A stretch of 64,000 nucleotides of DNA, from NCBI GenBank assembly GCA_035373905.1, contig DAOSOK010000009.1, positions 44,925 to 108,924 on the forward strand. Direction: 5' to 3'. The stretch comes from Candidatus Ozemobacteraceae bacterium (GTDB lineage Bacteria > Muiribacteriota > Ozemobacteria > Ozemobacterales > Ozemobacteraceae). Positions 1-64,000 of the stretch are shown here, piece by piece (position 1 is the first letter of the stretch; every line of letters begins with the position of its first letter). Both the position numbers and the translations under genes were made by a program. The notes beneath the pieces are model-generated. The model was not told the origin of the DNA, made no database searches, and worked only from the letters and a program-made list of their open reading frames with translations.

Positions 1-128
1 TCGAACGGGATCGCCGCCGGGGGCTTGAGGCCGTAAATGACCTCGCCGGGCGGCAACGGAGACAAAGACGCCGACGCCGAGGCGACTCCGGCTAGGAGCG
101 CATCGGGACGGCATCTTCGAATCTTCAT
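1..128 (-). CDS. Partial CDS (runs off window start), hypothetical protein of the Bat-like cluster
   Basis: Hand translation from ATG at 128: MKIRRCRPDALLAGVASASASLSPLPPGEVIYGLKPPAAIPF. It follows the 145-1368 gene on the same strand. Not in the ORF track because it is truncated. Confidence 0.35.
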   Translation of the reverse strand, partial: MKIRRCRPDALLAGVASASASLSPLPPGEVIYGLKPPAAIPF

Positions 129-144
129 CGGAACGGCCTCGCCG

Positions 145-1368
145 TCATTTTTCCGCCCGGCCCGCGGAAACGGCGGCGGAAGCCGGCTGGAACGCGGTCT
201 GGATCGCTTCGTCGATTACGCGCACGTCTTCCTGCCGGGCAAGATCGGCAATGAGTTCCGCGATTCTGGAGCTTTTCTTCTGCTCGAGCAGTTCGAGCCG
301 GGCCTGCTGGCGGGCGAGCTCGGGGGGCGTCCTGCCGCCGGGATCGACCCCGTGAATGAGGTAGACGACCCACGCCCCTCCGAGTTCTACCGGGCCGAGC
401 AGGCCGGTCGGCGGATCAGTTTCCCACCGGATCGCTTTGAGGGCCGGGGGGAGTTCCTGAGGCGTGCCGGAAAGGTGGTCTCCGACCGTTTGCGGGGTGG
501 ACGCCGGCTGACCGGCAACGTATGCCCGCGCGGACGCCTCGTCGGGGAAGGCATACACGCTGTAGGTGACGCGCATCGGCCCCTGATACCGCTCTTTGTT
601 TTTCTCGAGATGCAGGCTCACCGCCTGCTCGTCCACCTGGACATCCTTCAGCGCGTGGTCTTCGAGATATCGCATGATCGCGAGGTTGTCCTCGAACCGC
701 CTGACCTGCTCGTGGAAGAGGGGCTGGCGATCGATGCCGGCACGGGCCGCCGCCCGCCGCAGAAGTCGCTCGCTCATCAACTCCTGAACGGCGTTGTCGA
801 CGGCCTCTTTCGGTGCGCCCTTCACGGGGAGTTTCGCGCGGAGGAGTCGTTGTTCGACCTCGGCGAGGGATATCACCGATTCGTTTCCGAACCTGACGGC
901 GGTCGTGGATGTTGCGTATACCTGCGTCGGGTTGAGGCCATTTTCGAGCATCAGCCGGCGCTGGACATCGTAGACCCGCCCAAGGCGTTCGAGGCAGCGG
1001 CGGATCGGGGCCTCGACGGCGCCGGCCTGCGCGGGATCGGCGGTTTTGATGAAAACGAGTTCGGCCAGGGCCTTTTCGTAATCACCGAGCTTGTCCATGC
1101 AGATATCGGCGACGGAACGCCGCAGGGCGAGGGCGCGTGCCGTTGCCGGTTCGGCGGCCAACGCCGTCTCCATCACGGTCACGGCCTCGCGGACGAGCCC
1201 GTGGGCCAGCAACTCGGCCGCATACGCTCTTCCCGACTCGAAGCGGCTTCTCACCGTTCCCGAGCGCCCCTCGACATGCCAGTACAGATACAGTCCGAGT
1301 GCCAGACCCCCGACGAGCAGGAGCAGTATCGCATTTATCCTCGTTCGCAGGCCAATCGCCCCGTTCAT
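145..1368 (-). CDS. Membrane-anchored TPR-like plus SurA/PpiC-type peptidyl-prolyl isomerase-like chaperone
   Basis: N-terminal TM (ILLLLVGGLALGLYLYW), a helical TPR-like segment, then a SurA/PrsA-like region (ISLAEVEQRL...LMSERLLRRAAARAGID...LAIMRYLE) and a degenerate rotamase-like C-terminus. Confidence 0.6.
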   Translation of the reverse strand: MNGAIGLRTRINAILLLLVGGLALGLYLYWHVEGRSGTVRSRFESGRAYAAELLAHGLVREAVTVMETALAAEPATARALALRRSVADICMDKLGDYEKALAELVFIKTADPAQAGAVEAPIRRCLERLGRVYDVQRRLMLENGLNPTQVYATSTTAVRFGNESVISLAEVEQRLLRAKLPVKGAPKEAVDNAVQELMSERLLRRAAARAGIDRQPLFHEQVRRFEDNLAIMRYLEDHALKDVQVDEQAVSLHLEKNKERYQGPMRVTYSVYAFPDEASARAYVAGQPASTPQTVGDHLSGTPQELPPALKAIRWETDPPTGLLGPVELGGAWVVYLIHGVDPGGRTPPELARQQARLELLEQKKSSRIAELIADLARQEDVRVIDEAIQTAFQPASAAVSAGRAEK

Positions 1369-1402
1369 GTGGTGCCTCCGGAGTATTCTATAGTATTAGA
1401 TT

Positions 1403-2293
1403 TTATCCGCCCGAAGCGGCGCGTTTTTCACGTTCGGCGAACAGCCTGCAGATCGGCCGGATGACGGATTCGCCCGCACTCAGCCGGATAACGTCGATCC
1501 CGAGCCGTTTCGCGCGCGCAATCAGGGCGGCCCGGTCGCGCCGGGCCTCATTCATGCATCTCTCGACCGAAACCGGATCGGACGTATCCCAGATCGTCTC
1601 CTCGCCGGTTTCGGGGTCTTCCAGTTCGATCAGGCCGACGTCGGGCATCGTCGTTTCCCGGGGGTCCTCGACGAGGACGAGGATCAGGTCGTGACGTGCG
1701 GCGGTGATCCGGAGTTCGCGCTCCATCGCGGGAAGACTGATGCCGTCGGTGACGAGGAACACGATCGAGCGGCGGCGCAGGGAGTGATTCAGAAAGGCCA
1801 GCGCCGGCCTGGCGTCGGACGCCTTTTCCTCGGGCAGCGTATACATCAGGTCGCGGATCAGCCTCAGGACGTGCGTCCGCCCCTTCGCCGGCGGCACGAA
1901 CTTCTCGACGCGGCTGGTGAAAAGGCAGATGCCGACGCGGTCGTTATTGCGATCGGCCGCCATCGCCATCGCGGCGGCGAATTCGACGGCGGTCTCACGT
2001 TTCTCGCGCGAGCCGGTGCCGAACGACATCGAGGCCGAGAGATCGAGGGCGACCGCCATCTGCAGCTCGCGTTCCTCGATGTGCTCCCGGACGTGAAGTT
2101 CGCCCGTGCGGGCCGTGACCCGCCAGTCGATCGACCGGTATTCGTCACCGCGTGAGTATTCGCGAATGCCCGCGAACTCGATGCCCCGGCCTTTGAATAC
2201 CGACCGATATCCGCCGGCGTAGACCGAATCGACGAGATGACGCGTCCGTATCTCGATATGGCGGATTTCGGCCAGCAACTCGCGGGGAAGCAT
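1403..2293 (-). CDS. DUF58 domain protein (MoxR-associated, vWA-like)
   Basis: GRGIEFAGIREYSRGDEYRSIDWRVTAR and ALDLSASMSFG motifs; adjacent to moxR. Confidence 0.9.
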   Translation of the reverse strand: MLPRELLAEIRHIEIRTRHLVDSVYAGGYRSVFKGRGIEFAGIREYSRGDEYRSIDWRVTARTGELHVREHIEERELQMAVALDLSASMSFGTGSREKRETAVEFAAAMAMAADRNNDRVGICLFTSRVEKFVPPAKGRTHVLRLIRDLMYTLPEEKASDARPALAFLNHSLRRRSIVFLVTDGISLPAMERELRITAARHDLILVLVEDPRETTMPDVGLIELEDPETGEETIWDTSDPVSVERCMNEARRDRAALIARAKRLGIDVIRLSAGESVIRPICRLFAEREKRAASGG

Positions 2294-2307
2294 TCAATCC
2301 CTCTCTT

Positions 2308-3309
2308 TCAGGGAACCGGCACGCCGTCCGACAGTCGCCGGACGATCTCCTCGGAATCGATCTCGTCGGCTTCCGCCTCGTAGGTCGGGATGATGCGGTG
2401 ACGAAGAATATCGGGCAGAATGGCCTTCACGTCGTCGGGTTTCACGTACGGCCTGCCGGCGATCAGCGCGATCGCCCGTGCGGCCCTCGCGAGATAGATC
2501 GAGGCGCGCGGCGAGGCCCCGTAGCGGATATACCCCTTCAGTTCGAGACGGTATTCCTGCGGTCTGCGTGTCGCATCGACGAGGCGGAGGATGTATTCGA
2601 CGATCTTCTCGTCGACGTAGACTTTTTTCGCCATCTCGCGCAGCCCGGCCACGCTCTTCGCGTCGAGCACCGGCTTGATGACGTCGAGCGTGTGCGCCTC
2701 TTCGGCGAGGCCCATGCGCTGGACGACAAGGCGTTCCTCCTCGAACCCGGGGTAGCCGACGTTCACCTTGAACAGAAAGCGGTCGACCTGCGCTTCGGAC
2801 AGGGCGTAGGTTCCCTCGGTTTCGATCGGGTTCTGGGTCGCGAGCACCAGGAACGGTTCGGGCAGTTTGAACGTCTCATGTTCGATCGTCACCTGACGCT
2901 CCTCCATGCCTTCGAGAAGCGCGCTCTGGACCTTGGCCGGCGCGCGGTTGATCTCGTCGGCGAGGACGAACTGGGCGAAGATCGGCCCCTTGTGCGTGAA
3001 GAACGCCGTCTTCTGGGGGTCGTAGATGCGCGTTCCGATCAGGTCGGCCGGCAGCAGGTCAGGCGTGAACTGGATGCGCGAGAAGTCGACGGTGATCGTG
3101 CGGGCGAGCGCCTTGATGGCGAGGGTCTTGGCAAGGCCCGGCACGCCTTCGAGAAGGATGTGCCCGTTGGTGATGAGGGCGGCGATAAGCCTGTCGAGCA
3201 GGTGCTTCTGCCCGACGAGAACCTTGCCGACCTCGGATCGCACCTGGGCGACGATCTTGCCGGCCTCCTCGATGCCGGACTTCAGGGCGGGGTCGATTCC
3301 AGCGTTCAT
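2308..3309 (-). CDS. moxR: MoxR-family AAA+ ATPase
   Basis: HILLEGVPGLAKT (Walker A), RIQFTPDLLPAD, LADEINRAPAKVQSALLE, ATQNPIETEGTY. Confidence 0.95.
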   Translation of the reverse strand: MNAGIDPALKSGIEEAGKIVAQVRSEVGKVLVGQKHLLDRLIAALITNGHILLEGVPGLAKTLAIKALARTITVDFSRIQFTPDLLPADLIGTRIYDPQKTAFFTHKGPIFAQFVLADEINRAPAKVQSALLEGMEERQVTIEHETFKLPEPFLVLATQNPIETEGTYALSEAQVDRFLFKVNVGYPGFEEERLVVQRMGLAEEAHTLDVIKPVLDAKSVAGLREMAKKVYVDEKIVEYILRLVDATRRPQEYRLELKGYIRYGASPRASIYLARAARAIALIAGRPYVKPDDVKAILPDILRHRIIPTYEAEADEIDSEEIVRRLSDGVPVP

Positions 3310-4400
3310 CGGTGGGTCTCCTGTCTGTGGATGAGGGAACGCACGATCGTGCGCGCGTCGTCATGGAGTGCGCTGAAGGGGCGCGAGGGGAGCATCCGCG
3401 CATAGGTCACGCCTTCCCACTCGTCGACGACCGGCTTCATGCGCGACGAGACGGCGGGCGGGAAATGCTCTTCGGCGGTCCGCCGGAGCTCGTCGGGCGT
3501 CTGCTCCGGCTTCATTCTCGGATTCGCCGCAACGAGGGCCTTGTGGAAAATATCAAAGTATACTCTATAGAATTCGAGCGTCGGTTCCTTGTATTCGATC
3601 TTGAGGCGCTCGACCTCCCGCTCGAAATCAACCTTCTCCGCGGAAGGAGTGGCGACGGAAACGATCTTCGCGTCCTCGACGGCCCCGGTCTCCGACGTAT
3701 TTGGAGCACCCTCGTCGGTCGCAGGGGAAACGCGCGTTCGCGACGATGCCGCGCGGCCGCTCATGTACCAGGAAAGCAGAATCGGCAGACAGATCACGGC
3801 GGCCGTGATGAGAAGAAGCATCGAAAACGCCTTGAACAGGCTCATTCCGCCGCCGTTCGCGACGCGCGAGGCGTCGTCTTCCTCCGGTGCGGCCGGCTGC
3901 GTGCTTCCCTGCCCCGCCGCGCTCTCGTCTTCAGGGGGAAGCACCTTCACCTTGATCGCCTTCGAACTCACGCTTCGGCCGTCGGGCAATTTGAACCCCA
4001 TGGCGGGGATCGTGAACTCGCCTGGGCCGCGCGGCACAAGTTCCAGCGACGTCTGTACCTGGACCTGGCCGACGCCGTTGATGAAACTCATGTTCTGAGC
4101 CGTTCGTCTGCCGGCAATGTCGAAGTCGGGTATCGAATCGACGTTGGGTGTGATGATCTGACGGCCACCTCCACCGCCGAGCGCCTGCGACAGGGTGAGC
4201 GTCAGTGTCAGGGACTCGCCGAACCTGACGGTCGTCCGGTCGACCTCCGCGTCGAGAGAGGCGTCCAGTGCGACGCCCGGGACGACTGCGAGAAGAGACA
4301 CCAGCATCACGAGCAAGGCAACGTGCCGCAGGTGCGAATCCCGCAGTCGCATTCCGGCCTCATGGATCAGGTGACAGGTCTTCGGCATCGTGGAACCCAC
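3306..4400 (-). CDS. BatD-family protein (secreted Ig-like domain plus TM)
   Basis: Signal peptide, AEVDRTTVRFGESLTLTL...GPGEFTIPA BatD-like segment, TM at about aa 190-215. Overlaps the moxR start. The true start may be a downstream ATG. Confidence 0.7.
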   Translation of the reverse strand: MGSTMPKTCHLIHEAGMRLRDSHLRHVALLVMLVSLLAVVPGVALDASLDAEVDRTTVRFGESLTLTLTLSQALGGGGGRQIITPNVDSIPDFDIAGRRTAQNMSFINGVGQVQVQTSLELVPRGPGEFTIPAMGFKLPDGRSVSSKAIKVKVLPPEDESAAGQGSTQPAAPEEDDASRVANGGGMSLFKAFSMLLLITAAVICLPILLSWYMSGRAASSRTRVSPATDEGAPNTSETGAVEDAKIVSVATPSAEKVDFEREVERLKIEYKEPTLEFYRVYFDIFHKALVAANPRMKPEQTPDELRRTAEEHFPPAVSSRMKPVVDEWEGVTYARMLPSRPFSALHDDARTIVRSLIHRQETHR

Positions 4401-4517
4401 CTCGCATATCGTTTTTCGACCTCTTAGACCTGCGTATCATACCCAAAGTTCCAGGAAAATTCGGATATTTTTTCGGCGAGCGCGGTGAATACGATCGTCA
4501 CCAATCACCCCGGCCTG

Positions 4518-4526
4518 TGATACAAT
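4518..4526 (+). promoter_or_regulatory. Extended -10 promoter (TG-A-TACAAT), 7 nt before ATG 4534, candidate leaderless
   Basis: tgatacaat tcgagcc ATG; no Shine-Dalgarno. Confidence 0.55.
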
Positions 4527-4533
4527 TCGAGCC

Positions 4534-5916
4534 ATGACACAGGGAACAACGCTCACGCATGTTTTCGGCGCGGCTGTGGCCGTCTGCCGCGTCTGCCGCA
4601 ACTCCTGCGGATACTGCGCTTTCCGGAACGTCGAATGCGGCCTGGTTTCTCTCGAACAGCTCTCCGCCGAATTCGCCGGGTTCGCCAAGGGAGGCGCCGT
4701 GCAGGTTTCTCTCATGTCCGGCGAATCGCCGCATGAGTATCCCTCGATCCAGTTCGCCCTCAAGCGGGAATCCTGCATTTCGTACGCCGAGTATCTCCGG
4801 AAAGCGTGCTCGCTTGCCGTGGAGGCGGGACTTCTTCCGGTCGTCGAAGCCGGCGCCCTCGCCCCGTTCGACATCCAGACGGTTTCCGAAGCGGCCGCCT
4901 CGATCCGGTTTTCCCTCACCGCCGCGGGCCTGCACGGGAAAGGCGAAGCGCATGCCGAGGCCCGAAGCCGCGGCCCGGATCACGCGAAAGGGCTGATCGA
5001 GCAGGCGCACCGGTGGCAGCTTCCCTACCATCTCGATTTTCTGATCGGCATCGGCGAAACCGAAGCCGATCGTCACGAGTTCATCAAGACCATCGGCGCC
5101 TTCTGCGGAGCGGATCCGTGGCTGCAAGACGTCCGCCTGGTCCCGTTCCAGCCCGTCCCGGGAACCCCGATGAGCAGCAGGCCGCCTCTCGGGTTCGACC
5201 AGACCGCCGCGGCCATGTGCGTTCTTCGCGAGGCGTTTCCCGTTCATTGTCGCGCGATCGCGCCCCACCTCTTCTCGCGGTTTGCCGAGCTCGCCGGGCA
5301 CGGGCTGAACGATCTCGGACCGCTTCCCTTCCTGAACGGCGATCCGGTCATGCCGGGCTTTCCCGTTCCCGCGTTTGAGACGCTGAAAAACAGGCTGGCC
5401 GAGCATAACATTCTGCTCAGCGAGCGGCTCCCCCTGACGACGCCCGCGGCCGAGAACAGGGGTTCCATGTCAGCGGTTCTGGCCACCGTGCGAAACAGGA
5501 TCGTGAACCGCAACCAGGCGAAAATCAAGCTGATCGACGACAAGCACTGCTTCGTCTGCGGCCCCAGGAACCCTCAAGGGCTCCAGATCACCCTTCAGAA
5601 GAACGACCCCGGCACCTGCTCCACGGTCTGGACGTCGGGCCCGGCGCACCAGGGCTACGCCGGGATCGTTCACGGGGGCATTCTCACGACGCTGCTCGAC
5701 GAAATGATGGGTCACGCGATCATCTCCACCGGCGTACTCGCCGTAACGGCGGAAATGCGTATCAAGTTTCTGCGCCCCGCACCGATCGGCTTCCCGCTGA
5801 CCGTCGTCGGAAACCGTACGGACGGTCGCGGTCGAGTGCATCTTGCGAAAGGCGTCGTGATGATGGCGGACGGCACGGTTCTGGCCGAGGCCGAAGGACG
5901 GTTCGTTGAGTGCTGA
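4534..5916 (+). CDS. CofG-like radical SAM domain fused to a PaaI/hotdog thioesterase
   Basis: CRNSCGYC (CxxxCxxC); CofG-like segments (YAEYLRKACSLAVEAGLLP, LIGIGET, ERLPL); C-terminal HCFVCGPRNPQGL...HQGYAGIVHGGILTTLLDE of PaaI-type thioesterases. Confidence 0.75.
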   Translation: MTQGTTLTHVFGAAVAVCRVCRNSCGYCAFRNVECGLVSLEQLSAEFAGFAKGGAVQVSLMSGESPHEYPSIQFALKRESCISYAEYLRKACSLAVEAGLLPVVEAGALAPFDIQTVSEAAASIRFSLTAAGLHGKGEAHAEARSRGPDHAKGLIEQAHRWQLPYHLDFLIGIGETEADRHEFIKTIGAFCGADPWLQDVRLVPFQPVPGTPMSSRPPLGFDQTAAAMCVLREAFPVHCRAIAPHLFSRFAELAGHGLNDLGPLPFLNGDPVMPGFPVPAFETLKNRLAEHNILLSERLPLTTPAAENRGSMSAVLATVRNRIVNRNQAKIKLIDDKHCFVCGPRNPQGLQITLQKNDPGTCSTVWTSGPAHQGYAGIVHGGILTTLLDEMMGHAIISTGVLAVTAEMRIKFLRPAPIGFPLTVVGNRTDGRGRVHLAKGVVMMADGTVLAEAEGRFVEC

Positions 5917-5988
5917 AGCAATCTTTCGACCTTTTCTCCGTTTCATGGTAAAAATATCAATCGCAATCCCTGCAAGGAGCGTATCGAC

Positions 5989-6474
5989 ATGAAAGCGCAC
6001 AAGGAAAAACTCAGAGTCATTCTGTACACCTCCCATCACATGGTTCGCGGTGAGGTGCATCTGTATGAGAACAGTCGCCTGTCAGACATTCTCAATGCCG
6101 ACACGGCGACCAAGGACTTTCTCCCCATCACCAATGCGAAGCTAACCGATCTTCGCACCGGCAGCGTCGTCGAAGTGGCGTTTCTCTCGGTCAACCGGCG
6201 CCAGGTTGAGATGGTGCTCGAGGATGACGAGGCGATCGCGGTTTTCAAGGCCCGCGACATGATCTCCAAGCGCCGGTACGCCGATGCCCTCCAATTTGCC
6301 CAGCGCGCGGTCAAGGCGGTTCCGCGCGATGCCGAGGCCCAGTATCTGCTCGGCCTCTGTCTCGCGAAAACCGGCGATCCGCGAAGCGCGAAGGCGGCGT
6401 TCGAAGCCTGCCTCAAGCTCGATCCGAATCCCGAACTTTCCCAGAACGCCCGGGAAATGCTGAATTCGCTGTGA
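5989..6474 (+). CDS. Small protein with a DUF6812-like N-domain and C-terminal TPR
   Basis: VRGEVHL...RLSDILN...FLPITNA...VNRRQV pattern, then TPR-like YADALQFAQRAVKAVPRDAEAQYLLGLCL; RBS aaggag. Confidence 0.6.
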   Translation: MKAHKEKLRVILYTSHHMVRGEVHLYENSRLSDILNADTATKDFLPITNAKLTDLRTGSVVEVAFLSVNRRQVEMVLEDDEAIAVFKARDMISKRRYADALQFAQRAVKAVPRDAEAQYLLGLCLAKTGDPRSAKAAFEACLKLDPNPELSQNAREMLNSL

Positions 6475-6483
6475 GCTGACGCC

Positions 6484-8169
6484 ATGCATCGCCACGAGCC
6501 CCGGGAGCTTCGTCGTTCCTCCCCGAATCACCCGTTTTCATTCCGCGGATATGCGCTGATCCTGCTTTTGGCAGGATTCCTGACGGCGCCGTTTTCCGCA
6601 TCCGCCGCTCCTGTCAGGCTCGTCATTCTCCACACCGGCGACATCCACGGCCACATGTCGCCTCAGCCTGACCCGACGACGGCGAGCGAACCCAAGCCTC
6701 TCGTCGGCGGGTACGCGGCGCTCGCGACCGTCGTCGACCAGGAACGCCTTGCCGCGCTGAAATCCGGTGGTATAGCATTATATATGGATGGCGGCGATTC
6801 GTTCCAGGGCACCCCCGTCGTCGACGAGACCAAGGGAATGTGCATGATCGCCGCGAAGAACCTCCTCAGAACCTTCGCCGTCACGATCGGAAACCACGAT
6901 TTCGATTACGGGGTCGCGGGGCTCGCTTCAGCGGCGGCGGCGGCTCGATACCCCATGCTCGCCTGCAACGTGTTCGACACGAAAACCGGTCGGCTTCTTC
7001 CCTTCCTGAAGCCCTACGTCAGGCTTTCCCTCAAGGGAATCGACGTCGCTTTCATCGGCCTTCTCTCCCCGGACACCGCGCGCATTTCCCTCGCGGAAAA
7101 CGTCGAAGGGGTCGATTTTCGCGATCCGGTACCGATTCTCTCCGAACTCATTCCGCGACTTCGAAGGCAGGGGGTCGATTTCGTCGTTCTTCTCTCGCAT
7201 GTAGGACTGGAAGACGACAAGAAGCTCGCAGACGCCGTTCCGGGCATCGACCTCATTCTCGGAAGTCACAGTCACACCCCGATGACCGAGCCCTTCTTCA
7301 GTGAGCAACGGCTTGTCCCGATCATCCACAACGCCTTCGACAACCGCGTCGTCGGGAAAGTCACGCTTGACCTGGAGCCGTGGCGAACGGTCATCCAGTA
7401 TGAGCCGATTTCGATGTATATCGCATCCTATCCTGAAAATTCGGCGATGAAGCGTCTCGTCGCCGGGTATCAGGATGAAATCGATGCAAAGATGAGCGCC
7501 TTCGTGGGCACGTCTTCCGTCGACCTGATACGCGGAATCATCGGCGGGGACTCTCCCGAAGGGTCTTTTATATCAGACGCTATACGTCAGATCGCCGGCG
7601 CCGATTTCGCCTTCACCAATATCGGCGGAGTGCGCTACCCGGTCTGGAAGGGCCCCGTGACGAAGAATGATCTGTTCCTGCTGCAACCGTTCCTGAACTA
7701 TGTCGATGTCATCACCATGACCGGCGAGCAGATCGTCGAGTTGATGGAAAAATCACTCTCTGCGGGATTTTCACCGGTTACCGATGCGGACAACCAGTTC
7801 GCAATGGAGAATTTCAAACTGCGCGCGAGCGGCATGATACGGGAATTTCAGGGGGAATACGGGTATCTGATTCCTTCGAATCTCAAAGTCACTTTCGATC
7901 CACATCGCCCCCCGATGAAACGCATCGTCGAGATCACCGACGACAGCGGCGGAAAGCTCGACCCGAAGCGCCGTTACAAGGTCGCGTTGAACTCGTATAT
8001 GAGCACGGGCGGCGATGGATACACGTATCTGAAGTCGATGAAACGCACCACCACGGGCATTCTTGTCCGGGACGCCATCGAGCGGTATATCGAATCCTCT
8101 GGTGGAATCAGCGTCCTCCCGCCCGTGCGCATGAACAACACGGCGCTCACCGTCGAGCCGATTCAATAA
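6484..8169 (+). CDS. Secreted bifunctional 5'-nucleotidase / UDP-sugar hydrolase (calcineurin-like metallophosphoesterase plus 5'-NT C-domain)
   Basis: HTGDIHG, DGGDSFQG, IGNHDFDYG, LSHVG, GSHSH motifs; TNIGGVR and YMSTGGDGY in the C-domain. Confidence 0.9.
   Translation: MHRHEPRELRRSSPNHPFSFRGYALILLLAGFLTAPFSASAAPVRLVILHTGDIHGHMSPQPDPTTASEPKPLVGGYAALATVVDQERLAALKSGGIALYMDGGDSFQGTPVVDETKGMCMIAAKNLLRTFAVTIGNHDFDYGVAGLASAAAAARYPMLACNVFDTKTGRLLPFLKPYVRLSLKGIDVAFIGLLSPDTARISLAENVEGVDFRDPVPILSELIPRLRRQGVDFVVLLSHVGLEDDKKLADAVPGIDLILGSHSHTPMTEPFFSEQRLVPIIHNAFDNRVVGKVTLDLEPWRTVIQYEPISMYIASYPENSAMKRLVAGYQDEIDAKMSAFVGTSSVDLIRGIIGGDSPEGSFISDAIRQIAGADFAFTNIGGVRYPVWKGPVTKNDLFLLQPFLNYVDVITMTGEQIVELMEKSLSAGFSPVTDADNQFAMENFKLRASGMIREFQGEYGYLIPSNLKVTFDPHRPPMKRIVEITDDSGGKLDPKRRYKVALNSYMSTGGDGYTYLKSMKRTTTGILVRDAIERYIESSGGISVLPPVRMNNTALTVEPIQ
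7569..7584. repeat. TATA-N8-TATA spaced palindrome (perfect), inside the nucleotidase gene
   Basis: TATA TCAGACGC TATA; codons TTT ATA TCA GAC GCT ATA. Confidence 0.8.
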
Positions 8170-8173
8170 TCCA

Positions 8174-8788
8174 ATGGCAAAAGCCTGGTTCAAGGACCGC
8201 CTGAACGATCCGTGGCTCCGAAAGGCCCGCCAGGAGCAGTTCCGCTCGCGCGCGGCCTACAAGCTCGAGGAAATCCACCGCAAATACAAACTGCTGAAGC
8301 CCGGCATGAAGATTCTCGATCTCGGAGCTGCGCCCGGCAGCTGGACGCAGATGGCCCTTCACTGTCTGAACGGGAAAGGGCTCGTCGTCGCCATCGACCT
8401 CCTCCCGATCGACCCGATCGAGGGCGCCATCATTCTCCAGGGCGATATACGTGCCGAAGAGTCGCAAAAGAAGATCGCCGATGCCGCCAAAGGCAAGTTC
8501 GACGTCATTCTGAGCGATATGGCGCCAGACACGACCGGCATCCACCATGCCGACACATCGAACTCCGCCGCCCTGGTGACGCTTGCTCTCGATCTCTGCG
8601 CCAAGTGGCTCAAGCCCGGCGGCAGCTTCGTGGCCAAGGTATTCGAAGGCTCCGAATACAAGGATCTTCATTCCGAGGCAAAAAAAAAGTTCGAGTTCCT
8701 CAAATCCGTCAACCCCGAAGCCTCCCTCACGAGAAGCCGCGAAGTCTACCTCGTCGGAACCGGCTTCAAAGGCAATGCTCCGACGTAA
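8174..8788 (+). CDS. rlmE: 23S rRNA Um2552 methyltransferase RlmE
   Basis: RSRAAYKLEEI, LDLGAAPGSW, ILSDMAP, FVAKVF, ASLTRSREVYL. Confidence 0.95.
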   Translation: MAKAWFKDRLNDPWLRKARQEQFRSRAAYKLEEIHRKYKLLKPGMKILDLGAAPGSWTQMALHCLNGKGLVVAIDLLPIDPIEGAIILQGDIRAEESQKKIADAAKGKFDVILSDMAPDTTGIHHADTSNSAALVTLALDLCAKWLKPGGSFVAKVFEGSEYKDLHSEAKKKFEFLKSVNPEASLTRSREVYLVGTGFKGNAPT

Positions 8789-9014
8789 TCGGACATCTGG
8801 CATGCCGATCGTCGTGAGATCGGCGGGGTCTGCCGCAGAAACGCCGGTCGGAATAATCTTGGCCGGCAGATTTGAGTTTTCCCGCTGACAGCGGTCATAC
8901 CATTTCCGATCCGTTTTCGACGATTCATCACGAACTGTTGTCCGGCATGATGCAGGCTGTCATTGGCGGCATATCTCCCGTTCCATTTTGGTTCGCAGGG
9001 GAATATAATCTTGT

Positions 9015-10145
9015 ATGATCGATACCCGGCAAGCACTTTTGCGCAGGAAACGAGTCTTGAAGAATAGAATTCTAATATATATAGTTTTATTATTTATATT
9101 TCCTGGTATGGCGGCATCGCAGAACGCTTGGCCCGTCCGCGGCCCCGTACGGATTGGGGCCCAGTTTCATGATTTTCAGAACTACGGGAAGGTGCCGTAT
9201 CTGCATGGGGGCCTCGACGTGCGCGCCCCCGCGGGGACGGTCGTCTACACGCCGGTGTCCGGGAGGGTGACGATTTCGAGTTACCGGATCGAGGCGTCAC
9301 GCGTCCCTCTCAGATTCGCCTACATACGAAGCCCGTTCACCCCGTCGAGCGATCTCTCGTCAAAATATATCGAAGTGAGTATTGTCACAAAAGACGGGAC
9401 GAACTGGTGTTTCCGGCACCTCGATCCGGGGTCGATTCCCTACCATCTTCTCTCGAAAGCCCAGAGCGGGGCGGACGTCGTCGCCGGCGATTCGATCGGC
9501 AATGTCGTCCCTTGGACGGAACCGGTTCTGCCGGTGACGGAAAAATACGACCATATCCACCTGGAAGTGATCGCTTCGGACGGCTCGTATCTCAATCCGG
9601 TTCCTCTGCTGGAGCCCGTGCCGGACACCCAGGCTCCGACGATCCACGGCATCTGGGCGGTTCCGAACGAGGAAACCGTAGCCTTCGCCGGCGCCAACGG
9701 CAACCTCGAGGTATTCGGCGATATCGATTTCGTCCTGGCCGTCACTGATTCTCTGCCGGGCGGCGGATATCTCTATTCCCCCTATCGTGTGCGGGCGTCG
9801 ATCCGCAGGCTCGAGGCCCCGGCAGGCATCGTCATCCCTTTTTCCGACGTGTTCAAGTTCGACAGGCTCCCGATCCGGGGCGACAGAACTCAACTTGGCA
9901 CCGTCATCTACAAGGAGCGTCTGAAAACGCCAATGGGCGTATTAGAATCGAACGGAGCCGGAGGTCCCCGATTCTTCCTCATGAACCTGACGAACGGCAA
10001 TCCAGCGCTCGGTTACAAACCGGAATACGCGCTTCGCACCTCGGATCTCGCCGACGGCCGCTACGCCCTCGATGTCGAAGCCTCTGACATCGCCGGCAAC
10101 ACCGCATCCGCCACCCTCGGATTCACCGTCAGGAACAGACGCTGA
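9015..10145 (+). CDS. Secreted M23-family metallopeptidase with C-terminal beta domain
   Basis: LHGGLD (HxxxD) and HIHLEV (HxH); signal peptide; TATAAT at 9004-9009. Confidence 0.8.
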   Translation: MIDTRQALLRRKRVLKNRILIYIVLLFIFPGMAASQNAWPVRGPVRIGAQFHDFQNYGKVPYLHGGLDVRAPAGTVVYTPVSGRVTISSYRIEASRVPLRFAYIRSPFTPSSDLSSKYIEVSIVTKDGTNWCFRHLDPGSIPYHLLSKAQSGADVVAGDSIGNVVPWTEPVLPVTEKYDHIHLEVIASDGSYLNPVPLLEPVPDTQAPTIHGIWAVPNEETVAFAGANGNLEVFGDIDFVLAVTDSLPGGGYLYSPYRVRASIRRLEAPAGIVIPFSDVFKFDRLPIRGDRTQLGTVIYKERLKTPMGVLESNGAGGPRFFLMNLTNGNPALGYKPEYALRTSDLADGRYALDVEASDIAGNTASATLGFTVRNRR

Positions 10146-10165
10146 GACGTTCTCCAGCCCGGTTC

Positions 10166-11530
10166 TCAGATCGCGATCTCGATCGTGAACACCGTGCCGC
10201 CGAGGGACAGCTTGTCGCCTGACCGGACTCCGGATACGGCTTTTACGGGAATGCCGTTGATTTCCGTAACGTTCGACGTCGTCTGCGGCACCGCGGCGAA
10301 CCCGTCCCCATCACGCCTGATAAGGAGATGCCGGCGGCTCACCTCCGCCGCGGTCATCGAAATATTGCACTCTTTCGCACGGCCGATCAGCACCTCCACG
10401 CCGCGCCCCTCGAATATCCTTCCGTTCTCATCCGTGAGTTTCACGATGATGGAGGCCGACGCAGGCACCGCTTCGCTCTGCCGCAAAAATCCGCTTCTGG
10501 AAATCGTCTTGTCCGAGGAGCCGGCCTTCTCGAGCGGTTGCGGCGCGCCCGGCATGCCAACCGTCGCATCGACAGCCTGGATGTTCCCCGAGACGCCGCT
10601 CCGGGCAACCGTCTTTTTCGATGTGTCGAAGGCTTCGGCCGGCTCTTCTTGCCTCACATCGACAACAGGCATCTCGGCGGTTTCGCCGGGTTCTTCCGCC
10701 GCCGGCTTCGGTGGTTCATCAGCCCGCTGAACGACCTCAGAAGAACCGGGAGGAGTTTTGGGTCCCCCCGCCGGTATCGCAACCGGTTCCTTCGGAACGT
10801 CGTTCGGTTCGGGTTTCGGCACGGAAACCGGCATTTCGAGCGTTCGCTCGGCTCGAGGCCCCTGATTCTGCCGATCGGCGGGCCCGGGAGAAGCCGTCAC
10901 AACGGGCATCGCCTGCGTCGAATCGGCGGCAGGGGGCACGTCCTGAGGAGGCGTCGCCGATAGATCGGAAAAAAACTGCTCGCGAGCCTTCTGGAGTTCC
11001 TCGAAATTCAGAAACAGTGATCGCGTCGACATGAGACCAGGATTCTTCTTCTGGTAACGCCAGACGGCCCATGCGACGATCAGCAGAAGAATGCCGCCGA
11101 CCAGGACGTGCAGGTGATACTGCTTCTCTTCCGCTTTCGCGACGAACGCAACATGGAGTGTTGCTCCTCCCGTCGCGGCCTGTGCCAGTTTGAAATCCGC
11201 AACCGACGCATTCGGGAACGGGAGAAATTTGACCCGATATTTCCCTCCCTTCCCGTTATCCGATGCGATTTCAAGCATCGAGTCGCCCGACAGCTGAACT
11301 TCCGGCGTCGGGGCAACGAGCCCCATGAACTGCACCGCCGCGGGATCGAACGTCAACCGCCAGGCGGGGCCGCTTCCGGGGGGGACAGCGACATCGACGA
11401 CGAAGAGCGCGCCGGGATCCGACTCGTCGGGCCCGGACAAGGTCTGCGCCACGACGCACGGACTCGCCGCCGCAAAACAAATTATAACTAACAGTATATT
11501 CAACACTCGCCTTGTCATCGAAGCGTACAT
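10166..11530 (-). CDS. Bitopic membrane protein with cytoplasmic C-terminal FHA domain
   Basis: Signal peptide, small extracellular beta domain, TM (VLVGGILLLIVAWAVW), Pro/Glu-rich linker, FHA motifs LIGR...VSRRH...NVTEING. Confidence 0.8.
   Translation of the reverse strand: MYASMTRRVLNILLVIICFAAASPCVVAQTLSGPDESDPGALFVVDVAVPPGSGPAWRLTFDPAAVQFMGLVAPTPEVQLSGDSMLEIASDNGKGGKYRVKFLPFPNASVADFKLAQAATGGATLHVAFVAKAEEKQYHLHVLVGGILLLIVAWAVWRYQKKNPGLMSTRSLFLNFEELQKAREQFFSDLSATPPQDVPPAADSTQAMPVVTASPGPADRQNQGPRAERTLEMPVSVPKPEPNDVPKEPVAIPAGGPKTPPGSSEVVQRADEPPKPAAEEPGETAEMPVVDVRQEEPAEAFDTSKKTVARSGVSGNIQAVDATVGMPGAPQPLEKAGSSDKTISRSGFLRQSEAVPASASIIVKLTDENGRIFEGRGVEVLIGRAKECNISMTAAEVSRRHLLIRRDGDGFAAVPQTTSNVTEINGIPVKAVSGVRSGDKLSLGGTVFTIEIAI
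11483..11498. repeat. TATA-N8-TATA spaced palindrome (perfect), in the signal-peptide coding region of the FHA gene
   Basis: TATA ACTAACAG TATA. Confidence 0.8.
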
Positions 11531-11575
11531 CTCCCGGTTCGTCGTTTTTGCGTCAGAGATTCAGCGGGCCGCCTG

Positions 11576-14500
11576 CTACATTCCAGGCTGCCATCCCGGG
11601 AACCATTCGATCAGTTCCTGAACGCTCGCCTTGTGGCTGCGCCTGCCGCCGAATATACTCTTGATGAAGTTCCGCTTTCCGCGTTTTTTTGCCTTGGATT
11701 CCAGGGCTTTCGCCATAAGTTCCGGCCGATCCCAGGTGCCGCTGACCGTCAGGTCGAGATACGGCAGACCGGTTGCTTTGTCCTGGAGCACGCGGGTCAT
11801 GGAGCCCATTTTCCGACCGAGTTTCGTGCGACGGAGGGGCTGCGGGTTGAAGACGATCTTGCCGGCGAGTTGGAGCTTATACGGATCGAAGGCGCTGTCG
11901 CTGATCTCGAGGCGCATCTCGGGTCCGGCGAAGAGCGCATCGGCAACACGCACCCGGCCTCGCTCCATCGTGTCGCCCTCACTGCTGACGTAAAGATTCA
12001 GCCTGCTCTCGGTGAACTCGGGCTTTTCGAGAAATTCCAGGCCAATATGCGAGACCATTTCGGGATCGAGCGGCATCTGTTCGATGACGAGGCCCTTCAG
12101 GCGCAACTGAAACACTGCGTCGCGAGCACCGCCGGCCGTCTGCTCGGCCGTGAACTCGCCGCCCAGAATCCCCTTCAGGCCGAAGCCGCTTCCGCCCGCG
12201 ATCCCGCCGCCGAGCGTTCCAAAATCGACGCCATCGATGCTTCCGGCGAGCTTGAAATTCGCCGTTTTCCCGGGCATCAGCCTGCCGGAGGCGGACGACA
12301 GGCGCACACGCCCCTTCATCACGCCAAGATCGCACTTCGAAGCGACCGCGATTCCCGTGCCGAGATCGTAGTTCAGCGCCACGGCACCGGGGCCGATCGG
12401 AACGGTCCAGGATCGCCCCTCGCTCGTGTAGCGGATGTCCACGGATTCTGTCTTCACGTCGACGTCGAATTTCGGCGCATCGAGCGTGCCTCCGAGATTG
12501 ACCGTGCCGCTGAACGCTCCCTCTTTCGGGAAGGACACCGTCGACAGCTTCAGGCCGGACAGCATGGCCAGCAGGTCGGACGGATATGCCCTCTCGACGA
12601 CGCCCTCCATCGTCAGTTTCGCGCTCTTCTGGGGATCGACCACCTGGCCTTTCGAAATCGAGATGAGGGAACGGCCGAACGCGGCCTTCACGTTGCGCCA
12701 CTCGACGACCGGCTCCGGACGTCCCTTCCTTCGCGTCAGGAGAATCGTCGCATCGAGCGCGCTGACCGGCTCGGGAATGCCGGTCCATCTGAAACCGCCT
12801 CCCTCGATCCTGACCTCGCCCTCGCCGCCGTACCGATTTCGCCCTCCGCTCAGGTTCAGCTTCCCGCCGATTTTTCCGGTCACGTTCGTCAGTTTTCCGG
12901 CGACGCCGGCCGGAAGGAAGCCGCCGTTCAGGATATCCATGAGCCGCGCGGCATCACCTTCTGTCAGAGAGGCCGTCAAATCGTCGATCATCGGCACGAG
13001 CCGCTTTCCATCGCGTTCCAGAGACGCCCTTCCGGACAATTCGAGCGCTCCGCCGACGGCCCGGGCCTTCCCGTTCGTGATCGCGCCGGCGAATCTTCCG
13101 GGCGCCGTCTGAGCGAACTCCAGATGAGCGGAAATGCCGCTCACGTCTACGGGCAAAATCTTGCCGGCCCCGATCTGCAGCGGGATCCGAAGATCGAGAC
13201 CGTCGACGTCGGCGGCGGCTTTCGCCGTAAGCGCCTCGAACGTTCCCGACGCGACAAAATCGACGGTAACCGGGCCATCGACGGCAAACGGCAGGTTGAA
13301 CTTTCCGATCCGGGCGACTTCGCCCATCAGCGTCTGCAGGCGCCTGCTCCCCCCCTTCATTCTGAGATTCCTGATGCGTCGCGAGGAAGGTTCTATCGCC
13401 GCCTCGAGGTCGAGGATCGTATCGAACACTCTGGTGTTCCCGTTCAATTTCAGCGTCTGGGCCCTGGCTCCCCTGGGTCGTCCCCAGGTCAGACGGCTGT
13501 GCAGGCCGTCCAGAACGAAATCGACGCCTCCGGTCGAGATTTTCGCATTTTTTGTGGAAACGTCGCCTCGATATTCCCCGTCCTCGCCCATGTTCAGCGC
13601 CAGGTCGAACGGCATGGCTGCTGAAACGCCGCCGGCTTTCACGTCCAGCCGCGGACAGGAGATCGACCCGGCAAGGGACGGGCGATTGAGCCGGCCATTG
13701 CCCTTGAGGTTCAGGGTGAACGCGCCCCCGATCACGATCCCGAGCTTTTTCACCGCCGCATCGACGTCGGGGTGTTCGCGCAAGGCAGTCAGGAGCGGGC
13801 CGAAGTCGTCGCCTCTCCATACGATCGCCAGATCGTCGATCTTCGGTTCGGCGAGATTCATCACGGCTCGCGCAGTCCCGGGGAAGCCGAACAGTTTCAG
13901 CGTCGCATCGGCCGCGAGTCGCGAGGGCCTGCCCCGCGATCGGTCGAGGGGTTCATCGGTCTCGAGCCTGAGTTCGACGTCGTCGAGCCACCAGGATTTC
14001 TTCGCGCGCCGAAGGCGGAACTTCTTTATATGCATAGATATATTCTGGGTGCCCGTCGCCGACGTGAGATGGGCCTCGAGGACCTTGTCGCCCTCGACGT
14101 CGAGGGAATCGAACCGTGGAGTTCCCTTCAGGCCGAGACTGTTCCAGAATTTACCGCCAGAGATGACGAACGGCTTCCCTCCGTCGAGCCGTGAAACGAC
14201 GGCGATTGTATACGAATCGATTTTTTTCCCCCCCGCCTGAACGGCGATGCGCCCGGACGACTCGGTAACGAGCGAGTCAATGCTCGCGGAAACGCTGGCA
14301 AGGTCGATCGTCCCTCTCGAGAGCATCAGGACACCACCAAGGCGGAGCCTGTCTTCGGGATGTTCCCGGCTGACGAGGCAGGCACCGCTGAGATCGACGA
14401 CAGCGCGCCCCTGGTCGATACGCTCGGGGGCGGGCAGTTCGGCCTCGATCCGAAGAGGGCCCACCAGATCGACGCGGGAAAAGTATTCCGACAGTTTTCC

Positions 14501-16126
14501 GGCAGCGGTCCGGGGAAGCAGCTTGAGAGGGACGATATCCCACAGGCTTCCGCCCTCTCTGATGCCAGCATCGAGCCTCACATCGCCGTAGGCGATCATG
14601 CCGCGCTCGCGAAGCCGCTCGAGGCGAATGCCAGCATGGCCAGCGTTCCGACTGACACGCGCCTGGAGGGTGGTCCGCATCTCGCTCTCGGATTTCCATC
14701 GTCCCTCGATCGTCATCCGCTCTCCGCCGAGATCCGAAGCAAAGCTGGCGACGGCGTTTCCGGGGGGGGTAAAGTCGATGCCGCCGACGTGCGATGTCGG
14801 CATGCTCGCGATGAAGCCGTCGCAGCGCGTGATGAGCGCCTGACGGTTTTGAAGACGCGCATTGACGTTCAACCGCTCGAGGGGAACAATCCCTGGAAGC
14901 AGGAGATCGAAGCTCGCGACGCCGATTTCAATGCAGGACTCGACGAGCGGCGCGCCTTCCGTCGACGACGCCATCATCGTCACCGCGCCGCCGATCTTCG
15001 CCCCTTCCGGCAGGAGGGCTTGAAGCGGGGACAGGTCACCGAAATCGAGGACGCCGGAAAGACCCCGCACGCGCTCAATGAAAGTTTCCCCAGCCTTCGC
15101 GACGATGAATCGCACATTCATCCGCTCTTTCTTTCTCCGATCGAACAAACTTACGAAGCGCCCCCGCTCTCCGATGTTTCTGATCAGGAGATCGACTCCC
15201 TGCTTCAGGACATCCATGGATGCGGTGACATCGCCGGAGGCGCGCGTGCGGCTGACCTGCATCGTCAGCCAGGCGGGGTCATCGGCGGTCGACAGCCGAA
15301 GCACGTGGGAAATGAAGTCGGGATGGGGATATTTTCGCAGCAGGAGATTCACGCCCGCGATCTGGAGATTCCCGGGCGGTATCCGCAGAAGCTTCACCAG
15401 CGTCTGGTCCGGGAACAGGTCGCGCGGCTTGGGGATCAGGAGGCTGACGTTTTTCAGCTCGATATGTTGAAGATACCTGTCGGCAATCTGCTCCGTGAGA
15501 TCCTCTTCACTCGCCGTTTCTGATCCGGTTGCCGTACCGGGCTCCGGCGGAAGGGCGGCCGCAGTCGCCACGACCGGCGGTTCTTTCTGGGGGCGGGGAG
15601 CTGAAAAGTCCCAGTTGGCCCTCCCCTCGCCGTCACGGGCAAGGACGATGGACGGATCTGTCACGATGAGCCTCTCGAGAACGATGCGCCCGAGGAAGAC
15701 ATCCCAAAGCGAGTACCGGAGAGTGATCCGCGGGATCGTGAGGAGCAGGCCCCCGGCTTTGACATGAGGATTCTGAACGACGAGATCCTGGATCTCGATG
15801 CCAGAAATGAGGTCGCCGGAAATTCTCCTGACGGTGAACGGCGCCTTGTCCCGGGCGAGCTCCATCAGGCCCTGTTTGACATGCCCCTCGATCACGTTGC
15901 TGTTGAGGCGGAAGAAGTTGAAGATGAAAATGCCGGCCAGCGTCGCCAGCACGAAAGCGCAGAACATCAGGAGCCGTCGCAGGATAACGCGGCGACGTCT
16001 GACCTGAATATGCCCGGCCAACCGCTCGGCGCGCCGGCGTTCGAGCTCTTGCGCGATGTCGTCAAGTTGCGTTCGTTTCGGGTCTTCCATGGAGGGAATC
16101 CGTGGTTCGTCCTCTCGGGGCTGCAA
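11576..16126 (-). CDS. Large AsmA/TamB-like envelope bridge protein (about 1500 aa)
   Basis: N-terminal TM, then RRISGDLISGIEIQDLVV...IPRITLRYSLWDVFLGRIVLERLIVTDPSIVLARDGEGRANW (AsmA-like), beta-rich body, C-terminal LTVSGTWDRP. The start may be ATG 16090 (MEDPKR). Confidence 0.7.
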   Translation of the reverse strand: MQPREDEPRIPSMEDPKRTQLDDIAQELERRRAERLAGHIQVRRRRVILRRLLMFCAFVLATLAGIFIFNFFRLNSNVIEGHVKQGLMELARDKAPFTVRRISGDLISGIEIQDLVVQNPHVKAGGLLLTIPRITLRYSLWDVFLGRIVLERLIVTDPSIVLARDGEGRANWDFSAPRPQKEPPVVATAAALPPEPGTATGSETASEEDLTEQIADRYLQHIELKNVSLLIPKPRDLFPDQTLVKLLRIPPGNLQIAGVNLLLRKYPHPDFISHVLRLSTADDPAWLTMQVSRTRASGDVTASMDVLKQGVDLLIRNIGERGRFVSLFDRRKKERMNVRFIVAKAGETFIERVRGLSGVLDFGDLSPLQALLPEGAKIGGAVTMMASSTEGAPLVESCIEIGVASFDLLLPGIVPLERLNVNARLQNRQALITRCDGFIASMPTSHVGGIDFTPPGNAVASFASDLGGERMTIEGRWKSESEMRTTLQARVSRNAGHAGIRLERLRERGMIAYGDVRLDAGIREGGSLWDIVPLKLLPRTAAGKLSEYFSRVDLVGPLRIEAELPAPERIDQGRAVVDLSGACLVSREHPEDRLRLGGVLMLSRGTIDLASVSASIDSLVTESSGRIAVQAGGKKIDSYTIAVVSRLDGGKPFVISGGKFWNSLGLKGTPRFDSLDVEGDKVLEAHLTSATGTQNISMHIKKFRLRRAKKSWWLDDVELRLETDEPLDRSRGRPSRLAADATLKLFGFPGTARAVMNLAEPKIDDLAIVWRGDDFGPLLTALREHPDVDAAVKKLGIVIGGAFTLNLKGNGRLNRPSLAGSISCPRLDVKAGGVSAAMPFDLALNMGEDGEYRGDVSTKNAKISTGGVDFVLDGLHSRLTWGRPRGARAQTLKLNGNTRVFDTILDLEAAIEPSSRRIRNLRMKGGSRRLQTLMGEVARIGKFNLPFAVDGPVTVDFVASGTFEALTAKAAADVDGLDLRIPLQIGAGKILPVDVSGISAHLEFAQTAPGRFAGAITNGKARAVGGALELSGRASLERDGKRLVPMIDDLTASLTEGDAARLMDILNGGFLPAGVAGKLTNVTGKIGGKLNLSGGRNRYGGEGEVRIEGGGFRWTGIPEPVSALDATILLTRRKGRPEPVVEWRNVKAAFGRSLISISKGQVVDPQKSAKLTMEGVVERAYPSDLLAMLSGLKLSTVSFPKEGAFSGTVNLGGTLDAPKFDVDVKTESVDIRYTSEGRSWTVPIGPGAVALNYDLGTGIAVASKCDLGVMKGRVRLSSASGRLMPGKTANFKLAGSIDGVDFGTLGGGIAGGSGFGLKGILGGEFTAEQTAGGARDAVFQLRLKGLVIEQMPLDPEMVSHIGLEFLEKPEFTESRLNLYVSSEGDTMERGRVRVADALFAGPEMRLEISDSAFDPYKLQLAGKIVFNPQPLRRTKLGRKMGSMTRVLQDKATGLPYLDLTVSGTWDRPELMAKALESKAKKRGKRNFIKSIFGGRRSHKASVQELIEWFPGWQPGM
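14027..14042. repeat. TATA-N8-TATA spaced palindrome (perfect), inside the AsmA-like gene
   Basis: TATA TGCATAGA TATA; minus-strand codons AAT ATA TCT ATG CAT ATA. Confidence 0.8.
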
Positions 16127-16200
16127 TCATCTGCCGACCACAAGCCCGCTTCTCCACGTTAGCACAAACGCCCCGTTTTTTCCCCGTCTTCTCTCCGGGC

Positions 16201-16229
16201 TTGACTCGGCCCTCTTCTGTCGGTACATT
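16201..16229 (+). promoter_or_regulatory. Sigma70-type promoter for the kinase gene (TTGACT-17-TACATT), 8 nt before ATG
   Basis: Near-consensus -35/-10 with 17 bp spacer; no Shine-Dalgarno. Confidence 0.6.
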
Positions 16230-16237
16230 ACCTACGC

Positions 16238-19200
16238 ATGATCAAGCCCGACCAGATAATCGGAAGACACTACAGAATCATCGCTCAACTGGGCGTCGGC
16301 GGCATGGGGCAGGTGTACAAGGCCCTAGACGTCAATCTCGGTCGGGAAGTCGCCATCAAGTTTCTTCTCGAGGCTGACTCGAACGAGGAGATTCGCCAGC
16401 GGTTCATCAACGAAGGCCGCGTTCTCGCTACGATCAACCACCGCGCCGTCATCTCGGTATACGCCTCGGATATTGACGAAGGCCTGAACGTACCCTTCCT
16501 GGTCATGGAGTTCGTCGACGGAAAGCCGATCGACCGGTTTCGCGACCAGTATCTCGAGAACCAGACGCTCCTGTTCGAACATTTCGTCGAGCTTCTCGAC
16601 GGCATATCCGCCTGCCATCAGAAGGGTATTATACATAGAGATATAAAACCAGCAAATATCCTTGCGAACCGCGAAGGTCAGCTGAAGATCCTCGACTTCG
16701 GCATCGCCAAGACGGCGAAAAAGCAGACCAAGACGGGGGTCGCACTCGGCACGCCGCACTACATGGCACCCGAACAGTGTCTCGGAAAGGCCGACGTCAC
16801 CCACAAGGTCGATATCTACGCCATCGGCGTCATGCTCTGGGAATTCCTCACCGGCAAGCTTCCTTTCGACGCGGGTGATTCAGCCGCTGACCCGGCCCTC
16901 GCCATCGCGCTGATGCACCTGAACGAGCCTCCGCCCCTAGAAGTCTTCACGTCGAATCCCGCCATCAGCAGGTTCGCCGATCTTCTGGGCCGCATGCTTG
17001 CAAAAAAGCCGGATGACCGGCCCGAAGTGAGCGAGGTCATGGAGACGCTCCGCAAGGAGCTCGTCTGCACGATTCCGTCCGCTGCAACCGGGCCGATCCC
17101 CGCCGTCTCTTCCGCCGTCTCCGGCCGGAGAGGCGCGATCAGGCTCATCGGTGATATTTACCAGATCCAGCGCGAACTGGGAAGCGGGGGCATGGGAACG
17201 GTTTATCTCGCCCTCGACACGTCCCTGAACCGCCAGGTCGCAATCAAGCTCATGAACGAGTCGAACGCCCGGGACACCGCCCTGGTCGAACGGTTCATTC
17301 GCGAAGGTCAGTTGCTCGCCACGGTCGGCCATCCGAATATCATGAACATCTACGCGTCGGCGATCGACCCCGAATCGGGCCGGCCGTTCCTCGTGATGGA
17401 GTATATCGACGGCGTTTCTCTTGCATCGCTGAAGCGCAACCTTCTCAAGGACCGCCGGAACGTTCCCGCCCTCATGCTCCAGTTGTTCGAGGGAATCGCG
17501 GCCTGCCACGCCCACGGCATCATCCACCGCGATCTGAAGCCGTCGAACATCATGGTTACGCGATCCGGCATACTGAAAGTGCTCGATTTCGGCATCGCCA
17601 AGACCTCGTCGAATATCACGCAAATGGGCATCACGATGGGAACGCCCGAATACATGTCTCCCGAGCAATGCATGGGCGTCAGGGACCTCACGCCTGCATC
17701 CGACGTCTACACGATGGGCGTCATTTTCTGGGAACTCATCTACGGCGACACGCCCTTCAAACCCGACACCGCCGAGAACCCCGAGTTGTCGATCGCGATG
17801 AAGCACGTTCATGCGACTCTGCCGGCCGGCGTGCTGATTCCCGACGAGTCGTTTGCCCCCCTTCTCCCCCTCGTCAGGAAGATGCTCGACAAATCCCCCG
17901 CCGCACGGCCACGGCTCGACGAACTCATCCAGGCGCTCGATGCTTATGTCGAGGCGCATCTCAGCACGGGCCAGGCCCTGCCGGCGACGCGACGGAAATC
18001 CCGCAGCATGCGCGCAAGCGGCCTGCAGGAGCTCCTTTCGGGTGAGGCGGAGGCGTCGGCCGGCCCCTTCCTGAAACGCCGGTCCACCTGGCTTGGCGCC
18101 GGCGCGATCGCCGTCGCAGCCGCCCTCACCTACGCATTTTTCCTCGGCAAGCCCGACAACACAAAACTGCTGACCCTGCTCAAAGCCCAGCTCGAACAGC
18201 AACTCACCGCGGGCCAACTCCAGGAGGCAGTTCGAACTCTCGCCGATCTCGAGTCCGAACCCGGGGGCTCCGAAGCCGCCGCCCCCTTCCGGGGAAGATT
18301 GGCCGAACTGCTCTCCGCGAAAGCCCGGTCAAGCGCCTCGGCTGGCGATGCTTCACCCGCTCTGAGCCTCTACGATCTCGCTCGGCAGATCGACCCCGGA
18401 AATGCGACCGCGACCAGCGGTTTCGAAAGCGTCAAGGCGTCGATCGACGCATTGATCGCGGCCGAAGCGAACCGCGCGCGGCTCCTGAATCGGTCGCGGG
18501 AACTGTTGCCTCTCATCCTCCCGGGATCGGGAACGGAGGAACTGGCGGGAATCATCGGCGGGCTTCGTCAGGTGGGGCTGGCAACCGAAGCGGCATCGAT
18601 CGAGTCCGTTTGGATCGACACGTTCCTCGCCTCGGGCGATGCCGCCCTGGCAAGCGATCCGACCAGGGCCCTGGAGTATTTCGACGAGATACGGAAGCGG
18701 TTCTCCGAAACGAAAGGCATCGACGACCGGATCGCCGCGGCCCGCAGGCGGCAGGAGGAGGAACAGGCGCGTCTTCGCAAGTCCCGTGAAACGGCCGATC
18801 TGATCGCCCAACTCGACGATGCGTCCAGGTCATTCACCCCCGAATCAGATCCCGCGGCCTTCATTGCGCTCTGCGACACGCTCGCGCAGATGGGCGAACG
18901 CGCAACCGCCGACACATACCGCCGCACGGCCGCGGCCCGGTTGTTCGAAACCGCGGAAACCCTCCTCGCCTCCGGGAAGAAAACCGAGGCCGTCCAGGCG
19001 ATGAAACGCGCTTCGGACATTTTTTCCGGCCTTCCCGGCCTCGGCGACCGCCTCAAGCAGACGGAGGATCTCATTGCGGCCGAGCGCGCAGCAGCCGAGC
19101 GGGCCGCGGCTCTCGGAAAACGTCTCTCCGATATATCGACAGAGATACAATCGCTCCGGCCTCCGGCTCCGGTCGATGAACTTCTGTCGAAGATCGGCGA

Positions 19201-21364
19201 AGTCGAAACGGCGTTCGCCGCAGCTTCCGCAGCCGCCGATCTCAGACGCGCAATTTTCGACAGGTATCTTTCCGCCGCTCGAAGCGTCCGGGACACCGAC
19301 CCCGGTACAGCGATGGCCGTTCTTGCGGAATGCGGGAAAATCGGGCTGAGCGCCGATCTCGTCGCCTCCGAAACGAGGTTCGCCAAACAGCTCATCGCCG
19401 CCCGCGACGCCGCGGATGCGGAACGCAAGCGCGCCGCCGAACTCGAAAGACAGGTCGGCATCCTGGCTGCCGAGATCCGGTCGGTCGCCCCTCCTGCCCC
19501 CGTCGCCCCCCTGATGATGCGGATCGGTGATGTGGAAACGGCGTTTGCCGCTGCCTCCGCCGCCGCGGAGCTGCGACAGGCCCTCTTCGACCGGTATCTG
19601 ACTGCGGCAAGAAGCCGGAAAGACACCGATCCCGAGTCCGCCCTGGCGATCCTGGCGGAGTGCAGGAACATCGGTATCCAGCCCGATACCGTCGCGTCCG
19701 AAGCGTCGGCGCTTTCGCAGACGGTCGCGACACGCGCGGCCCAGGCGGCGAAGCAGAAGCGCGTCTCGGATTTGTCAGCCGAACTTTCGAAGCTCGTGCA
19801 GGCCCCTTTCGCAAAGGGAGGAACGGCAATCCGAGCCCTTCTCGATGAACTGTCGGCACTTGGGGAAACCGAAAAAGCCGCAACGTTCCGTTCTGAAGCC
19901 CTCGAAACCGTCAGAACGCAGGCCGGCAAGGTCCGGACCGACGAGGACGCCCAGGAGATCCGGCGCGCCATGAAAGGGCTGATCGAGACCGGCAGTCCCG
20001 AAGAACTGGCTATATCTTCCGCTATAGAGACTTCCTTGAAGGCATGGCGGGACAAGCGGACGAAGGAAATCGAGACGGCCCTCGGGAAGGCGAAACCGGC
20101 CGAGAACACGAAACAGGTGGTCGAACTTCTTCGGGAACTGGCAGCGTTCGACGACCCTGAGCGTGTGAAATCCGCGGCCCAGGCTCTCAAGAAAAAATAT
20201 CTCGAAGCGGCTTCCCGCCTGAAACAGCCTGCCCAGGCAAAAAAACTCCTCTCCGCAGCCGCCGACATCCCCCAGCTCAAGGGCGACCCCGATCTCCGGT
20301 CGGCCATCACGGCCGCCGACGAAGCCATCGCCGAAGAGGCCAGGCTCGCGCATGCCGCCGAACTCGCCAGCCAGGCGGCCAAACCGCCCGTCGTCGTCAA
20401 ACCGCCGCCGGTCGAGATCGCTCCCCCCGTTGCGACGGTCGCGATACAACCTCCCGTTCAACCCCCACCGGTCGTCACTCCGCCGCCGGCGCCTGCCGAG
20501 CCGGTCGTCGGCCCCGGCGGATTCAAGACACTCGCGGAAGCCGTTGCAGCCGCAGAACCCGGTCAGAAGATCCGCGTCAAGCCTGGCACATACAAAGGAT
20601 CCTGCATCGTCGACAAGAACGTCACGATCCTGGGCGAAGGCAATCGCGCGTCCGTCGTTCTCGAGTCCGGCTCAGGCCCGGTTCTCACGTTGTCCGGCAA
20701 CGCCACCGTCTCCGGCCTCACGATCGGGTTTACCGGCTCTTCGCAGACGGATGCGGTCAAAATCACGGGCGGATCACCCACGGTGAAGAATTGCACCGTC
20801 ACCAGCACTGCCGCCGCTGCAGCGCCCTCCTGGTCGGCGTGCATCGCCGTCGATGGCGGCTCGCCGACGATCGTCGGGAACGTGACGAACGGCAGCAGGG
20901 GGATGGGCATCCTCGCCCGCGGAGGCCGGCCGCACATCTCGGGCAACACCTGTTCCGGCTGCGCGATTTACGGCGCCTGGTTCACCGACGGGGCCGGCGG
21001 AACCTTCGAAAACAACACGGTCACGCGGTCGGGCAAATCCGGCGTCGGCATCAAGAGCGGAGCATCCCCCGCCGTCCGGAACAATATAATATCGAACAAT
21101 ACAGAAAACGGCATCTTCGTATATCAAGGCGGGGCCGGCACCATTCAGGGGAACACCCTTTCCGACAACGGCTGGTCAGGCGTCCAGGTCGGCATGGCGG
21201 GAAAAGCCGAGCTCATCGCCGACAACCGTATCAGCGGCAATCGCAGGCACGGCATCCATGTAACGGGCAATGGCAGCACGGCAGTGATCGGAAGCAACAC
21301 CCTTTCAGGCAACGGGAAAGACGGCGAAAAAGCCGATGAAGGCGGGCAGATCTCCCGCCGGTAA
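16238..21364 (+). CDS. Membrane Hanks-type Ser/Thr kinase with two tandem kinase domains, extracellular helical repeats and a C-terminal right-handed beta-helix
   Basis: Two complete sets of GxGGMG / VAIK / HRDxKPxN / DFG / GTPxYMxPEQ; TM WLGAGAIAVAAALTYAFFLG; Pro-rich linker; PbH1-like repeats (ISGNTCSGC, FENNTV, VRNNIISNN, IQGNTLSDN). Confidence 0.9.
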   Translation: MIKPDQIIGRHYRIIAQLGVGGMGQVYKALDVNLGREVAIKFLLEADSNEEIRQRFINEGRVLATINHRAVISVYASDIDEGLNVPFLVMEFVDGKPIDRFRDQYLENQTLLFEHFVELLDGISACHQKGIIHRDIKPANILANREGQLKILDFGIAKTAKKQTKTGVALGTPHYMAPEQCLGKADVTHKVDIYAIGVMLWEFLTGKLPFDAGDSAADPALAIALMHLNEPPPLEVFTSNPAISRFADLLGRMLAKKPDDRPEVSEVMETLRKELVCTIPSAATGPIPAVSSAVSGRRGAIRLIGDIYQIQRELGSGGMGTVYLALDTSLNRQVAIKLMNESNARDTALVERFIREGQLLATVGHPNIMNIYASAIDPESGRPFLVMEYIDGVSLASLKRNLLKDRRNVPALMLQLFEGIAACHAHGIIHRDLKPSNIMVTRSGILKVLDFGIAKTSSNITQMGITMGTPEYMSPEQCMGVRDLTPASDVYTMGVIFWELIYGDTPFKPDTAENPELSIAMKHVHATLPAGVLIPDESFAPLLPLVRKMLDKSPAARPRLDELIQALDAYVEAHLSTGQALPATRRKSRSMRASGLQELLSGEAEASAGPFLKRRSTWLGAGAIAVAAALTYAFFLGKPDNTKLLTLLKAQLEQQLTAGQLQEAVRTLADLESEPGGSEAAAPFRGRLAELLSAKARSSASAGDASPALSLYDLARQIDPGNATATSGFESVKASIDALIAAEANRARLLNRSRELLPLILPGSGTEELAGIIGGLRQVGLATEAASIESVWIDTFLASGDAALASDPTRALEYFDEIRKRFSETKGIDDRIAAARRRQEEEQARLRKSRETADLIAQLDDASRSFTPESDPAAFIALCDTLAQMGERATADTYRRTAAARLFETAETLLASGKKTEAVQAMKRASDIFSGLPGLGDRLKQTEDLIAAERAAAERAAALGKRLSDISTEIQSLRPPAPVDELLSKIGEVETAFAAASAAADLRRAIFDRYLSAARSVRDTDPGTAMAVLAECGKIGLSADLVASETRFAKQLIAARDAADAERKRAAELERQVGILAAEIRSVAPPAPVAPLMMRIGDVETAFAAASAAAELRQALFDRYLTAARSRKDTDPESALAILAECRNIGIQPDTVASEASALSQTVATRAAQAAKQKRVSDLSAELSKLVQAPFAKGGTAIRALLDELSALGETEKAATFRSEALETVRTQAGKVRTDEDAQEIRRAMKGLIETGSPEELAISSAIETSLKAWRDKRTKEIETALGKAKPAENTKQVVELLRELAAFDDPERVKSAAQALKKKYLEAASRLKQPAQAKKLLSAAADIPQLKGDPDLRSAITAADEAIAEEARLAHAAELASQAAKPPVVVKPPPVEIAPPVATVAIQPPVQPPPVVTPPPAPAEPVVGPGGFKTLAEAVAAAEPGQKIRVKPGTYKGSCIVDKNVTILGEGNRASVVLESGSGPVLTLSGNATVSGLTIGFTGSSQTDAVKITGGSPTVKNCTVTSTAAAAAPSWSACIAVDGGSPTIVGNVTNGSRGMGILARGGRPHISGNTCSGCAIYGAWFTDGAGGTFENNTVTRSGKSGVGIKSGASPAVRNNIISNNTENGIFVYQGGAGTIQGNTLSDNGWSGVQVGMAGKAELIADNRISGNRRHGIHVTGNGSTAVIGSNTLSGNGKDGEKADEGGQISRR
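16630..16645. repeat. TATA-N8-TATA spaced palindrome (perfect), over the HRD codons of kinase domain 1
   Basis: TATA CATAGAGA TATA; codons ATT ATA CAT AGA GAT ATA AAA CCA GCA AAT. Confidence 0.85.
19090..19750 (+). repeat. Intragenic tandem duplication of about 110 codons (330 bp period)
   Basis: EVETAFAAASAAADLRRAIFDRYLSAARSVRDTDP versus DVETAFAAASAAAELRQALFDRYLTAARSRKDTDP; GAAACGGCGTT at 19205 and 19535. Confidence 0.85.
20011..20026. repeat. TATA-N8-TATA spaced palindrome (perfect), inside the kinase gene
   Basis: TATA TCTTCCGC TATA; codons GCT ATA TCT TCC GCT ATA. Confidence 0.8.
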
Positions 21365-21386
21365 GATACGTTCGAGGAGGATTTTC

Positions 21387-22721
21387 ATGTCACCCACATC
21401 GTCGAGAGGTCGGTTCCTCACATGCGTCATCCTGGCATTCCTGCTGGGCTTCACCGTCCTATCTGTGTCACATGCCGCAGGAGATGCCGGAAAGAGCGCC
21501 ACCCTTGCAACCGTGACGCGCATGCTCGGGTTCGAGCCCCATCCCTCGACCATCGACGTGCCCGGCCCGCTCATGCTCCAGGGCAAGCCGTTCACCGCCG
21601 CGATCGAACTGCTCGAAACGTGGGATGCCGATCGGGCCGTTCCTGTCATCCGAAAGCTCGGATTCAAGCTCAAGCTGTTCTCGAACGGCAGCGAGGCGGA
21701 GGTTGTCGAACTTCCGGCTCAGCCGATCGAGGCGAAGAGCCTCAAAAAAGGCACCGTATTCGCCTCCGGGACCGGCAAGGCCGTCGGCCTGAAGGTCACG
21801 ACCCTCGAATCGACCGGAAAAGGCAAGAACATTTCCGCCATCACCCTCGATTTCGCCGTCACCTCGACCGGCGAGGAATCGCAACAGGCCTCCGCACCTT
21901 CCGCTTTGCCGGCAACGGATGCCGCAGCCGTCCCGATCGAGACACCGGTTCCCACGGGCGATGACGCGACCGTCGTCCGCATGGCCAGAACCTTCGTCGC
22001 CCGCGCCGATGCCATGCCCGCAGCCGCCGTCTCCGGAAAGGCGCTGCTGTATCGCAAAGCTCTTTCCACGCTTCCGACCGAGTTGGACTCGACGGATGTC
22101 GCCCTTCTGAGGGCCGAAATCAACGGGAAACTCGAAGCCCTTCGGCCCGCCGGGGCCCCGGCGACAGCCCCCTCTCTTTCTGCGGCAACAGAGACCGACG
22201 CGACGGTTTCGGCGCCGAGCCTGTCCTCTCCGATCACCCGGGAGCGGCATGAACCGTCCGCCGAGGCGAAGAGCCTGTTCGAGCAGGCGCAGAAAGCCTT
22301 CGACCGACAGGAGGAGCCGGCGGCCCGCGATTTTCTGCGACGGGCGACCGAGAAAGACCCCGCCTACTTCGAAGCCTGGCTGCTGCTCGGCAAAAACGCC
22401 GTCGGCAACTCGAAATACGCCCGCGCGAAGGAGGCCCTCGAAAAGGCGCTTTCCCTGCGGCCGGACGATGCTGAGGCTGGCGCCCTGCACTTCAAGGCCT
22501 GCTACTATCTCGGCGAAGGGGAAACGGGCATCGAAAAACTCTTCGGCATGGTCGGCCGAAAACCCGACCTCCTCGCCCCCCGCATGGCCCTCGCCGATGC
22601 CTATTACCAGATGGGCGATCTTCCCCTCTGCGAAGAGCAGTGCCTCGCCATTCTCGACCGTTTCCCCGGCAACGATCGAGCCCGCGATCTGCTCGCCAAA
22701 GCGCGCGCGCGAATGAAATAG
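21387..22721 (+). CDS. Secreted TPR-repeat protein
   Basis: RBS GAGGAGG before ATG 21387; signal peptide; several C-terminal TPRs (FEAWLLLGKNAVG..., RMALADAYYQMG). Confidence 0.75.
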   Translation: MSPTSSRGRFLTCVILAFLLGFTVLSVSHAAGDAGKSATLATVTRMLGFEPHPSTIDVPGPLMLQGKPFTAAIELLETWDADRAVPVIRKLGFKLKLFSNGSEAEVVELPAQPIEAKSLKKGTVFASGTGKAVGLKVTTLESTGKGKNISAITLDFAVTSTGEESQQASAPSALPATDAAAVPIETPVPTGDDATVVRMARTFVARADAMPAAAVSGKALLYRKALSTLPTELDSTDVALLRAEINGKLEALRPAGAPATAPSLSAATETDATVSAPSLSSPITRERHEPSAEAKSLFEQAQKAFDRQEEPAARDFLRRATEKDPAYFEAWLLLGKNAVGNSKYARAKEALEKALSLRPDDAEAGALHFKACYYLGEGETGIEKLFGMVGRKPDLLAPRMALADAYYQMGDLPLCEEQCLAILDRFPGNDRARDLLAKARARMK

Positions 22722-22746
22722 GCTCCCATATCATCTGTTTCCGCAT

Positions 22747-22781
22747 GTTTCAGGCGCGGAGGATTCATCCGCGCCTGAAAC
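22747..22781. terminator. Hairpin / likely intrinsic terminator after the kinase-TPR operon
   Basis: 14-bp perfect inverted repeat GTTTCAGGCGCGGA / TCCGCGCCTGAAAC with a 7-nt loop. Confidence 0.7.
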
Positions 22782-22790
22782 GGGAACGGC

Positions 22791-22819
22791 TTGACAGGGA
22801 ATATCCGCGGGTGTATACA
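22791..22819 (+). promoter_or_regulatory. Sigma70 promoter of the ktr operon (TTGACA-17-TATACA)
   Basis: Consensus -35 at 22791, -10 at 22814, immediately before the riboswitch. Confidence 0.8.
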
Positions 22820-22821
22820 CG

Positions 22822-22955
22822 TCTCATGCTGAGTCCCGGCAATAGCCGGGAGCGGGGGACCCAATTCATCCGGGGTGAATCTCCTGACCGACAGGAGTAG
22901 GCGACCTCCCAACGCCGAACCCGACAGCTAACCTCGCAAGCAGATGGAAGGAGCA
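22822..22955 (+). ncRNA. Cyclic di-AMP (ydaO/yuaA) riboswitch
   Basis: Hallmark segments GCTGAGTCC..GGAGCGGGGGACCCA..GGGGTGAAT..GCCGAACCCGACAGCTAACCTCGCAAGC; directly upstream of K+ uptake genes, the known regulon of this class. Confidence 0.9.
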
Positions 22956-22998
22956 GTGCGGTTCGCCCGGTCTTCCGCCGGGCGGCCCGCGAGTGTTT

Positions 22999-24723
22999 AT
23001 GCTTGAGGTGCATCACCCCTCGCCGGCGACGGAAACCCGTCTCGACGAGTATTTCAGGGCCGCGCGAAGGACGATGAACGCCTTCGCCGTTCTCGGCCTC
23101 CTGTTTCTCGCCCTAGACCCAAGCTTCGGCCGAGCCACGTGGTATGCCGCTCTGAAAGCGTTCCTGGTTCTGCCGATCGACGCCCTTTTCGTCCTTCATC
23201 TCGGACTGGGTTATCTCCGATCGAAGTCGAGCCTCGCATTCATCAGGGATTTTCCCCTCGACATCATCTTCTTCCTTCCCCTATTCACCCTGACATTCGG
23301 CGGAGTCCACCCGTCCCATATCATCGCCGTGCGCCAGTTCGTGCATTATTTCAATCGCTATCTCGAACGCAGCATGCTCCAGAATCTGGCTCAGAATATC
23401 TCCGAACGCCCCGCGCGACTCATCGCGATGAGTTTTGCAGGAGTCATCCTGATCGGGACTTTTCTTCTGATTCTTCCCGTTTCCGTTTCGCCCGGATCCA
23501 AACCGTCGTTCCTGACGGCCTTGTTCACGGCGACGTCGGCCGTGTGCGTGACCGGCCTGAATGTCATCGACCCTTCGCACTACTTCACCCTGTTCGGCCA
23601 GATCGTGATCGTCTTCCTCATCCAGATCGGCGGTCTCGGCATCATGACCATGTCTGCCGGCGTCTCGCTTCTCATCGGCAAGCGGTTCGGAATGAGCCAG
23701 CGGTCGCTCATGCAGAACGTTCTCGACCAATCGGATCTCGCCGGTCTTCGAAATATACTGATTGACATATTGAGACTGACATTCATCGCCGAAGCCATGG
23801 GAGCGTTGATCCTGGGAGCCCGTTTTTACGTCGCAACCGACTGCTCGTTCAGGCGCGCGGCCTATCTCGGGGTCTTTCACGCGATATCGGCGTTCTGCAA
23901 CGCTGGCTTTTCCCTGTTTTCCGACAGCCTCTGCGGCTTCGCCTGGGATCCGATCATCTGCTTCACCGTGATGGGGCTCATCGTTTCGGGCGGCCTCGGA
24001 TTCGCCGTTCTCGGGGTCATCAACGGCTGGATTCTCGGAAGCCGGCGGGGCCCGGCCGACGTCCATACGCGCCTCGTCGTCCTGACGACTCTCGTCCTCA
24101 TCCTCGTCGGCGCCGTTTTCATCTACGTTCTCGAGTTCAACGGTCCAGCCATGCTGCATCTGAACGGGCCCGAGAAACTGATGGCCGCCCTCTTCCAAAG
24201 CGTCACCACGAGAACCGCCGGTTTCAACACGATCGATATCGCCCAGATGCGATCATCGAGCCTGTTCCTGATGATACTCTTCATGTTCATCGGCGCCTCC
24301 CCTTCGTCCACGGGCGGCGGCATCAAGACGACGACGCTCGCCGTCATGCTGCTCGCCCTCGACGCCCATATGCAGGGGAAGAACGAGGTGACGGCCTACG
24401 AGCGCGTGATTCCTGGCGACGTCGTGCTCAGGTCGTTCCTGATCACCGCGATCTCCGCGACCCTGGTTGCCTCGTACACGTTCCTGCTGACCCTGACGGA
24501 AAACCAGGACCTGATTCGGCTCATGTTCGAAACGGCTTCGGCCTTCGGAACGGTCGGCCTGTCGGCAAACCTGACGCCAGACCTTTCCCCGCTCGGGCAG
24601 TTCCTCATCATATCCCTGATGTTCATCGGCCGCATCGGCCCGCTGACGCTCGCGCTCTCCGTGAGAGCCCCCGTCAAGCGTGGCGACGTGCGGTATCCAA
24701 CGACCCGCGTTCTGGTCGGATAG
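22999..24723 (+). CDS. ktrB: KtrB/TrkH-family K+ uptake membrane subunit with an extra N-terminal TM region
   Basis: FTATSAVCVTGL, HAISAFCNAGFSL, FQSVTTRTAGFN, GASPSSTGGGIKTTT, FETASAFGTVGLS. Confidence 0.9.
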   Translation: MLEVHHPSPATETRLDEYFRAARRTMNAFAVLGLLFLALDPSFGRATWYAALKAFLVLPIDALFVLHLGLGYLRSKSSLAFIRDFPLDIIFFLPLFTLTFGGVHPSHIIAVRQFVHYFNRYLERSMLQNLAQNISERPARLIAMSFAGVILIGTFLLILPVSVSPGSKPSFLTALFTATSAVCVTGLNVIDPSHYFTLFGQIVIVFLIQIGGLGIMTMSAGVSLLIGKRFGMSQRSLMQNVLDQSDLAGLRNILIDILRLTFIAEAMGALILGARFYVATDCSFRRAAYLGVFHAISAFCNAGFSLFSDSLCGFAWDPIICFTVMGLIVSGGLGFAVLGVINGWILGSRRGPADVHTRLVVLTTLVLILVGAVFIYVLEFNGPAMLHLNGPEKLMAALFQSVTTRTAGFNTIDIAQMRSSSLFLMILFMFIGASPSSTGGGIKTTTLAVMLLALDAHMQGKNEVTAYERVIPGDVVLRSFLITAISATLVASYTFLLTLTENQDLIRLMFETASAFGTVGLSANLTPDLSPLGQFLIISLMFIGRIGPLTLALSVRAPVKRGDVRYPTTRVLVG

Positions 24724-24738
24724 CTCCCGGAGGATCAC

Positions 24739-25443
24739 ATGCAGTATGCCGTCTTAGGACTCGGACGATTCGGTTCGAAGCTTGCCACGTCGCTGTTCTC
24801 TCGGGGAGGCGAAGTGCTCGCCATCGACAGCGACCCAGACGCCGTCGAGCGGATCAAGGACCACGTCTCCCACGTCGCGATCGCCGACGTCACGGACGAG
24901 CTGTCCCTGCGCAGCCTCGGCCTGCCGGACATGGACGTGGCCGTGGTCGCCATCGGCGAAATGATCGAGACGAGCATTCTGGCGACGGCGCTCCTGAAGC
25001 GGCTCGGTGTGCGCCGTATCCTTTCGCGCGCCGTCAACAAGTCCCAGGCTCAGATTCTCACCGAGGTCGGCGCAACCGAGGTCTTCTCTCTCGAAGATCA
25101 GATGGGCGACCAGATTGCCAGCCGGCTCATCGCGCCGCACATTCTCGAAAGCATCACCCTCAGTTCCGGACACTCGCTCGTCGAAATCCTTCCGTTGAAG
25201 TCGTTCATCGGAAAAACCCTGAAAGACCTGAATCTCCGCGCGAAAGCCGGCATCAACGTGATCGCGATCAAGCGCAAGGTGCCTTCGATCAACGAACGGG
25301 GGGAAAACACCATCAAGGTGGTCCTCAACGATCTTCCCTCGCCGGATGAAAAAATCACCGACGACGACATCCTGGTCGTCGTCGGACAGGACGAACGCAT
25401 CTCGGCCCTTTCGCGTTCGTTCGAAGAGGAGGAGCAGGTATGA
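24739..25443 (+). CDS. ktrA: KtrA/TrkA-family RCK regulatory subunit
   Basis: VLGLGRFG Rossmann motif, DVAVVAIG, RCK_C (LNLRAKAGINVIAIKR). Confidence 0.9.
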   Translation: MQYAVLGLGRFGSKLATSLFSRGGEVLAIDSDPDAVERIKDHVSHVAIADVTDELSLRSLGLPDMDVAVVAIGEMIETSILATALLKRLGVRRILSRAVNKSQAQILTEVGATEVFSLEDQMGDQIASRLIAPHILESITLSSGHSLVEILPLKSFIGKTLKDLNLRAKAGINVIAIKRKVPSINERGENTIKVVLNDLPSPDEKITDDDILVVVGQDERISALSRSFEEEEQV

Positions 25444-26714
25444 TCCGCATGTCCATGGCGTCTCGATTCAGGCTGGGCGCCGGATTTTCAATAGCAATCG
25501 TTATATTTCTTGGTCTTTTTTCGATATACCACTTGCACTATCTGAACGAGGAGATCCAGACGCAGCTGACCGACGACTTCGCCCTGATCCGATTCGCCGA
25601 GGCCGCGGGCTCGCTGTGCAACGACGTTCAGTTCCGTATCACGACGGCGTTTCAGGCGTCTTCGCCGCATCGCCTCGGCGAGATTGCCGCCACGCTGGAA
25701 AAGGCGCGGCGGCATCTCGAAACGGGTTTTCTCATGTCCCCGGCCCGGCAGGCGAGCGCGGCAACGCTTCTCGCCGACCTCGACGAGTACGCCGGAAAAA
25801 TTCTGGAAACGTCTTCGCGCACGGTGTCTCCCCTTCCCGATTCGATCGTCGTCCTTCACACCCTGCACCAGCGGTTCCTGGAAAAACTCAACACGTTCGT
25901 TTCGGCAAATCTCGACGTCCTGACCTCGAGACAAAGCAATCTCGCCGCCATCAGCAAATCGTTCCAGACACGTATGGGGGTCATTGCCATTCTGACCGTC
26001 ACCCTCGCGGTCTTCATGTCCGTCTTTTTCTCCCAGCAGATATCCCTGCCCATTCGACGCCTGCGCGACATCATCCATACGATCCGCGACGGGAATTACG
26101 GGATCATCGTCGGTGCACGCAGTGCCGGAGACGACGTCAGCCAGGTTTTCACGTCCCTCTCACACATGGCAGAGCACATCGCGATCCGCGACCGGCTCAA
26201 ACTCGAAAAAATCGATCTCGAAAAGCGCCGGTTCGCGATGCTTGCGAACTATATCGGGCATCCCCTGCTCCTGATCAATGCCGAGAACAAGATCGCCTAT
26301 GCCAACAACGAGTTTCTGGGTATGTTCAAACTCGCCTGGGACGACGTGTATGAAGTCGATCTCTCCGTTGCCCCTCTTCACCCCCAATTGAAGGAGAAGA
26401 TCCATCACGCCCTGTCCCGCCGTGAATGGCCCAACAACGTGCCGCTCCGTTTGTCATGCGAAACGTATTCCTACCGTACACGACTAACGCTGCTTCCCGT
26501 GAAAACGTCGAACAACGAAATGGCGTCCGTGATCTGCCTGCTCAAAAAACGTCGACACGCTTCGGAGAAAGCGAATCTGAAGCTTCGCCACAAACACGAA
26601 ACCCCTCTTCCGGCGCCCACAGAAGAGGGAACTCAGGCGACCGGAGAGGCTTCCCCCGCCCCGTCCGATGTGACGCCCCAGGTTCCCGATCCGACCTCGC
26701 AGGAGAAAAAGTGA
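25440..26714 (+). CDS. Membrane sensor-like protein (periplasmic helical domain, HAMP, PAS) lacking a histidine-kinase core
   Basis: Two TMs, HAMP (ISLPIRRLRDIIHTIRDGNY), PAS-like (HPLLLINAENKIAYANNEF), then a short low-complexity tail; ATGA overlap with ktrA. Confidence 0.7.
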   Translation: MIRMSMASRFRLGAGFSIAIVIFLGLFSIYHLHYLNEEIQTQLTDDFALIRFAEAAGSLCNDVQFRITTAFQASSPHRLGEIAATLEKARRHLETGFLMSPARQASAATLLADLDEYAGKILETSSRTVSPLPDSIVVLHTLHQRFLEKLNTFVSANLDVLTSRQSNLAAISKSFQTRMGVIAILTVTLAVFMSVFFSQQISLPIRRLRDIIHTIRDGNYGIIVGARSAGDDVSQVFTSLSHMAEHIAIRDRLKLEKIDLEKRRFAMLANYIGHPLLLINAENKIAYANNEFLGMFKLAWDDVYEVDLSVAPLHPQLKEKIHHALSRREWPNNVPLRLSCETYSYRTRLTLLPVKTSNNEMASVICLLKKRRHASEKANLKLRHKHETPLPAPTEEGTQATGEASPAPSDVTPQVPDPTSQEKK

Positions 26715-26720
26715 CCGGTC

Positions 26721-27578
26721 ATGCAATCGACGCTTCTCTTCCTCATGAAACTTCTTCTGTTCGTCTTCATCGCCAGCTCCCTCCTTCAGAATTATCTCAT
26801 CTTCTTTCCGGTCAGGTTGATCGCCCCACCGGGTCTGCCGAAGATCCCCGGAAGAACGTTCGTCCACGTATCGTTTTCAGCCGACGACGGGACGGTCCTC
26901 ACGGGCGTCTGGATGGGAACGTCATCGCCCGCCTCGGAACTGAACGCCGGTCCCGCTTCCCGCCCGGTTCTCCTCTTTTCACACGGCAACGCGGGGCACC
27001 TGGGTTACCGTCTGGCGCGACTCGAAGCTTTCGCGAACCTGCCGGTCGACGTGTTCCTCTATGATTATCGGGGCTTCGGCCGGAGCGACGGCCGACCGAG
27101 CGTTTCCGGCGTCAAGAAAGACGCCCAGGCAGCCTTGGCATACCTGCTGAACGAGCGAAAGATTCCTATCGAACGAGTGATTCTGTACGGCGAATCGATC
27201 GGCGGAGGAGTCGCGACATGGCTTGCGGGCGATCACCTCGCCGACATCGGCGGCGTCGTCGTGGAGTCCGGCTTCCGCTCGCTGAAATTCCGTGCCGCCA
27301 GCCGGTTCCCGATCATCGGCCCGCTCGTTCTATCGGACGATCTTCCCAGCGAGACGATCCTCGCGAAATACACTGGCCCCCTGCTCGTGATTCACTCGCG
27401 CGACGACCGTATCATCCCGTTCGAAGACGGCAAGACTCTTTTCGACGTCTGCCCATCGAAAAAGAAACGCCTGTGCGAACTTACGGGAGCCGGTCACAAC
27501 GACCCCGTGTGGGCAAGGCAGGATTACATGACCGTCTGGCGTGACTTCCTGGCAGAGACGTTTCCGGAAGCACGCTGA
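26721..27578 (+). CDS. Alpha/beta hydrolase (BEM46/ABHD13-like)
   Basis: SHGNAG, DYRGFGRSDG, GESIGG nucleophile elbow, HSRDDRII, GAGHND. Confidence 0.85.
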   Translation: MQSTLLFLMKLLLFVFIASSLLQNYLIFFPVRLIAPPGLPKIPGRTFVHVSFSADDGTVLTGVWMGTSSPASELNAGPASRPVLLFSHGNAGHLGYRLARLEAFANLPVDVFLYDYRGFGRSDGRPSVSGVKKDAQAALAYLLNERKIPIERVILYGESIGGGVATWLAGDHLADIGGVVVESGFRSLKFRAASRFPIIGPLVLSDDLPSETILAKYTGPLLVIHSRDDRIIPFEDGKTLFDVCPSKKKRLCELTGAGHNDPVWARQDYMTVWRDFLAETFPEAR

Positions 27579-27604
27579 TCGCACGGCACCTCCCGGTCAG
27601 GAGG

Positions 27605-29080
27605 TCAGGACGTTCTCGACGGCAGCGCGTTCCGCCAGAGGCGGCTATCGAACAGGACGAGCAGGGTGATGACCTCCAGCCGACCCGCCCACATGAGGAA
27701 AAAATAGATCGCCTTGGTCGCCGTCGTCAGGCCGGCGAACGAGCCCATCGGGCCGATCGCCCCGAATCCGGGCCCGATGTTTCCGAGGGTGACGATGGCG
27801 CCGAAAAATCCGATGTTGAGATCGTTTTCGAAGATGGAAGCAAGGACTCCCCCGATCAGGAACAGGGTGAAATAGGTCGCGATAAAGCCGATGATCGGCT
27901 GGAACTCCGCCTCCGAAAAGACCCTGCGGCCGAGCCGGATCGGCACCACGGCCTTGAGATGGATGGCACGGGTGAACTGCCGCAGAAGGAAACGCCCCAG
28001 GAAGAGAGCGCGGATGACCTTGATTCCGCCGCCCGCCGACCCGGAACAGCCGCCGACGAGCATGAGGAAGACCAGCACGACTTTCGACCGGTCAGCCCAG
28101 AGGCTGAAGTCGGCTGAGGCGAACCCGGTCGTGGTCATGATGCTGAGGTTCTGGAAGAGAGCGGTCCGGAGGGAAACCAGCGACCATTCCCCGACGGCGG
28201 GGTCGAAGCCGAGAAAGACAAACAGGACGAGCGTCGTTGCCGCCGTGATCGCCACGTATCCGCGGAGTTCGACGTCCTCCCAGAGGGCTCGGACATTTCC
28301 GCGCAGCGCGCGCACCTGCAGGGTGAAGTTGGCGCCCGCGAGAAACATGAACACGATGATGATCCACTCGGCCGGCGGGCTTTTGTATCCCATGATGCTC
28401 TGCGCATGGGGAGAAAAGCCGCCTGCGGCGAGCGTCGCCATCGAGTTGCAGAAGGCATCGTTGGCGGGCATCCCATAATATATCAAAAGAATTGTTTCGA
28501 GGAGGGTCAGAAACACGTACCACCCCCAGAGGTGCCTGGCGGTGTCCCGAACGCGAGGGGTGAGCTTTTCCTTCGATGCAGCCGAGGTTTCGGCGAAAAA
28601 CAACTGGCGGCCGGCAACCGAAAAATGCGGCAGGACGGCCACGAACAGGACCAGAATTCCCATGCCGCCGACCCAGTGGGTGAATCCGCGGAAGAAAAAC
28701 AGCGACTGGCTGAAGCCGGAAAAATCGGTGAAAATCGTGGCCCCCGTCGTCGTGAAGCCGCTCATCGACTCGAAGAGGCTGTCGATCAGGGACAGGCGGC
28801 AGCACAGGTAGGGAATGGCGCCGCAGACGGCGACGGCGAACCATCCCAGTCCCACCACGGCCATGCCCTCGAGACGATCCAGATCGTCGAAACTCCGGCT
28901 GGAAACCAGCCTGCCGCACCGGTCGCCGGCCCACCACGACAGGGCGGAGGTGAGGGTGAAGTGGGCCACCGACGCCCATTCCCGGTAGATCAGAGCCATC
29001 CCCAGGGGGAGAATCATCAGAATGCCGAACGCCCGGACGATGAGCCCGATCATGGCGAAGACAAGGCGCCAGCGGATCAT
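27605..29080 (-). CDS. trkH: Trk K+ uptake membrane protein TrkH
   Basis: FESMSGFTTTGAT, HWVGGMGILVL, TTTGF, GGCSGSAGGGIKVIR, TLGNIGPGFG, GRLE. Confidence 0.95.
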   Translation of the reverse strand: MIRWRLVFAMIGLIVRAFGILMILPLGMALIYREWASVAHFTLTSALSWWAGDRCGRLVSSRSFDDLDRLEGMAVVGLGWFAVAVCGAIPYLCCRLSLIDSLFESMSGFTTTGATIFTDFSGFSQSLFFFRGFTHWVGGMGILVLFVAVLPHFSVAGRQLFFAETSAASKEKLTPRVRDTARHLWGWYVFLTLLETILLIYYGMPANDAFCNSMATLAAGGFSPHAQSIMGYKSPPAEWIIIVFMFLAGANFTLQVRALRGNVRALWEDVELRGYVAITAATTLVLFVFLGFDPAVGEWSLVSLRTALFQNLSIMTTTGFASADFSLWADRSKVVLVFLMLVGGCSGSAGGGIKVIRALFLGRFLLRQFTRAIHLKAVVPIRLGRRVFSEAEFQPIIGFIATYFTLFLIGGVLASIFENDLNIGFFGAIVTLGNIGPGFGAIGPMGSFAGLTTATKAIYFFLMWAGRLEVITLLVLFDSRLWRNALPSRTS

Positions 29081-30438
29081 GCGGTCGCGGTTTTCGCGGC
29101 AGATGCCGGCGCATCGCTCAGCAACTGCCGCAATTCGTTGTCGTGTCCGGCTTTACAGAAGGCCCTCAGAAAGTCTCCGGCCTTGACCTCGTCGTCGCCG
29201 TGCGGAACGACGACATGTGCGCCACGTCTGATGGCGCCGATAATGACGCCCTCCGGCAGTTTCATGTCCTTGAGGAGGCAAGTCGTGAACCCGGGGGGCA
29301 CCTGGATTTCGAGAACCTCGGCCTTTCCGCCCTCGATCACGTTGAGGACGTTCATCCCCTGGCTGTTGATCATCAGCACGATGATGCGGATCGCGGCCAG
29401 TCGCGACGTGAGGGCGACATCCACCCCGACCCGCTCGAACAGAGGTTGGTTCCGCGGGCTGGCGACGCGGGTGATGATCTTACGGGCCTTGAGTTGCCTT
29501 GCCATGAGGGAGAGCAGGAGATTGCGCTCGTCCCCGGTCGCCAGGGAAATCAGGCAGTCGCACTCATGCAACTGCTGTGTTGCAAGAAAATCGAGATCCG
29601 TCGCATCGGCGTTCAACACCATGGTCTTGGAAAGGCGGGCTGCGAGATTTTGAGCCCGTTCGGGAGAAACTTCGATCAGCCGAACTTCGACATTGTCCAT
29701 GTCTTCCAGGTTTTCCGCAAGAAGCGTCCCGACGTTTCCTCCTCCGACGATGATCACTTCCTGTTTACCCCGGCGGGGCGGGTCGTATCGGTTGACAAGC
29801 TGGCGCATGCCGTTCTCGGTTCCGAAGAAAACCACTTTATCCCAGGCGGCCAGTTGTGTTGCCCCGCTCGGGATAAAGACTTCATGTTCACGAACGAGAG
29901 CGACCATCAGGGTGCCTTTCGGGAGATCGAGCTCGCGAAGAGGTTTTCCCACGTCTGGATGGTTGTCGCCGAGCTTGAACTCGATCAACTTCAGCATATC
30001 CTTCTCGACAACTTCGACGTCTACGGCACCGGGGACGGTGATGATGCGCGCGATGTCTTCGGCGAGAAGTTTCTCGGGCCAGAGAATGCAATCGATGGTG
30101 AGGTTGGCGCCCAGGCCGCCCTTGAAGGTCTCGAAATAATGTTCTTTGTTCACGAAACAGACCGTGCGGGCTTTCCCGAGCTGTTTCGCCGCAAGGCAGC
30201 TGATGATGTTGACCTCGTCGGAATGGGCGCACCCGATGAAGAAGTCGGCTTTCGCCACCTCGGCCTGCTGCAGGATATCGAGGTTGGTGGCGACTCCCCG
30301 GACGACCTGGACGTCCAGTTCCTGGAACCGCTCGCACAGCAGGGGATCAGGCTCGATCACGAACAGGTCGTGCTGCGCGGAAAGCTCGCGGGTGAGGAGA
30401 AAACTGATTTCCCCGCCGCCGGAAAGGACGATTCTCAT
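29077..30438 (-). CDS. trkA: Trk K+ uptake NAD-binding subunit TrkA (two RCK domains)
   Basis: MRIVLSGGGEI and VIIVGGGNVG Rossmann motifs; 453 aa. Confidence 0.93.
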   Translation of the reverse strand: MRIVLSGGGEISFLLTRELSAQHDLFVIEPDPLLCERFQELDVQVVRGVATNLDILQQAEVAKADFFIGCAHSDEVNIISCLAAKQLGKARTVCFVNKEHYFETFKGGLGANLTIDCILWPEKLLAEDIARIITVPGAVDVEVVEKDMLKLIEFKLGDNHPDVGKPLRELDLPKGTLMVALVREHEVFIPSGATQLAAWDKVVFFGTENGMRQLVNRYDPPRRGKQEVIIVGGGNVGTLLAENLEDMDNVEVRLIEVSPERAQNLAARLSKTMVLNADATDLDFLATQQLHECDCLISLATGDERNLLLSLMARQLKARKIITRVASPRNQPLFERVGVDVALTSRLAAIRIIVLMINSQGMNVLNVIEGGKAEVLEIQVPPGFTTCLLKDMKLPEGVIIGAIRRGAHVVVPHGDDEVKAGDFLRAFCKAGHDNELRQLLSDAPASAAKTATA

Positions 30439-30518
30439 TGCCGGTGACTCCTCGGGCGCCTCATGCCAGCGCGTTCTGCCGACTGCAACCGCACGCCCGT
30501 ATCGAACTTCGGGGGGGC

Positions 30519-30524
30519 ATTATA
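30519..30524 (-). promoter_or_regulatory. Consensus -10 (TATAAT) upstream of trkA
   Basis: attata on the + strand; no convincing -35. Confidence 0.45.
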
Positions 30525-30575
30525 CCCTATCCGGTGGCCGGAGAGAACAACAATAATCAAGCCCGCCACCACCCT

Positions 30576-30595
30576 GGGCGCATCGCGATGCGCCC
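30576..30595. promoter_or_regulatory. Perfect 20-bp palindrome in the trkA / BMP divergent intergenic region
   Basis: GGGCGCATCG|CGATGCGCCC. Confidence 0.45.
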
Positions 30596-30700
30596 CCACA
30601 CACCGTTTCACCGGTCACATTTCGCAGATGCGGGGTTGCATTTTGTCTTTTCGTGCGTGAGAATACCTGCGCAAACAGATATTGCACGGAGGATACCCAC

Positions 30701-31879
30701 ATGCGTCCCATACTTCGCTTCGTTGCTGCACTGGCCCTGTTCTGTCTCGTCGTCCCCGCGGCCATGGCCCAGGATTCCCAGGCTCCGCAGGCCGCCGGGA
30801 AGAAGATCAAGGCCGGCTTCGTCTACGTCGGGCCGGTCGGCGATTTCGGCTGGACGAACGCCCATGATATCGCCCGACAGCAGATGCTGAAGATCTTCCC
30901 CTGGCTCGAGACGACGTTCGTCGAATCCGTCGCCGAAGCCGACTCGGCGCGCGTGATCGACCGTCTCGTCAACGAGGAGAAGTGCGACGTCATCTTCACC
31001 ACCAGTTTCGGCTACATGAACGACACCGCCGCGGCCGCCGCGCGGTATCCGGACCGCACGTTCATGCACTGCTCGGGCTACAAGCGCGGCCCGAACCTCG
31101 GAACGTATTTTGCTGAATTATATCAGGCGTATTATTTGAACGGTCTCATGGCCGGCGCTCTCACGAAGAGCGGCAAGCTCGGCTACGTCGCGGCGCACCC
31201 CATTCCCGAGGTCGTCCGGCACATCAACGCCTTCGCTCTCGGCGCGCGCGAGGCGAATCCCAACGCCCGCGTCCAGGTGAAGTGGCTGTTTTCCTGGTAT
31301 GATCCGGCCAAGGCCCGCGAGGCGGCGGAAGCTCTCGTGGCGGAAGGCTGCGACGCGCTCGCCTTTTCCGAAGACTCGCCGGCGGTCATCCAGGTGGGCG
31401 AAGAGCACACCCAGAAGGGAAAGCCCGTCTTCACGTTCTCCCATTACAGCCCGATGCAGAAGTTCGGCGAGCATTCGGTCGTCTCCGGCCAGCTCGTCGA
31501 CTGGAGCGTGATGTACGAGACGATTCTCAGCTCGATGTATACCGGCACCTGGAAGCCGAACGATCTCTGGTGGCTTCTGAAAGAAGGCGCCTGCAAGATC
31601 GGCGGCGCGGAAGGCGTGCAGGTGAACCCCGCGTTCGTCGAACCGCTCAAGGCGGTCGCGATCACCGACCCGGTGATCGGCGCCACAAATATATATGACC
31701 TTGTATTGAAAAGAATCGCCCAGATGAGCGAGCCGACGGTGCTGTTCGACCCCTTCACCGGCCCGATCAAGGACCAGGCCGGAACCCTCCGGATCAAAGC
31801 CGGCGAGCGGGCGTCGCACGACACCCTCTGGGCCATCGACTGGTTCGTCGAAGGCGTCGACGCGACCCTGCCGAAGTGA
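30701..31879 (+). CDS. BMP-family ABC substrate-binding protein (nucleoside-type)
   Basis: GFVYVGPVGDFGWTNAHD, IFTTSFGY, YVAAHPIPEVVRHINAFALGA; RBS GGAGG before ATG 30701. Confidence 0.9.
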   Translation: MRPILRFVAALALFCLVVPAAMAQDSQAPQAAGKKIKAGFVYVGPVGDFGWTNAHDIARQQMLKIFPWLETTFVESVAEADSARVIDRLVNEEKCDVIFTTSFGYMNDTAAAAARYPDRTFMHCSGYKRGPNLGTYFAELYQAYYLNGLMAGALTKSGKLGYVAAHPIPEVVRHINAFALGAREANPNARVQVKWLFSWYDPAKAREAAEALVAEGCDALAFSEDSPAVIQVGEEHTQKGKPVFTFSHYSPMQKFGEHSVVSGQLVDWSVMYETILSSMYTGTWKPNDLWWLLKEGACKIGGAEGVQVNPAFVEPLKAVAITDPVIGATNIYDLVLKRIAQMSEPTVLFDPFTGPIKDQAGTLRIKAGERASHDTLWAIDWFVEGVDATLPK

Positions 31880-33408
31880 GCGCCTCCCACCAGCGCCTCG
31901 AGATGCTCGGCATCTCGAAGCGCTTCGGTTCGACCCAGGCGAATTATCTCGTCAACCTCTCCGTCTCGGCGGGCGAGGTCGTCGGTCTGCTCGGCGAGAA
32001 CGGCGCCGGCAAGAGCACCCTGATGAACATCCTGTATGGCCTTCACCGGCCTGACGCGGGGGCCATCTTCCTCGACGGGGTCCAGATCGACGTCTCCTCT
32101 CCGGCCGCCGCGCGGGCGTTCGGCATCGGCATGGTCCATCAGCATTTCATGCTCGTCCAGAACCATACCGTCGCGGAAAACATCGCGCTCGCCCTCTCCG
32201 AAGCCCCCGCCTGGAACCCCGTTCCCTACGCCCGCGCGAAGATCGAGGAGTTCGGCGGCCGGTACGGCCTGAAGATCGATCCCGGCGCGAGGGTCAGCGA
32301 CCTTTCCGCCGGCGAGCAGCAGCGCGTCGAACTGCTCAAGGCGCTGATGAGCGGAGCGAAATGGCTCGTTCTCGACGAACCGACCTCGGTCCTCACCCCC
32401 CGCGAAGCAGACGAGCTGTTCGTGCTCCTGAAGCGGATGACGGGCGAAGGCCACGGGATCATCTTCATCAGCCACAAGCTCGACGAGGTGCTCGCGATCA
32501 CCGACCGGGTCGTCGTCCTGCGCCACGGCCGGCCGGCCGGCGAGTGCCGGACGAAAGACGCCGACCAGGCATCCCTCGCCCGGCTGATGATCGGCCGCCA
32601 GATCGACAAACCGTCGATCTCGAACCTGACGGTACCAGGAGAAGCGGTTCTCGACGTCAGGAGGCTGAGCGCGGCTGGCAGTCGCGGCCCCCTCACGGTA
32701 AACGATGCGAGCTTTGTCGTGCGCGGCGGCGAGATCATCGGCATCGCGGGGATATCAGGAAACGGCCAGCGCGAACTTCTCGAGACGATCGCCGGGATGA
32801 GGCCCGCGACCGCGGGAACGGTCAGCCTCTGCGGCGTCGATATCACCGACCACGATGTCCGCACCAGGACGGCCGCGGGCCTTGCGTTCGTTCCCGAAGA
32901 CCGGCTTCACACCGGGACGGTTCCCTCATTCAGTCTCACCGACAATGCGATTCTCCGGGACGCTCACCGGGATCTGTTTTCCCGGAACGGCTTCCTCGAT
33001 ACCGCCAAAGCTCGCGAGCGTTCGGAGAGGCTCATCTCCGAATACGAGGTGGCGGCTCCCGGCCCCGACACGCCGTTGCGAAACCTTTCGGGCGGCAATA
33101 TCCAGAAGTTCCTTCTCGGCCGCGAGTTGGACGCATCGCCCAAGCTCCTGCTGGCGGCACATCCGACGTACGGCGTGGATATCGCTGCGGCGGCCGTCAT
33201 CCATCGCGTCATACTCGAGCGAAAAGCCGCCGGCGCCGCGATCCTCCTCGTGTCCGAAGATCTCGACGAACTCCTGGCCCTCTCCGACAAAATCGGCGTG
33301 ATGTTCCGCGGTGAGCTTCGCGCCATGTTCCCCCGCGAGAAGGCAACGCGCGAGCGTATCGGCCTTCTCATGGGCGGCGCGCCTGCCACACCGGAGGAAG
33401 TGCCGTGA
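31876..33408 (+). CDS. ABC transporter ATP-binding protein (CUT2, two ATPase domains)
   Basis: GENGAGKST, LSAGEQQRVE, LSGGNIQK, VSEDLDE. Confidence 0.93.
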   Translation: MSASHQRLEMLGISKRFGSTQANYLVNLSVSAGEVVGLLGENGAGKSTLMNILYGLHRPDAGAIFLDGVQIDVSSPAAARAFGIGMVHQHFMLVQNHTVAENIALALSEAPAWNPVPYARAKIEEFGGRYGLKIDPGARVSDLSAGEQQRVELLKALMSGAKWLVLDEPTSVLTPREADELFVLLKRMTGEGHGIIFISHKLDEVLAITDRVVVLRHGRPAGECRTKDADQASLARLMIGRQIDKPSISNLTVPGEAVLDVRRLSAAGSRGPLTVNDASFVVRGGEIIGIAGISGNGQRELLETIAGMRPATAGTVSLCGVDITDHDVRTRTAAGLAFVPEDRLHTGTVPSFSLTDNAILRDAHRDLFSRNGFLDTAKARERSERLISEYEVAAPGPDTPLRNLSGGNIQKFLLGRELDASPKLLLAAHPTYGVDIAAAAVIHRVILERKAAGAAILLVSEDLDELLALSDKIGVMFRGELRAMFPREKATRERIGLLMGGAPATPEEVP

Positions 33409-34499
33409 TCATGTGGAAATGGCGCCTCGAGTCGGTTTCCACCCCGTCGTCGGTGCGCGTCGGGGCGACGATGGTCCTCTCCATCCTCGCCGGCCTGTCG
33501 CTGGGCTGTCTGCTGTTCCTGGTAATGGGCGTCTCACCGCTTGCCGCCATGGTAAAAATGGCTTCCGGCTCCTTCGGAAGCTGGTATGGGTTCAAGGAAA
33601 CCGTGACGAAGGCCGTCCCGCTCACCCTGATCGGCGCCGGGCTCGCGATCTGTTTCCGAGCCCGTATCTGGAACATCGGCGCCGAAGGCCAGCTTCTGTT
33701 CGGCGCGATCGCGGCCACATGGGTCGGTCTGGGGCTCGGGCATCACCTTCCCGGCTGGCTCGGCATCGCGGCGATGTTCGCGGCCGGAGCGCTCGCCGGG
33801 GGAATCTGGGCGGCGGTTCCCGCGTTCATGCGCGTCAGGTGGGGAGTGAACGAGGCGGTCAGCTCGCTGTTGCTCAATTACGTCGCCGCCGAGTTCGTCC
33901 AGTTCCTCATCTACGGGCCCTGGAAAGGCAAGACCCAGTTCGGGTTCCCCTACTCCGACGACCTGCCGAACGCGCTCTGGCTGCCGACGTTTTACGGTTC
34001 CCGCCTGTCGTGGCTCCCGCTCGTTCTCGCCGGGGCGGTCGTGGTCCTTCTCACCGTTCTCTCGGCGAAGACCCGATTCGGATACGACGTTCGCGTCGTC
34101 GGCGAAAATCCGGAAGCGGCCGCCTATGCCGGGATTCCCTTCGGGCGGACGGTGTTTGCGATCATGGTCCTGAGCGGCGCGCTCGCCGGCATCGCCGGTG
34201 CGACCGAGATCGCCGGCGTCCATCACCATCTGACGTACCCATGGTCCATTTCCTCCGGCTACGGCTTCACGGCTATCCTGACGGCGTTCCTCGCCCGCCT
34301 GAATCCAGCATGGACCTGGCTTTCCGCCATTCTCTTCGGCGGTCTGCTCGTGGGCGGCGACGTCATCCAGACGTCTCTCGGCCTCCCTTTCGCCACCGTG
34401 AACATTTTCAACGGCCTCGTCCTGATCGCCATCCTGGCCGGAGAGTTCATGATCGGCCACCGATTCGTCCGCATCCAGCACACCGGAGACTCCCGATGA
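33405..34499 (+). CDS. ABC transporter permease 1 (nucleoside-type)
   Basis: WNIGAEGQL, GVNEAVSSLLLNY, SSGYGFTAILTAFL. Confidence 0.9.
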   Translation: MIMWKWRLESVSTPSSVRVGATMVLSILAGLSLGCLLFLVMGVSPLAAMVKMASGSFGSWYGFKETVTKAVPLTLIGAGLAICFRARIWNIGAEGQLLFGAIAATWVGLGLGHHLPGWLGIAAMFAAGALAGGIWAAVPAFMRVRWGVNEAVSSLLLNYVAAEFVQFLIYGPWKGKTQFGFPYSDDLPNALWLPTFYGSRLSWLPLVLAGAVVVLLTVLSAKTRFGYDVRVVGENPEAAAYAGIPFGRTVFAIMVLSGALAGIAGATEIAGVHHHLTYPWSISSGYGFTAILTAFLARLNPAWTWLSAILFGGLLVGGDVIQTSLGLPFATVNIFNGLVLIAILAGEFMIGHRFVRIQHTGDSR

Positions 34500-35419
34500 C
34501 GGAACTCATCGCATCGATCGTCAGTCGCAGCATCGCCGCGAGCACCCCTCTGCTGATCGGCACCCTGGGCGAGATCCTCGCCGAGCGCGCCGGCGTCATG
34601 AATCTCGGCGTCGAAGGAATGATGGCCTTCGGCGCCGTCGCGGGCTTCGCCGTCGCCCTCCATACGAAAAGCGCCTGGCTCGGCCTGCTCGCCGCCATTC
34701 TTGCGGGAGCTCTTCTGGCACTCATCCACGCGATCCTCACGGTGAAACTGCGGGCGAACCAGGTCGTTTCCGGCCTCGCGCTGACGACGCTCGGTCTCGG
34801 CCTCAGCGGCCTGATCGGCCGAAAACTCATCGGGAAACCGCTTCAAGCCAAGTTTTCCGCTCTCGACATTCCGTTGCTCAGCGACCTTCCCGTCGTCGGG
34901 AAGGCGTTGTTCGGCCACGACATCCTCGTCTACGCCACGCTCCTCGCGACGATTCTTCTCTGGTTTTTCCTTTATCGCACGAAATACGGTCTCGCCGTCC
35001 GCTCGGCGGGCGAAAATCCCCTTGCAACCGAAACGATGAGCATCGACGTCGTTCTGCTTCGCATCCTGTTCGTCGTCATCGGCGGGGCGTTCGCCGGAGC
35101 GGCGGGCGGGTATCTCTCGCTCGCCTACATCCCGGCCTGGATCGAAGGGATGACGGCCGGCCGCGGCTGGATCGTCATCGCCCTGACGATGTTCTCCCTG
35201 TGGGACCCGATCCGGGCGCTCGCCGGTTCGCTGCTGTTCGGCGGCCTTTTCGTCGGCCAGTATTTCCTGCAGCCGTACGGCATCTCGCCGAACCTCCTGA
35301 TGATGCTTCCTTACCTGGCGACCCTCGCGGCTCTCGTCCAGGGCGCGACCGCGTCGAAAACCCGGGGCCGCTCTGCCCCGGCCTCGCTCGGCGTTCCCTA
35401 CGAGCGGGGGGAACGGTAA
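34496..35419 (+). CDS. ABC transporter permease 2 (nucleoside-type)
   Basis: Start at ATG 34496 (MTELIAS), overlapping the previous stop; ERAGVMNLGVEG, GENP, TAGRGWIVIAL. Confidence 0.9.
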   Translation: MTELIASIVSRSIAASTPLLIGTLGEILAERAGVMNLGVEGMMAFGAVAGFAVALHTKSAWLGLLAAILAGALLALIHAILTVKLRANQVVSGLALTTLGLGLSGLIGRKLIGKPLQAKFSALDIPLLSDLPVVGKALFGHDILVYATLLATILLWFFLYRTKYGLAVRSAGENPLATETMSIDVVLLRILFVVIGGAFAGAAGGYLSLAYIPAWIEGMTAGRGWIVIALTMFSLWDPIRALAGSLLFGGLFVGQYFLQPYGISPNLLMMLPYLATLAALVQGATASKTRGRSAPASLGVPYERGER

Positions 35420-35641
35420 AAACGGCCGGGAGGGTTGCGCGTCGCCGGGAAGTTGTGTAGGATTCCTGCGCGCAGGGTTCACGTACACCAGAAGCGGATG
35501 GTTCCGGTTTGAGAGGACGCGCTCGCGCGGCTCGTTGTCGGACATCCCTCGTATGAGGACTCACCCGAACGCGGTCGGTACACCGAGCGGTTCGGTCTGT
35601 GCGCCCAGAGATTTTCATCCGACGACAGGAGCCTCAGGACA

Positions 35642-37666
35642 ATGCCGCAGAGAGAAAAATCGAAACAACCGCCTGCCGACCATCTCAGAACCGAGGGCGG
35701 AGAAAAACAACCCCATCGCGAACACTGGGGGTCGAGAGTCGGTCTGATTCTCGCGATGGCGGGAAACGCCGTCGGTCTCGGCAACTTCCTCCGGTTCCCC
35801 GCCAAGGCGGCGGCAAACGGCGGCGGCGCGTTCATGATTCCCTACTTCATCGCGTTCCTGATTCTCGGCATTCCCCTGATGTGGGTCGAGTGGGGCATCG
35901 GCCGCTACGGCGGCTCGATCGGCCACGGCACGATGCCCGGCGTCATGCATCGCATCGTGAAAAAGCCTCTCGCCAAGTATCTCGGCGTGCTCAGCATCAT
36001 TCTCGGCCTTCTGACGGCCGTCTATTACTGCTATATCGAGTCTTGGACGCTGTCGTTCAGCTACTTTTCCGTGGCAGGCCGGTATAACGACATCCCAGGC
36101 GCCGACATGTCGGAAAAACGCGTCGAAATGGGTCGCTTTTTCAAGGAGTATCTCGGCATCCAGGAAAAGGTGAAGTTGTCGACGACCGCCACGTCCCGCG
36201 ACATCGCCGCGGTGACGGAGTGCATGAACGCCTCCGAGGTAACGTCGGAGCTGAAATACGATCCCAAGCGGGACGGCGAGTGGAACGCCTTCGACCCGAC
36301 CCTCGATCGTTCGAAACGGCCCTTCGTCGAGGCGACGCTCAAAAACAAGTATTTCACGAATGGTAGTACAGCATATATATTTTTCATCATAACGATCCTG
36401 ATTAATTTCTATTTCCTGTATCGAGGGCTGTCCGGTGGTATCGAGCGGCTCGGAAAGATCGGCATGCCGATCCTGTTCGTCTTCGCGATCATTCTCGCCA
36501 TGCGCGTTCTGACGATGGGGCGGCCGGAGGGATGCAACTGGAGCGTCCTCGACGGGATGAACTTTCTCTGGGTGCCGAAGTTCGACCAACTCGGCCAGGC
36601 ATCCGTCTGGCTCGCCGCCGCCGGGCAGATCTTCTTCACGCTGTCGCTCGGCCAGGGCGCGATCCAGGCCTACGCCAGCTACCTGTCGAACAAAGACGAC
36701 GTCGTCCTGACCGGCCTTTCGACGGCCTCGCTCAACGAGTTCGCCGAGGTCGTCCTGGGCGGTTCGATCGCGATTCCGGCCGCCGTCGCGTTCTTCGGCC
36801 CCGCCGTCACGACCGACATCGCCCGTTCCGGCGCGTTCGATCTCGGCTTCCAGTGCATGCCGCTGATCTTCACGAAGATCACGATGGGCTGGTTCTTCGG
36901 CGCCCTCTGGTTCGGGCTTCTCTTCATCGCCGGCATCACCTCCTCCGTCGCTCTGCTGACGCCGCCGATCACCTTCCTGAAGGACGAGATGAAATTTTCG
37001 CATCCGAAGGCCGTCGTCACGGTCACGGCCCTCACCGTCACCTTCGCGCACGCCTGCGTCTTCTTCTTCGACAGGGGCCTCGTCGACGAACTCGACTACT
37101 GGGTGGGCACGCTCGGCCTCGTCGTCTACGCACTGCTCGAGATCATCGTCTTCCTGTGGATCTTCGGCGGCGAGAACGCCTGGAAGGAAATCCACAAGGG
37201 CTGCGACATGAAGATCCCGCGGATATTCTATTATATCATGCGTTATATCACTCCGCTGTACATCGGCGCGCTCCTGTTCGTCTGGGGCATACAGGACGGA
37301 TGGGGCATCCTGGTGATGCAGAACGTCCCTGTCGAGAACCGCCCGTATATCTGGGCCTGCCGGGTCGGCATGCTGGCCGTCACGGCGTTCTTCCTCCACC
37401 TGATCTGGAAGAGGTTCAGGGACGAGGACAACGACTCGTATTGGCTGCCCACAGCGATCTGGGGCTATCCGCTCCTCGTGCTGATCGCCACGTATCCCGG
37501 CCTGCTCGGCATCGACACGAACGGCCTCCTCCTGCTTGTCATTTCATGGACAGCCGTTCTGAGCCTCAGCGTCTACACCATCTACCGGATGTGCACCGTT
37601 CCGCCGAAGCGCAACGACGATTTTCCGGATGATGTCGATGCCGTGGCCGACAAGACCGCGGGCTGA
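35642..37666 (+). CDS. Sodium-dependent transporter, NSS/SNF (LeuT) family
   Basis: GNAVGLGNFLRFP, NGGGAFMIPY, VWLAAAGQIFFTLSLG, AGITSS; long loop insertion and C-terminal extension. Confidence 0.92.
   Translation: MPQREKSKQPPADHLRTEGGEKQPHREHWGSRVGLILAMAGNAVGLGNFLRFPAKAAANGGGAFMIPYFIAFLILGIPLMWVEWGIGRYGGSIGHGTMPGVMHRIVKKPLAKYLGVLSIILGLLTAVYYCYIESWTLSFSYFSVAGRYNDIPGADMSEKRVEMGRFFKEYLGIQEKVKLSTTATSRDIAAVTECMNASEVTSELKYDPKRDGEWNAFDPTLDRSKRPFVEATLKNKYFTNGSTAYIFFIITILINFYFLYRGLSGGIERLGKIGMPILFVFAIILAMRVLTMGRPEGCNWSVLDGMNFLWVPKFDQLGQASVWLAAAGQIFFTLSLGQGAIQAYASYLSNKDDVVLTGLSTASLNEFAEVVLGGSIAIPAAVAFFGPAVTTDIARSGAFDLGFQCMPLIFTKITMGWFFGALWFGLLFIAGITSSVALLTPPITFLKDEMKFSHPKAVVTVTALTVTFAHACVFFFDRGLVDELDYWVGTLGLVVYALLEIIVFLWIFGGENAWKEIHKGCDMKIPRIFYYIMRYITPLYIGALLFVWGIQDGWGILVMQNVPVENRPYIWACRVGMLAVTAFFLHLIWKRFRDEDNDSYWLPTAIWGYPLLVLIATYPGLLGIDTNGLLLLVISWTAVLSLSVYTIYRMCTVPPKRNDDFPDDVDAVADKTAG
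37232..37247. repeat. TATA-N8-TATA spaced palindrome (perfect), inside the NSS gene
   Basis: TATA TCATGCGT TATA; codons TAT ATC ATG CGT TAT ATC (different codon phase from the ATA-type sites). Confidence 0.8.
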
Positions 37667-37686
37667 TCTCCCGAAGCGACGATTTC

Positions 37687-38130
37687 ATGCCCTTCTCGAA
37701 AGCCGACCGGGAGAAACTGCTTGCCCTCTTCGAAAGCGAGGAGGGCCGGCAGGACACCCAGCTTCTCCTGCAGAACGCCGGGAAGATTCTCGGTGACGAC
37801 GCATTCGTGACCGAACTCCTGCTCACGACCTGGCAGGAGCGACTCATGAGCGAGATCGCGAATGCCCAGGAGACCTGGTTCTCCGCTCTGGGCTGGTGGC
37901 TCGCGCGCGTCCTCATCTGGACGTCGCTCGCCGCCGCCCTGATCGGCGTCTACATCGGTGGCTCACGCGTCGCTGACCCGCTCACGTGGGCGCTGCTCGG
38001 GGCGGCCGGGTATTACGCCGCCGTCCAGCTCCTCGCCCCCTTCCGCCTCCGCAAGGAGCGGCGGCATCTCGAAGCGGCTCTCGCAGCCCGCCGCGAAGCC
38101 CTCGCTGAGATCATTCAGAAATATCGGTGA
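37687..38130 (+). CDS. Hypothetical membrane protein (2 TM)
   Basis: GC3-biased ORF; two hydrophobic segments; no recognised family. Confidence 0.65.
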   Translation: MPFSKADREKLLALFESEEGRQDTQLLLQNAGKILGDDAFVTELLLTTWQERLMSEIANAQETWFSALGWWLARVLIWTSLAAALIGVYIGGSRVADPLTWALLGAAGYYAAVQLLAPFRLRKERRHLEAALAARREALAEIIQKYR

Positions 38131-38295
38131 CGACGCCGGGACGGGGTTCGGATTCTTCTGCCTTTTCTGGCCGGTATTTCCGCGGCGGTCGCCCTCGCAG
38201 CTGAGCGCGCCTGATCCGGTATCCAACGTTCGACGTGCAGAGGCGGTTGAAAACCTGAAAACCGGCGAGCTTGCCCTGCTGCACGGAATGGGGTA

Positions 38296-38324
38296 TTGAC
38301 CCCGGGAATGCGCTGCGGTACACT
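38296..38324 (+). promoter_or_regulatory. Sigma70 promoter (TTGACC-17-TACACT), 6 nt before ATG 38331, candidate leaderless
   Basis: Near-consensus elements; no Shine-Dalgarno. Confidence 0.6.
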
Positions 38325-38330
38325 GGATTC

Positions 38331-39812
38331 ATGCGTGTTTTCCGTTTCGCCTCTTTTCTCCTGGCGGTCATTCTCTTCGCCTCCCTTGCACATCCCGTCG
38401 AGGCGGCCACGCCGTGGAAGCGCCAGATGCGGATCGGCCTGTATCACCTGGGCGTGCCGCGCCAGTTCCAGGTGACCTCGGCCGACGGCCCGCTCGAGGT
38501 CTACGACCCGTTCAGCCGGACCGTTCTTCTCGCTGGTCCCGCATCGTCGGCGACCGTCATCTGCCTGAACGGCCACATGCAGGTCTCGATGCCCATGCAC
38601 GGCAGCGTCGCCGCCCCGTATCCCCTCGTGTTTTCCTCCCTCGGCCGCCGGAAGCCGGCCCTTCATATCTCCACGCCGCCGTATCGCGGAGAAACCTACC
38701 GGGGTTCGCTCGCCGTGGCCCCCTGGCGCGACCGCCTGTTCGCCGTCAACCTCGTCGATCTCGAAGAGTATCTCCGCTCCGTCGTCCCGGCCGAAATCGG
38801 CGGAAAGGCCCCGACGTCAGCGCTCGAAGCCCAGGCCGTCGCGGCCCGCTCGTATGCCCTCCGGAACCACCGCCGGCACGCCCCCAACGGCTTCGACCTC
38901 TGCGACGAGGTCCACTGCCAGGTCTACCGCGGCCTGCGCACCGAATCCGTTCCGTCGGGCCAGGCCGTCCAGCGAACGGCCGGCTGGGTACTCACCCACG
39001 GAGCCTACCTCGCCAACACCGTGTATCACGCGAACTGCGGCGGCCACCTTGCCTCATCGCAGGACGTCTGGAAAGGCGCCCCCGTTCCCTATCTCACCGG
39101 ACATCCCGACCGCATCGGCAGTCACGGGTTCTTCTGCGCTCCAGAGGAACAGAAGTCCGCCCCCGATTCGAAATCCCCCGCTGCAAAACCGGGCAAGACC
39201 GCCCCTGCAGCGGCTTCGAGCCACACCAGGAACCCGACGGAAAAGGCCGTTCGCCTCTCAACCGCAATGACCGGCCATCTCGCGCGCCACCCGAGCCGCG
39301 GTCACCGTGTCGGCCTTTGCCAGGACGGTGCGATCGGCATGGCAAAGGCCGGCTACAACGGCGCCGCCATCCTGAACTTTTACTACCCCGGGACGAACCT
39401 CTGCGTGATCTCGTCCAATCTCCAGCTCGCGCAGATGACGACAACCCCCTCTGCCCCATCCGCTCCTCCCGCCGCTCCCAGGTTCGGCTCGGGGGAAACA
39501 CGGTCGACAACGGCTGTCCGCAGGGCCACGCCGGCCAGGCACCAGCCCACGGAGCGCATCGCCAGGACCCCGGCGGCATCTTCCGAACCGAACGCCTTTT
39601 CCCTGAATCTCCGGAAGTGGTTCTGGACAGCATTGTCGCCCCACGCTTCGCCCTCCGACACGAAGATCGCCTCTGCCCCTCTCCCGAAAGCCGACCGGAA
39701 GAAAATCTCCGGCGAACCGAAGAAAAAAATCCTCCTCTCCTCGGCCATCCGCACCCCGAAAGGCGGCGGCAGGAGCTCGAGCAAATCCACACGCAGGAAC
39801 GCACGCCGATGA
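38331..39812 (+). CDS. SpoIID/LytB-domain lytic transglycosylase-like protein with a basic low-complexity tail
   Basis: VNLVDLEEYLRSVVPAE, ALEAQAVAARSYA, DLCDEVHCQVY, GHRVGLCQDGA...ILNFYYPG; signal peptide from MRVFRF. Confidence 0.85.
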   Translation: MRVFRFASFLLAVILFASLAHPVEAATPWKRQMRIGLYHLGVPRQFQVTSADGPLEVYDPFSRTVLLAGPASSATVICLNGHMQVSMPMHGSVAAPYPLVFSSLGRRKPALHISTPPYRGETYRGSLAVAPWRDRLFAVNLVDLEEYLRSVVPAEIGGKAPTSALEAQAVAARSYALRNHRRHAPNGFDLCDEVHCQVYRGLRTESVPSGQAVQRTAGWVLTHGAYLANTVYHANCGGHLASSQDVWKGAPVPYLTGHPDRIGSHGFFCAPEEQKSAPDSKSPAAKPGKTAPAAASSHTRNPTEKAVRLSTAMTGHLARHPSRGHRVGLCQDGAIGMAKAGYNGAAILNFYYPGTNLCVISSNLQLAQMTTTPSAPSAPPAAPRFGSGETRSTTAVRRATPARHQPTERIARTPAASSEPNAFSLNLRKWFWTALSPHASPSDTKIASAPLPKADRKKISGEPKKKILLSSAIRTPKGGGRSSSKSTRRNARR

Positions 39813-41509
39813 TCTCCGAACTCCAACTCGAACACTTCCTCTTCATGCCGGACGCCCATATCGAGTTCACGCCCGGCCTCAACGTCATCACCGGCGAAAC
39901 GGGCGCCGGCAAGAGCATCCTGCTCGAAGCCGTCAAGCTCATCCTCGGGAAAAAAGCCCGCAGCGGCCTTGTCCTTCCCGGCAGGCCGTCCGCCCGCCTT
40001 CAGGCCCGCTTCGACCTGTCCGGCGAGCCGGCCCTCAAGAGCCGGCTCGCCGACGCCGGGCTTCTGAACGACGACGATCCCGACACGCTGCTGATCTCAC
40101 GCACCTTCAAGGCGGAGGGCAGCGACAAGCTCCTGATCAACGGCATCATGACGACGTCGGCGGCCCTGCGCGACCTGGGCGGTCTGTTGATGGAGATCCA
40201 CGGCCAGAACGAGCACCAGACCCTGCTCGTCCCCGAGGTCCAGCGGCACCTGCTCGACCGGATGGGCGGCGACGCGCATCAGAAGCTGCTGACCGTCCTC
40301 TCCTCGGCATATACCGAGCACGAGCGCATCCGACGCGAGCTCGAGCATCTCGAGCAGCGTCTGGAATCTGGCGCCGCGAGGCTCGACCAGGTGAACGCCG
40401 CCCTCCAGGACCTCGAGGCTCTCCGGCTGACCGACCCGGCCGAAGAGGAGCAGCTCAAGGAGGAGTGTCACAAGCTCGCGCACGCCGAACAGCTGTCTGA
40501 ATCTATAGCTGACGTTATCCATGCTCTCGAGGGCGACGACGAGGAGAGTGGCGCGCTCAGGAGCCTCCATCGGGCCCGGGAAGCCGCCGTGAAGGCGGGA
40601 GGAATCGATCCCCGGCTCATGCCCTTCGCCGAGAGGCTCGAAGCCCTGTATTATGAAGCAAGTGATATAGAAAGCAGTTTCCGTCGCGAAGCGGACGTCG
40701 AATACGATCCGAAGCGACTCTCCCTCGTTCAATCCCGCCTCTCCGCCTTCCAGCAGGCGTGCCGTCGTCACCGCACAGATTTCACAGGGCTATTCGGCCT
40801 GATCGAGAGCATGAAACGCGAAGTCGCCGAACTCACCGCGCCGGACTCGACCCGGAACAGGCTGAAGCATGCCCTCACAGAGGCCGCGACCCACTTGGCG
40901 AAAGCCGCCGGCGATGTGACGAAAGCCCGGAAAGCGATTGCCGCCCGTCTCGAAAAGCAGGTTTCAACGGTCATGGAGCAGCTCGGGTTCAATGCCGCCC
41001 GCTTTACCATCGAGATGAAGCCCGTTCAGATCGGGCCGGCCGGCCAGGAGAGCATCGAGTTTCTCGTCGCGCTCAATCCAGGCGCTCCAGGCGGCCCGCT
41101 CCGCAAGATCGCCTCTGGGGGCGAGTTGTCCCGCGTCGCGCTCGCGCTCAAGCAGGTCCTCGCCGAAGGCGACGACCTGCCGACCCTGTTGTTCGACGAG
41201 ATCGACGCAGGGATCGGCGGCACAACGGCAGAAGCGGTCGCCGAAAGTCTCGAGCGGCTTTCGCGAAAGAAGCAGGTGGTGCTGGTGACGCACCTTCACC
41301 AGATCGCCAAGGAGGCGGACAGGCACTTCACGGTCACCAAGCAGGTGGTCGGAGGCGAGACCGTCGTCAGGATCGGGGAGGTTCGCAAATCCGAGCGCGA
41401 GGCAGAGATCGCCCGAATGCTCGGCCGCACGGGAGCCGAAGGCCTAGCCTTCGCGAAGGCCCTTTTGCGCCGAGAACAGGCTCCCAAAGCGGATGCGCGG
41501 GCCTCATAG
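39809..41509 (+). CDS. recN: DNA repair protein RecN
   Basis: Start ATG 39809 (MISELQL); ITGETGAGKS, IHGQNEHQ, IASGGELSR, LFDEIDAGIGG, VTHLHQIA. Confidence 0.95.
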   Translation: MISELQLEHFLFMPDAHIEFTPGLNVITGETGAGKSILLEAVKLILGKKARSGLVLPGRPSARLQARFDLSGEPALKSRLADAGLLNDDDPDTLLISRTFKAEGSDKLLINGIMTTSAALRDLGGLLMEIHGQNEHQTLLVPEVQRHLLDRMGGDAHQKLLTVLSSAYTEHERIRRELEHLEQRLESGAARLDQVNAALQDLEALRLTDPAEEEQLKEECHKLAHAEQLSESIADVIHALEGDDEESGALRSLHRAREAAVKAGGIDPRLMPFAERLEALYYEASDIESSFRREADVEYDPKRLSLVQSRLSAFQQACRRHRTDFTGLFGLIESMKREVAELTAPDSTRNRLKHALTEAATHLAKAAGDVTKARKAIAARLEKQVSTVMEQLGFNAARFTIEMKPVQIGPAGQESIEFLVALNPGAPGGPLRKIASGGELSRVALALKQVLAEGDDLPTLLFDEIDAGIGGTTAEAVAESLERLSRKKQVVLVTHLHQIAKEADRHFTVTKQVVGGETVVRIGEVRKSEREAEIARMLGRTGAEGLAFAKALLRREQAPKADARAS

Positions 41510-41622
41510 CGGGGAAAAGGTGAATTTTCCTCATTTTTTTTTGCCGTACCCCTTGCGCATACCGTAAAAAATATGTTACAAGATTAGCACCATCACATCA
41601 TTCTGATCGAGGAGGTTCCCCC

Positions 41623-41904
41623 GTGAACAAGCAGGATCTCTTGAAGACCGTCGCTAAGAAGGCCGCCATCACCAACGTCGAATCCGAAGCCGTCCTGAAG
41701 GCTTTTGTTGATTCCGTCAAAGACACCCTGAAGAAGGGTGACAAGGTTCAGCTGGTCGGCTTCGGTTCCTTCGTGACCGTGAAGCGCGCGGCTCGCAAGG
41801 GTGTCAACCCCAAGACCAAGAAGGCCATCAATATCCCGGCCAAGCCCGTTGCCAAGTTCGTCCCCGGCAAGGAGCTGAAGGACCAGGTCAACAAGGGTAA
41901 ATAA
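41623..41904 (+). CDS. hup: HU-family nucleoid DNA-binding protein
   Basis: MNKQDLL...GDKVQLVGFGSF...RKGVNPKT...KFVPGKELKD; strong RBS GAGGAGG; GTG start. Confidence 0.95.
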   Translation: MNKQDLLKTVAKKAAITNVESEAVLKAFVDSVKDTLKKGDKVQLVGFGSFVTVKRAARKGVNPKTKKAINIPAKPVAKFVPGKELKDQVNKGK

Positions 41905-41911
41905 TCACCTT

Positions 41912-41950
41912 TATAAAAACAGGGCACCGTTCCGGTGCCCTGTTTTTATA
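41912..41950. terminator. Bidirectional intrinsic terminator between hup and the pseudopilin genes
   Basis: 18-bp inverted repeat TATAAAAACAGGGCACCG / CGGTGCCCTGTTTTTATA with A/T tails on both sides. Confidence 0.85.
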
Positions 41951-41959
41951 TTTCGCGAA

Positions 41960-42355
41960 TTATTTGAATCGTTCGTATGGAATTCCGCCCACAGACGTGC
42001 CACGACTCGACGAGCGGACCTCGAATAGGCCGTCGCGACTCAGCACCGTCCAGTCGGCGTTTCCCGTCATGGGATCTCTGTAGATCCGCCGCAGAAACCG
42101 CCGCCCTTCCCCGTCGCGGCATAGTTCGTCGAGGGTAAGCGGTTGGCGGCCGTTCGCCGCCGCGAAGCGTTCCGCCGCACGGCGGAACTCCCCGAGGGCG
42201 AACCGCAGTTCATCCTCTTTTGCCCGCCGAGCCTCGTTGTTCGCCCGAGGCAAAATGAGCGACAGGGAAAAACCCAGGATGAGAAGGACGACGGTCAGCG
42301 ACAGCAAGGCGACGCCCCGCCTTTCCCCCTTCCCGCGCAGGTCACCACGCGGCAT
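41960..42355 (-). CDS. Type II secretion / type IV pilin-like minor pseudopilin
   Basis: Class III-like signal RRG|VALLSLTVVLL (no Glu5); RAKEDELRFALGEFRRA...LTLDEL...FLRRIYRDPMTG; start taken at MPRGDL. Confidence 0.7.
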   Translation of the reverse strand: MPRGDLRGKGERRGVALLSLTVVLLILGFSLSLILPRANNEARRAKEDELRFALGEFRRAAERFAAANGRQPLTLDELCRDGEGRRFLRRIYRDPMTGNADWTVLSRDGLFEVRSSSRGTSVGGIPYERFK

Positions 42356-42728
42356 AGGCGCTCCCGTCGCTCGATGCCCCGGTCGCGCCGGAGCGGATGT
42401 CGAACACGTCGGCAAGGCCGTCTTCGGAGGGGATCGTTTTCCACGTATCGGTCTTTCCCGTGATGGGATCGGCGGGGATCGAGCGAATGTATCCATCCCG
42501 GACGAGGGCGTCGAGACCTTCCGGCCAGGCGCCGCGGTCGCGATAATACTGGTCGAGCACCTTGCGCATGACGTGCAGATCCTCTTTCAGCGCGATCTCG
42601 CGGGTTTTCTGGATCGTCGAGCCGTACATGGGGGCAACGGTGAAATACAGAATGCCGATGATGGCGACGACCACGCTCATCTCGATGAGCGTGAAACCGC
42701 GCGCCCGCTTTCTCAGACAGCATCTCAT
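42342..42728 (-). CDS. GspG-like pseudopilin
   Basis: RG|FTLIEMSVVVAIIGIL N-methylation motif; YYRDRGAWPEGLDALVRDGYIRSIPADPIT. Confidence 0.85.
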   Translation of the reverse strand: MRCCLRKRARGFTLIEMSVVVAIIGILYFTVAPMYGSTIQKTREIALKEDLHVMRKVLDQYYRDRGAWPEGLDALVRDGYIRSIPADPITGKTDTWKTIPSEDGLADVFDIRSGATGASSDGSAYAAW

Positions 42729-43765
42729 GCGCTCTTCACCCCGCGGTACATCGCCATGAACGCTTCGATGACCTCCTTGGGCATGCCGTCCCGAACGAGA
42801 CCCCCGGCGCTCTGCTCGAACGTGATGCTGCCTTCTCCGGCACTTCGCATGTTCGGTTCAATCTGATTGACGCGCCCCTTCTGGAGAATGCCGCTGATGG
42901 TGGAGTTCGACACGAGCAATTCGTGAATCGGCTTGAGTTGTTTCTGCCCTGGATGCAGAAGAAGCGCCTGGGAACAGACGCCGAGCAGCCCGTTGGCCAG
43001 AACGTTGCCGATATAGGAACGATCGCTTTCCGGGAAGGCAAACAGAATTTTTTCGAGCGTGTTCTGGACGCCGAGCGTCTGCATCGACAGAATGACCAGG
43101 TGCCCCCCCGCGAGATAGTCCAAAATGCCGCGGTACGGCAGTTCGCGCTTGAGATCGCCGATCACGAGGGCATCCACATCCATCCGCTTGGCGAAGGTGA
43201 GGCCGGATTCGATGGACTGGAGATCCTTTCCAAACTGTCGCTGGGTGATGCGGGCCTTCTTCGACTCGAACGAAAACTCGATGGGATCTTCGATCAGCAG
43301 GATATGCGCGGGTCGCGTCTGATTGATTCTTTCGACGAACGCCCCGAGCGAGGTCGAGATCCCGGATCGGCATGGCCCCGCGAAGATGAACAGTCCCGCT
43401 TTCGCCTGGGTCAACGGTTCGAGAGCCGCCGGAATGCCTATGTCGGCGAAACTCGGAACGGCTTTCCGGATGAGCTTGACGATCGCCATCGTTTCCGACT
43501 GCGCCTGGAAGAGAATCAAACGGTAGTTGCAGGGCGGGTTTCCGAAGAAGTTGCCTTCGAATGAGCGCTGCTGAGCGAACTTCGTCTGATCGGCGGGCGT
43601 CAGACATTCCTTCACGATGCCGTTGATGTCCGCGCTCTGAACGGCAGGCATCGAGAGTTTGCGGAGAAACTTGTTCTGTCTGAAGAGCGGAGGGGAGCCG
43701 ACTTTCAGATGAATCTCGGTTCCGCCCTGTTCCATGACCGTTGTCATCAGCTGTTTCAGTTCCAT
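42725..43765 (-). CDS. PilT-like protein, catalytically degenerate
   Basis: PilT N-domain (EIHLKVGSPPLFR), IEDPIE; Walker A GPCRSGIST (Lys lost), Walker B VIGDLK, His box HLVILSMQT. Confidence 0.8.
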   Translation of the reverse strand: MELKQLMTTVMEQGGTEIHLKVGSPPLFRQNKFLRKLSMPAVQSADINGIVKECLTPADQTKFAQQRSFEGNFFGNPPCNYRLILFQAQSETMAIVKLIRKAVPSFADIGIPAALEPLTQAKAGLFIFAGPCRSGISTSLGAFVERINQTRPAHILLIEDPIEFSFESKKARITQRQFGKDLQSIESGLTFAKRMDVDALVIGDLKRELPYRGILDYLAGGHLVILSMQTLGVQNTLEKILFAFPESDRSYIGNVLANGLLGVCSQALLLHPGQKQLKPIHELLVSNSTISGILQKGRVNQIEPNMRSAGEGSITFEQSAGGLVRDGMPKEVIEAFMAMYRGVKSA

Positions 43766-43772
43766 GACACCC

Positions 43773-44834
43773 TCACTTCCGCGTGAACCGGCCCGTCATC
43801 TCGTGCGGATCGTCTGCGTAGGCGATCGCCGTCTGGGGCGTTATCAGGTTTTTCTGGACCATCGAGGCCAGGTGGCGGTCGAAGGTCTGCATGCCGGAAG
43901 CGTTGTCCTGTTCCTGGATCGTCCGGAGCATGACGAGATTTTCGTTTCTGATCAGGGTCTTGACCTGGGGAGTGTTCACGAGAATGTCGAAGGCGGCGGT
44001 TCGTCCGTGGTTATCGAACTTCGGCACCAGCTTTTGGCCGATGACCATGGAAACGTGCGTCGCCAGCTTTCCCTTGAGACCATCCCGCTCGGCCGCCTGC
44101 CGCGAATAGATGATCCGCTCGAGAATCTGCGAACAGCTCCCGCCGTCGGTCGCACCGATGACCATGCAGCCCGACTCGCACAGGAACAGGGCCTCGTCGA
44201 GCGCGTCGCTGTAGTTGAGCGAATCGGTGACCACCACGTCGGGATCGAGCCGGTATGCGGCGGACAGCCCGCTGTAAAAGTTCGGCACGTCGAGCGGGAT
44301 CGCGCGCTGAATGAAGGTGGACCGGTCATCCTTGAACTTGATCTCGACCGGGTTCTCGACGGTGATGATGTTCTTTTCGAAGTGCGTGTTGATGAAATCG
44401 AGAAGCGAGGCGATCGTCGTCGTCTTTCCGTGCCCCGACGGACTTCCGACGATGACGAGACCGGACGTCTTTGCCAGCGATTTCTTGATCGGATCCGGCA
44501 GTCCGAGTTCGGCGAATTTCGGCGGCGTCATGGGGATGACGCGAATGGAGAGGGCGAACTTGCCGCGGTCGAAAAAGACGGAAAAACGGTATCTGCCTTC
44601 GGTGCCGCGCTCCCATGCGTAGTTCACCTGACGATGCTTCCCGAGGATCTCCCGGGCGCGCGGAGAACTGGTGGCGAGGATGATCTTCTTCACGTCGTCT
44701 TCGGAAAATTCCGTGCCGACCATCTTCTGCAGAACGCCGTTCACCCGGATAAAGGGATTTTCACCGGGGTAGATGTGGAGATCGGACGCCTTGCTCGCGG
44801 CGATCTCGTTCAGGATCCTGTATAACGTTTCCAT
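43773..44834 (-). CDS. PilT-like protein, degenerate Walker B and His box
   Basis: ASDLHI, GSPSGHGKTT intact; VENPVE, DPDVVVTDSL (Glu lost), CMVIGATDG (His residues lost). Confidence 0.8.
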   Translation of the reverse strand: METLYRILNEIAASKASDLHIYPGENPFIRVNGVLQKMVGTEFSEDDVKKIILATSSPRAREILGKHRQVNYAWERGTEGRYRFSVFFDRGKFALSIRVIPMTPPKFAELGLPDPIKKSLAKTSGLVIVGSPSGHGKTTTIASLLDFINTHFEKNIITVENPVEIKFKDDRSTFIQRAIPLDVPNFYSGLSAAYRLDPDVVVTDSLNYSDALDEALFLCESGCMVIGATDGGSCSQILERIIYSRQAAERDGLKGKLATHVSMVIGQKLVPKFDNHGRTAAFDILVNTPQVKTLIRNENLVMLRTIQEQDNASGMQTFDRHLASMVQKNLITPQTAIAYADDPHEMTGRFTRK

Positions 44835-44918
44835 TCCAGAGACCTCTCTCGGTCGAATGTCGGATCAGTCGTTCTCCCCTATCGGCAGGAAGCGACGAAA
44901 CGTACACGGTCCTTCCGG

Positions 44919-47093
44919 TCAATCTTCGAGTTTCTGCAGAAGCTCTTCGACGTTGCGGAATACGCGGCTGTCGGGGGGAAGGCTTTTCTTCAGCTCCTTG
45001 AGGAGCCTGAGCGCAGAGGCGTGCTCCCTGACCGCGTAATACGAGAGGGCAAGGTGGTAGCAGGACGACAGGTCGCGGGCGTTCTCGCGGATCGCCAGGT
45101 TCAGCGACTCGATCGCCTTCTGGTATTTCTTGAGGTGGAAGTAGGCAAGGCCCAGCGCGCCGTGAACCTGGCCAAGGGTTTTCCGGTCCTCGGCGGGGAT
45201 GTGCTTGCGGATGCGCTCGTAGAGTTCGAGCAGGGGCGTCCACTGCTTCTTCCGGAAATAAATCTGTCCGAGCATCAGGGCCCCGGCGACATGGGACGGC
45301 GTTTTCTCCATGAGCGTCGTCAGGCAGGGCAACGCCTTGTCGGGCTCGTTCCGCTTGAAATGCACCTGCGCCAGGTTGTAGAGGGCTTCAGGATGCTGAG
45401 GGAAGGCGGCGGCGAACCGCTCGAAGAACGCCAGCGCATCGCCAAGCCGGCCGCTTTCCATGAGGGCAACGCCCTGGGAAAGAGAATCTAAACTTATCGA
45501 TATATTCTGAGGCGCGCCGGGGGGCATGCCGAGGCCGGCGACGCCTTCCATATCTTTCGCGACTTCGACGGCGAGCGACTCGCGCAGGCGCGTCGAGTAT
45601 TCGTCGACGTTCTTGATGAACGCTCCGATGTCTCCCGAGACGCGGATGAGGGGAAGGAGCTCGTCATCTCTCGTCTTCTCGCCAAGAAGGGACGCCAGCT
45701 CGGCGAAGACGGACAGGTCGCCATGGAGCAGCAGGGCGATGTAGAATTCGCGCATGTTTTCTTCGCTCGCGGCGCCGACGAACCGCTTGGCTTCGGCGAT
45801 GGCCTCGCGGGCGTCGAGGTGGCCGAGGGCGGAGATCAGGCGCGGCAGGCCTTCCTCCGGCTCGGATTTGATCTTCTGCAAGATCAGCGGGACGCACGCG
45901 TTCGCATGACGCTCGACGAAGAAGGCGAGCATGCTTTCCCAGACCGGGGGGGCGGATTCGTCCTTGAACGCATCGAGCACCTGCTGAACGGGAAAGCCGG
46001 GCACCTTGCGGGCACAGTCGACGGCCTCGCGCCGCACCCACTGGTTCGGATCGCGAAGCAGAGGAACGATGCGGCTCTGGCCGACTTCGGTCTCAAGCGC
46101 GAGTACCGCCTTCAGGGCCATCTTGCGAACGACGTAGGCTTCGTCGGCAAGCAGGCGGTCGATGAGAGCGTCGCGGCCCTTGATGTGGACCCGTGACAGC
46201 ACGTAAGCCGCCGAACGCCTGGTCGGGATGTCGGTGCTCGCGAGCATCGCATCCACTTCCTCGATCACTTTCGTCTCGTCGGCCTTTGCGAGCGCGATGC
46301 AGACGTTGGCGCGGACGCGGTTGTTCGGATGGGAAAAGAACTTTTTCAGCTTGCGACGCATTTCGAGCGCGGGAATCTTCAGCATCGCGATGGCCTCAAC
46401 CGCATTCGCCTGGATGCGCGGATCGAACGACTCGAGGCCCTTCTCGAAGATGTGGAGCAGTTGCGGCTCCGCGAACGTGGCGAGGGAGGAGATCATGATG
46501 GCTTTCAGCCGCGGATCTCGGGCGATCTCGAACTGGCCGACCAGGGCCGGGATCGCTTCGGCTTCCTTGAGTCGCGACAGGATCTCGAGGACGTTGATGA
46601 CGATCCATTCGTCGGGGTCGGAAAGAAGCCTGCAGAGGCTCTGCGCCACGTCTCGGCCGCCGATGCGGTAGAGCGCCCAGGCGGCCTCGTAGCGAACCAT
46701 GCGGTCCTCGTCGCGGAGAAGTTCCATGAGCTTCTTGCCGGCCATGGGATCGCCGATCACGCCGAGCACGCGGACGATCTCCTCTTTGAAGGGGTGTTCG
46801 GGATCGTCGAGAAGTTCGAGGAGGCGCTGAACCGGCGTGCTGTCGCGCAGGTGGCCGAGGGCCGTGATCGGCTCGATCCGTTCGGGCCAGCCGTCGAGGG
46901 CGTTGCACATGACGTCGAGAACGGCCGGGTCGCCGATCTTGCCGAGCGCAAGAAGCGCCTCGGTCTTCAGCTCTTCGGCGGCGCCGGGACTCAGTACGGT
47001 CGCCGAGAGCCGCTCGGTCACGGGGCGAAACAGTCGTCGGGCGGCCTTGATGAAGCGGAAGGGTTCGATCTCGTGAAGGTCGGCCCCGGTCAT
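44919..47093 (-). CDS. HEAT(PBS-lyase-like)-repeat plus C-terminal TPR protein
   Basis: Repeated units (DEDRMVRYEAAWAL, DPRIQANAVEAI, PNNRVRANVCIAL), then TPRs (EALYNLAQVHF, GALGLAYFHLKKYQKA). Confidence 0.85.
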   Translation of the reverse strand: MTGADLHEIEPFRFIKAARRLFRPVTERLSATVLSPGAAEELKTEALLALGKIGDPAVLDVMCNALDGWPERIEPITALGHLRDSTPVQRLLELLDDPEHPFKEEIVRVLGVIGDPMAGKKLMELLRDEDRMVRYEAAWALYRIGGRDVAQSLCRLLSDPDEWIVINVLEILSRLKEAEAIPALVGQFEIARDPRLKAIMISSLATFAEPQLLHIFEKGLESFDPRIQANAVEAIAMLKIPALEMRRKLKKFFSHPNNRVRANVCIALAKADETKVIEEVDAMLASTDIPTRRSAAYVLSRVHIKGRDALIDRLLADEAYVVRKMALKAVLALETEVGQSRIVPLLRDPNQWVRREAVDCARKVPGFPVQQVLDAFKDESAPPVWESMLAFFVERHANACVPLILQKIKSEPEEGLPRLISALGHLDAREAIAEAKRFVGAASEENMREFYIALLLHGDLSVFAELASLLGEKTRDDELLPLIRVSGDIGAFIKNVDEYSTRLRESLAVEVAKDMEGVAGLGMPPGAPQNISISLDSLSQGVALMESGRLGDALAFFERFAAAFPQHPEALYNLAQVHFKRNEPDKALPCLTTLMEKTPSHVAGALMLGQIYFRKKQWTPLLELYERIRKHIPAEDRKTLGQVHGALGLAYFHLKKYQKAIESLNLAIRENARDLSSCYHLALSYYAVREHASALRLLKELKKSLPPDSRVFRNVEELLQKLED

Positions 47094-48127
47094 TCCACGA
47101 TCTCCTTGAGAATGGTGTTGATGATTTTCCCATCGACCCGTTCGTCGCGCATCAACTCGGCCAGGTTGTCGCGAAGGGTGACGCAGCCCTCCTTGCGGGC
47201 AAGCATCAGGGCCGAACGGAGCTGATTCGTCTTTTTTTCGCGGATCAGGTTGCGCATCGCCGAGTTGAGGATCATCAGTTCGTAGGCCATAATGCGCTCG
47301 TTCTTCGACCGGCCCGGGATCAGGATCTGGGAGATCGTGCCGAGCAGGGACATCGAGAGCTGGGTCCTGATTTCCTCGTGCCGGTGGCCCGGGAAGACGT
47401 TGATGATGCGGTCGACCGTCTGGACGGCGCCGACGGTGTGCAGGGTCGCGAGAACGAGGTGGCCGGTTTCTGCGGCGGTCAGCACCATCTCGATCGTGTC
47501 GATGTCGCGCATCTCGCCGACGAGAATGACGTCGGGATCCTCGCGGAGCGCATGCATCAGGGCGACCTGGTATCCTGACGTCATCGAGCCGATTTCGCGC
47601 TGGGTGAAGATCGAGCGCTTCGGCGCATGGATGAACTCGATCGGGTCCTCGATCGTGATGATGTGCCGCGAGCTGGCCTTGTTGATCTCATGCACGATCG
47701 CGGCGAGGGTGTGGGTCTTTCCCGAGTTGGCCGGGCCGGTGACGATGAACAGGCCGCGGGGCCGCTGGGCGATTTCCTTGAGCCGCACCGGCAGTTTGAG
47801 TCCGTCGATGCTCGGAACGCGGGTCGGAATGAACCGGAACGCCGCCGAGAGACAGCCGCGTTGCCGGAAGACGCAGACGCGCACTCTGACGCGGTCGCGG
47901 TACGCGATCATGAAGTTGGCTTCCATCGTCTCGCGCAGAAACTCCTGTTGGCGCGTATCCATCAACGGGAGAACGAGGTTCGGCATTTCCTGGTGCGCGA
48001 GGGGTTCCTCCGAGAGCGGCACGAGCCGGCCGCCGATGCGCAGCACGGGGGGGCTGCCGGCCTTGAGGTGCAGGTCGGAGGCCTTGCGCGCGAGAGCCGT
48101 GTCGAAATATCGGTGAATACGCAACAT
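47090..48127 (-). CDS. pilT: PilT-family retraction ATPase (intact motifs)
   Basis: GPANSGKT, IEDPIE, REDPDVILVGEMRD, GHLVLATLHT, AMRNLIRE. Confidence 0.9.
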   Translation of the reverse strand: MLRIHRYFDTALARKASDLHLKAGSPPVLRIGGRLVPLSEEPLAHQEMPNLVLPLMDTRQQEFLRETMEANFMIAYRDRVRVRVCVFRQRGCLSAAFRFIPTRVPSIDGLKLPVRLKEIAQRPRGLFIVTGPANSGKTHTLAAIVHEINKASSRHIITIEDPIEFIHAPKRSIFTQREIGSMTSGYQVALMHALREDPDVILVGEMRDIDTIEMVLTAAETGHLVLATLHTVGAVQTVDRIINVFPGHRHEEIRTQLSMSLLGTISQILIPGRSKNERIMAYELMILNSAMRNLIREKKTNQLRSALMLARKEGCVTLRDNLAELMRDERVDGKIINTILKEIVE

Positions 48128-48133
48128 CCGGCT

Positions 48134-49204
48134 CTACTCCTTTCCGCCAAGCAGTTTGCGCAGGGCGGCGGGGTTGGGCGCCGCGGCCAGCGCGTCCTCG
48201 GCACGGACCTTGTTTTGCCTGACGAGCGAGGCGAGCGACATTTCCAGCGTCGTCATGCCGAACTCCGAACCGGTTTCGAGGAACGACGGGATCAGGTGGA
48301 TCTTGCCCTCGCCGATCAGCGACCGGATCGCCGAGGTGTTGATCAGCACCTCGAACGCGGCGACCCGCCCGCCGTCGATCTTCGGCAGCAGCGTTTGGGA
48401 GACGACGCCGCGCAGGACCGTCGCGAGCTGGTGCAGGATCTGCCGTTGCTGGTTCTCGGGGAACACGTTGACGATGCGCTCGGCCGTCAGCACCGCCGAC
48501 GTGGTGTGAAGCGTGGCCAGCACGAGTTTGCCGGTTTCGGCCGCGTTCAGGGTCAGCGCGATGGTTTTCGGTTCGCGCATCTCGCCGACGACAACGATGT
48601 CGGGATCCTGGCGGAGGACGGTCAGCAGGCCCTCGTAAAAGCCCAGGCAGTCGCTTCCGACCTGGCGCTGGTTGAAGATCGAGAGGCCGTCTTCGAACTG
48701 GTATTCGATCGGATCCTCTATGGTGACGATGTGCCGGCGCGCCTGGGCGTTCACGTAGCTGAGGTAGCTGGCCAGGGTGGAGGTCTTGCCGGCACCGGTC
48801 GGGCCGGTGATGAGAATCAGGCCGTTGGGCTGTTCGATGAGCTTCTGTGCCGCCAGCGGCAGGCCGATCTCGTCGAAGCTCATCACCTTGAAGGGAATCA
48901 CGCGAAACACGGCGCCGACGCCGTTGATGTCGCGATAGAGATTCACCCGGAACCGGCAGACGCCTTCGAGGGAGTAGGCGAAATCCAGTTCGTTCGTTTC
49001 GGCGAACTGCTTCGCCTGCGCTTCCGTCAGGATCGCCTCAAGAACCCGGGCGAACTCGTTCTTGGTAAACCTCGCAGCGGCGAGATGCTCGATGACCCCG
49101 TCGACGCGGATGGCGGGCGCCTGACCGACCTTCAGGTGCAGATCCGAACCCCGGCGCTCGAACGTCAGTTTCAACAGTTCATACAGACTTGTTCCGGCAC
49201 TCAT
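48134..49204 (-). CDS. pilT: PilT-family retraction ATPase (largely intact motifs)
   Basis: GPTGAGKT, IEDPIE, RQDPDIVVVGEMRE, GKLVLATLHT, AIRSLIGE. Confidence 0.9.
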   Translation of the reverse strand: MSAGTSLYELLKLTFERRGSDLHLKVGQAPAIRVDGVIEHLAAARFTKNEFARVLEAILTEAQAKQFAETNELDFAYSLEGVCRFRVNLYRDINGVGAVFRVIPFKVMSFDEIGLPLAAQKLIEQPNGLILITGPTGAGKTSTLASYLSYVNAQARRHIVTIEDPIEYQFEDGLSIFNQRQVGSDCLGFYEGLLTVLRQDPDIVVVGEMREPKTIALTLNAAETGKLVLATLHTTSAVLTAERIVNVFPENQQRQILHQLATVLRGVVSQTLLPKIDGGRVAAFEVLINTSAIRSLIGEGKIHLIPSFLETGSEFGMTTLEMSLASLVRQNKVRAEDALAAAPNPAALRKLLGGKE

Positions 49205-49210
49205 ATCCGA

Positions 49211-49219
49211 AGTATAGCA
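49211..49219 (-). promoter_or_regulatory. Extended -10 promoter (TG-C-TATACT), 6 nt before the pilT ATG, candidate leaderless
   Basis: Minus strand tgctatact tcggat ATG. Confidence 0.6.
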
Positions 49220-49307
49220 CGAGTATCTCCGCGACTATGCAGGAAACGACCGCCATGATAAACTTTGCTCCGGTCGATCCCAAACCATTCATACCAGGAC
49301 AAATCCG

Positions 49308-51635
49308 ATGGCGAAGATCCAGCTCGAACAACTGCTCACCAGGCTCCGTCCCCTTCTCGCCACTCTGATCACCGGCTTCAAAACCGGCGAATACCGGCTT
49401 CGCAGGGAAGCGGCGATCGCGCTTTCCAAGTTCAAGTGCGAGCGCGCGACGAACTTTCTGCTCGAGAATTTCGAGAGCGACAACATCCAGGACTTCATGG
49501 CGCTCGCTCTCGGAAACATCGAAAGCTCCCGGGCCATCTCCCTGCTGATGCAGGCGCTCAACGACTCACAGCAGGAAGTCCGTTTCAACGCCGCCCAGGC
49601 GCTCGGCATGATCAAGAGCCCGGAAGCCTTCAACGTGCTGATGGAGTCCCTGAACGAGTACGCCGACACCAATATCTCCGGCGGCGCGGCCACGAGCGGC
49701 GGCGGGAAGATTTTCTTCGAAGAGGAAGCCATCATCTCAGCCATCAACGCTTTGGGCAAGATCAAGAACAATCTATCGACACCGCTCCTGAAACGCATTC
49801 TCGCCCAGGACAAGAGCCCCCGCATTCGCGCCTCGATCATCATGGCCCTCGGCATGATGTCGAACGAACGCATGCTCCCGATCTTTCAGGCGGCCCTCCG
49901 CGACGAGGATTCGCGGGTGCGGGCGAATGCGATCGAAGCAATCGAAGGTCTCAAATCGAGTTCTATTGTTGGAATTATACAACCATACCTCGACGACCCG
50001 AACAACCGCGTGCGGGCGAACGTGGCGAAGGCCATCTGGAAGTTCGGCGACTTCGACGTTTCCGACACCCTCATCCAGATGCTGACGCACGCCGACAAGC
50101 TGTATCGCGCCTCGGCCGCGTATGCGCTCGGCGAGATCCGCGACGTCCGCTTCATCCCGAAACTGGCCATGGCGCTTCGCGACGACGACGCCGACGTCCG
50201 GCGGAACGCGGCGAACGCCCTCAAGAAACTCCAGTCTCCCGACGCCGTCAAGTTGCTCACGCCGCTCCTGGACGACCCCAACTACGACGTGCGCGTACAG
50301 GTCGTCCAGGCGATCGTCCGCTGCTCCCCGTCGTCGATTCCCGAACTGCTCGTCCCGCGCCTCGAGAGCGAAGAGAACCCGATCGTCAAGGCGACTCTCA
50401 TCAGCTGTATCGCGGAAACCTCCGATCAGCAGTATACCGAACTGCTGTTCAAGTTTCTCGAAGACCCCGACAGCCGCGTCGTCTCCAACACGATCGAGGC
50501 CCTTCAGAAACTCAATAAATCGGCCCCGCCCCAGAAGCTCACCACCCTTCTCAAGCGCCTGCTGTCTCACGAGGACAACCGCATCAAGACGAACGCCATC
50601 CGCGCCCTCTGGAGCTGGAACGAGTACAGCGTCCTCGACAACCTGCACCAGCTTCTGAACCACTCGGAACTCCGGCACCGCCAGTCGGCCATGTATGTCC
50701 TCGGCGAAATCGGAACGGCCCTCAGCAACGACCCGTCCGTCACCACATCGGCGAACACGCTCATCGCGGAGCTTCTGGAGCCGGGGGCCGCGGAATCGGC
50801 CGCCGCCGTTCCGGCCCAGCTCGCCGACCCCCCCGCGCCGGAAGCCCCGCCGACCGTTCAGCCGCAGGCAAAACCGGCGCCGGCAGCGGAGCCGGCCCCT
50901 GCCCCACCCCAGACGGAGACTCCGGTTTCCGAACCGCCCGCCGAAACCTTCGACCAGGAGCTGGAGCAGGCTGCGAACGCCGTCAATGCCCGCGAATTCG
51001 AACAGGCGCTGGCAATTTACACTTCGATCATCGAGGCCCAGCCCGACAACTTCAAGGCGATTCTCGGCCTGGCGAACCTGCAGTACATCCGGAAAAACTT
51101 TGCCGACGCCGCGCCCCTGTATGAAAAAGCGCTGGCCCAGCAGCCCAACCTGGTCAAGGCGCATTACAACCTCGGAACGATCGCCTACTTCCAGAAGGAC
51201 TTCCAGAAGGCCCGCGATCATCTCGTCAAGGCCCTGACCCTGTATCCGAAACTCCTCGGCGCCTATCTGATCCTCGCCCAGATCTTCCAGTTCGGCGGCC
51301 GCACCGAAGAGAGCATCAAGCTCCTGACCAAGGCCGTCGAACTCTCGCCCCGCAACCCCGTGCTGTTCCAGAAGCTCGCGATGCTCCACCTTCACGCGCG
51401 CAACTTCGACCAGGCCACGGAAGTCCTCACCCGCGCGATCTCGCTTTCCCCGCTCGACATCGAGTCGAACCTGCTTCTCGCCTACTGTCTGCAGGCGACG
51501 TCACGGTCGGCCGAGGCGTTCAAGGCCTTCGACGCGACGCTCAAAGCCTGCGCCCAGTCGCCGAACCAGGACGAATCGCTCAAGGCTCTCATGCAGAGTT
51601 ACCTGTTCGTGAAATCAACGCTCAAAGAGTCCTGA
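49308..51635 (+). CDS. HEAT-repeat plus C-terminal TPR protein (paralogue of 44919-47093)
   Basis: DEDSRVRANAIEAI, DPNNRVRANVAKAI, DDDADVRRNAANAL; Pro/Ala linker; TPRs (VKAHYNLGTIAYF). Confidence 0.85.
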   Translation: MAKIQLEQLLTRLRPLLATLITGFKTGEYRLRREAAIALSKFKCERATNFLLENFESDNIQDFMALALGNIESSRAISLLMQALNDSQQEVRFNAAQALGMIKSPEAFNVLMESLNEYADTNISGGAATSGGGKIFFEEEAIISAINALGKIKNNLSTPLLKRILAQDKSPRIRASIIMALGMMSNERMLPIFQAALRDEDSRVRANAIEAIEGLKSSSIVGIIQPYLDDPNNRVRANVAKAIWKFGDFDVSDTLIQMLTHADKLYRASAAYALGEIRDVRFIPKLAMALRDDDADVRRNAANALKKLQSPDAVKLLTPLLDDPNYDVRVQVVQAIVRCSPSSIPELLVPRLESEENPIVKATLISCIAETSDQQYTELLFKFLEDPDSRVVSNTIEALQKLNKSAPPQKLTTLLKRLLSHEDNRIKTNAIRALWSWNEYSVLDNLHQLLNHSELRHRQSAMYVLGEIGTALSNDPSVTTSANTLIAELLEPGAAESAAAVPAQLADPPAPEAPPTVQPQAKPAPAAEPAPAPPQTETPVSEPPAETFDQELEQAANAVNAREFEQALAIYTSIIEAQPDNFKAILGLANLQYIRKNFADAAPLYEKALAQQPNLVKAHYNLGTIAYFQKDFQKARDHLVKALTLYPKLLGAYLILAQIFQFGGRTEESIKLLTKAVELSPRNPVLFQKLAMLHLHARNFDQATEVLTRAISLSPLDIESNLLLAYCLQATSRSAEAFKAFDATLKACAQSPNQDESLKALMQSYLFVKSTLKES

Positions 51636-51656
51636 CCATCCTCAAGGAGAGATCCC

Positions 51657-51839
51657 ATGCAACTCGTCAAAGCAAACCGGTTCTGGAACTACAAAACCTA
51701 CGACCTGACCAAAATGAGAGGAGACGATTTCCTCGACAAACTCGGCGAACTTCTCGACGACGCCGGCCGCAACGGTTGGGAACTCGCCTATATGTGCGAG
51801 AATTATATGATTCTCAAACAGTTATTCGAACAGAAATAA
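51657..51839 (+). CDS. Small DUF4177-like protein
   Basis: WNYKTY...LGELLDDAGRNGWEL pattern; RBS aaggag. Confidence 0.65.
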   Translation: MQLVKANRFWNYKTYDLTKMRGDDFLDKLGELLDDAGRNGWELAYMCENYMILKQLFEQK

Positions 51840-51863
51840 TTCGGCGGGGCCGGCCGCAGGCAG

Positions 51864-53972
51864 ATGCCTTCGAAGAATCGTATACAGGATACAATCACCC
51901 TCGATACGGACATCAGTCTCCTGCGCGGGATCGGGCCCAAACGCGGGGAAACCCTGCGCGCCGCCGGCATTCGCACCGTCGCCGACCTTCTTCGCCTCCA
52001 GCCGCGCCGTTACGAGGACCGCACCCGCATCCGCCCGCTCCGTGAACTTCGCGTGGAACGTCTCCTGCAGGGCCCGTTCAGGGCCGAGGTGAAATCCTTC
52101 CGCGGAAGCAGGCCGCGCGCGGGCCTCTCGATCGTGTGGGCCGAGTTCGACGACGGAACGGCCGTCGTGCGGGCCCGGTGGTTCAACCGCCCGTATCTCG
52201 TCAAGACGCTCGTCGTCGGCAAAGCCTACTTTCTGTACGGCACCGCCGTCGAGATGAAGGGCGTCCCGATCCTCGACAATCCCGAGCTCGAGCTCGAGGA
52301 CCCCGCGGAAACCGCGCCCGTTCCCGGCGCCCTCACTCCCGTCTATTCCGCCGGAAAAGCGTTTGCCGAGGCGAAGCTGTCGGGAAGGCAGATCCGCCAG
52401 CTGATCGCGCGCACCCTCACAACGATCGACTGGGCCGCGAGTTTCCCGAACCTGCTCGAGTCCGGTCCCTTCCCGCGGCTCCGGCGCGCCTTTTTCGATT
52501 TTCACTGGCCCCGCACGCAGGAGGCCGCCGATCACGCTCGCCACACGGCGGCCTTCTTCGACCAGGTCCTGTTCCAGATGGCTGTCTGGCAGAGGCGCAA
52601 ACGCATCACCGGCATCCTCGGCCCTGATCCGGCCTCTGCCGTCGCACCGCCGGCCGCCGAACCCGGGTATCCCATCCCGTTCCGGCTGACGCGGGACCAA
52701 AGCCTGGTTCTCGGAAAGATGCTCGCCGGACTTCGACGGGGGGCCGACGGCCCTCCTCTCAATCTGCTCCTCCAGGGTGACGTCGGCTCGGGAAAGACGC
52801 TGGTGGCCTTTCTCGCCATGCGGCATCACGCCGAGCGCCACGAACCCGGCGCCACCTGCGTGTTCATGGCCCCGACCGAAATCCTGGCGAGACAGCACCT
52901 GGAGCGGTTCCAATCGTTCTTTCCCGACGCCGCGGCCGGCTCCGATCTTCTCATCGGCGCCCTCCGGCCGCAGGACCGGCGGAACCTGCTCTCAAAGCTC
53001 TCAAATGGGAAACTCCGCTACCTGTTCGGCACCCATGCGCTGTTCCAGGACGCCGTCATCGTCCCGAATCTCGCCTTCTGCGTCATCGACGAGCAGCAGC
53101 GGTTCGGGGTCGATCACCGTCGCGCGCTCACGGCCAAGGCGGGCTCGCGGACGCCGCACCTGCTGCTCATGTCGGCGACGCCAATTCCCCGCACCCTCTC
53201 GCTGACGATCTACGGCGATCTCGATGTCGGCATCATCCGTGAGATGCCGCCGGGCAGAAAACCGGTCACAACCACCCTGCTCAGCTCGCCGGAGGACGCC
53301 TTCCCGTACATCCGGGAAGCGGTGTCGCGCCGGGAGCAGGTGTATTACGTCTGCCCGCTCATCGAGACATCGAAGAAGCTTGCCGCAACATCGGTTCGCG
53401 AAGCCGTCGAGCGGCTTCGCTCCGCGTTTCCCAACGCCACCGTCGCCGCGGTAACCGGCGACCTGGCTTCGGACCGCCGCCAGGCCGCAATGGAGGCGTT
53501 TCATGCCGGAAACATCGACGTTCTTGTTGCCACGACGGTCATCGAGGTCGGGGTGGACGCGCCGGCGGCGACGCTGATGGTGGTCGAGAACGCCGAGCGG
53601 TTCGGGCTTTCGCAGCTGCACCAGCTTCGAGGCCGGGTCGGCCGGGGCGACCGCTCGTCGAGCTGTCTGCTGATAAGCGCCGACGGCGAGGCGAACGAGC
53701 GGCTCCGGCTGGTTGCAGGCACGACCGACGGTTTCGAACTCGCCGCCGAGGATTTGCGTCTGCGAGGCCCGGGCGATCTGGCCGGAACGCGTCAGAGCGG
53801 CATCGCCCACCCCGCTTTTTCGCACCGCATGACCCCGGAGCTGATCGAGAAGGCGCGAAACCGCGCCCTCGAGCTGCTCACCGTCGAGCCCGACGAGACG
53901 CGCGCCTGGTTTGCCGCCCGCATGCGCGAGAGTTTCGGCGACCGGCTCGAAACATTCATGGAAGGGGGCTGA
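51864..53972 (+). CDS. recG: ATP-dependent DNA helicase RecG
   Basis: LLQGDVGSGKT, MAPTEILARQH, VIDEQQRFG, MSATPIPRTL, ERFGLSQLHQLRGRVGRG, DLRLRGPG. Confidence 0.97.
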   Translation: MPSKNRIQDTITLDTDISLLRGIGPKRGETLRAAGIRTVADLLRLQPRRYEDRTRIRPLRELRVERLLQGPFRAEVKSFRGSRPRAGLSIVWAEFDDGTAVVRARWFNRPYLVKTLVVGKAYFLYGTAVEMKGVPILDNPELELEDPAETAPVPGALTPVYSAGKAFAEAKLSGRQIRQLIARTLTTIDWAASFPNLLESGPFPRLRRAFFDFHWPRTQEAADHARHTAAFFDQVLFQMAVWQRRKRITGILGPDPASAVAPPAAEPGYPIPFRLTRDQSLVLGKMLAGLRRGADGPPLNLLLQGDVGSGKTLVAFLAMRHHAERHEPGATCVFMAPTEILARQHLERFQSFFPDAAAGSDLLIGALRPQDRRNLLSKLSNGKLRYLFGTHALFQDAVIVPNLAFCVIDEQQRFGVDHRRALTAKAGSRTPHLLLMSATPIPRTLSLTIYGDLDVGIIREMPPGRKPVTTTLLSSPEDAFPYIREAVSRREQVYYVCPLIETSKKLAATSVREAVERLRSAFPNATVAAVTGDLASDRRQAAMEAFHAGNIDVLVATTVIEVGVDAPAATLMVVENAERFGLSQLHQLRGRVGRGDRSSSCLLISADGEANERLRLVAGTTDGFELAAEDLRLRGPGDLAGTRQSGIAHPAFSHRMTPELIEKARNRALELLTVEPDETRAWFAARMRESFGDRLETFMEGG

Positions 53973-53978
53973 CCGCAG

Positions 53979-54539
53979 ATGCGCGTCATTTCAGGATCGG
54001 CCAAAGGCCGTCAACTCAAGATGCCCAAGGGGGGAAAAACCCGCCCGGCGATGGACCGCGTGAAGAGCTCGCTGTTCTCGATTCTTGCCGCCCGCATTCC
54101 CGACTGCCGGTTTCTCGACCTGTTCGCAGGTTCGGGAAGTCTCGGCATCGAGGCGCTTTCGCGCGGCGCGGCGTTCGCCGCGTTCGTCGACATGTCGAAC
54201 GACTGCATCACGGCAATTCGCGAGAATCTCGAGATGACCAGGCTCGCCGACCGGGGAAAACCCTTCCGGATGGACTGCCTCTCGTTCCTGCGCGGCCGGC
54301 CGCTCGAACCTTTCGATATCGTCTGCATCGACCCGCCCTACCTGAAGGGCCTGCTCGAGCCGATCCTGAACGAGCTTCCGGTCTGCCCTCTCTTCAACGA
54401 ACGCACGATCTTCATCATCGAGCGACAAAAGAAAGACGACCTGGGCCTCGACAAGAAGCCGGCCCTCGAACAGACCGACGAGCGCCTGTTCGGCGACACC
54501 GTTCTGACGTTCTTCCGGCTGAAGAAGACCGCATCTTGA
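53979..54539 (+). CDS. rsmD: 16S rRNA m2G966 methyltransferase RsmD
   Basis: MRVISGSAKGR, TRPAMDRVK, LDLFAGSGSLGIEALSRGA, IDPPY. Confidence 0.95.
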   Translation: MRVISGSAKGRQLKMPKGGKTRPAMDRVKSSLFSILAARIPDCRFLDLFAGSGSLGIEALSRGAAFAAFVDMSNDCITAIRENLEMTRLADRGKPFRMDCLSFLRGRPLEPFDIVCIDPPYLKGLLEPILNELPVCPLFNERTIFIIERQKKDDLGLDKKPALEQTDERLFGDTVLTFFRLKKTAS

Positions 54540-54700
54540 GGCTGCCGCCCCTCCCCCGCCCGAACAGTGATTTTCTGGTCGTGCGTACAAGAACGGACAT
54601 GGCTCTCAGAGATACGCCGGTACAACATGCTCGGTGTTCCAAGACGCAACCGAATCATCAGCGTCATCTGCGGATTGGTTCTCGAGAAAGCAAAAAGAGA

Positions 54701-54728
54701 CCGGCGCCCCGGAAATCCGGGGCGCCGG
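54701..54728 (-). terminator. Intrinsic terminator for the minus-strand gene 54751-55614
   Basis: CCGGCGCCCCGG-aaat-CCGGGGCGCCGG with an A-run on the left (U-tail on the minus strand). Confidence 0.7.
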
Positions 54729-54750
54729 CTTGTTGTATTCGGGAGGGGGA

Positions 54751-55614
54751 TTACTTGAGATTCTGGGTCTGCTTGAGCTGGATGTATTCCTGGTAGGCCG
54801 CGCGATACTCGGCGAGTGCCGCCTTCACTTCGGCCGCGGAGCCGCCGGCGGTGGTGACCAGCTGCGTGTATTTGTTATACGCCGCGATATAGCGGGCGTG
54901 GGCATCGGTCACAGAAGTGTTCGACACGGACGTGCTCGTGGGCGTCGTGGTAGTCGTCGTGGTCGGAGCGGCCGCAGTCGAGTCGACAGCGGGGGCGGCG
55001 ACGGTCACGTCGGTGACGGGGGCCGTATCGGACACGTGGGCGTCCGAGCCGGAGATCACGACGGCATCCTGGTCGCCGATGGTGACCGGGCCGGTCTGGT
55101 TCATGGACGGGATGACCGTGCTCATGTCGTAGTCGGACGGAGTGACCATGATTTCATCGCTGCCAGCGAGGACTTCCTGGCTGCTGGTCTTCTTCTTGTG
55201 GCGGCGATACAGATAGATGCCGACCGCGACGGCGGCGATGATGATCAGCGCCGGAATGAACAGAGGGCTCGCGATGATGCCGGCGACCCAACCAGCCACG
55301 GCACCGACGCCGGCCGCAATGGCCCCGCCGATCGCGCCAAGAGCGCCGAGGAGACCACCACCAACGGCCGCGACACCGCCGACGACCGCGGTTCCGATTC
55401 CGGCGATGCCGCCGGCTGCGCCGACCGCACCGGCAACGGCGGGGGCGGCGAGAACGACGCCGGCTCCGACGACCGCACCGGCCGCGGCACCGACAACGAC
55501 GCTCTTCTTGTCGAGCGCATGGGCGGGCGCGGGCTGGAAGACGGTGAAGTCGACGACCATAAGCAGAGACAGGACGATGCAGATCACCGAACTGAACGAT
55601 TTACTCTTTCTCAT
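54751..55614 (-). CDS. Hypothetical exported/membrane protein with a long Gly/Ala-rich hydrophobic segment
   Basis: Start at MRKSKS (RBS AGGGGG); signal peptide; about 85 aa of GA-rich hydrophobic sequence; TM plus YRRHKKK; Thr-rich linker; Tyr-periodic C-terminal helix. Confidence 0.75.
   Translation of the reverse strand: MRKSKSFSSVICIVLSLLMVVDFTVFQPAPAHALDKKSVVVGAAAGAVVGAGVVLAAPAVAGAVGAAGGIAGIGTAVVGGVAAVGGGLLGALGAIGGAIAAGVGAVAGWVAGIIASPLFIPALIIIAAVAVGIYLYRRHKKKTSSQEVLAGSDEIMVTPSDYDMSTVIPSMNQTGPVTIGDQDAVVISGSDAHVSDTAPVTDVTVAAPAVDSTAAAPTTTTTTTPTSTSVSNTSVTDAHARYIAAYNKYTQLVTTAGGSAAEVKAALAEYRAAYQEYIQLKQTQNLK
54876..54891. repeat. TATA-N8-TATA spaced palindrome (perfect), with a GC-rich spacer
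   Basis: TATA CGCCGCGA TATA; minus-strand codons TAT ATC GCG GCG TAT AAC. Confidence 0.8.
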
Positions 55615-55736
55615 ACGTAACCCCCTGATAATCGCGTTACGAACGGTACACCGATTAGATAATTCAAGTGTAATGATGCAACGGGGGGGCGTCAAGGTGT
55701 CTGCCCCAAATTTGAAAATTTTCATTCAAAAAGAGA

Positions 55737-55961
55737 ATGCGGGCGGATCACGATCCTCCCTTGAACCGGACGACCGGCAATCTCGAAGCCACGTTCGCAT
55801 TCCAGCCTGCCGAAGCTCGAGAGGCTCTCGCCCTTCGAGAGGCTCAGGGCGAACGGAAGACAATCATTCTGGAGGTCACGAAAAACGAGTGGAACGAGTG
55901 GAATGATGTGCTCGCCCGGAGATACGGTCTCTCTTGTCCCGGGGTTACCCCTGTCGTATGA
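55737..55961 (+). CDS. Possible small hypothetical ORF (74 aa)
   Basis: Open frame filling the intergenic gap; weak GC3 bias; short direct repeats; may be non-coding. Confidence 0.25.
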   Translation: MRADHDPPLNRTTGNLEATFAFQPAEAREALALREAQGERKTIILEVTKNEWNEWNDVLARRYGLSCPGVTPVV

Positions 55962-56009
55962 TGTACACAGATTCGAGGTGTTACCTTACCTTCATGACCG
56001 GAGGCAATC

Positions 56010-56537
56010 ATGTATCTTGACAAGCGGAACCAGGTCGAAGTCGGCATCGCCGATCAGATCGAGATCTCGTTTCATATTCTCAACTATAATCAAAGCCTCG
56101 TGCAGTTCGCAGACAGCAAGGCGAACGCCCTTCTCCTGATCAACTCGATTTTCATTGCCGCCCTGACGCCGTTCATCGAGAGGCTGAGCCACAATTCGTT
56201 CGCCTCGGCGATCGCCGTGGGATTTTTCATCTTCAGCATCATCTCGATCCTGATGTCCCTCGGGGTCATCATGACCCGCAGCGCCGGCATCGTCGAGAAC
56301 CGCACGAAGACTCTCGCATTCTACGGCCACATCATCGAAAACAATTCGGCCGAGGGGTACATTCACGAGGTTTCGTCGTGCGAGGCGAAGAAGTTCAATG
56401 AATCAATTCTTACAAATATATATACCGTCTCGAAGATCGCGGGCGCAAAGTTCTCGATCTACAACCACGGGCAGACGATGACATTGATCTCATCCCTGCT
56501 CTGGATCGTGACCATTCTGTTCATTCCGTTCATTTGA
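56010..56537 (+). CDS. Pycsar-effector-family (DUF5706/PycTM-like) membrane protein, standalone
   Basis: QFADSKANALL motif, TM pair, LAFYGHI, KIAGAKFSIY...C-terminal TM; RBS GGAGG. Confidence 0.75.
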   Translation: MYLDKRNQVEVGIADQIEISFHILNYNQSLVQFADSKANALLLINSIFIAALTPFIERLSHNSFASAIAVGFFIFSIISILMSLGVIMTRSAGIVENRTKTLAFYGHIIENNSAEGYIHEVSSCEAKKFNESILTNIYTVSKIAGAKFSIYNHGQTMTLISSLLWIVTILFIPFI

Positions 56538-58796
56538 TACCGCGACTTTCGCCCGTTCCGGATAGGTTTCCCTGAGCAGGTCGGCAAGCAGGGTCCAGCG
56601 CGCCTGGACCCTGTCGTTTTTCACGGCGATCCAGACGGCGCGTTTACTTCCCATCAGCACGAGGGTTCTGCGAGCCCGCGTCATGCCAGTATAGAGCAGG
56701 TTCCGTTGGAGCATCACGTAGTGCTGGGTCGTCGCGACGAGCACCACGGCCGGGTATTCGCTTCCCTGGGACTTGTGAACGGTGATCGCGAACGCGTGGG
56801 AGAGGTCGAGCAGATCGGCGGCCTGGTATACCCGTTCCCCCTGAGGGAACTCGACGACGATCTCCTGATCTTCGGTCTCGACATTTCGGACAATGCCGAT
56901 GTCGCCGTTGAACACGTCGAGGTCGTAATTGTTTTTGAGCTGGATCACCTTGTCGCCGACGCGAAAGACCCGGTGCATGTGCGTCAGCTCGGGTTTTTCG
57001 GGGGAAGCGGGATTCAGCGCCTCCTGCAGTTCCCTGTTGAGGTTCGCGGCGCCGAGCGTGCCGCGGTTCATTGGGGTGAGCACTTGGATGTCCTCGATCG
57101 GATGGTATCCGAACCGTTTCGTCAGACTCAGCGACACCACGTTCCGGAGCAGGGGAAGCGCCTTGTCGGGCTCGCCCGCGTCGAGGAAGTAGCAGTCGGT
57201 GCGCGTTTTCCCGTCGGGGGAAACGAGGATCGGCATCGCGCCGCCGTGGACGCGATAGGCATTGCGGATGATCAGCGACTCCTCCGCCTGCCGGAAAACG
57301 ATGTTCAGCCTCACGACGGGCGCGACGCCGGATTCGATCAACTGGCGCAGCAGCAGGCCTGGGCCGACGGACGGCAACTGGTCGGCGTCGCCGACGAGCA
57401 CGCAGGTGGCGCCCGGCGGGACAGCCTTGATCAGCGCGTGAAACAGGTTCATGTCGATCATCGAGGCCTCGTCGACGACGAGGGTGTCGCAGGCGAGCGG
57501 CTTCGACTGGTTGTAGCGGAAGCCGCCCTCCTGGGGCGAGTATTCGAGCAGGCGGTGGATCGTTTTCGCCTCCCGACCGCTCACTTCGGCGAGGCGTTTC
57601 GCGGCCCGGCCGGTCGGGCTCGCGAGCAGGACCCGGCGGCCCATCAGCGTATGCGCCTCGACGAGCGTTTTCAGGGTCGTCGTCTTGCCGGTGCCCGGAC
57701 CGCCGGTGATGACAAGAAATCGCTCGCGCAGCGACTTTTCGACGGCGACGGCCTGGATCTCGGTGAGCGTGATACCCGCCTTCGAGGTCGCCCCCTCGAG
57801 CGCTGCAAGCAGCTTCCCCCGGTCGGGGCCGCCTGGACCGCGCCATCCTGGCGCCGGCGGCCCACTTCCCCTGTCGTGGGAGGCGTGGTCAGGCGCGTCC
57901 TGCAACAAGGGGGCGAGGCGCTCAACGACGCCGATCTCGTCACGCCAGGCGAACGAGAGATACACGCAGGCGATGTCGCCGTGGTCGCGAATGACGATGC
58001 GCCGGTCTTTCGTCTGGGCGTCGATCGCTCCTTCGACGGCCGCCACATCCTCGACCTGGAGGATCTCGACGCTTCGCTTCACCAGCTCGGGGCGCGGCAG
58101 GAACATGTGGCCTTCGTCGAGAGCGGCGTTCAGGACGAACAGCAGGCCGGCCTCGAGTCGGCGCGGGTCGGCACCGGTGATGTTGAACTCAGCGGCGATC
58201 TTGTCGGCCGTCTTGAACCCGATGCCCCGGATCTCGTAGGCAAGCATGTAGGGGTTGGCCGCCACCTTCGCGATGGCGTCCTGGCCGAGATTTTTGAAGA
58301 TGCGCACAGCGTAGGCCGTCGAGATGCCGTGTCCCTGCAGGAAGATCATCACGTCCTGGATCGCCTTCTGCTGCTTCCACCCCTCGATGATGCGCGCGCT
58401 GCGCACGGGACCGATGCCGTCGCAGTCGGCGAGCCGGTCGGGCCGGCTTTCGATCACATCGAGCGTCTCGGTTCCGAACGCGGCCACGAGGCGCTTCGCC
58501 GTCACCGGGCCGACCCCCTTGATCAGGCCCGAGCCGAGATATTTCTCGATGCCCCGCACCGTCGCCGGTTTCATCGTCGTGTATTTGAACGCGTGAAACT
58601 GCGGCCCGAACTGGGGATGGCAGGTCCAGGTGCCGTAGACGCGCAGCTCCTCGCCCGGATGGATCGCCGAAAAACTGCCGACGACGGTGACGCCGTCAGC
58701 CCGGCCCTTGACGCTCGTCCTGAGCACGGAGTAGCCGTTCTGCGGGTTCGTATATGTGATGCGTTCGACGACGACGGTCAGGCACTCGTTTTCCAC
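56490..58796 (-). CDS. recD2: RecD2-like SF1B DNA helicase
   Basis: YTNPQNGYSVL, YLGSGLIKGVGP (HhH), TGGPGTGKTT, VVDEASM, GDADQLPSVG, AITVHKSQGSE, RNLLYTGMTRA. Confidence 0.95.
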   Translation of the reverse strand: MENECLTVVVERITYTNPQNGYSVLRTSVKGRADGVTVVGSFSAIHPGEELRVYGTWTCHPQFGPQFHAFKYTTMKPATVRGIEKYLGSGLIKGVGPVTAKRLVAAFGTETLDVIESRPDRLADCDGIGPVRSARIIEGWKQQKAIQDVMIFLQGHGISTAYAVRIFKNLGQDAIAKVAANPYMLAYEIRGIGFKTADKIAAEFNITGADPRRLEAGLLFVLNAALDEGHMFLPRPELVKRSVEILQVEDVAAVEGAIDAQTKDRRIVIRDHGDIACVYLSFAWRDEIGVVERLAPLLQDAPDHASHDRGSGPPAPGWRGPGGPDRGKLLAALEGATSKAGITLTEIQAVAVEKSLRERFLVITGGPGTGKTTTLKTLVEAHTLMGRRVLLASPTGRAAKRLAEVSGREAKTIHRLLEYSPQEGGFRYNQSKPLACDTLVVDEASMIDMNLFHALIKAVPPGATCVLVGDADQLPSVGPGLLLRQLIESGVAPVVRLNIVFRQAEESLIIRNAYRVHGGAMPILVSPDGKTRTDCYFLDAGEPDKALPLLRNVVSLSLTKRFGYHPIEDIQVLTPMNRGTLGAANLNRELQEALNPASPEKPELTHMHRVFRVGDKVIQLKNNYDLDVFNGDIGIVRNVETEDQEIVVEFPQGERVYQAADLLDLSHAFAITVHKSQGSEYPAVVLVATTQHYVMLQRNLLYTGMTRARRTLVLMGSKRAVWIAVKNDRVQARWTLLADLLRETYPERAKVAVSNERNEQNGHDPEQG

Positions 58797-58802
58797 GCCA
58801 TC

Positions 58803-58811
58803 ATTCTACCA
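58803..58811 (-). promoter_or_regulatory. Extended -10 promoter (TG-G-TAGAAT), 6 nt before the recD2 GTG, candidate leaderless
   Basis: Minus strand tggtagaat gatggc GTG. Confidence 0.55.
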
Positions 58812-58993
58812 GAAGACCCCGGAAAAGCGCCCGCACTTTCTGGCTGATACCTCCCCTGGAGAGCGCGGGCGGATCACGGATCCGGCCCGACGCCGCGCGC
58901 TTGTTCACCAACCTACGGCGACCGTGAACCGGATGCGCACGCCCTGATGTCCGCATTGACAGCGGCGCGAGGCAATGATAGGGTGGAACCTGC

Positions 58994-61768
58994 ATGAATT
59001 CTTCATTTCCTGCGTTGCAACAACGCCTGCCGGCCTTGCTCGCAGGCGCGTTCCTCTTCGTGCTTTTCGCCGTCTGGACGGCTTCGCTGATTCTCGAGAA
59101 CGATCCCCAGCCCAACATCGACATCGTGTTGTCGCCTTCCGCACGTCTCGCCCCCGGCGACACGACCGAAGTCGCGCTGTATGCTCTCGGCCGCGACAAA
59201 CCGTATCCCGTCCAAAGTCTCAAACTCGAGGCGCACCTTCGCTCCGCCGGGCGGTCCGTTCCGCTCGTACCCCCCTTTACGGCCGTCGAGAAACGCCCGG
59301 GGGTGTATGCCGCCAAAATCTCCCTTCCAGATTCGTTCAACGACGGCATGTATGAACTCGCCGTCTTCCGCTCGAACGCTCGCCGACAACCGCTCGCCGT
59401 GTTCAGCATCCAGGCGGGAACGAACTACTCGTTCGCCGCCACTCCGCCCGGCCTCCCTCTTCGCACAGGCGGTTCCTACCGGTTCGATCTCGCCGCCATC
59501 GATCCCGCAACCTCCCGTCCGCTCCCGCGCCTTCCCGTCAGATGCAGGATCACAACCCCGGACGGCTTCACCACGACGAACAGGGTCGCGTTCACCACCC
59601 GTCAGGGAACGGGCGATTTCACCTTTTCCCTGCATCCGGAAAGCCCGACCGGGGAGTATCTCTTCGACTTCTCGTGCGGGAACCGGTCGCTCCAGTTCCG
59701 CGTTCCGGTTCTGCCGGCGCTCCCCCCCCTCGTTTTCCTGAGGAGTTTTCTGACCCGCGCCGCTTCGAATCTTCCGACGCCCGTTTCCGGATTGATACCC
59801 GTTTTCCCGGTTCGCCCGGAGAGCCAGGCGCGCTGGAGCCTTCACCATGGAAAAGAGCCACATTCGCCGATCCGGTGGGCGAAAGCGGGCGGCAGAGGCG
59901 TTCGGGTGAATTTCGATCTCGGCACGCGTCGATTCGCCGTAATTGAGCTCTGGCAGCGCAACAGGCTGCTACATTCGTCGCTTTGTCCCCAGGCTTCGGG
60001 CACCGTCAAAATAACCTTTCGCAACAGGCTTCCCCTCACGGCACCGATCAAGGTGAGGCTGTGGCAGAAGAAGCGCCGCCAGGTCTGGTCAGACGAGTAT
60101 GTCATTCCGACGCTTTCCGGAGCTGACGAAGCAACTCGCAGGTTTCGGCGCCTGGCCGAAGACTGCGAGCCGCCTGCCGACCGCACCCTCGCCCGTCTGC
60201 TGACGCCGGCGGCCGCTTCCGTGCAGGTCGGAAGCGGCTATCAGCGAACCGACGGTCTCACGCTCGCGACCGGTTTTCTGTCCGAGGTCTGCCGACTCTC
60301 CCTTCCCTGGATTCTTCTCGTCGCCATGATCCTGCCGTTCGCCGGCACCATCTGCAGCGATGCCGGGAAGAACGGGTGCCAAAGCGTCTCCGCTTTTCTC
60401 CTCCCTGTGACGGCAGCCATGATGGTCTTTTTTTTCCTGGCCCGATCCGGTTTCGCGGAGCCTCCCGGCCCGATCCTGCTGTTCGTGGGTTTCCTCGCCG
60501 CAGCTCTGATGCTCAACGCCGGCCGGTATTCATCGGCAGGCGAATCCCTCATCCGCACCCCGCCCAAATCGGTCCCGCAAGCCGTTCGTCAGCCCCCCAT
60601 CCGGGCTATCGAGGCGTTCGTTCTCCTCGGAGTCATCCTCTCCGGGTCCCTTCTTGGAAAGATGCTTACCGGCGACCTGGCTTTTCAGGCGTCGCAGGCT
60701 ACGTTTCTGGCGTTCATCGCCGCCGTATCGGGGCTCATGACCGCGATATGCATGCTGGGAACGGGTTCGCTGAGTCTGAGCAGACCCGATCCGTCCCTGT
60801 TCGCGGCGGTTTCCGACCTTCTGTCGCGATTCACCTCCGGTCTCGCAAAAGGCGGATGGAAAGTCGCTCTCCTGCTCACGCTTCTCATGGCGGGGCTTTT
60901 CGCAGGAATCCTGCGTCTTCACACGCTGTTTCATCCCCCGTCCTCAGAGATGTCCGGACCGGCTGTCCGCCGCGCCTGGAGACAGAAGAATGCTTTCGCT
61001 CTTCGGTCGCAGCAGCTCCAGTTCGTTCCCACGGAGTCTGCGGCTGCAGAGAGCGGCGGCCTCGAAACGGCGACGGGACCCTCCGACGCGCAGCGCGCCA
61101 TACAATCTCGGTTCCTCCTTCTGCGAGGCACAAAACACTGGACCGGTCGAAAAATTCAGAGAATCAACGTCTTCACGAAACCCAGGGATTTTCTCGATCG
61201 GTGGGTCCGCTCTCTCGCATCCCTCCGTCCTACCCTCTGGACGATCTGCCTTGAACTCAATGCCAGGGCCACGCGCTTCCAACTCCTCGACCCGTCCGAG
61301 CGACGCGAAGAGCGGGAACGCCTGGAAGCCTGCCTGACCGTCTTTGGAAACATGCTATCCCGCGAGGTCCAGGGAGGAAAAACCATTTCTCCGGCCCGCA
61401 AGCAGTTCCTTGCCGACACCCTGACGAGCCTCTCCGGGGCGGTTTCAACCGATGCGGCCTTCAGGCAGGCGCTTCAGGCGCTTCCCGTCGTTCCGGCAAC
61501 CGGCGAAGAGGTCGATCCGGCCGTCGGTCTGATCGAGTATCCGACCGCGACGCCGCCGGTCGAGATTCCAGCTCTCGTCGCCCCGGCCTTTCGGCCGGGT
61601 GGGGCGCTCCGGCTCGGAAACGAAAGCGGTGTCTCGGTTTCGTTCCCCATCCGCCCCGAAATGACGCCCCTCGTGCGCGGAACATCCTTCCGTGACACGT
61701 TCGAAATCACCCGTCTCGAAACTCTCCGCGAGAGACCGCTTCTTCTCGAGCTGGTTTTCATCCCCTGA
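58994..61768 (+). CDS. Large hypothetical membrane protein with N-terminal macroglobulin(MG)-like Ig domains
   Basis: N-terminal TM; VRCRITTPDG...GTGDFTFSLHPESPTGEYLF resembles an MG2 domain; about 6 internal TMs; helical C-terminus. Confidence 0.6.
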   Translation: MNSSFPALQQRLPALLAGAFLFVLFAVWTASLILENDPQPNIDIVLSPSARLAPGDTTEVALYALGRDKPYPVQSLKLEAHLRSAGRSVPLVPPFTAVEKRPGVYAAKISLPDSFNDGMYELAVFRSNARRQPLAVFSIQAGTNYSFAATPPGLPLRTGGSYRFDLAAIDPATSRPLPRLPVRCRITTPDGFTTTNRVAFTTRQGTGDFTFSLHPESPTGEYLFDFSCGNRSLQFRVPVLPALPPLVFLRSFLTRAASNLPTPVSGLIPVFPVRPESQARWSLHHGKEPHSPIRWAKAGGRGVRVNFDLGTRRFAVIELWQRNRLLHSSLCPQASGTVKITFRNRLPLTAPIKVRLWQKKRRQVWSDEYVIPTLSGADEATRRFRRLAEDCEPPADRTLARLLTPAAASVQVGSGYQRTDGLTLATGFLSEVCRLSLPWILLVAMILPFAGTICSDAGKNGCQSVSAFLLPVTAAMMVFFFLARSGFAEPPGPILLFVGFLAAALMLNAGRYSSAGESLIRTPPKSVPQAVRQPPIRAIEAFVLLGVILSGSLLGKMLTGDLAFQASQATFLAFIAAVSGLMTAICMLGTGSLSLSRPDPSLFAAVSDLLSRFTSGLAKGGWKVALLLTLLMAGLFAGILRLHTLFHPPSSEMSGPAVRRAWRQKNAFALRSQQLQFVPTESAAAESGGLETATGPSDAQRAIQSRFLLLRGTKHWTGRKIQRINVFTKPRDFLDRWVRSLASLRPTLWTICLELNARATRFQLLDPSERREERERLEACLTVFGNMLSREVQGGKTISPARKQFLADTLTSLSGAVSTDAAFRQALQALPVVPATGEEVDPAVGLIEYPTATPPVEIPALVAPAFRPGGALRLGNESGVSVSFPIRPEMTPLVRGTSFRDTFEITRLETLRERPLLLELVFIP

Positions 61769-61793
61769 AGGTGATTTCTCCCGCCGACTGAGC

Positions 61794-61799
61794 TACAAT
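61794..61799 (+). promoter_or_regulatory. -10 element (TACAAT), 6 nt before moeA ATG 61806, candidate leaderless
   Basis: tacaat gaagag ATG. Confidence 0.45.
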
Positions 61800-61805
61800 G
61801 AAGAG

Positions 61806-63023
61806 ATGAAAACCTTCGACGAAGCCTATGCCACGATCATGGAAGTCGCCGCCGGCTCCGTGCCCGAAAGCGAGCCTGTTCCGCTCGATGCGGTCCCCGG
61901 CCGCATTCTCGCCGAGAACCTCGCGGCGCCGGAGGATCTGCCCATGGCCGACAACTCGGCGATGGACGGGTACTGTTTCAGACGCTCTGACGCCGTTGCC
62001 GCGTCATCCGGAACCCCGGTTTCCCTCCCGCTCGCGTCCGGGATCGACGCCGGCCATCCTCTCGAGGCGCTCCCCGAGGGTCATGCAGCGTATATCGCGA
62101 CCGGCGGCATTCTCCCGGTCGGCGCCGACACGATCGTCAGGATCGAGGACGCCGAACTCCCCGCACCCGGCACGCACCTCCTGGTTCGCAGTCTCCCTCC
62201 CGAAGGCGCCTACATCCGGCGTCGCGGCCGAGACCGACGTTCGGGCGATCTCGTGCTGGCCGCGGGCGTGCGGCTCACTCCCTATGCCGTCGGCGTCGCG
62301 GCGTCGCTCGGTCGGACCGTCGTCCGCGCGGCGCGACGGCCGCGGGTCTGCATTCTCGTCTCCGGAGACGAGCTCGTCATGCCGTTCGAACACCCCCGGC
62401 CCTGGCAGGTCCGCAACACCAACACCCCGATTCTGAAAGCGCTCATCCGCTCGGCCGGCGGAGAGCCGATCGATCTCGGCATCGTCCGCGACGACCCCGG
62501 CTCCGCCGAAGCCGCCCTTCGGCGGGCCGCGGAACTGGGCGACGTCGTCGTCTCCTCCGGCGGCATCTCGATGGGCCGGAAAGACCCTTTTGTCACGGCG
62601 CTGGACGCCATCGGAGCCGCGATATCCGTCAGAGGCGTCGCGATGAGGCCGGGCAAGCCCATCACGTTCGGACGCATCGGCAACACCCCGTATTTCGGGC
62701 TTCCCGGCAACCAGGCGTCTTCCGCCGTGACGGCCGAACTGTTCCTGCGCCCGTTCCTGGCGCGTCTGCAGGGAAGCGCGGATCCGGACCACCGTCGCGT
62801 CCTGCTCCCCCTGGCGAAAGATGTGACGAACCGCACCGGCCGCGATGATTTCCAGCGGGGGCGGCTTGTCAGCACGGCATCGGGACCCGTCGCCGAAACG
62901 CTGGAAAAGCAGGATTCCCATTTTCTCTCGTCTCTTCTCGGAGCGGACCTCCTCGTCAGAATTCCTGGCGACAGGCCGCAGATCAGAGCCGGTGAGCTCG
63001 TCGAGTGCCGGTTCATCGGCTGA
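61806..63023 (+). CDS. moeA: Molybdopterin molybdenumtransferase MoeA
   Basis: ADNSAMDGY, IATGGILPVGADTIVRIED, SGDEL, SSGGISMG, MRPGKP, GLPGN; start at MKTFDEA. Confidence 0.95.
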   Translation: MKTFDEAYATIMEVAAGSVPESEPVPLDAVPGRILAENLAAPEDLPMADNSAMDGYCFRRSDAVAASSGTPVSLPLASGIDAGHPLEALPEGHAAYIATGGILPVGADTIVRIEDAELPAPGTHLLVRSLPPEGAYIRRRGRDRRSGDLVLAAGVRLTPYAVGVAASLGRTVVRAARRPRVCILVSGDELVMPFEHPRPWQVRNTNTPILKALIRSAGGEPIDLGIVRDDPGSAEAALRRAAELGDVVVSSGGISMGRKDPFVTALDAIGAAISVRGVAMRPGKPITFGRIGNTPYFGLPGNQASSAVTAELFLRPFLARLQGSADPDHRRVLLPLAKDVTNRTGRDDFQRGRLVSTASGPVAETLEKQDSHFLSSLLGADLLVRIPGDRPQIRAGELVECRFIG

Positions 63024-63034
63024 GGAACCTCATC

Positions 63035-64000
63035 ATGCTGTCACCGTTCGAAATTCCCGACACCCTGGCGATGGACATCGGAACCGGCACCAAGGATGTG
63101 ATGCACTTTTCTGCCCGTCACACGCTCGAAAACAACGTCAAGCTCGTCGTGCCGACGCCGGCGCTCGTGATGGCCGACCGGCTGGAGCGTCACGAGGGGG
63201 AGTTGCGCATTTCCGGTTACACGATGGGCGGCGGATATCTCGCGAAGGTCATCAAGCGGCACCGGGCCTGCGGCAGGCGCGTCGTCATGGAGGAAATGCC
63301 CGCTTTCACGGTCCGCAACAACATCGAAGAGATCGAAGCCGCGGGTATCGAGATCGTCGAGCGGGTCGAGGAGCCCACCCACGTTTTCGACGAGATCGAA
63401 CTGCCGCTCTATTACGAGCTGCTCGGCCGGTTCGGCATCGACACGAAAAAGATCAGAATCATCGGCATCTCGGCCCAGGACCACGGCTACAACACGAGCG
63501 AGGAGTCTTCTCGGCGGAACCGGTTCAAGTATTTCCTCGACCATCTCGCCGGCGAACGCTCCCCCCGCTCGCTGGTCTTCACCGACACCGATCTTCCCGA
63601 CGTCTTCGGCCGTCTCTTTTCGGGCGCACGGTGTGTGAAGCATTTCGATCATACGCTCCGCGCCGTGCTGATCGACACCTCGTTCTCCGCCATTCTTGGC
63701 TGTGGTCTCGACCCGAGAGTCGCCGCCCTGCGCGGCCCGGTGCTGTACATCAATTACGGGAACGGGCACACGATGGCCTGCATCATGGACGGCACCCGCA
63801 TTCTCTCGTTTTTCGAGCACCACACCCGCGTCCTCAAGACGAAACCCGAGGTCATGGCCGGCTTCATGAGCCGGCTCGCCGAAGGGAAGCTTTCGACCGA
63901 CGAAGTGTTCGACGACGATGGGAACGGCTGCGTGACGTTCGAGCCCATCGCTTTTTCCGAACTCGCCGGCGTCGTCGTGACCGGCCCTCAACGCCATCTG
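63035..64000 (+). CDS. DUF1786-family protein (ASKHA-fold-like), partial, runs off window end
   Basis: Hand translation: LAMDIGTGTKD, ENNVKLVVPTP, GYTMGGG, AQDHG, INYGNGHT, FEHHT. Absent from the ORF track because no stop lies in the window. Confidence 0.8.
   Translation, partial: MLSPFEIPDTLAMDIGTGTKDVMHFSARHTLENNVKLVVPTPALVMADRLERHEGELRISGYTMGGGYLAKVIKRHRACGRRVVMEEMPAFTVRNNIEEIEAAGIEIVERVEEPTHVFDEIELPLYYELLGRFGIDTKKIRIIGISAQDHGYNTSEESSRRNRFKYFLDHLAGERSPRSLVFTDTDLPDVFGRLFSGARCVKHFDHTLRAVLIDTSFSAILGCGLDPRVAALRGPVLYINYGNGHTMACIMDGTRILSFFEHHTRVLKTKPEVMAGFMSRLAEGKLSTDEVFDDDGNGCVTFEPIAFSELAGVVVTGPQRHL

Follow-up and report, generated by a model that had tools for sequence, protein, structure and literature searches.

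HIP1 (GCGATCGC) of cyanobacteria is a short self-complementary word that is hyper-abundant in genes, over-represented relative to codon-aware null models, conserved between orthologues and found in certain lineages only, with a function that long escaped explanation (PMC5861425, PMC4390886). A precedent for the geometry is given by Type IC enzymes, whose homodimeric half-S subunits read interrupted palindromes such as GAA-N7-TTC; their targets (EcoR124I delta-50, EcoDXXI truncations, NgoAV) consist of two short adenine-bearing half-sites, related by dyad symmetry across a fixed non-specific spacer of 7-8 bp (PMC3874165). The element analyzed here, two TpA steps with A/T neighbours at a centre-to-centre distance of exactly 12 bp (approximately ATAT/TATA-N8-ATAT/TATA), resembles both in these respects. 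It differs from HIP1, a contiguous 8-mer of ~16 bits for which an enrichment of 15-300-fold and cognate orphan methylases are known, in being gapped (4+4), enriched 2- to 12-fold overall, embedded in an AT-rich halo of ~8 bp on either side and low in information content (~8 bits for TA-N10-TA, with roughly half of the pairs representing background). For Type IC systems, enrichment or conservation of restriction targets in the host genome is not known, and no hsd genes were seen in the 110 kb studied here.

The element occurs in DNA of an uncultured Ozemobacteraceae bacterium (Riflebacteria) of 62% GC. Sequence from one contig of this genome was analyzed over 110.6 kb, comprising the window (the whole stretch of 64,000 nucleotides originally inspected, positions 1..64000) and 46.6 kb of flank, supplemented with about 130 kb from relatives; an earlier note on the window had called the element a candidate genome-wide code, and "genome-wide" is an extrapolation from this amount of sequence. 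The window holds 37 distinct TA-N10-TA loci, about half of them above background, and the excess corresponds to ~1 site per 2-2.5 kb. Loci are Poisson-spaced along the contig (CV 0.93), arguing against a lattice arrangement, and 22 of 62 fall within the first fifth of their genes, a mild concentration that hints at an expression-linked role instead. Within genes the dyad is made via synonymous choices (Ile ATA, Tyr TAT, T-ending codons before A-starting ones); dyads are also present in intergenic AT-rich DNA, and TTAA is nearly absent from this DNA. The 8-bp spacer, described in the note as unconstrained, indeed carries no sequence information and is mildly AT-enriched. The AT-rich islets in which the note had placed the element are real, as AT-rich 16-mers are 2.2-4 times commoner than in codon-shuffled sequence (411 vs 188; 139 vs 35), but only 39 of the 121 islets in the 110 kb, about one third, hold a 12-bp TA dyad. 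The possibility of an assembly artefact was not borne out, with two independent assemblies being identical over 21 kb and the sequence being contained in contigs from several unrelated runs (2016-2025).

All 7 perfect TATA-N8-TATA sites listed in the note were recovered. Pairs of TATA in the window number 7 at 12 bp and 0-2 at all other non-overlapping spacings (0 at k=5 and 2 at k=11, in line with the claimed peak at k=8), with the caveat that a multiple-of-3 spacing is also expected from a coding-level effect. Dinucleotide shuffles of the window yielded 0 perfect sites and amino-acid-preserving synonymous-codon shuffles 0.60 (largest 2 in 500 shuffles), so that the enrichment is ~12-fold and not ~100-fold, as the rough expectation of 0.07 in the note had implied. 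One-mismatch sites number 16 at 12 bp and 6-11 at most other short spacings, and about half of those in the note's list are probably due to chance; the counts of 16 and 20 at 10 and 14 bp represent 2-bp shifts of the same sites. As a unit, perfect TATA-N8-TATA proved too narrow, the constrained unit being TA-N10-TA with A/T neighbours. Over the 110.6 kb, TA/TA was found in 88 pairs at 12 bp vs ~41 at other in-phase spacings, and counts at 11 and 13 bp were not raised. Of the 256 dinucleotide pairs, none stands out more strongly at d>3 than this one (z=7.4; ratio 1.9, with the next pair at 1.22). The corresponding trinucleotide-pair scan is headed by TAT/TAT (4.2-fold) and ATA/ATA (4.0-fold).

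At the codon level, in-frame ATA pairs number 17 at i+4 and 0-3 at other distances, and 17 of 143 Ile-x3-Ile pairs are written ATA/ATA, with ~0.6 expected. Broken down by frame, the excess is seen for codon ATA (17 vs ~1), nAT|A (8 vs ~2), nnT|AT (16 vs ~3) and nTA|T (6 vs ~1). Tyr pairs four codons apart are written with TAT in 11 of 22 cases, compared to 19% elsewhere; an i+4 peak was absent from every other codon, GTA, CTA and TTA included, and from A/T-ending codons taken together. The sense-oriented matrix nearly equals its own reverse complement, and the perfect sites fall in genes on both strands and in different codon phases (T|ATA in 5 of 7, TAT|A in 2 of 7), as the note had reported. 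The occurrence in three codon frames, of ATA as well as its complement TAT, together with the strand symmetry, fits a DNA-level and not a codon-level signal. An identical kinase peptide is written with the dyad in domain 1 and without it in domain 2 (ATC ATC CAC CGC GAT CTG).

In the 46.6 kb flank, the general signal at 12 bp was observed for TA-TA (42 vs ~15), ATA-ATA (16 vs ~4) and TAT-TAT (20 vs ~4), and flank genes exceeded the codon-shuffle null for ATA (14 vs 1.9) and TAT (16 vs 4.7). The 12-bp peak was seen in all four related species, which when pooled contain 10 perfect TATA-N8-TATA sites at 12 bp and at most 2 at any other spacing. It was not seen in 20 kb of syntenic sequence from Ca. 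Ozemobacter sibiricus (65.5% GC) or in AT-rich Riflebacteria. Between species, dyad TpAs are retained above phase-matched controls: full conservation applies to 23 of 32 codon-choice TpAs in dyads vs 30 of 68 outside dyads (p=0.011; 100 sites in total, the second region by itself being underpowered), and for nTA codons to 8 of 12 vs 5 of 22 (p=0.025). The 12-bp peak is carried by TpAs that three lineages have kept (72 vs ~15-25), lineage-specific TpAs have a weak preference (19 vs ~9), and register shifts and nearby replacements between species preserve a 12-bp dyad. At the level of whole loci, 12-bp pairs are conserved as often as 15-bp pairs (72% vs 68%). Perfect copies turn over fast, most being imperfect in relatives at 85% identity, and among the 6 window sites covered by orthologous sequence, 54876 alone is perfect in every covering lineage.

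This last site (54876..54891; TAT ATC GCG GCG TAT AAC) lies in the minus-strand gene 54751-55725 and is carried in perfect form by each of the four lineages (78-88% nucleotide identity), which differ in its spacer and flanks. The copy at 7569..7584, in a 5'-nucleotidase gene (TTT ATA TCA GAC GCT ATA), ends in a strain-specific A; position 7584 is G in three independent runs and both relatives, indicating a recent gain via a Met-to-Ile change. At 11483..11498, 32 nt into a minus-strand FHA-domain gene, the dyad is perfect in relative C and lost in relative B, where two further 12-bp dyads lie 5 bp upstream and 9 bp downstream. The site at 14027..14042 in an AsmA-like gene (AAT ATA TCT ATG CAT ATA on the minus strand) is TA-N10-TA in all four lineages and perfect in the window lineage (W) and A. 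That at 16630..16645 (ATT ATA CAT AGA GAT ATA) coincides with the HRD motif of kinase domain 1; its TAT-N9-TAT is common to all four lineages, both third-position A's being window-specific. For 20011..20026, in the extracellular arm of a kinase gene, a TA dyad two bases rightward (20013) is retained in W, B and C. The remaining perfect site, 37232..37247, is found in phase TAT|A in a gene for an SNF-family transporter (TAT ATC ATG CGT TAT ATC). Among TA-N10-TA sites, 9368..9381 (TATATC gaagtg AGTATT) is retained in all four lineages, and 7417..7430 (TGTATA tcgcat CCTATC), 19134..19147 (TATATC gacaga GATACA) and 23347..23360 (TrkH gene, ATTATT tcaatc GCTATC) in W, B and C; at 23756..23769 the register varies (W at 23756, B and C at 23754) with the 12-bp spacing intact. 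The one-mismatch site TAAA-N8-TATA at 45489..45504 still has the TA dyad and is perfect TATA-N8-TATA in relative L024, and TATT-N8-TATA at 49964..49979 is perfect in relative L025. The AT-rich stretch 9055..9109, upstream of a gene starting at 9108 (JGI call), contains several overlapping 12-bp dyads and overlaps one sigma-70-like match.

That the pattern arose by chance, having been selected by eye from AT-rich islets and boosted by codon periodicity, is very improbable. When all 4-mer dyads of the window are scanned blind, TATA-8-TATA ranks only ~17th (p=3e-7, 1.6 million tests), which makes the window by itself indecisive, and the flank has just 2 perfect copies vs the 5 expected from window density; chance is nevertheless contradicted by the replication of the generalized signal in the previously unseen flank and four other species, and the signal survives amino-acid-preserving shuffles and is the single top outlier of the unbiased dinucleotide and trinucleotide scans. 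Quite improbable, too, is an RNA or translation signal, with UAUA-type words 12 nt apart in AU-rich islets acting as RNase or RNA-binding-protein sites, that is, entry or cleavage sites on otherwise structured GC-rich mRNAs, or as ribosome-pausing rare-codon clusters. The islets do use rare codons, which are known to cluster, the spacing equals exactly four codons, the in-frame ATA pair is the strongest single component, the first fifth of genes is favoured, and as UAUA is self-complementary, strand symmetry is compatible with an RNA signal. Such a signal is, however, difficult to reconcile with an excess of both ATA and TAT in three frames, with the lack of an i+4 peak for A/T-ending codons in general and for GTA, CTA and TTA, with dyads in intergenic DNA, and with the signal not being seen in the 20-kb syntenic sample of O. 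sibiricus, which is equally GC-rich and shares the universal translation and decay machinery.

We regard neutral molecular drive as rather unlikely. Here, a lineage-specific repair, nicking or recombination activity would turn near-cognate sequence into the dyad, such that the motif accumulates and persists with individual sites being functionless; in E. coli, very-short-patch repair skews CCWGG-related words. Confinement to one lineage, quick turnover of perfect copies with recent gains (7584 A, both third positions at 16630), conversion of only 12% of Ile-x3-Ile pairs and Poisson-like placement are consistent with drive. Yet an ongoing process predicts the opposite of what is observed, namely a weak 12-bp preference of new TpAs and a peak carried by old, conserved ones, and substitutions of different kinds (C>A, C>T, G>A) are needed to make TA, a hard task for one biased process. 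Unlikely as well is methylation of the dyad by a bipartite adenine methyltransferase (Type I or orphan) with a homodimeric specificity subunit, the site being kept within reach everywhere by selection as a housekeeping epigenetic mark, analogous to GATC for Dam/SeqA/MutH and HIP1 for orphan methylases. Methyl-directed repair operates on a ~2-kb scale of site density, matching the ~1 site per 2 kb. In this bipartite site, each half offers an adenine on either strand, and the N8 spacer is constant in length and free in sequence. With the inner A/T as targets, 8 bp would separate the methylated bases, a distance inside the 6-9 range tabulated for Type I enzymes (PMC3874165), and HIP1 shows that a methylase-linked palindrome is selectable within genes (PMC5861425; PMC4390886). 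In opposition to this, no hsdM/hsdS or orphan methylase was seen in the 110 kb, the sole methyltransferase matches being FtsJ-like RNA enzymes; restriction targets, rather than being enriched, are as a rule neutral or avoided; and the tolerated half-sites (TAT, ATA, ATAC) are looser than typical Type I specificity.

The dyad looks like a candidate docking site for a paired DNA-reading protein, previously undescribed. With about even confidence, we interpret it as a genus-level dispersed signal in double-stranded DNA, the putative site of a reader that is specific to this lineage and acts as a dimer or through two domains, as suggested by the strict spacing, by half-sites that are self-complementary and by the signal's confinement to one lineage. 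Two TpA steps ~1.1 helical turns apart would be read or kinked by this protein, which could be nucleoid-associated or chromosome-organizing or, alternatively, a bipartite adenine methyltransferase with the geometry of Type I enzymes, with selection maintaining a minimum site density in an otherwise GC-rich chromosome. Of the dimeric reader proposed in the note, the DNA-level, strand-symmetric, strictly spaced, partly conserved signal written through synonymous choice stands, and the recombinase part is unsupported, as the link to loxP and tyrosine recombinases involves 4+4 bases only and no 13-bp arms are conserved.

LexA boxes (CTGT-N8-ACAG, E. coli-type) and CtrA boxes (TTAA-N7-TTAA) share the 4-N8-4/4-N7-4 geometry with an unconstrained or AT-rich spacer. 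They are promoter operators of small regulons, whereas the dyad is mostly intragenic and does not match sigma-70-like promoters. USS/DUS (~1 per kb) and Chi (~1 per 5 kb) are likewise of about kilobase density, coding-embedded and maintained with turnover, but their words are contiguous and asymmetric, high in information and biased in strand or orientation. The SlmA SBS, Noc NBS and MatP matS sites resemble the dyad in being dispersed, often intragenic palindromes; spread over the chromosome, they are read by dimers, as is proposed for the dyad. These are 12-16-bp high-information palindromes in 20-100 copies with regional exclusion or confinement, whereas the density of the dyad suggests many hundreds of low-information sites.

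The window spans 45123-109122 of a metagenomic contig of 133 kb, recovered from sludge and digester samples and read over 110 kb; its GC content is about 62%, with 70-85% GC at third codon positions. The nearest relatives with a name are Candidatus Ozemobacteraceae / Riflebacteria MAGs. An earlier note had counted seven perfect TATA-N8-TATA sites here, and a search of the window returned exactly these seven matches, as against none in 100 dinucleotide shuffles. Among the 79 TATA words of the window, seven pairs are spaced 12 bp apart, with 0-2 pairs at each other non-overlapping spacing, including the in-phase control spacings of 9 bp (0 pairs) and 15 bp (2 pairs), and shuffling of synonymous codons within genes left 0.60 perfect sites (maximum 2 in 500 shuffles). 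The one-mismatch sites that had been counted alongside reach only about twice background. When every 4-mer dyad is scanned blind, TATA-8-TATA ranks only about 17th, so the window alone is not decisive. An assembly or polishing artefact is ruled out, two assemblies being identical base for base over 21 kb; the sequence is also found in contigs of unrelated studies from 2016-2025.

The contig was walked outward, which yielded 46.6 kb of flank outside the window. Perfect sites are scarce in the flank (n=2); its counts at 12 bp are of the same strength as in the window, with 42 TA-TA (vs about 15), 16 ATA-ATA (vs about 4) and 20 TAT-TAT pairs (vs about 4). Codon shuffling in the flank genes gave 1.9 ATA pairs (maximum 6) vs 14 observed and 4.7 TAT pairs (maximum 9) vs 16 observed, and the 9- and 15-bp spacings were at null level. 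In window and flanks alike, the 12-bp pairs of ATA and of TAT stand 3- to 7-fold above synonymous shuffles. The 12-bp peak is present in the syntenic loci of all four related species (78-88% nucleotide identity), and the pooled relatives hold 10 perfect TATA-N8-TATA sites, with at most two pairs at each other spacing. No signal was detected in the syntenic 20 kb of Candidatus Ozemobacter sibiricus (65.5% GC; RecG 51% identical) or in 75 kb of AT-rich Riflebacteria. A metagenome scan with an AsmA-like protein returned two loci only.

In 110.6 kb of contig DNA, 88 TA-TA pairs are found at 12 bp vs about 41, with no excess at the 11- and 13-bp spacings. TA/TA at 12 bp is the top deviation (z=7.4) of all dinucleotide pairs at any spacing beyond adjacent codons, and TAT/TAT and ATA/ATA rank as the top two trinucleotide pairs at 12 bp. 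The excess thus spans a wider dyad of two TpA steps exactly 12 bp apart (TA-N10-TA), of which TATA-N8-TATA is the sharpest subset, and the observation of the earlier note is confirmed and generalised. The symmetrised refined matrix consists of a-T-A-T and A-T-A-t on either side of eight uninformative bases; the motif is gapped and symmetric, carries about 8 bits, and has half-sites, ATAT and TATA, that are both self-complementary. The N8 spacer is without base preference, and A+T amounts to about 50% in the spacer and 60-70% in the flanks of the dyad, compared with 38% overall. A longer consensus was rejected, as iterative matrix refinement added only 'not G' or 'not C' beside the half-sites, and so were 12-bp arrays running to 24 or 36 bp, there being no peaks at those distances.

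Read in gene sense, five of the seven perfect sites take the form nnT ATA nnn nnn nnT ATA, with host genes on either strand. Among 33,138 codons of the contig, 17 ATA-ATA codon pairs lie at i+4 vs 0-3 at each other distance up to 12, and 11 of 22 Tyr-x3-Tyr pairs are TAT/TAT vs 19% at other distances; the i+4 behaviour is confined to the codons ATA and TAT, which are reverse complements of each other. An amino-acid periodicity of isoleucine does not explain this, since Ile-Ile pairs at i+4 show only a modest rise in the same codons (from about 118 to 143) and codon shuffles preserve the protein. Nor does a general i+4 rhythm of rare codons, which is not present, and codons ending in A or T generally have no such rhythm among the contig codons. 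Rare-codon clusters that pause translation would be defined by codon on the sense strand, whatever their dinucleotide content. AT-rich codons do cluster, and the AT-rich islets described in the earlier note are real: the window has 411 16-mers of 12 or more A/T vs 188 in the codon shuffle, and 139 of 13 or more vs 35. The dyad is present in only 39 of 121 islets in the 110 kb, and the 12-bp peak is TA-specific and found in three frames; the two thirds of islets lacking the dyad may be clusters of rare codons or of A/T of an ordinary kind, or have another origin.

The excess occurs in all frames in which synonymous freedom permits TpA (codon ATA, nAT|A, nnT|AT, nTA|T) and is absent where tyrosine fixes TA, and the matrix oriented by gene sense approximates its own reverse complement. 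An internal control is provided by a receptor kinase (16238-21364) that carries a tandem pair of Hanks kinase domains, in which the peptide IIHRD(I/L)KP(A/S)N is encoded by an islet over the HRD motif in domain 1 (ATT ATA CAT AGA GAT ATA) and by GC-rich codons in domain 2 (ATC ATC CAC CGC GAT CTG). The frames, the symmetry of the matrix and the kinase pair, together with the null result in the 20-kb sample of the equally GC-rich sister genus, favour a lineage-specific reading of a double-stranded DNA signal over a reading by ribosomes, tRNAs or general RNases; as UAUA is self-complementary, this evidence weakens a reading in RNA but leaves it some probability. Priming sites for primase were set aside by reasoning only, the trinucleotides ATA and TAT being too common to be limiting.

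Perfect copies turn over: among the five in 1-26 kb, two each have a perfect counterpart in a single relative, and the others are off by 1-3 half-site bases. The A at 7584, which closes the perfect site at 7569 in a 5'-nucleotidase gene, is private to this strain, G (ATG, Met) being found in three independent runs and two relatives; the perfect dyad at 7569 therefore stems from a recent non-synonymous change, Met to Ile. At 16630, the site over the HRD motif, both third-position A's are new, atop a TAT-N9-TAT common to all four lineages, and at 54876 the site is perfect in all four despite differing spacer and flanks. At 23754/23756 the register has shifted with the 12-bp dyad kept, and at 11478-11492 the dyad has been replaced nearby, again with 12-bp spacing. 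The underlying TA dyads are much stabler than the perfect copies: TpAs conserved in three lineages have a 12-bp peak of 72 vs about 15-25, and lineage-specific TpAs have barely any (19 vs about 9). Conservation across orthologues, which the earlier note had proposed as a test, holds for individual TpAs made by codon choice: with sites ascertained in all but one lineage, those of dyads are fully kept in 23 of 32 cases vs 30 of 68 for non-dyad TpAs (p=0.011), and in 8 of 12 vs 5 of 22 for nTA codons, in a small sample whose second region by itself is not significant. For whole loci, conservation within ±6 bp is 72% at 12 bp and equally high, 68%, in the 15-bp control.

The 110.6 kb contain 75 dyad loci, about half of them above background, so that an excess site occurs every 2-2.5 kb. 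The distances from one locus to the next follow an exponential distribution (CV 0.93) and placement within the contig is Poisson-like, contradicting a regular 2-kb lattice. Annotated genes hold 62 dyad loci, of which 22 lie in the first fifth of the gene, an over-representation with a chi-square of about 10.4 (4 d.f., our own arithmetic). Three dyads, at window position 19134 and contig positions 22290 and 41051, have the spacer CGACAGA in common (ATATC-GACAGA-nATAT), which may be chance or mark a sub-family of sites. As to other elements, TTAA is near-absent (1 in 64 kb vs 9 expected from a second-order model; 3 in 110 kb) and CTAG is depleted (5 observed vs 16), perhaps through avoidance of restriction sites or some other constraint that acts on palindromes containing TA. 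A cross-phylum hairpin-pair repeat (GAGCCTGTCGAAGG ... CCTTCGACAAGCTC) has one copy at 19033 of the contig (about 2880-2960 in the fetched locus L019), which lies 26 kb to the left of the window. All relatives share a gene of the PycTM family (PF18967; 56010-56537, plus strand), the membrane effectors of Pycsar defence, which overlaps a RecD2-like helicase gene at the end of the latter, and a metallo-beta-lactamase-fold gene in the left flank (14239-15216 in the fetched locus L016) has a weak match to the anti-Pycsar protein Apyc1.

The signal is a TA dyad with strict 12-bp spacing and strand symmetry, which synonymous codon choice has put in place and which is restricted to this lineage and retained above controls. 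The proposal of the earlier note that it is the site of a putative dimeric reader is plausible, with partial support from the strict spacing, the strand symmetry and the retention above controls. A rigid dimeric or two-domain reader would touch a pair of TpA steps separated by about 1.1 turns, and selection would act for a minimum site density in the GC-rich chromosome. Such a reader might be a nucleoid-associated or chromosome-organising dimer, or a bipartite adenine methyltransferase with the geometry of the symmetric Type IC targets of homodimeric half-S subunits; no DNA methyltransferase gene was seen in 110 kb of the contig. It is conceivable, and in our estimate rather improbable, that the gapped TA dyad is a chromosome-wide housekeeping mark, which a putative homodimeric Type I-like reader would read, and perhaps adenine-methylate, in the dyad-bearing genus of Ozemobacteraceae. 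Selection would therefore, on the same reading, distribute sites over the coding sequence at about one per 2 kb, AT-only words being otherwise too rare in this genome. GATC, which serves Dam, SeqA and MutH, would be the model for such a mark, beside a possible role of HIP1 in cyanobacteria.

The main non-functional rival is a neutral drive by biased repair, with no function for any one site; the fact that new TpAs prefer the 12-bp spacing only weakly counts against it. Transposon excision footprints or 12-bp insertions were rejected, as the sites are free of indels in orthologues and the universal motifs of kinases are unbroken. The likeness to the loxP core of tyrosine recombinases drawn in the earlier note comes to 4+4 bases, with no other support, and loxP-type inverted arms of 11-13 bp around a 6-8-bp spacer do not fit information held in about four bases per side with flanks merely AT-enriched. 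Sigma-70-like promoter matches number 7 in 1-20000 vs 3.5 expected; intragenic sigma-70 promoters (-35/-10, 16-18-bp spacer) were dismissed, as only two matches overlap dyad loci and none a perfect site. A gene for an HU-type DNA-binding protein of 93 aa (41623-41904, plus strand) has a dyad-like site at 41900 overlapping its stop codon and a second at 41949, just past the downstream terminator hairpin; because HU is not sequence-specific, this placement is read as coincidence.

To our knowledge, chromosome-wide selection of a DNA word within coding sequence is known in few cases, the main examples being HIP1, USS/DUS, Chi and KOPS, each of which has opened up, or may yet open up, some part of chromosome biology. 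The dyad would be the first such word to be gapped and AT-only, and also the first from Riflebacteria, as far as we know a phylum without a cultured member. As it is restricted to one genus-level clade, the reader protein should be findable by gene-content comparison. Synonymous sites in a GC-rich genome can carry DNA-level constraint, which bears on codon-usage models, dS-based dating and gene design, and if the reader is a methyltransferase, bipartite Type I-like recognition would be tied to a housekeeping role.

In agreement with the earlier note, which knew of no described match, a literature search on motif strings found nothing. The nearest biological parallel is the cyanobacterial HIP1, a palindrome linked to a methylase and under selection within genes, with a role still debated (PMC5861425, PMC4390886). 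Like HIP1-like palindromes, the dyad is over-represented relative to a codon-aware null, and its TpAs are conserved above control sites, in a modest sample with an equal 15-bp locus control; HIP1 differs in being contiguous and having cognate orphan methyltransferases, while the dyad is a gapped 4-N8-4 with no DNA methyltransferase seen in 110 kb. DNA uptake sequences are contiguous, asymmetric, high-information 9-12-mers, in contrast to the gapped, symmetric dyad of about 8 bits. With the nucleoid-protein site sets SBS, NBS and matS the dyad shares dyad symmetry and strict half-site spacing, and with the targets of Type I or bipartite methyltransferases it shares two adenine-bearing half-sites and a fixed non-specific spacer (N8; range 5-8 bp). 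Among these, the targets of homodimeric half-S Type IC enzymes, such as GAA-N7-TTC and those of EcoDXXI truncations, have 7 or 8 bp between the methylated bases (PMC3874165).

Follow-up and report, generated by a model that had tools for sequence, protein, structure and literature searches.

The two kinase domains of the host gene

The window, i.e., the whole 64-kb stretch of DNA analyzed here, contains a gene for a receptor-type protein of 1708 aa in which four copies of a gapped AT-rich motif were located, at 16630, 19132, 20011, and 21088. These copies, two motif-free places that serve for comparison, and the remaining perfect TATA-N8-TATA copies of the window are as follows.

16238–21364, plus strand: host gene, receptor-type protein of 1708 aa with two tandem Hanks kinase domains (open reading frame and translation)
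16623–16652, no strand assigned: AT islet of ~30 bp in the kinase-1 catalytic loop; core TATACATAGAGATATA at 16630–16645, 21.5 bits under the genome-wide motif model
17519–17548, plus strand: catalytic loop of the paralogous kinase 2, IIHRDLKPSN, motif-free and written in ordinary GC-ending codons; internal control
19132–19147, no strand assigned: motif copy TATATCGACAGAGATA in copy 1 of a 110-aa repeat; 14.7 bits, one mismatch to the perfect pattern
19457–19477, plus strand: matching place in repeat copy 2, GGC ATC CTG GCT GCC GAG ATC, motif-free
20011–20026, no strand assigned: perfect TATA-N8-TATA, TATATCTTCCGCTATA, inside the 1708-aa kinase gene; the aligned place in sister species G005 scores 21.5 bits
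21088–21103, no strand assigned: motif copy AATATCGAACAATACA, close to the 3′ end of the kinase gene; 19.0 bits
7569–7584, no strand assigned: perfect TATA-N8-TATA in CDS 6484–8169; in this species, not in G005
11483–11498, no strand assigned: perfect TATA-N8-TATA in CDS 10166–11530; 22.2 bits
14027–14042, no strand assigned: perfect TATA-N8-TATA in minus-strand CDS 11576–16126; 18.5 bits
37232–37247, no strand assigned: perfect TATA-N8-TATA in CDS 35642–37666; 20.2 bits
54876–54891, no strand assigned: perfect TATA-N8-TATA with GC-rich spacer and flanks; <9 bits on the full model

The seven perfect TATA-N8-TATA copies of the window compare with 0.00 in 100 dinucleotide shuffles, and the one at 54876 may be a chance occurrence or a weak copy.

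The kinase-1 catalytic loop IIHRDIKPAN is encoded as ATT ATA CAT AGA GAT ATA AAA CCA GCA AAT (16628–16657), within a run of 11 consecutive codons ending in A or T (GGT to AAT, 33 bp), whereas the IIHRDLKPSN of kinase 2 is encoded as ATC ATC CAC CGC GAT CTG AAG CCG TCG AAC. This difference, AT-ending codons with a perfect TATA-N8-TATA in domain 1 and GC codons in domain 2, had been pointed out in an earlier sequence-only reading and was confirmed from the sequence; the coordinates given there were exact for kinase 2, while the kinase-1 loop starts one base later, at 16628. The same reading had likewise compared the two copies of the 110-aa repeat. Copy 1 does contain GAT ATA TCG ACA GAG ATA and copy 2 is motif-free, but the copies differ in amino acids (DISTEI versus GILAAEI), so the comparison is not purely synonymous and is the weaker control.

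Among same-genus orthologues the kinase-1 islet is retained in five of five, in the same codons, as TAT-N9-TAT or better, and the amino acids encoded at the site are conserved. In orthologues from other genera, IIHRDIKP is encoded in GC codons and the islet is absent. The sites at 19132 and 21088 are also kept in G005 (15.0 and 12.5 bits, respectively), the latter in G002 as well (15.6 bits). No Rfam family was found at the kinase-1 site and its RNA fold was not significant (z = −0.64), by which RNA structure or a known RNA family was rejected. The kinase gene is a mere carrier, the I-I-H-R-D-I-K of domain 1 happening to be spellable as the motif.

A dyad-symmetric motif of double-stranded DNA

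At 16630, the islet represents a conserved copy of a motif of double-stranded DNA that is genus-wide and dyad-symmetric, WWn-tATAt-N6-aTATa-nWW, with 4-bp half-sites 12 bp apart, an informative core of 22 to 24 bp, and an AT-rich footprint of ~30 bp. TATA-N8-TATA occurs 395 times in the genome, as compared to 15 times with a gap of N7, 24 times with N9, and 5 to 26 times with gaps of N16 to N40, and ATA-N8-TAT was seen 1684 times with 184.5 expected, a 9-fold excess over the 3-mer expectation. Twelve base pairs is the sole spacing peak; isolated TATA pairs are enriched at this distance only (39 versus ~2.5), and there is scarcely any repeat at 24 bp, a slight bump by which a third half-site or longer array was rejected. 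An iterated weight matrix gave 3480 matches of at least 11 bits, compared to 175 in a shuffled genome and 1258 to 1660 with the wrong spacer, its information maxima falling at A1 T2 A3/T12 A13 T14 and at the WW positions 10 bp from the dyad. Sites in excess of background number ~2,000, or approximately one per 2.5 kb. Since the motif is gapped and consists of A/T only in a genome of 61.5% GC, every copy is conspicuous as an islet of 30 bp.

The motif is imposed on coding sequence mainly via rare A/T-ending synonymous codons and partly via amino-acid choice. Within genes, 276 TATA-N8-TATA copies were counted, versus 37.4 ± 6.3 after synonymous codons had been shuffled within each gene (7.4-fold), and 13% of synonymously reachable places are used for the motif, versus 3.2% for a control gap. 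The islet uses codons that are rare in this genome, such as ATA (5.7% of Ile) and AGA (4.9% of Arg). The earlier proposal that protein sequence does not force the islets is upheld by amino-acid-preserving codon shuffles, which contain 7-fold fewer TATA-N8-TATA and 4-fold fewer ATA-N8-TAT, by the use of all three reading frames, by a 2.7-fold intergenic enrichment, and by the GC-coded IIHRDIKP outside the genus. Copies inside genes make up 73% of the total and are without indels. A periodicity of Ile or Tyr four residues apart was rejected as the source of the pattern, as ATA-N9-ATA occurs 1141 times versus 243 in protein-preserving shuffles and intergenic DNA is enriched too.

GC3 drops from ~0.78 to 0.25–0.55 between 7 bp before and 6 to 7 bp after the 16-bp core, so the genome-wide profile around motif centers is not flat, and the width of the dip (~29–30 bp) places the footprint beyond the eight motif bases, at the low end of the 30 to 40 bp claimed in the sequence-only reading. 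Intergenic copies have an AT footprint of the same width. Synonymous islet sites outside the core are no more conserved than others (identical codons, 0.768 versus 0.788 elsewhere), so that the wide AT footprint is a compositional preference rather than base-specific contact. AT content of the left and right flanks is correlated at +0.09. The motif is equally frequent on either strand relative to the gene, and its profile, oriented to the sense strand, is symmetric and is the same in intergenic copies; a hidden asymmetry was rejected on the symmetry of that profile. A mobile repeat (MITE/REP) was also rejected, with spacer and flank sequences not conserved and copies mostly genic. Recombination tracts from AT-rich donors, which had been raised as an alternative origin, are refuted by the fixed spacing, the conserved amino acids, and the same codons in five of five orthologues. 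Gain and erosion of islets proceed mostly base by base rather than as blocks; 50 sites were counted as “lost” from the sister species, and 44 of them are still AT-rich there.

Distribution and conservation of the motif

In a survey of 87 genomes of the phylum (Riflebacteria), motif enrichment is confined to a single Ozemobacteraceae genus. The N8/N11 ratio is 4.4 to 6.5 in all seven genomes of this genus, and in the other 80 genomes, which represent 38 genera, it is ~1 where counts are large and 0.7 to 2.3 where they are small. The genus consists of uncultured, GC-rich bacteria, and in the literature on Riflebacteria nothing about this motif was found. Along the chromosome, the motif/control ratio is 1.67 to 2.97 in 51 of 51 contigs of at least 30 kb, the excess density is flat across quartiles of coding score, a proxy of expression (3.3–3.8 per 10 kb), and 125 of 136 genes of at least 3 kb have a motif match. 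Sites are spaced more evenly than random, with a CV of 0.90 versus 0.98 to 1.03 for controls and with 10.0% of neighboring sites <500 bp apart versus 15.3% expected. No clusters of sites, e.g., near a candidate reader gene, were found, and no 600-bp stretch holds four or more.

Selection, or a directional force equivalent to it, maintains the motif copies. In alignment with G005 (89% nucleotide identity), ATA-N8-TAT is kept in place at 172 of 223 sites (77%), compared to 83 of 188 (44%) for in-phase control gaps, and in G002 (78% identity) it is kept at 53 of 142 (0.37), compared to 21 of 125 controls (0.17). Turnover accompanies this retention, with 49 sites found in G000 only and 58 in G005 only.

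Candidate explanations

Our leading reading, a tentative one, is that a chromosome protein that is dimeric and bends DNA has its binding site in the motif. Its dyad symmetry, half-sites approximately one helical turn apart, and strict spacing are those of a dimeric protein site. The putative reader would be an abundant DNA-binding protein, homodimeric or pseudo-dimeric, that the ancestor of this Ozemobacteraceae genus acquired or whose specificity changed there. Its subunits would recognize one tATAt half-site apiece, and stiff GC-rich DNA could bend around it, as around CRP, Fis, or IHF, thanks to the AT-rich center and to the WW flanks located 10 bp from the dyad. Evenly spread and independent of genes, the sites would have a role in the architecture or handling of the chromosome (compaction, the anchoring of loops, or the loading of some other machine) rather than in control of individual genes. 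Given the genus-wide excess, far beyond chance and written in rare synonymous codons, some protein probably reads the motif all along the chromosome.

CRP (TGTGA-N6-TCACA) and LexA (CTGT-N8-ACAG) operators are bound by bending helix-turn-helix homodimers. The present motif is reminiscent of these operators and of Fis/IHF-type sites in its short half-sites 11 to 12 bp apart, its extent of ~22 to 24 bp, and an AT-rich center and flanks favoring bending; the sites of those regulators, however, run to tens or hundreds and are found mainly in promoters, while those of the present motif run to thousands, distributed evenly through coding DNA. Chi and KOPS are likewise short, over-represented genome wide, and read by a DNA-processing machine but, in contrast to this perfect dyad without orientation, are asymmetric and oriented with replication.

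Because the trait switches on at the base of a single genus (7/7 versus 0/80 genomes), the responsible protein should be encoded by one of the few genes that a single branch acquired or retargeted. Should no gene family turn out to be confined to the genus, a specificity change in a shared protein would be the candidate, e.g., in one of the three HU/IHF paralogues, in the PF01555 methylase described below, or in a fast-evolving basic protein (G000:C3:66394–67005). The genus has three HU/IHF genes, the same as most sister genera, and the HU/IHF-family gene of the window (41623–41892) was set aside as a candidate, being flanked merely by ordinary AT-rich promoter and terminator DNA. A search for AT-hook proteins with repeated hooks found none, and among eleven small basic or unknown proteins none was present in all genus members while absent elsewhere.

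The main rival, which we regard as doubtful, is that the motif is an uptake or self-recognition signal, favored as a substrate by the natural-transformation machinery of the genus and a palindromic, AT-only counterpart of the USS of Pasteurellaceae and the DUS of Neisseriaceae. Placed within an AT islet, the pair of TpA-rich half-sites would ease kinking or melting of stiff GC-rich DNA at the pore, and copies would build up by biased uptake and recombination (molecular drive) rather than by selection at each site. An uptake signal kept by such drive also fits every distribution feature listed above for the chromosome-protein reading. As with USS and DUS, there are thousands of copies of similar number and density at kilobase spacing, mostly genic, in all frames and both orientations, more evenly spaced than random, limited to one lineage, and, as in USS, composed of a core with AT-rich flanks of ~30 bp (PMC2817400, PMC3458573). 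Sites are conserved across species alongside continuing gains; of the G000 sites missing from G005 for which a third species could be aligned, seven of eight are absent there as well. Protein segments holding sites have an amino-acid identity of 0.858 versus 0.910 on average, and USS and DUS, too, are reported to lie where proteins are less conserved (PMC2817400). For Haemophilus, a kink at the uptake sequence has been proposed (PMC3458573), and HIP1 is now proposed to enhance uptake and transformation (PMC13756078; bioRxiv 10.1101/2024.09.10.611283), both of which favor an uptake signal here.

ComEC is present, which favors an uptake signal, but 30 of the 31 genomes that were sampled phylum wide have it, so that the uptake machinery does not track the motif, and a genus-specific receptor was not found. 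Known uptake sequences are asymmetric, with cores that are specific 9- to 12-mers rather than 4+4 A/T bases, and belong to demonstrably competent hosts. USS are missing from genes that have no homologues in related genomes (PMC2817400), whereas the G000 segments that do not align with G005, which total only 66 kb, appear as enriched as the rest (ratio 2.06 versus 2.32), and contigs with phage-like genes are enriched too (1.77). We consider it rather unlikely that the islets are a new kind of uptake signal, a dyad-symmetric, A/T-only “kink site” that marks the DNA of the genus as its own for its transformation machinery and is spread through genes by molecular drive. If they are, the receptor should be findable, given the confinement of the trait to one young genus, in the small set of gene families that this branch acquired or retargeted. 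Riflebacteria is a candidate phylum without a known uptake sequence.

Together with USS and DUS, the nearest known analogue is HIP1 (GCGATCGC), one of the highly iterated palindromes of cyanobacteria, likewise a lineage-wide palindrome written by codon choice and conserved within and between genes, with non-random chromosomal spacing and no tie to gene regulation. Its function is debated between nucleoid structure and transformation (PMC5861425, PMC4390886, PMC13756078). The present motif shares with HIP-type elements over-representation and conservation at orthologous places, but HIP1 is a contiguous, GC-rich 8-mer with methylase sites (GATC, CGATCG) that is found phylum wide, whereas the motif is a gapped A/T-only dyad (4-N8-4) with a 30-bp AT footprint in the GC-rich genomes of one genus. 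A contiguous 8-bp palindrome with a co-distributed orphan methylase is not seen here; of the methylases tested, none is confined to the genus, and no genus-specific one matches the motif.

It is unlikely that the motif is linked to methylation, with ATA-N8-TAT the target of an adenine methyltransferase and either the methylated sites serving an epigenetic, replication, or repair role or a linked repair bias writing them. Half-size HsdS homodimers of Type I systems reportedly recognize 3-bp half-sites across an 8-bp gap, as in a Tn5 mutant of EcoDXXI (Meister et al. 1993). ATA-N8-TAT has the bipartite shape of such sites (e.g., TCA-N8-TGA), with symmetric halves of 3 to 4 bp, an unspecified spacer of 6 to 8 bp (8 bp in the example), and an adenine in each half, and G000 has a Type I locus whose hsdS encodes a single target-recognition domain. 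Type I sites, however, are not enriched in the host and have no flank or spacer preference, so the AT-rich spacer and flanks of the motif would be unexplained by a methylase site. Restriction targets are normally avoided rather than enriched, and to our knowledge 6mA exerts no mutational drive. Type I systems vary between genomes of the genus. The one on contig C41 is absent from G005 and G003, both fully enriched, its recognition domain is not common to other genus members, and HsdS genes differ from genome to genome, with no HsdS match at all in G003. The 688-aa methylase-like gene of contig C39 occurs in G000, G005, and G008 only, the gene for an Eco57I-like protein of 1676 aa in G000 and G004 only, and the DUF1156 methylase-like gene has no close copy outside G000; these and the Type I systems were rejected as readers on their sporadic occurrence within the genus. 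A PF01555 DNA methylase (in G000, C8:1671–2891) is present in all seven genus genomes at 89 to 99% identity, with no obvious nuclease partner nearby, but this sole genus-wide methylase also occurs in 11 of 12 motif-free sister genera and was rejected as family-wide. HIP1 with its orphan methylases is a precedent for an origin by methylation or repair bias (PMC4390886).

A neutral by-product, in which a lineage-specific mutation or repair bias generates the pattern and the copies are functionless with no reader that matters, seems improbable. The genus-limited origin, the uniform density over contigs and gene classes, the balanced gains and losses between G000 and G005, and the lack of extra constraint on islet synonymous sites beyond the core would all agree with it. 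No repair process is known, however, to write such a gapped A/T dyad, the scarcity of close neighbors is not what a local mutational process predicts, and the pattern is paid for in rare codons and alters the choice of amino acids. Retention in the same place is 1.7 to 2.2 times that of control patterns of the same composition, and neutral replenishment has been rejected for HIP1 on the same argument (PMC5861425).

Quite improbable is an intrinsic element without a dedicated protein, by which easily melted or bent 30-bp AT islets at intervals in a GC-rich chromosome would provide points of unwinding or relief in replication, transcription, or supercoiling or would function as internal promoters. 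Consistent with this, the entire 30 bp is AT-rich with flexible TpA steps and the kilobase-scale spacing is regular, but melting or bending alone needs neither an exact 12-bp register nor dyad symmetry, and sister genera of equal or higher GC have no such motif. Internal promoters are not supported; base preferences differ from those of the TATAAT-like −10 hexamer, in which A−11 and T−7 are the most strongly conserved, no sigma-70-like −35/−10 pair was found at the four motif sites of the kinase gene, and sites are not concentrated at promoters or upstream of gene starts. Least probable, and already disfavored, is a translation or mRNA signal, with ~10 rare codons pausing ribosomes or an AU-rich patch recruiting RNases or RNA-binding proteins; the islet does span ~10 codons, includes the rare ATA and AGA, and approximates the ~30 nt that a ribosome covers, but the motif is strand-equal, symmetric, in all frames, and of the same profile in enriched intergenic DNA, and a fixed 12-bp register is meaningless for decoding.

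Some thirty years after they became known, short hyper-abundant palindromes like HIP1 still have no agreed function. The present motif is an unusually clean case, in that what it costs in rare codons and changed amino acids is measurable and its sharp switch between lineages makes the question of its reader directly testable, by comparative genomics and then by binding assays. By distorting codon usage and local GC3, the motif bears on the work of gene finders and on inference from codons in these genomes, and it is a sequence signature by which DNA of the genus can be binned from metagenomes.

Islets in a tandem kinase gene and across the genome

The AT-rich islet, an approximately 30-bp patch carrying a TATA-N8-TATA dyad with ATA-N8-TAT as its core, is found in the first catalytic loop of a gene for two kinase domains:

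16238–21364, + strand: 1708-aa protein carrying a tandem pair of Hanks kinase domains (ORF/translation)
16628–16657, + strand: catalytic loop 1, IIHRDIKPAN, encoded as ATT ATA CAT AGA GAT ATA AAA CCA GCA AAT (sequence)
16630–16645: TATACATAGAGATATA, within the kinase-1 catalytic loop
17519–17548, + strand: catalytic loop 2, IIHRDLKPSN, encoded as ATC ATC CAC CGC GAT CTG AAG CCG TCG AAC (sequence)
19132: 110-aa repeat copy 1, TATATCGACAGAGATA
19457: 110-aa repeat copy 2, GGC ATC CTG GCT GCC GAG ATC

The sequence-only reading had taken the two loops as an internal control, and this comparison proved valid, with A/T codons in loop 1 and GC codons in loop 2; its sequence for the kinase-1 motif was correct, while its position was one base too early. 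Eleven consecutive A/T-ending codons surround the kinase-1 site. The repeat pair, cited in the same reading as a second control, serves as one only in part, since the residues at this place differ (DISTEI in copy 1 versus GILAAEI in copy 2). The repeat (window 19118–19800; KRLSDISTEIQSLRPPAPV... / ERQVGILAAEIRSVAPPAPV...) is a stretch of about 110 aa duplicated in tandem within the kinase's helical extracellular arm. A kinase paralogue (58% identical; contig C16, 73301–75049, of the same genome, G000) is found across the genus. Elsewhere in the window, a c-di-AMP riboswitch (RF00379, 93.7 bits; 22817–22958, + strand) immediately precedes the gene at 22993–24723.

Perfect TATA-N8-TATA occurs seven times in the window (contig C9, 44925–108924), as compared to 0.00 in 100 dinucleotide shuffles. 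In the whole assembly (4.98 Mb, 81 contigs, 61.5% GC), TATA pairs number 395 at N8, 15 at N7, 24 at N9, and 5–26 at N16–N40; side peaks at N6 (103) and N10 (212) result from ATATAT runs. The core ATA-N8-TAT is present 1684 times, whereas 3-mer frequencies predict 184.5. TATA autocorrelation exhibits a 47-fold peak at 12 bp and only a slight 3-fold bump at 24 bp, so that the unit is a pair of half-sites rather than an array, and isolated TATA pairs are in excess at distance 12 only (39 versus ∼2.5). An iterated, symmetrised weight matrix converged on WWn-tATAt-N6-aTATa-nWW, with the strongest positions at A1 T2 A3 and T12 A13 T14, AT-rich dinucleotides 10 bp from the dyad, and a moderately AT-rich centre. 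At 11 bits or above, 3480 matches were obtained in the genome and 175 in a shuffled genome; the matrix with a wrong spacer gave 1258–1660 matches, or about 2400 with a spacer off by two (a TA register shift). Comparison of the real and wrong-spacer counts indicates ∼2,000 copies above background, one per 2.5 kb.

Codon usage, footprint, and placement

In a gene set from our own simple caller (3423 genes, 86% of the genome), 73% of ATA-N8-TAT copies fall within genes, where all three frames and either strand are used, and 22% are intergenic; enrichment over in-phase control gaps is 5-fold for genic and 2.7-fold for intergenic copies. Synonymous codons were shuffled within each gene, preserving every protein and the per-gene codon usage. 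Genic TATA-N8-TATA fell from 276 observed to 37.4 ± 6.3 and ATA-N8-TAT from 1224 to 284 ± 18, while control-gap counts were nearly unchanged. The shuffled N8 count still exceeds that of the shuffled control gaps (about 198), and beside the core GC is lowered at codon positions 1 and 2 as well, so amino-acid choice has been shaped too. Orienting sites to the sense strand leaves the profile a true dyad, and it is the same for intergenic copies. The positive correlation between left and right flank AT content (+0.09) excludes a hidden asymmetric site. The signal is at the DNA level, not the protein or RNA level, and the kinase gene carries its islet passively.

Around sites, GC3 drops from a baseline of ∼0.78 to 0.25–0.55 inside the footprint and recovers abruptly beyond it. 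The dip begins 7 bp ahead of the first T and ends 6–7 bp past the last A, ∼29–30 bp in all. This profile, proposed as a test in the sequence-only reading, is not flat, and the prediction of a footprint wider than the motif bases (30–40 bp) was borne out at the lower end of its range.

With overlapping matches merged, sites lie ∼3 kb apart (CV 0.90), and 10.0% of neighbour distances are below 500 bp as compared to 15.3% under Poisson (about −5.8 sd); control patterns show a CV of 0.98–1.03 and no short-distance deficit. No 600-bp stretch genome-wide contains at least four sites, and there is no concentration at gene starts or ends relative to composition-matched controls. All 51 contigs of at least 30 kb are enriched (ratio 1.67–2.97), excess density is flat across coding-score quartiles (3.3–3.8 per 10 kb in all), and 125 of 136 genes of at least 3 kb carry a match. 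Among 9127 places allowing a synonymous core, 13% are used, versus 3.2% for the control gap. Segments not aligning to the sister species G005 (66 kb only) are enriched to a similar degree (ratio 2.06 versus 2.32 elsewhere).

Conservation and turnover

The islet is kept at the same codons, at minimum as TAT-N9-TAT, in all five kinase orthologues in the genus, down to 75% protein identity; orthologues of other genera encode the same residues mostly in GC codons. In 741 kb aligned to G005 (89% nucleotide identity), ATA-N8-TAT was retained at 172 of 223 places versus 83 of 188 for control gaps (N5, N11, N14, N17). In 524 kb aligned to the more distant species G002 (78% identity), retention was 53 of 142 versus 21 of 125, and for matrix matches 0.49 versus ∼0.31. 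Sites "lost" in G005 still average 18.1 A/T of 30 at the corresponding place (background 11.6), indicating that islets erode and arise stepwise and not as blocks, as the sequence-only reading had considered; a block-like state (12 or fewer A/T of 30) was seen in only 6 of 50. One whole-islet difference, at 47354 of contig C1 (G000 GATATACGAATGAATATATC, G005 GATACACAAACGAGTAGATG), comprises six differences, all at 3-bp steps and all AT to GC. Turnover is balanced (172 shared, 49 G000-only, 58 G005-only). Seven of the eight G000-only sites with G002 also aligned are missing there too and are probably recent gains. The force making sites is still acting. Amino-acid identity is 0.858 in islet codons versus 0.910 elsewhere, and islets beyond the core exhibit no extra synonymous conservation (0.768 versus 0.788). 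The islets represent a double-stranded-DNA motif with dyad symmetry and strict spacing, maintained by directional pressure at ∼2,000 places, independently of genes.

Candidate readers, alternative explanations, and taxonomic range

Judged from sequence, binding by a dimeric protein with a role in chromosome architecture or handling is our tentative explanation. Such a dimer would read two tATAt half-sites with centres 12 bp apart, and the AT-rich centre and flanks 10 bp out may favour bending of stiff GC-rich DNA. The even, gene-blind distribution points to architecture or handling over regulation. The proposed geometry is reminiscent of CRP or LexA operators and Fis/IHF sites. HU/IHF copy number was rejected as an explanation, as the three genes here are matched in most sister genera. 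One of them (window 41623–41892, + strand) is preceded by an AT stretch resembling a promoter and followed by a clean hairpin terminator; weak matrix matches around it are ordinary, non-canonical AT-rich DNA. No protein with repeated AT-hooks was found, and none of 11 small basic or unannotated proteins profiled was present in all genus members yet absent elsewhere. The most suggestive of the eleven, a lead only, is a very basic 203-aa protein (contig C3, 66394–67005, locus L219; net charge ∼+29) with two winged-helix-like halves, possibly a nucleoid protein. It evolves fast (72–97% identity within the genus, 33–48% in 6 of 12 sister genera) and has no Pfam or NCBIfam family or solved relative. 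A small protein that, by eye, combines an Smr (MutS2-type nicking) domain with a C-terminal winged-helix-like tail (contig C39, 13922–14383) is kept across the family at 46–89% identity.

The main rival, an uptake or self-recognition signal, is unlikely. USS and DUS have nearly all listed properties in common with the motif. USS and DUS are placed at poorly conserved protein positions (PMC2817400), a kinking role has been proposed for uptake sequences (PMC3458573), and HIP1 is now argued to be a transformation enhancer (PMC13756078; bioRxiv 10.1101/2024.09.10.611283). ComEC, considered as a tracking gene, is phylum-wide. The phenomenon belongs with highly iterated palindromes and uptake sequences; in contrast to these, the motif here is gapped and A/T only, has a 30-bp compositional footprint, lacks a co-distributed methylase, and is restricted to a single genus within a candidate phylum. 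No account of it was found in the literature searched.

A methylation-linked function is quite unlikely. One Type I locus was considered as reader:

Contig C41, ∼32700–37757: Type I restriction-modification locus with hsdR, hsdM, hsdS, and an ImmA/IrrE-like HTH gene

In its hsdS a single target-recognition domain precedes a run of N (assembly gap); if truly half-size, the subunit would predict a symmetric bipartite site. The system is missing from G005 and from genus member G003, and its recognition domain is not common to the genus; Type I specificity genes differ among genomes of the genus, with none in G003. Other candidates rejected as sporadic were a 688-aa methylase (G000, G005, and compared genome G008 only), an Eco57I-like 1676-aa protein (G000 and compared genome G004 only), and a DUF1156 protein without a close copy outside G000. 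The only genus-wide DNA methylase found, a 406-aa PF01555 (N6/N4) enzyme (contig C8, 1671–2891, locus L220; 7 of 7 genomes, 89–99% identity), was rejected because it also occurs in 11 of 12 motif-free sister genera (67–74% identity). It has no obvious nuclease partner nearby and appears to be an orphan methylase with a housekeeping role in the family Ozemobacteraceae.

Neutral repair bias is very unlikely, as positional conservation and neighbour avoidance speak against it; a like argument was made against a neutral origin of HIP1 (PMC5861425). A role for the islets as intrinsic unwinding or promoter elements is highly improbable; no resemblance to a sigma-70 promoter was seen at any of the kinase gene's four sites. 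A translational or mRNA signal is hardly credible: at the kinase-1 site no Rfam family was found and RNA folding does not stand out (z = −0.64).

The motif for which dimeric binding is tentatively proposed was followed across the phylum. The N8/N11 ratio, with N11 as in-phase control, is 4.4–6.5 (TATA) and 3.9–5.6 (ATAT) in each of the genus's seven genomes. In the outgroup of 80 species-level genomes (38 genera, 11 families), it is ∼1 where counts are large and scatters over 0.7–2.3 where they are small; sister genera of equal or higher GC are nearly devoid of copies at both spacings. Confinement of the enrichment to the genus indicates that the trait arose on the branch leading to it.

Follow-up and report, generated by a model that had tools for sequence, protein, structure and literature searches.

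The closest described relatives of the locus analyzed here are the PilT/PilU pairs of type IVa pili (V. cholerae, A. baylyi, and P. aeruginosa), in which tandem PilT-family paralogues lie in one operon. PilT and PilU form separate, interacting homohexamers, and an ATPase-dead PilT still supports PilU-driven retraction (PMC6821130), with PilU bridged to the machine by PilT (bioRxiv 10.1101/2025.10.30.685630). Several PilTs per genome also occur in Geobacter sulfurreducens (PilT1-4) and Myxococcus xanthus (PilT plus four paralogues, including PilU), and a division of labor has been proposed for both. In all four Geobacter paralogues, Walker A keeps its Lys and Walker B its Glu, and the Asp and His boxes are likewise preserved (PMC5065972).

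We analyzed a 64-kb window of Candidatus Riflebacteria (Ozemobacteraceae) DNA (64,000 nucleotides, referred to below as the window) that contains exactly four PilT-family copies by tblastn. Like PilT and PilU, these are tandem paralogues in one operon; unlike them, they number four rather than two, and two of the copies are permanently dead as found in nature, the motifs that replaced the catalytic ones being conserved, whereas both studied partners in the PilT/PilU pair are active enzymes. A HEAT+TPR protein is interleaved among the copies, and pilB, pilC, and pilMNOPQ are not nearby. In the other multi-PilT genomes, by contrast, the paralogues are dispersed rather than gathered in one operon with a solenoid protein. 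The adaptor role of a dead PilT in PilU retraction was established by experiment.

A compact operon with four PilT paralogues

On the minus strand, positions 41960-49204 hold pilT-A, pilT-B, H1 (HEAT+TPR), the PilT-like genes C and D, and two small pilins (ps1 and ps2), and H2, a HEAT+TPR paralogue of H1, diverges from the pilT-A operon across a 103-nt intergenic region (Table 1). Every gene lies where the original prediction had placed it. Packing is tight: B/H1 and D/ps1 overlap by 4 nt (ATGA), and 6-7 nt separate A from B and C from D. One RNA contig spans the B/H1 junction, and the D/ps1 overlap suggests translational coupling. A domain search of the large ORFs of the 64-kb window found no PilB, PilC, or secretin, as had been claimed from the sequence, and no alignment-complex gene was found in the window. 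The module has conserved flanks (recG-rsmD, HU-sbcC, and recD2).

Table 1. Features of the module and its divergent neighbor, in window coordinates
Feature	Coordinates	Strand	Description	Walker A	Walker B	His box
ps2	41960..42355	-	Pilin-fold protein; start uncertain, ORF extends to 42496, overlapping ps1			
ps1	42342..42728	-	128-aa type IV prepilin, G/FTLIEM; start overlaps D stop by 4 nt			
PilT-like D	42725..43765	-	Predicted pseudo-ATPase; TIGR01420 209.7 bits, below 319.1 cut-off, full length	GPCRSGIST	GDLK	GGHLVILSMQT
PilT-like C	43773..44834	-	Predicted pseudo-ATPase; TIGR01420 275.6 bits, below 319.1 cut-off, full length	SPSGHGKTT	VVVTDSLNY	GATDG
H1	44919..47093	-	724 aa, cytoplasmic HEAT_2 + TPR solenoid between live and dead PilT pairs			
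pilT-B	47090..48127	-	Fully canonical PilT; stop overlaps H1 start by 4 nt	GPANSGKTH	GEMRD	TGHLVLATLHT
pilT-A	48134..49204	-	PilT paralogue; Walker A, Asp box, and Walker B intact	GPTGAGKTS	GEMRE	..LHT
Sigma-70-like promoter match	49255..49283	-	TTGGGA-17-TATCAT, ~50 nt upstream of pilT-A; consensus scan only, function not implied			
H2	49308..51635	+	775 aa, cytoplasmic HEAT_2 + Pro/Ala-rich linker + TPR; recG-rsmD next			

Conserved loss of catalytic motifs in C and D

All four copies match the PilT/PilU family TIGR01420 over their full length, and pilT-A (413.8 bits) and pilT-B (388.6 bits) exceed its cut-off of 319.1 bits, in keeping with their likeness to PilT/PilU. PilT-B additionally carries EDPIEF and AMRNLIRE. 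The motifs of pilT-A are invariant across 30 orthologues, including a His-box in which the first His is replaced by Lys (ETGKLV..LHT) in 30/30; the original motif readings for the four copies were otherwise accurate but had missed this substitution. By motif, A and B are predicted to be catalytically competent retraction-type ATPases, and metatranscriptome contigs match pilT-A at 100% identity.

PilT-like C retains the P-loop Lys/Thr (family pattern SPSGxGK[TS][TS]) but lacks the Asp-box Asp (ENPVE) and the Walker B Glu (DS[IL]NY), and a conserved CESGC...GGxC stands in place of both His-box His; these degenerate motifs are conserved in 39 orthologues. In D, the Walker A Lys is replaced by Ile (GPxRSGIST) in 40/40 orthologues, with family patterns GDLKR for Walker B and GGHxVxLSMQT for the His box, while the Asp box (EDPIE) is retained; D matches solved PilT structures over its full length (E 1e-40). 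In both proteins, the surroundings of the former nucleotide pocket are strongly conserved. Judged from these motifs, nucleotide binding is probably retained in C and probably lost in D, and we predict that both are obligate PilT paralogues without hydrolysis. Expression of C and D is represented by two 151-nt contigs from a single cDNA run, which DNA carry-over could explain.

The order A-B-H1-C-D was found in 30 of 40 related loci of uncultured Riflebacteria (44-96% identity), and eight more loci are consistent with it but cut by contig ends; across the Riflebacteria loci compared, the gene order is phylum-wide rather than unique to one genome. C and D are always adjacent, including in two lineages without neighboring A-B-H1, one of which also lacks the pilins. 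Phylogenetic analysis placed A, B, C, and D each in a clade with 100% support and mirrored internal topology (the C clade on a long stem), and all four paralogues predate the sampled diversity. The C family was found only in Riflebacteria, with identity falling from 47% to about 33% outside, and D had a single close 50%-identity cluster among 1.84 billion representatives.

The degenerate catalytic motifs of C and D and their family scores below the cut-off could be taken to mean that the two genes are pseudogenes in the making, recent duplicates now decaying. We find this scarcely credible and rejected it for the following reasons: In 39-40 genomes the ORFs run uninterrupted and the "degenerate" motifs are invariant. 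The C and D clades are deep and monophyletic. Finally, for C and D against their closest relatives at unsaturated dS (0.39-0.56), dN/dS was 0.04-0.06 (about 0.05 for D) rather than near 1, the same as for A and B (0.03-0.05 together; 0.03-0.04 for pilT-A). The degenerate copies recognized in the original prediction thus emerge as conserved pseudo-ATPases under strong purifying selection.

GspG-fold pilins with no type II secretion system (T2SS) genes in the window

ps1 scored 30.9 bits against Pfam N_methyl (cut-off 21.2) and 47.3 bits against GspG (TIGR01710), below the cut-off of 88.85, and aligned with PulG (5wda) across its whole length. The best folds for its predicted model (pLDDT 78) were PilA4, gonococcal pilin, and PulG, the model matching the Thermus type IV pilin PilA4 as well as the GspG-type fold. 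ps2 has an N-terminal hydrophobic helix after RG/V without Glu5 and, unlike prepilins, lacks the Phe1/Glu5 signature; alignment of orthologues places its probable start near 42355, just ahead of the helix. No Pfam family matched ps2 and the GspG cut-off was not reached, while the top eight PDB folds for its predicted model (pLDDT 87.4) were all GspG-type pseudopilins (PulG/EpsG). An ORF in another frame at 42295-42723 was rejected as an Arg-rich artifact. In size (about 115-130 aa) and in combining a long N-terminal helix with a small beta-sheet head, ps1 and ps2 resemble the GspG/PulG and Thermus PilA4 pilins; they differ from GspG in scoring below the family cut-off and having no adjacent T2SS genes. 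The pilin genes are dispensable neighbors of the operon, and at least four gut-associated loci lack them downstream of D.

The eight best structural matches of the ps2 model and the full-length alignment of ps1 with PulG would suit a pseudopilus of the T2SS type that works with retraction ATPases. We consider this very improbable because ps1 and ps2 both fall below the GspG cut-off, PilA4 fits ps1 equally well, and the GspD, E, F, C, L, and M genes are absent from the 64-kb window. Of the GspG-type pseudopilins originally proposed, the GspG-like fold stands in both proteins, while the link to a T2SS is weakened. We conclude that small GspG-fold pilins imply no T2SS and that the paradox of a "T2SS with retraction ATPase" is only apparent.

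Putative solenoid partners and a proposed composite retraction motor

H1 matched Pfam HEAT_2 (139.7 bits) and TPR families, and H2 matched HEAT_2 (277.8 bits) and several TPR families; no transmembrane segment was found in H2 and no real one in H1. The two are colinear paralogues of about 27% identity. H1 orthologues (51-95% identical) hold the same position in 30 loci, with dN/dS of 0.04-0.07, and H2 is divergent from pilT-A in 25 related loci; in one locus (L034) it has relocated together with recG-rsmD. A cytoplasmic TPR repeat protein of Myxococcus, SgmX, is proposed to recruit or activate a pilus ATPase, although it acts on PilB, not PilT, and H1 and H2, being HEAT+TPR, are likened to it by description only, with no homology implied.

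The solenoid-PilT partnership originally proposed gains independent support from gene fusions on unrelated contigs. HEAT_2 repeats were fused to a PilT domain in seven of ten long matches tested (unrelated metagenome proteins), and in the two contexts retrieved a second PilT gene followed each fusion gene, as another PilT gene does in the module, with no pilus genes nearby. Among the top 150 representatives, 13 were tandem PilT-PilT fusions, some with a dead half, and on an unrelated contig a PilT-like gene with the Lys to Ile replacement (GPNRSGIST) has a canonical PilT directly downstream. These uncharacterized fusions share domain classes with the module, and one PilT domain is sometimes dead; they differ in being single polypeptides with no TPR part and mostly intact motifs, they are not orthologous to C or D, and their likeness to H1 is at the level of repeat class only.

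Our preferred reading, held with moderate confidence, is that this ancient Riflebacteria operon encodes a composite PilT-family motor module by which a type IV filament would be retracted, with dead adaptor or regulatory paralogues and H1 as scaffold. The module would control retraction or dynamics of a filament whose assembly machinery is encoded elsewhere in the genome. C and D would be non-catalytic adaptor or regulatory elements, either forming rings of their own that stack on the live motors or bridge them, in the way that PilT bridges PilU, or joining mixed rings as subunits; H1 may dock or localize the ATPases; and ps1 and ps2, the usual operon companions, may be the filament acted on. 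We infer the physical interactions, the make-up of the rings, and the connection to pili, the last of these from PilT family membership and the adjacent pilins.

Alternatively, the dead pair C-D, alone or together with the HEAT/TPR proteins and A/B, could have been recruited to another cytoplasmic or membrane-associated job, such as an ATP-sensing ring scaffold or a role tied to the conserved DNA-metabolism neighborhood, with the pilins as mere neighbors. The C-D pairs kept without A-B-H1 in two lineages (in one of them also without pilins), the gut lineages without pilins, the HEAT-PilT and PilT pairs in contexts without pilus genes, and the conserved flanks are consistent with such a role, and the first three of these, together with the lack of assembly genes in the window and the fact that the HEAT-PilT fusions are not orthologous to H1, count against a motor module. 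We nonetheless judge a pilus-independent role unlikely: score and motifs, an AIRNLIRE-like helix among them, mark A and B as bona fide PilT, the D/ps1 overlap points to coupled translation, an inherited neighborhood can explain the DNA-repair flanks, and literature searches aimed at other questions met no non-filament member of the PilT family.

A further possibility is that C and D are brakes, dead rings that would compete for the platform protein with A and B, or with the extension ATPase, and set the balance of extension and retraction rather than transmit force. Pilus motors exchange at the platform, and a retained full-length PilT fold with a strongly conserved former nucleotide pocket and lost catalytic residues would suit such a competitor. 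The control of PilB is reviewed elsewhere (PMC11656802). The present evidence fits the adaptor model equally, with nothing to separate the two, but two different, always-paired dead paralogues exceed the needs of simple competition, and we regard brakes as distinctly unlikely. Read as a composite retraction motor, the module looks like an example from nature in which dead motor subunits would serve live ones, as its putative function.

Operon layout and genomic neighborhood

The four PilT-family genes lie in a tightly packed minus-strand run together with a HEAT+TPR gene (H1) and, at the end of the run, two small pilin or pilin-like genes (ps1 and ps2), in a region of ∼61% G+C. We refer to the two copies with intact-looking catalytic motifs as A and B and to the two degenerate copies as C and D. 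The spacing is operon-like, with gaps of 6 nt (A/B), 84 nt (H1/C), and 7 nt (C/D), overlaps of 4 nt at both B/H1 and D/ps1, and a further overlap between ps1 and ps2. The original prediction described a four-PilT cluster; by tblastn, the window holds exactly four PilT-family copies, and Pfam scans of its other large ORFs revealed no PilB-, PilC-, or secretin-type domains.

Positions of the operon genes and of selected neighboring reading frames in the window
Feature	Position	Strand
pilT-A	48134-49204	minus
pilT-B	47090-48127	minus
H1 (HEAT+TPR, 724 aa)	44919-47093	minus
pilT-like C	43773-44834	minus
pilT-like D	42725-43765	minus
ps1 (prepilin)	42342-42728	minus
ps2 (pilin-like)	within 41960-42496, start probably near 42355	minus
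H2 (HEAT+TPR)	49308-51635	divergent from the minus-strand run
sbcC-like ORF (1031 aa)	38414-41509	plus
328-aa ORF	54634-55620	
PycTM-like gene	56010-56537	plus

A promoter scan found one plausible site, a sigma-70-like match upstream of A in the 103-nt intergenic region that separates A from H2, a divergent HEAT+TPR gene; a terminator scan returned terminator-like sites no more commonly than in shuffled sequence. H1 and H2 are colinear paralogues (∼27% identity), neither with any convincing signal peptide or membrane segment. A single strongly hydrophobic helix is present at the N terminus of both ps1 and ps2. In one activated-sludge metatranscriptome, parts of A, B, H1, and the B/H1 junction are matched by identical contigs, with nothing for C or D, and one other cDNA run yielded two 151-nt contigs inside C, for which DNA carry-over is possible. 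Because this evidence is thin, we make no claim of co-transcription of the whole operon.

At the pilin end, sbcC and an HU gene converge on the operon, while recG-rsmD lies downstream of H2, with a PycTM-like gene and recD2 further along on the same side. These DNA-metabolism flanks (sbcC/HU on one side, recG-rsmD/recD2 on the other; window 38414-41904 and 51864-58796) are conserved phylum-wide in the flanks of the related loci L001-L039, and recD2 directly abuts C-D in L038/L082. The conservation may stem from inheritance of the gene order and not from a functional connection, such as one to DNA uptake. The SMC_N domain of the sbcC-like ORF begins only at residue 467, and its alignment to distant orthologues is confined to residues beyond about 460; its first ∼460 amino acids are either a lineage-specific extension or an artifact of an ORF called too long, with GTG taken as the start codon. 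The PycTM-like gene encodes a small membrane protein that matches the PycTM effectors of Pycsar systems (69 bits in PADLOC; 25.2 bits in Pfam, slightly short of the cut-off). The 328-aa ORF upstream of it has no cyclase or PADLOC match, and thus no complete Pycsar system is evident. For the operon proteins themselves PADLOC gave just generic repeat or P-loop matches, and we rejected a role as a defense system.

Family membership and motifs of the ATPases and pilins

PilT and PilU are hexameric ATPases that power pilus retraction at the PilC platform. The best family for all four paralogues, matched over its full length, was NCBIfam TIGR01420, which we used as the test of PilT/PilU membership (full-length match, curated cut-off 319.1 bits). 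A (413.8 bits) and B (388.6 bits) pass the cut-off, and C (275.6 bits) and D (209.7 bits) fall below it and are not members by the curated threshold. C and D are PilT by fold and ancestry, though they lie outside that threshold; D matches solved PilT chains with an E-value of 1e-40. Pairwise identity is ∼40% for A-B, 30% for A-C, 29% for A-D, and 23% for C-D.

We judged catalytic competence by the presence of the Walker A Lys, the Asp-box Glu/Asp, the Walker B Glu, and the two His-box His residues. B has every one of these and is fully canonical, and A departs from the set only at the first His-box His, where it has Lys. In C the P-loop Lys and Thr are retained (SPSGHGKTT), but it reads ENPVE for EDPIE and DSLNY for GEMRD and has lost the Asp of the Asp box, the Glu of Walker B, and the two His of the His box. 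In D the Walker A Lys is replaced by Ile (GPCRSGIST), the Walker B Glu by Asp (GDLK), and the second His of the His box is lost (GGHLVILSMQT). C and D are therefore not catalytically competent by their motifs, and the motif states of all four copies, which alignment confirmed as first read, hold in 30-40 orthologues. The AIRNLIRE motif of the C-terminal helix marks PilT as opposed to PilU; at this position A (SAIRSLIGEGK) and B (SAMRNLIREKK) are both close to the motif, and C (PQVKTLIRNEN) and D (STISGILQKGR) have both diverged.

The lost His box of C (residues ∼218-240) is replaced in nearly all of 39 orthologues by a conserved three-Cys pattern, L-C-E-S-G-C-x11-G-G-x-C, which could conceivably form a metal or redox site. 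Public records label C and D as 'ATPase, T2SS/T4P/T4SS family', 'TadA', or 'PilT', and none of these labels signals catalytic disablement.

The two genes after D had been described as a GspG-like pseudopilin and a second pseudopilin. The prepilin motif of ps1 (RG/FTLIEM, the slash marking cleavage) is accompanied by a Pfam N_methyl match of 30.9 bits against a cut-off of 21.2, indicating a class III signal; ps2 (RG/VALLS) is without Phe1 and Glu5 and does not carry this signal. In some ps1 orthologues (L013, L024, and L029) Gly-1 at the cleavage site is replaced by Ala (RVA/FTLVEM, RKA/YTLIEL), an unusual residue at -1 for prepilin peptidase substrates. The best matches of the ps1 model (pLDDT 78) were Thermus PilA4 (probability 0.99), gonococcal pilin, and PulG (118 columns, TM 0.48), and ps1 aligns to PulG over its whole length, weakly. 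For the ps2 model (pLDDT 87.4), the top eight PDB matches were all GspG-type pseudopilins, PulG or EpsG (probability 0.72-0.98, TM 0.41-0.50). Foldseek E-values are weak (0.02-0.1), in keeping with the small size of the chains. Judged by these models, ps1 and ps2 are small pilins of predicted GspG fold, with a long N-terminal helix and a small beta-sheet head. Neither reaches the family threshold: ps1 (47.3 bits) and ps2 (23.3 bits) match the GspG major pseudopilin model TIGR01710 only N-terminally and below its cut-off of 88.85 bits.

These GspG-fold pilins do not make the locus a type II secretion system (T2SS). We defined a T2SS as the GspD secretin, GspE ATPase, GspF platform, GspC/L/M, and GspG-K in one locus, and found none of the GspD/E/F or GspC/L/M domains in the large ORFs of the window. 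The genes expected of a type IVa pilus system are pilB, pilC, and pilM-Q along with one for a prepilin peptidase; none of them lies in the window.

Conservation and age across Riflebacteria

With D as the query and one genome per species, we collected 40 loci (44-96% identity), nearly all labeled Candidatus Riflebacteria, Rifleibacteriota, Ozemobacteraceae, or unclassified 'uncultured bacterium'; ordinary PilTs come next, at 25-31% identity. Mapping of all eight proteins by tblastn placed the genes in the order A-B-H1-C-D in 30 of the 40, so the arrangement is not unique to one genome; uniqueness would have counted against the original prediction. Another eight loci are cut by contig ends but consistent with this order, leaving two exceptions. 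Both exceptions keep C and D as an adjacent pair with A-B-H1 not nearby; one retains ps1, and the other adjoins recD2. These exceptions, together with the locus counts, identify C-D as the tightest unit and A-B-H1-C-D as the core. The pilins and H2 are frequent companions of this core: in 25 loci H2 lies divergent from A (L034 shows H2-recG-rsmD inverted as one unit), and in most lineages D is followed by ps1 and ps2, both of which are absent from at least four gut-associated loci (L033, L034, L035, and L037).

The residues that replace the catalytic motifs are themselves conserved. Essentially all 39 orthologues of C carry SPS[GC]xGK[TS][TS], ENPVE, DS[ILV]xY, and CESGC...[ST][ED]GGxC, and essentially all 40 of D carry GPxRSGI[ST]T, GD[LI][KR], and GGHxVxL[ST]MQ[TS]. 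Fewer columns are at least 90% conserved in C and D (32-35%) than in A and B (62-66%), and the conserved blocks of C and D include the former nucleotide pocket. Against the closest relatives, at unsaturated dS of 0.26-0.56, Nei-Gojobori dN/dS was 0.04-0.06 for C, about 0.05 for D, 0.03-0.05 for A and B, and 0.04-0.07 for H1.

In a maximum-likelihood tree of the A-D orthologues with 45 other PilTs, the four paralogues form four separate clades, each monophyletic at 100% SH-aLRT, whose internal topologies mirror one another; all four are thus older than the sampled Riflebacteria. The stems of C (2.07) and D (2.24) are long compared to those of A (0.87) and B (1.02), indicating that C and D changed rapidly at first and have been frozen since. 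Beyond the phylum, the identity of C homologues falls from 47% to ∼33%, and D has one close 50%-identity cluster representative and one fragment among the 1.84 billion representatives. The alternative that C and D are decaying duplicates, for which dN/dS near 1 had been named as the sign, is rejected by the synteny, the invariant replacement motifs, the deep clades, and ratios (0.04-0.06) far from that value.

Three contigs labeled Candidatus Avigastranaerophilus (Melainabacteria) and Erysipelotrichia (L035, L036, and L040) have an operon of the Riflebacteria type. In the tree, the copies from L035 fall within the Riflebacteria clades beside reindeer and goat gut MAGs, and L036 and L040 lie outside the tree set; these contigs are probably mis-binned or mislabeled.

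Candidate roles of the degenerate paralogues

We conclude securely that Riflebacteria have retained an ancient operon in which two live-looking PilT paralogues are accompanied by two dead ones and a HEAT/TPR protein. On balance, we lean toward the inference that C and D would serve a type IV filament retraction motor as noncatalytic adaptor or regulatory rings or subunits, with H1 acting as its docking scaffold. PilT and PilU are separate homohexamers that interact, and an ATPase-dead PilT still permits PilU-driven retraction (PMC6821130); PilU is bridged to the pilus machine by PilT (bioRxiv 10.1101/2025.10.30.685630). Those dead PilTs were artificial mutants, whereas the dead paralogues of Riflebacteria are natural and evolutionarily fixed. 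The four PilTs of Geobacter all retain catalytic motifs (PMC5065972), whereas two of four are degenerate here. Within the literature that could be searched, nothing useful turned up on pili in Riflebacteria or Ozemobacter.

Proteins of other lineages bear on the pairing of HEAT repeats with PilT. Among ten long D-matching proteins tested, seven (P0154, P0156, P0190, P0199, P0208, P0231, and P0249; ∼800-990 aa, from unrelated metagenome contigs) are fusion proteins with HEAT_2 repeats at the N terminus and a PilT domain at the C terminus, and in both contexts retrieved a second PilT-family gene directly follows the fusion gene (e.g., L085:1120-4720). This arrangement suggests cooperation between HEAT arms and PilT ATPases, and the fusions, of which we found no description in the searchable literature, point to a class of partners that such ATPases would have. 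The likeness of H1 to the HEAT arm of a fusion protein is at the repeat level only (30% over 90 aa), and we rejected specific homology.

No pilus genes lie near the fusion genes in the two contexts. Such pilus-free settings, together with the lineages that have C-D without A-B-H1 nearby and those that lack pilins, suggest the main rival explanation, in which C-D and the HEAT proteins would have a role that does not involve pili; we consider it unlikely. Action of the dead paralogues as a brake is a variant inseparable here from the adaptor model and, in our estimate, quite unlikely.

Dead PilT-like proteins exist elsewhere but are a small minority, and our literature searches returned no account of them. 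Of the 170 other PilT domains with the greatest similarity to C or D, 12 are missing the Walker A Lys and 13 the Walker B Glu. An unrelated bacterial contig (L084:8001-10422) encodes a 515-aa PilT-like protein whose P-loop, GPNRSGIST, has Lys replaced by Ile as in D; the gene directly downstream encodes a PilT whose Walker A and B are canonical and whose first His-box His is, as in A, replaced by Lys. Tandem PilT-PilT fusions (P0132-P0142, P0177, and P0224; ∼660-1020 aa) make up 13 of the 150 top representatives, with one or both halves degenerate in P0137 (d1), P0139 (d2), P0177, and P0224. The halves are closer to A and B, and orthology to C or D was rejected.

A more speculative proposal, to which we give little credence, is that C and D form an obligatory, permanently nonhydrolyzing PilT-derived ring (C3D3, or stacked C6/D6), in which C would be an ATP-binding sensor and D a nucleotide-free spacer. 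With HEAT-repeat arms, such a ring would represent an unrecognized class of pseudo-motor, either adding tiers to the pilus retraction motor or pilus-independent, and the HEAT-PilT and PilT-PilT fusions of other lineages would share its design.

The Riflebacteria operon is both real and conserved, and the searchable literature has no description of it; we class it with the PilT-family retraction modules. Current research asks how multiple PilT-family rings work together at a single pilus base. Here, two different dead PilT paralogues have been fixed beside two live ones, under strong selection phylum-wide and with a dedicated HEAT/TPR partner. The operon thus offers natural material for asking what a noncatalytic PilT ring does, whether as bridge, brake, sensor, or spacer.
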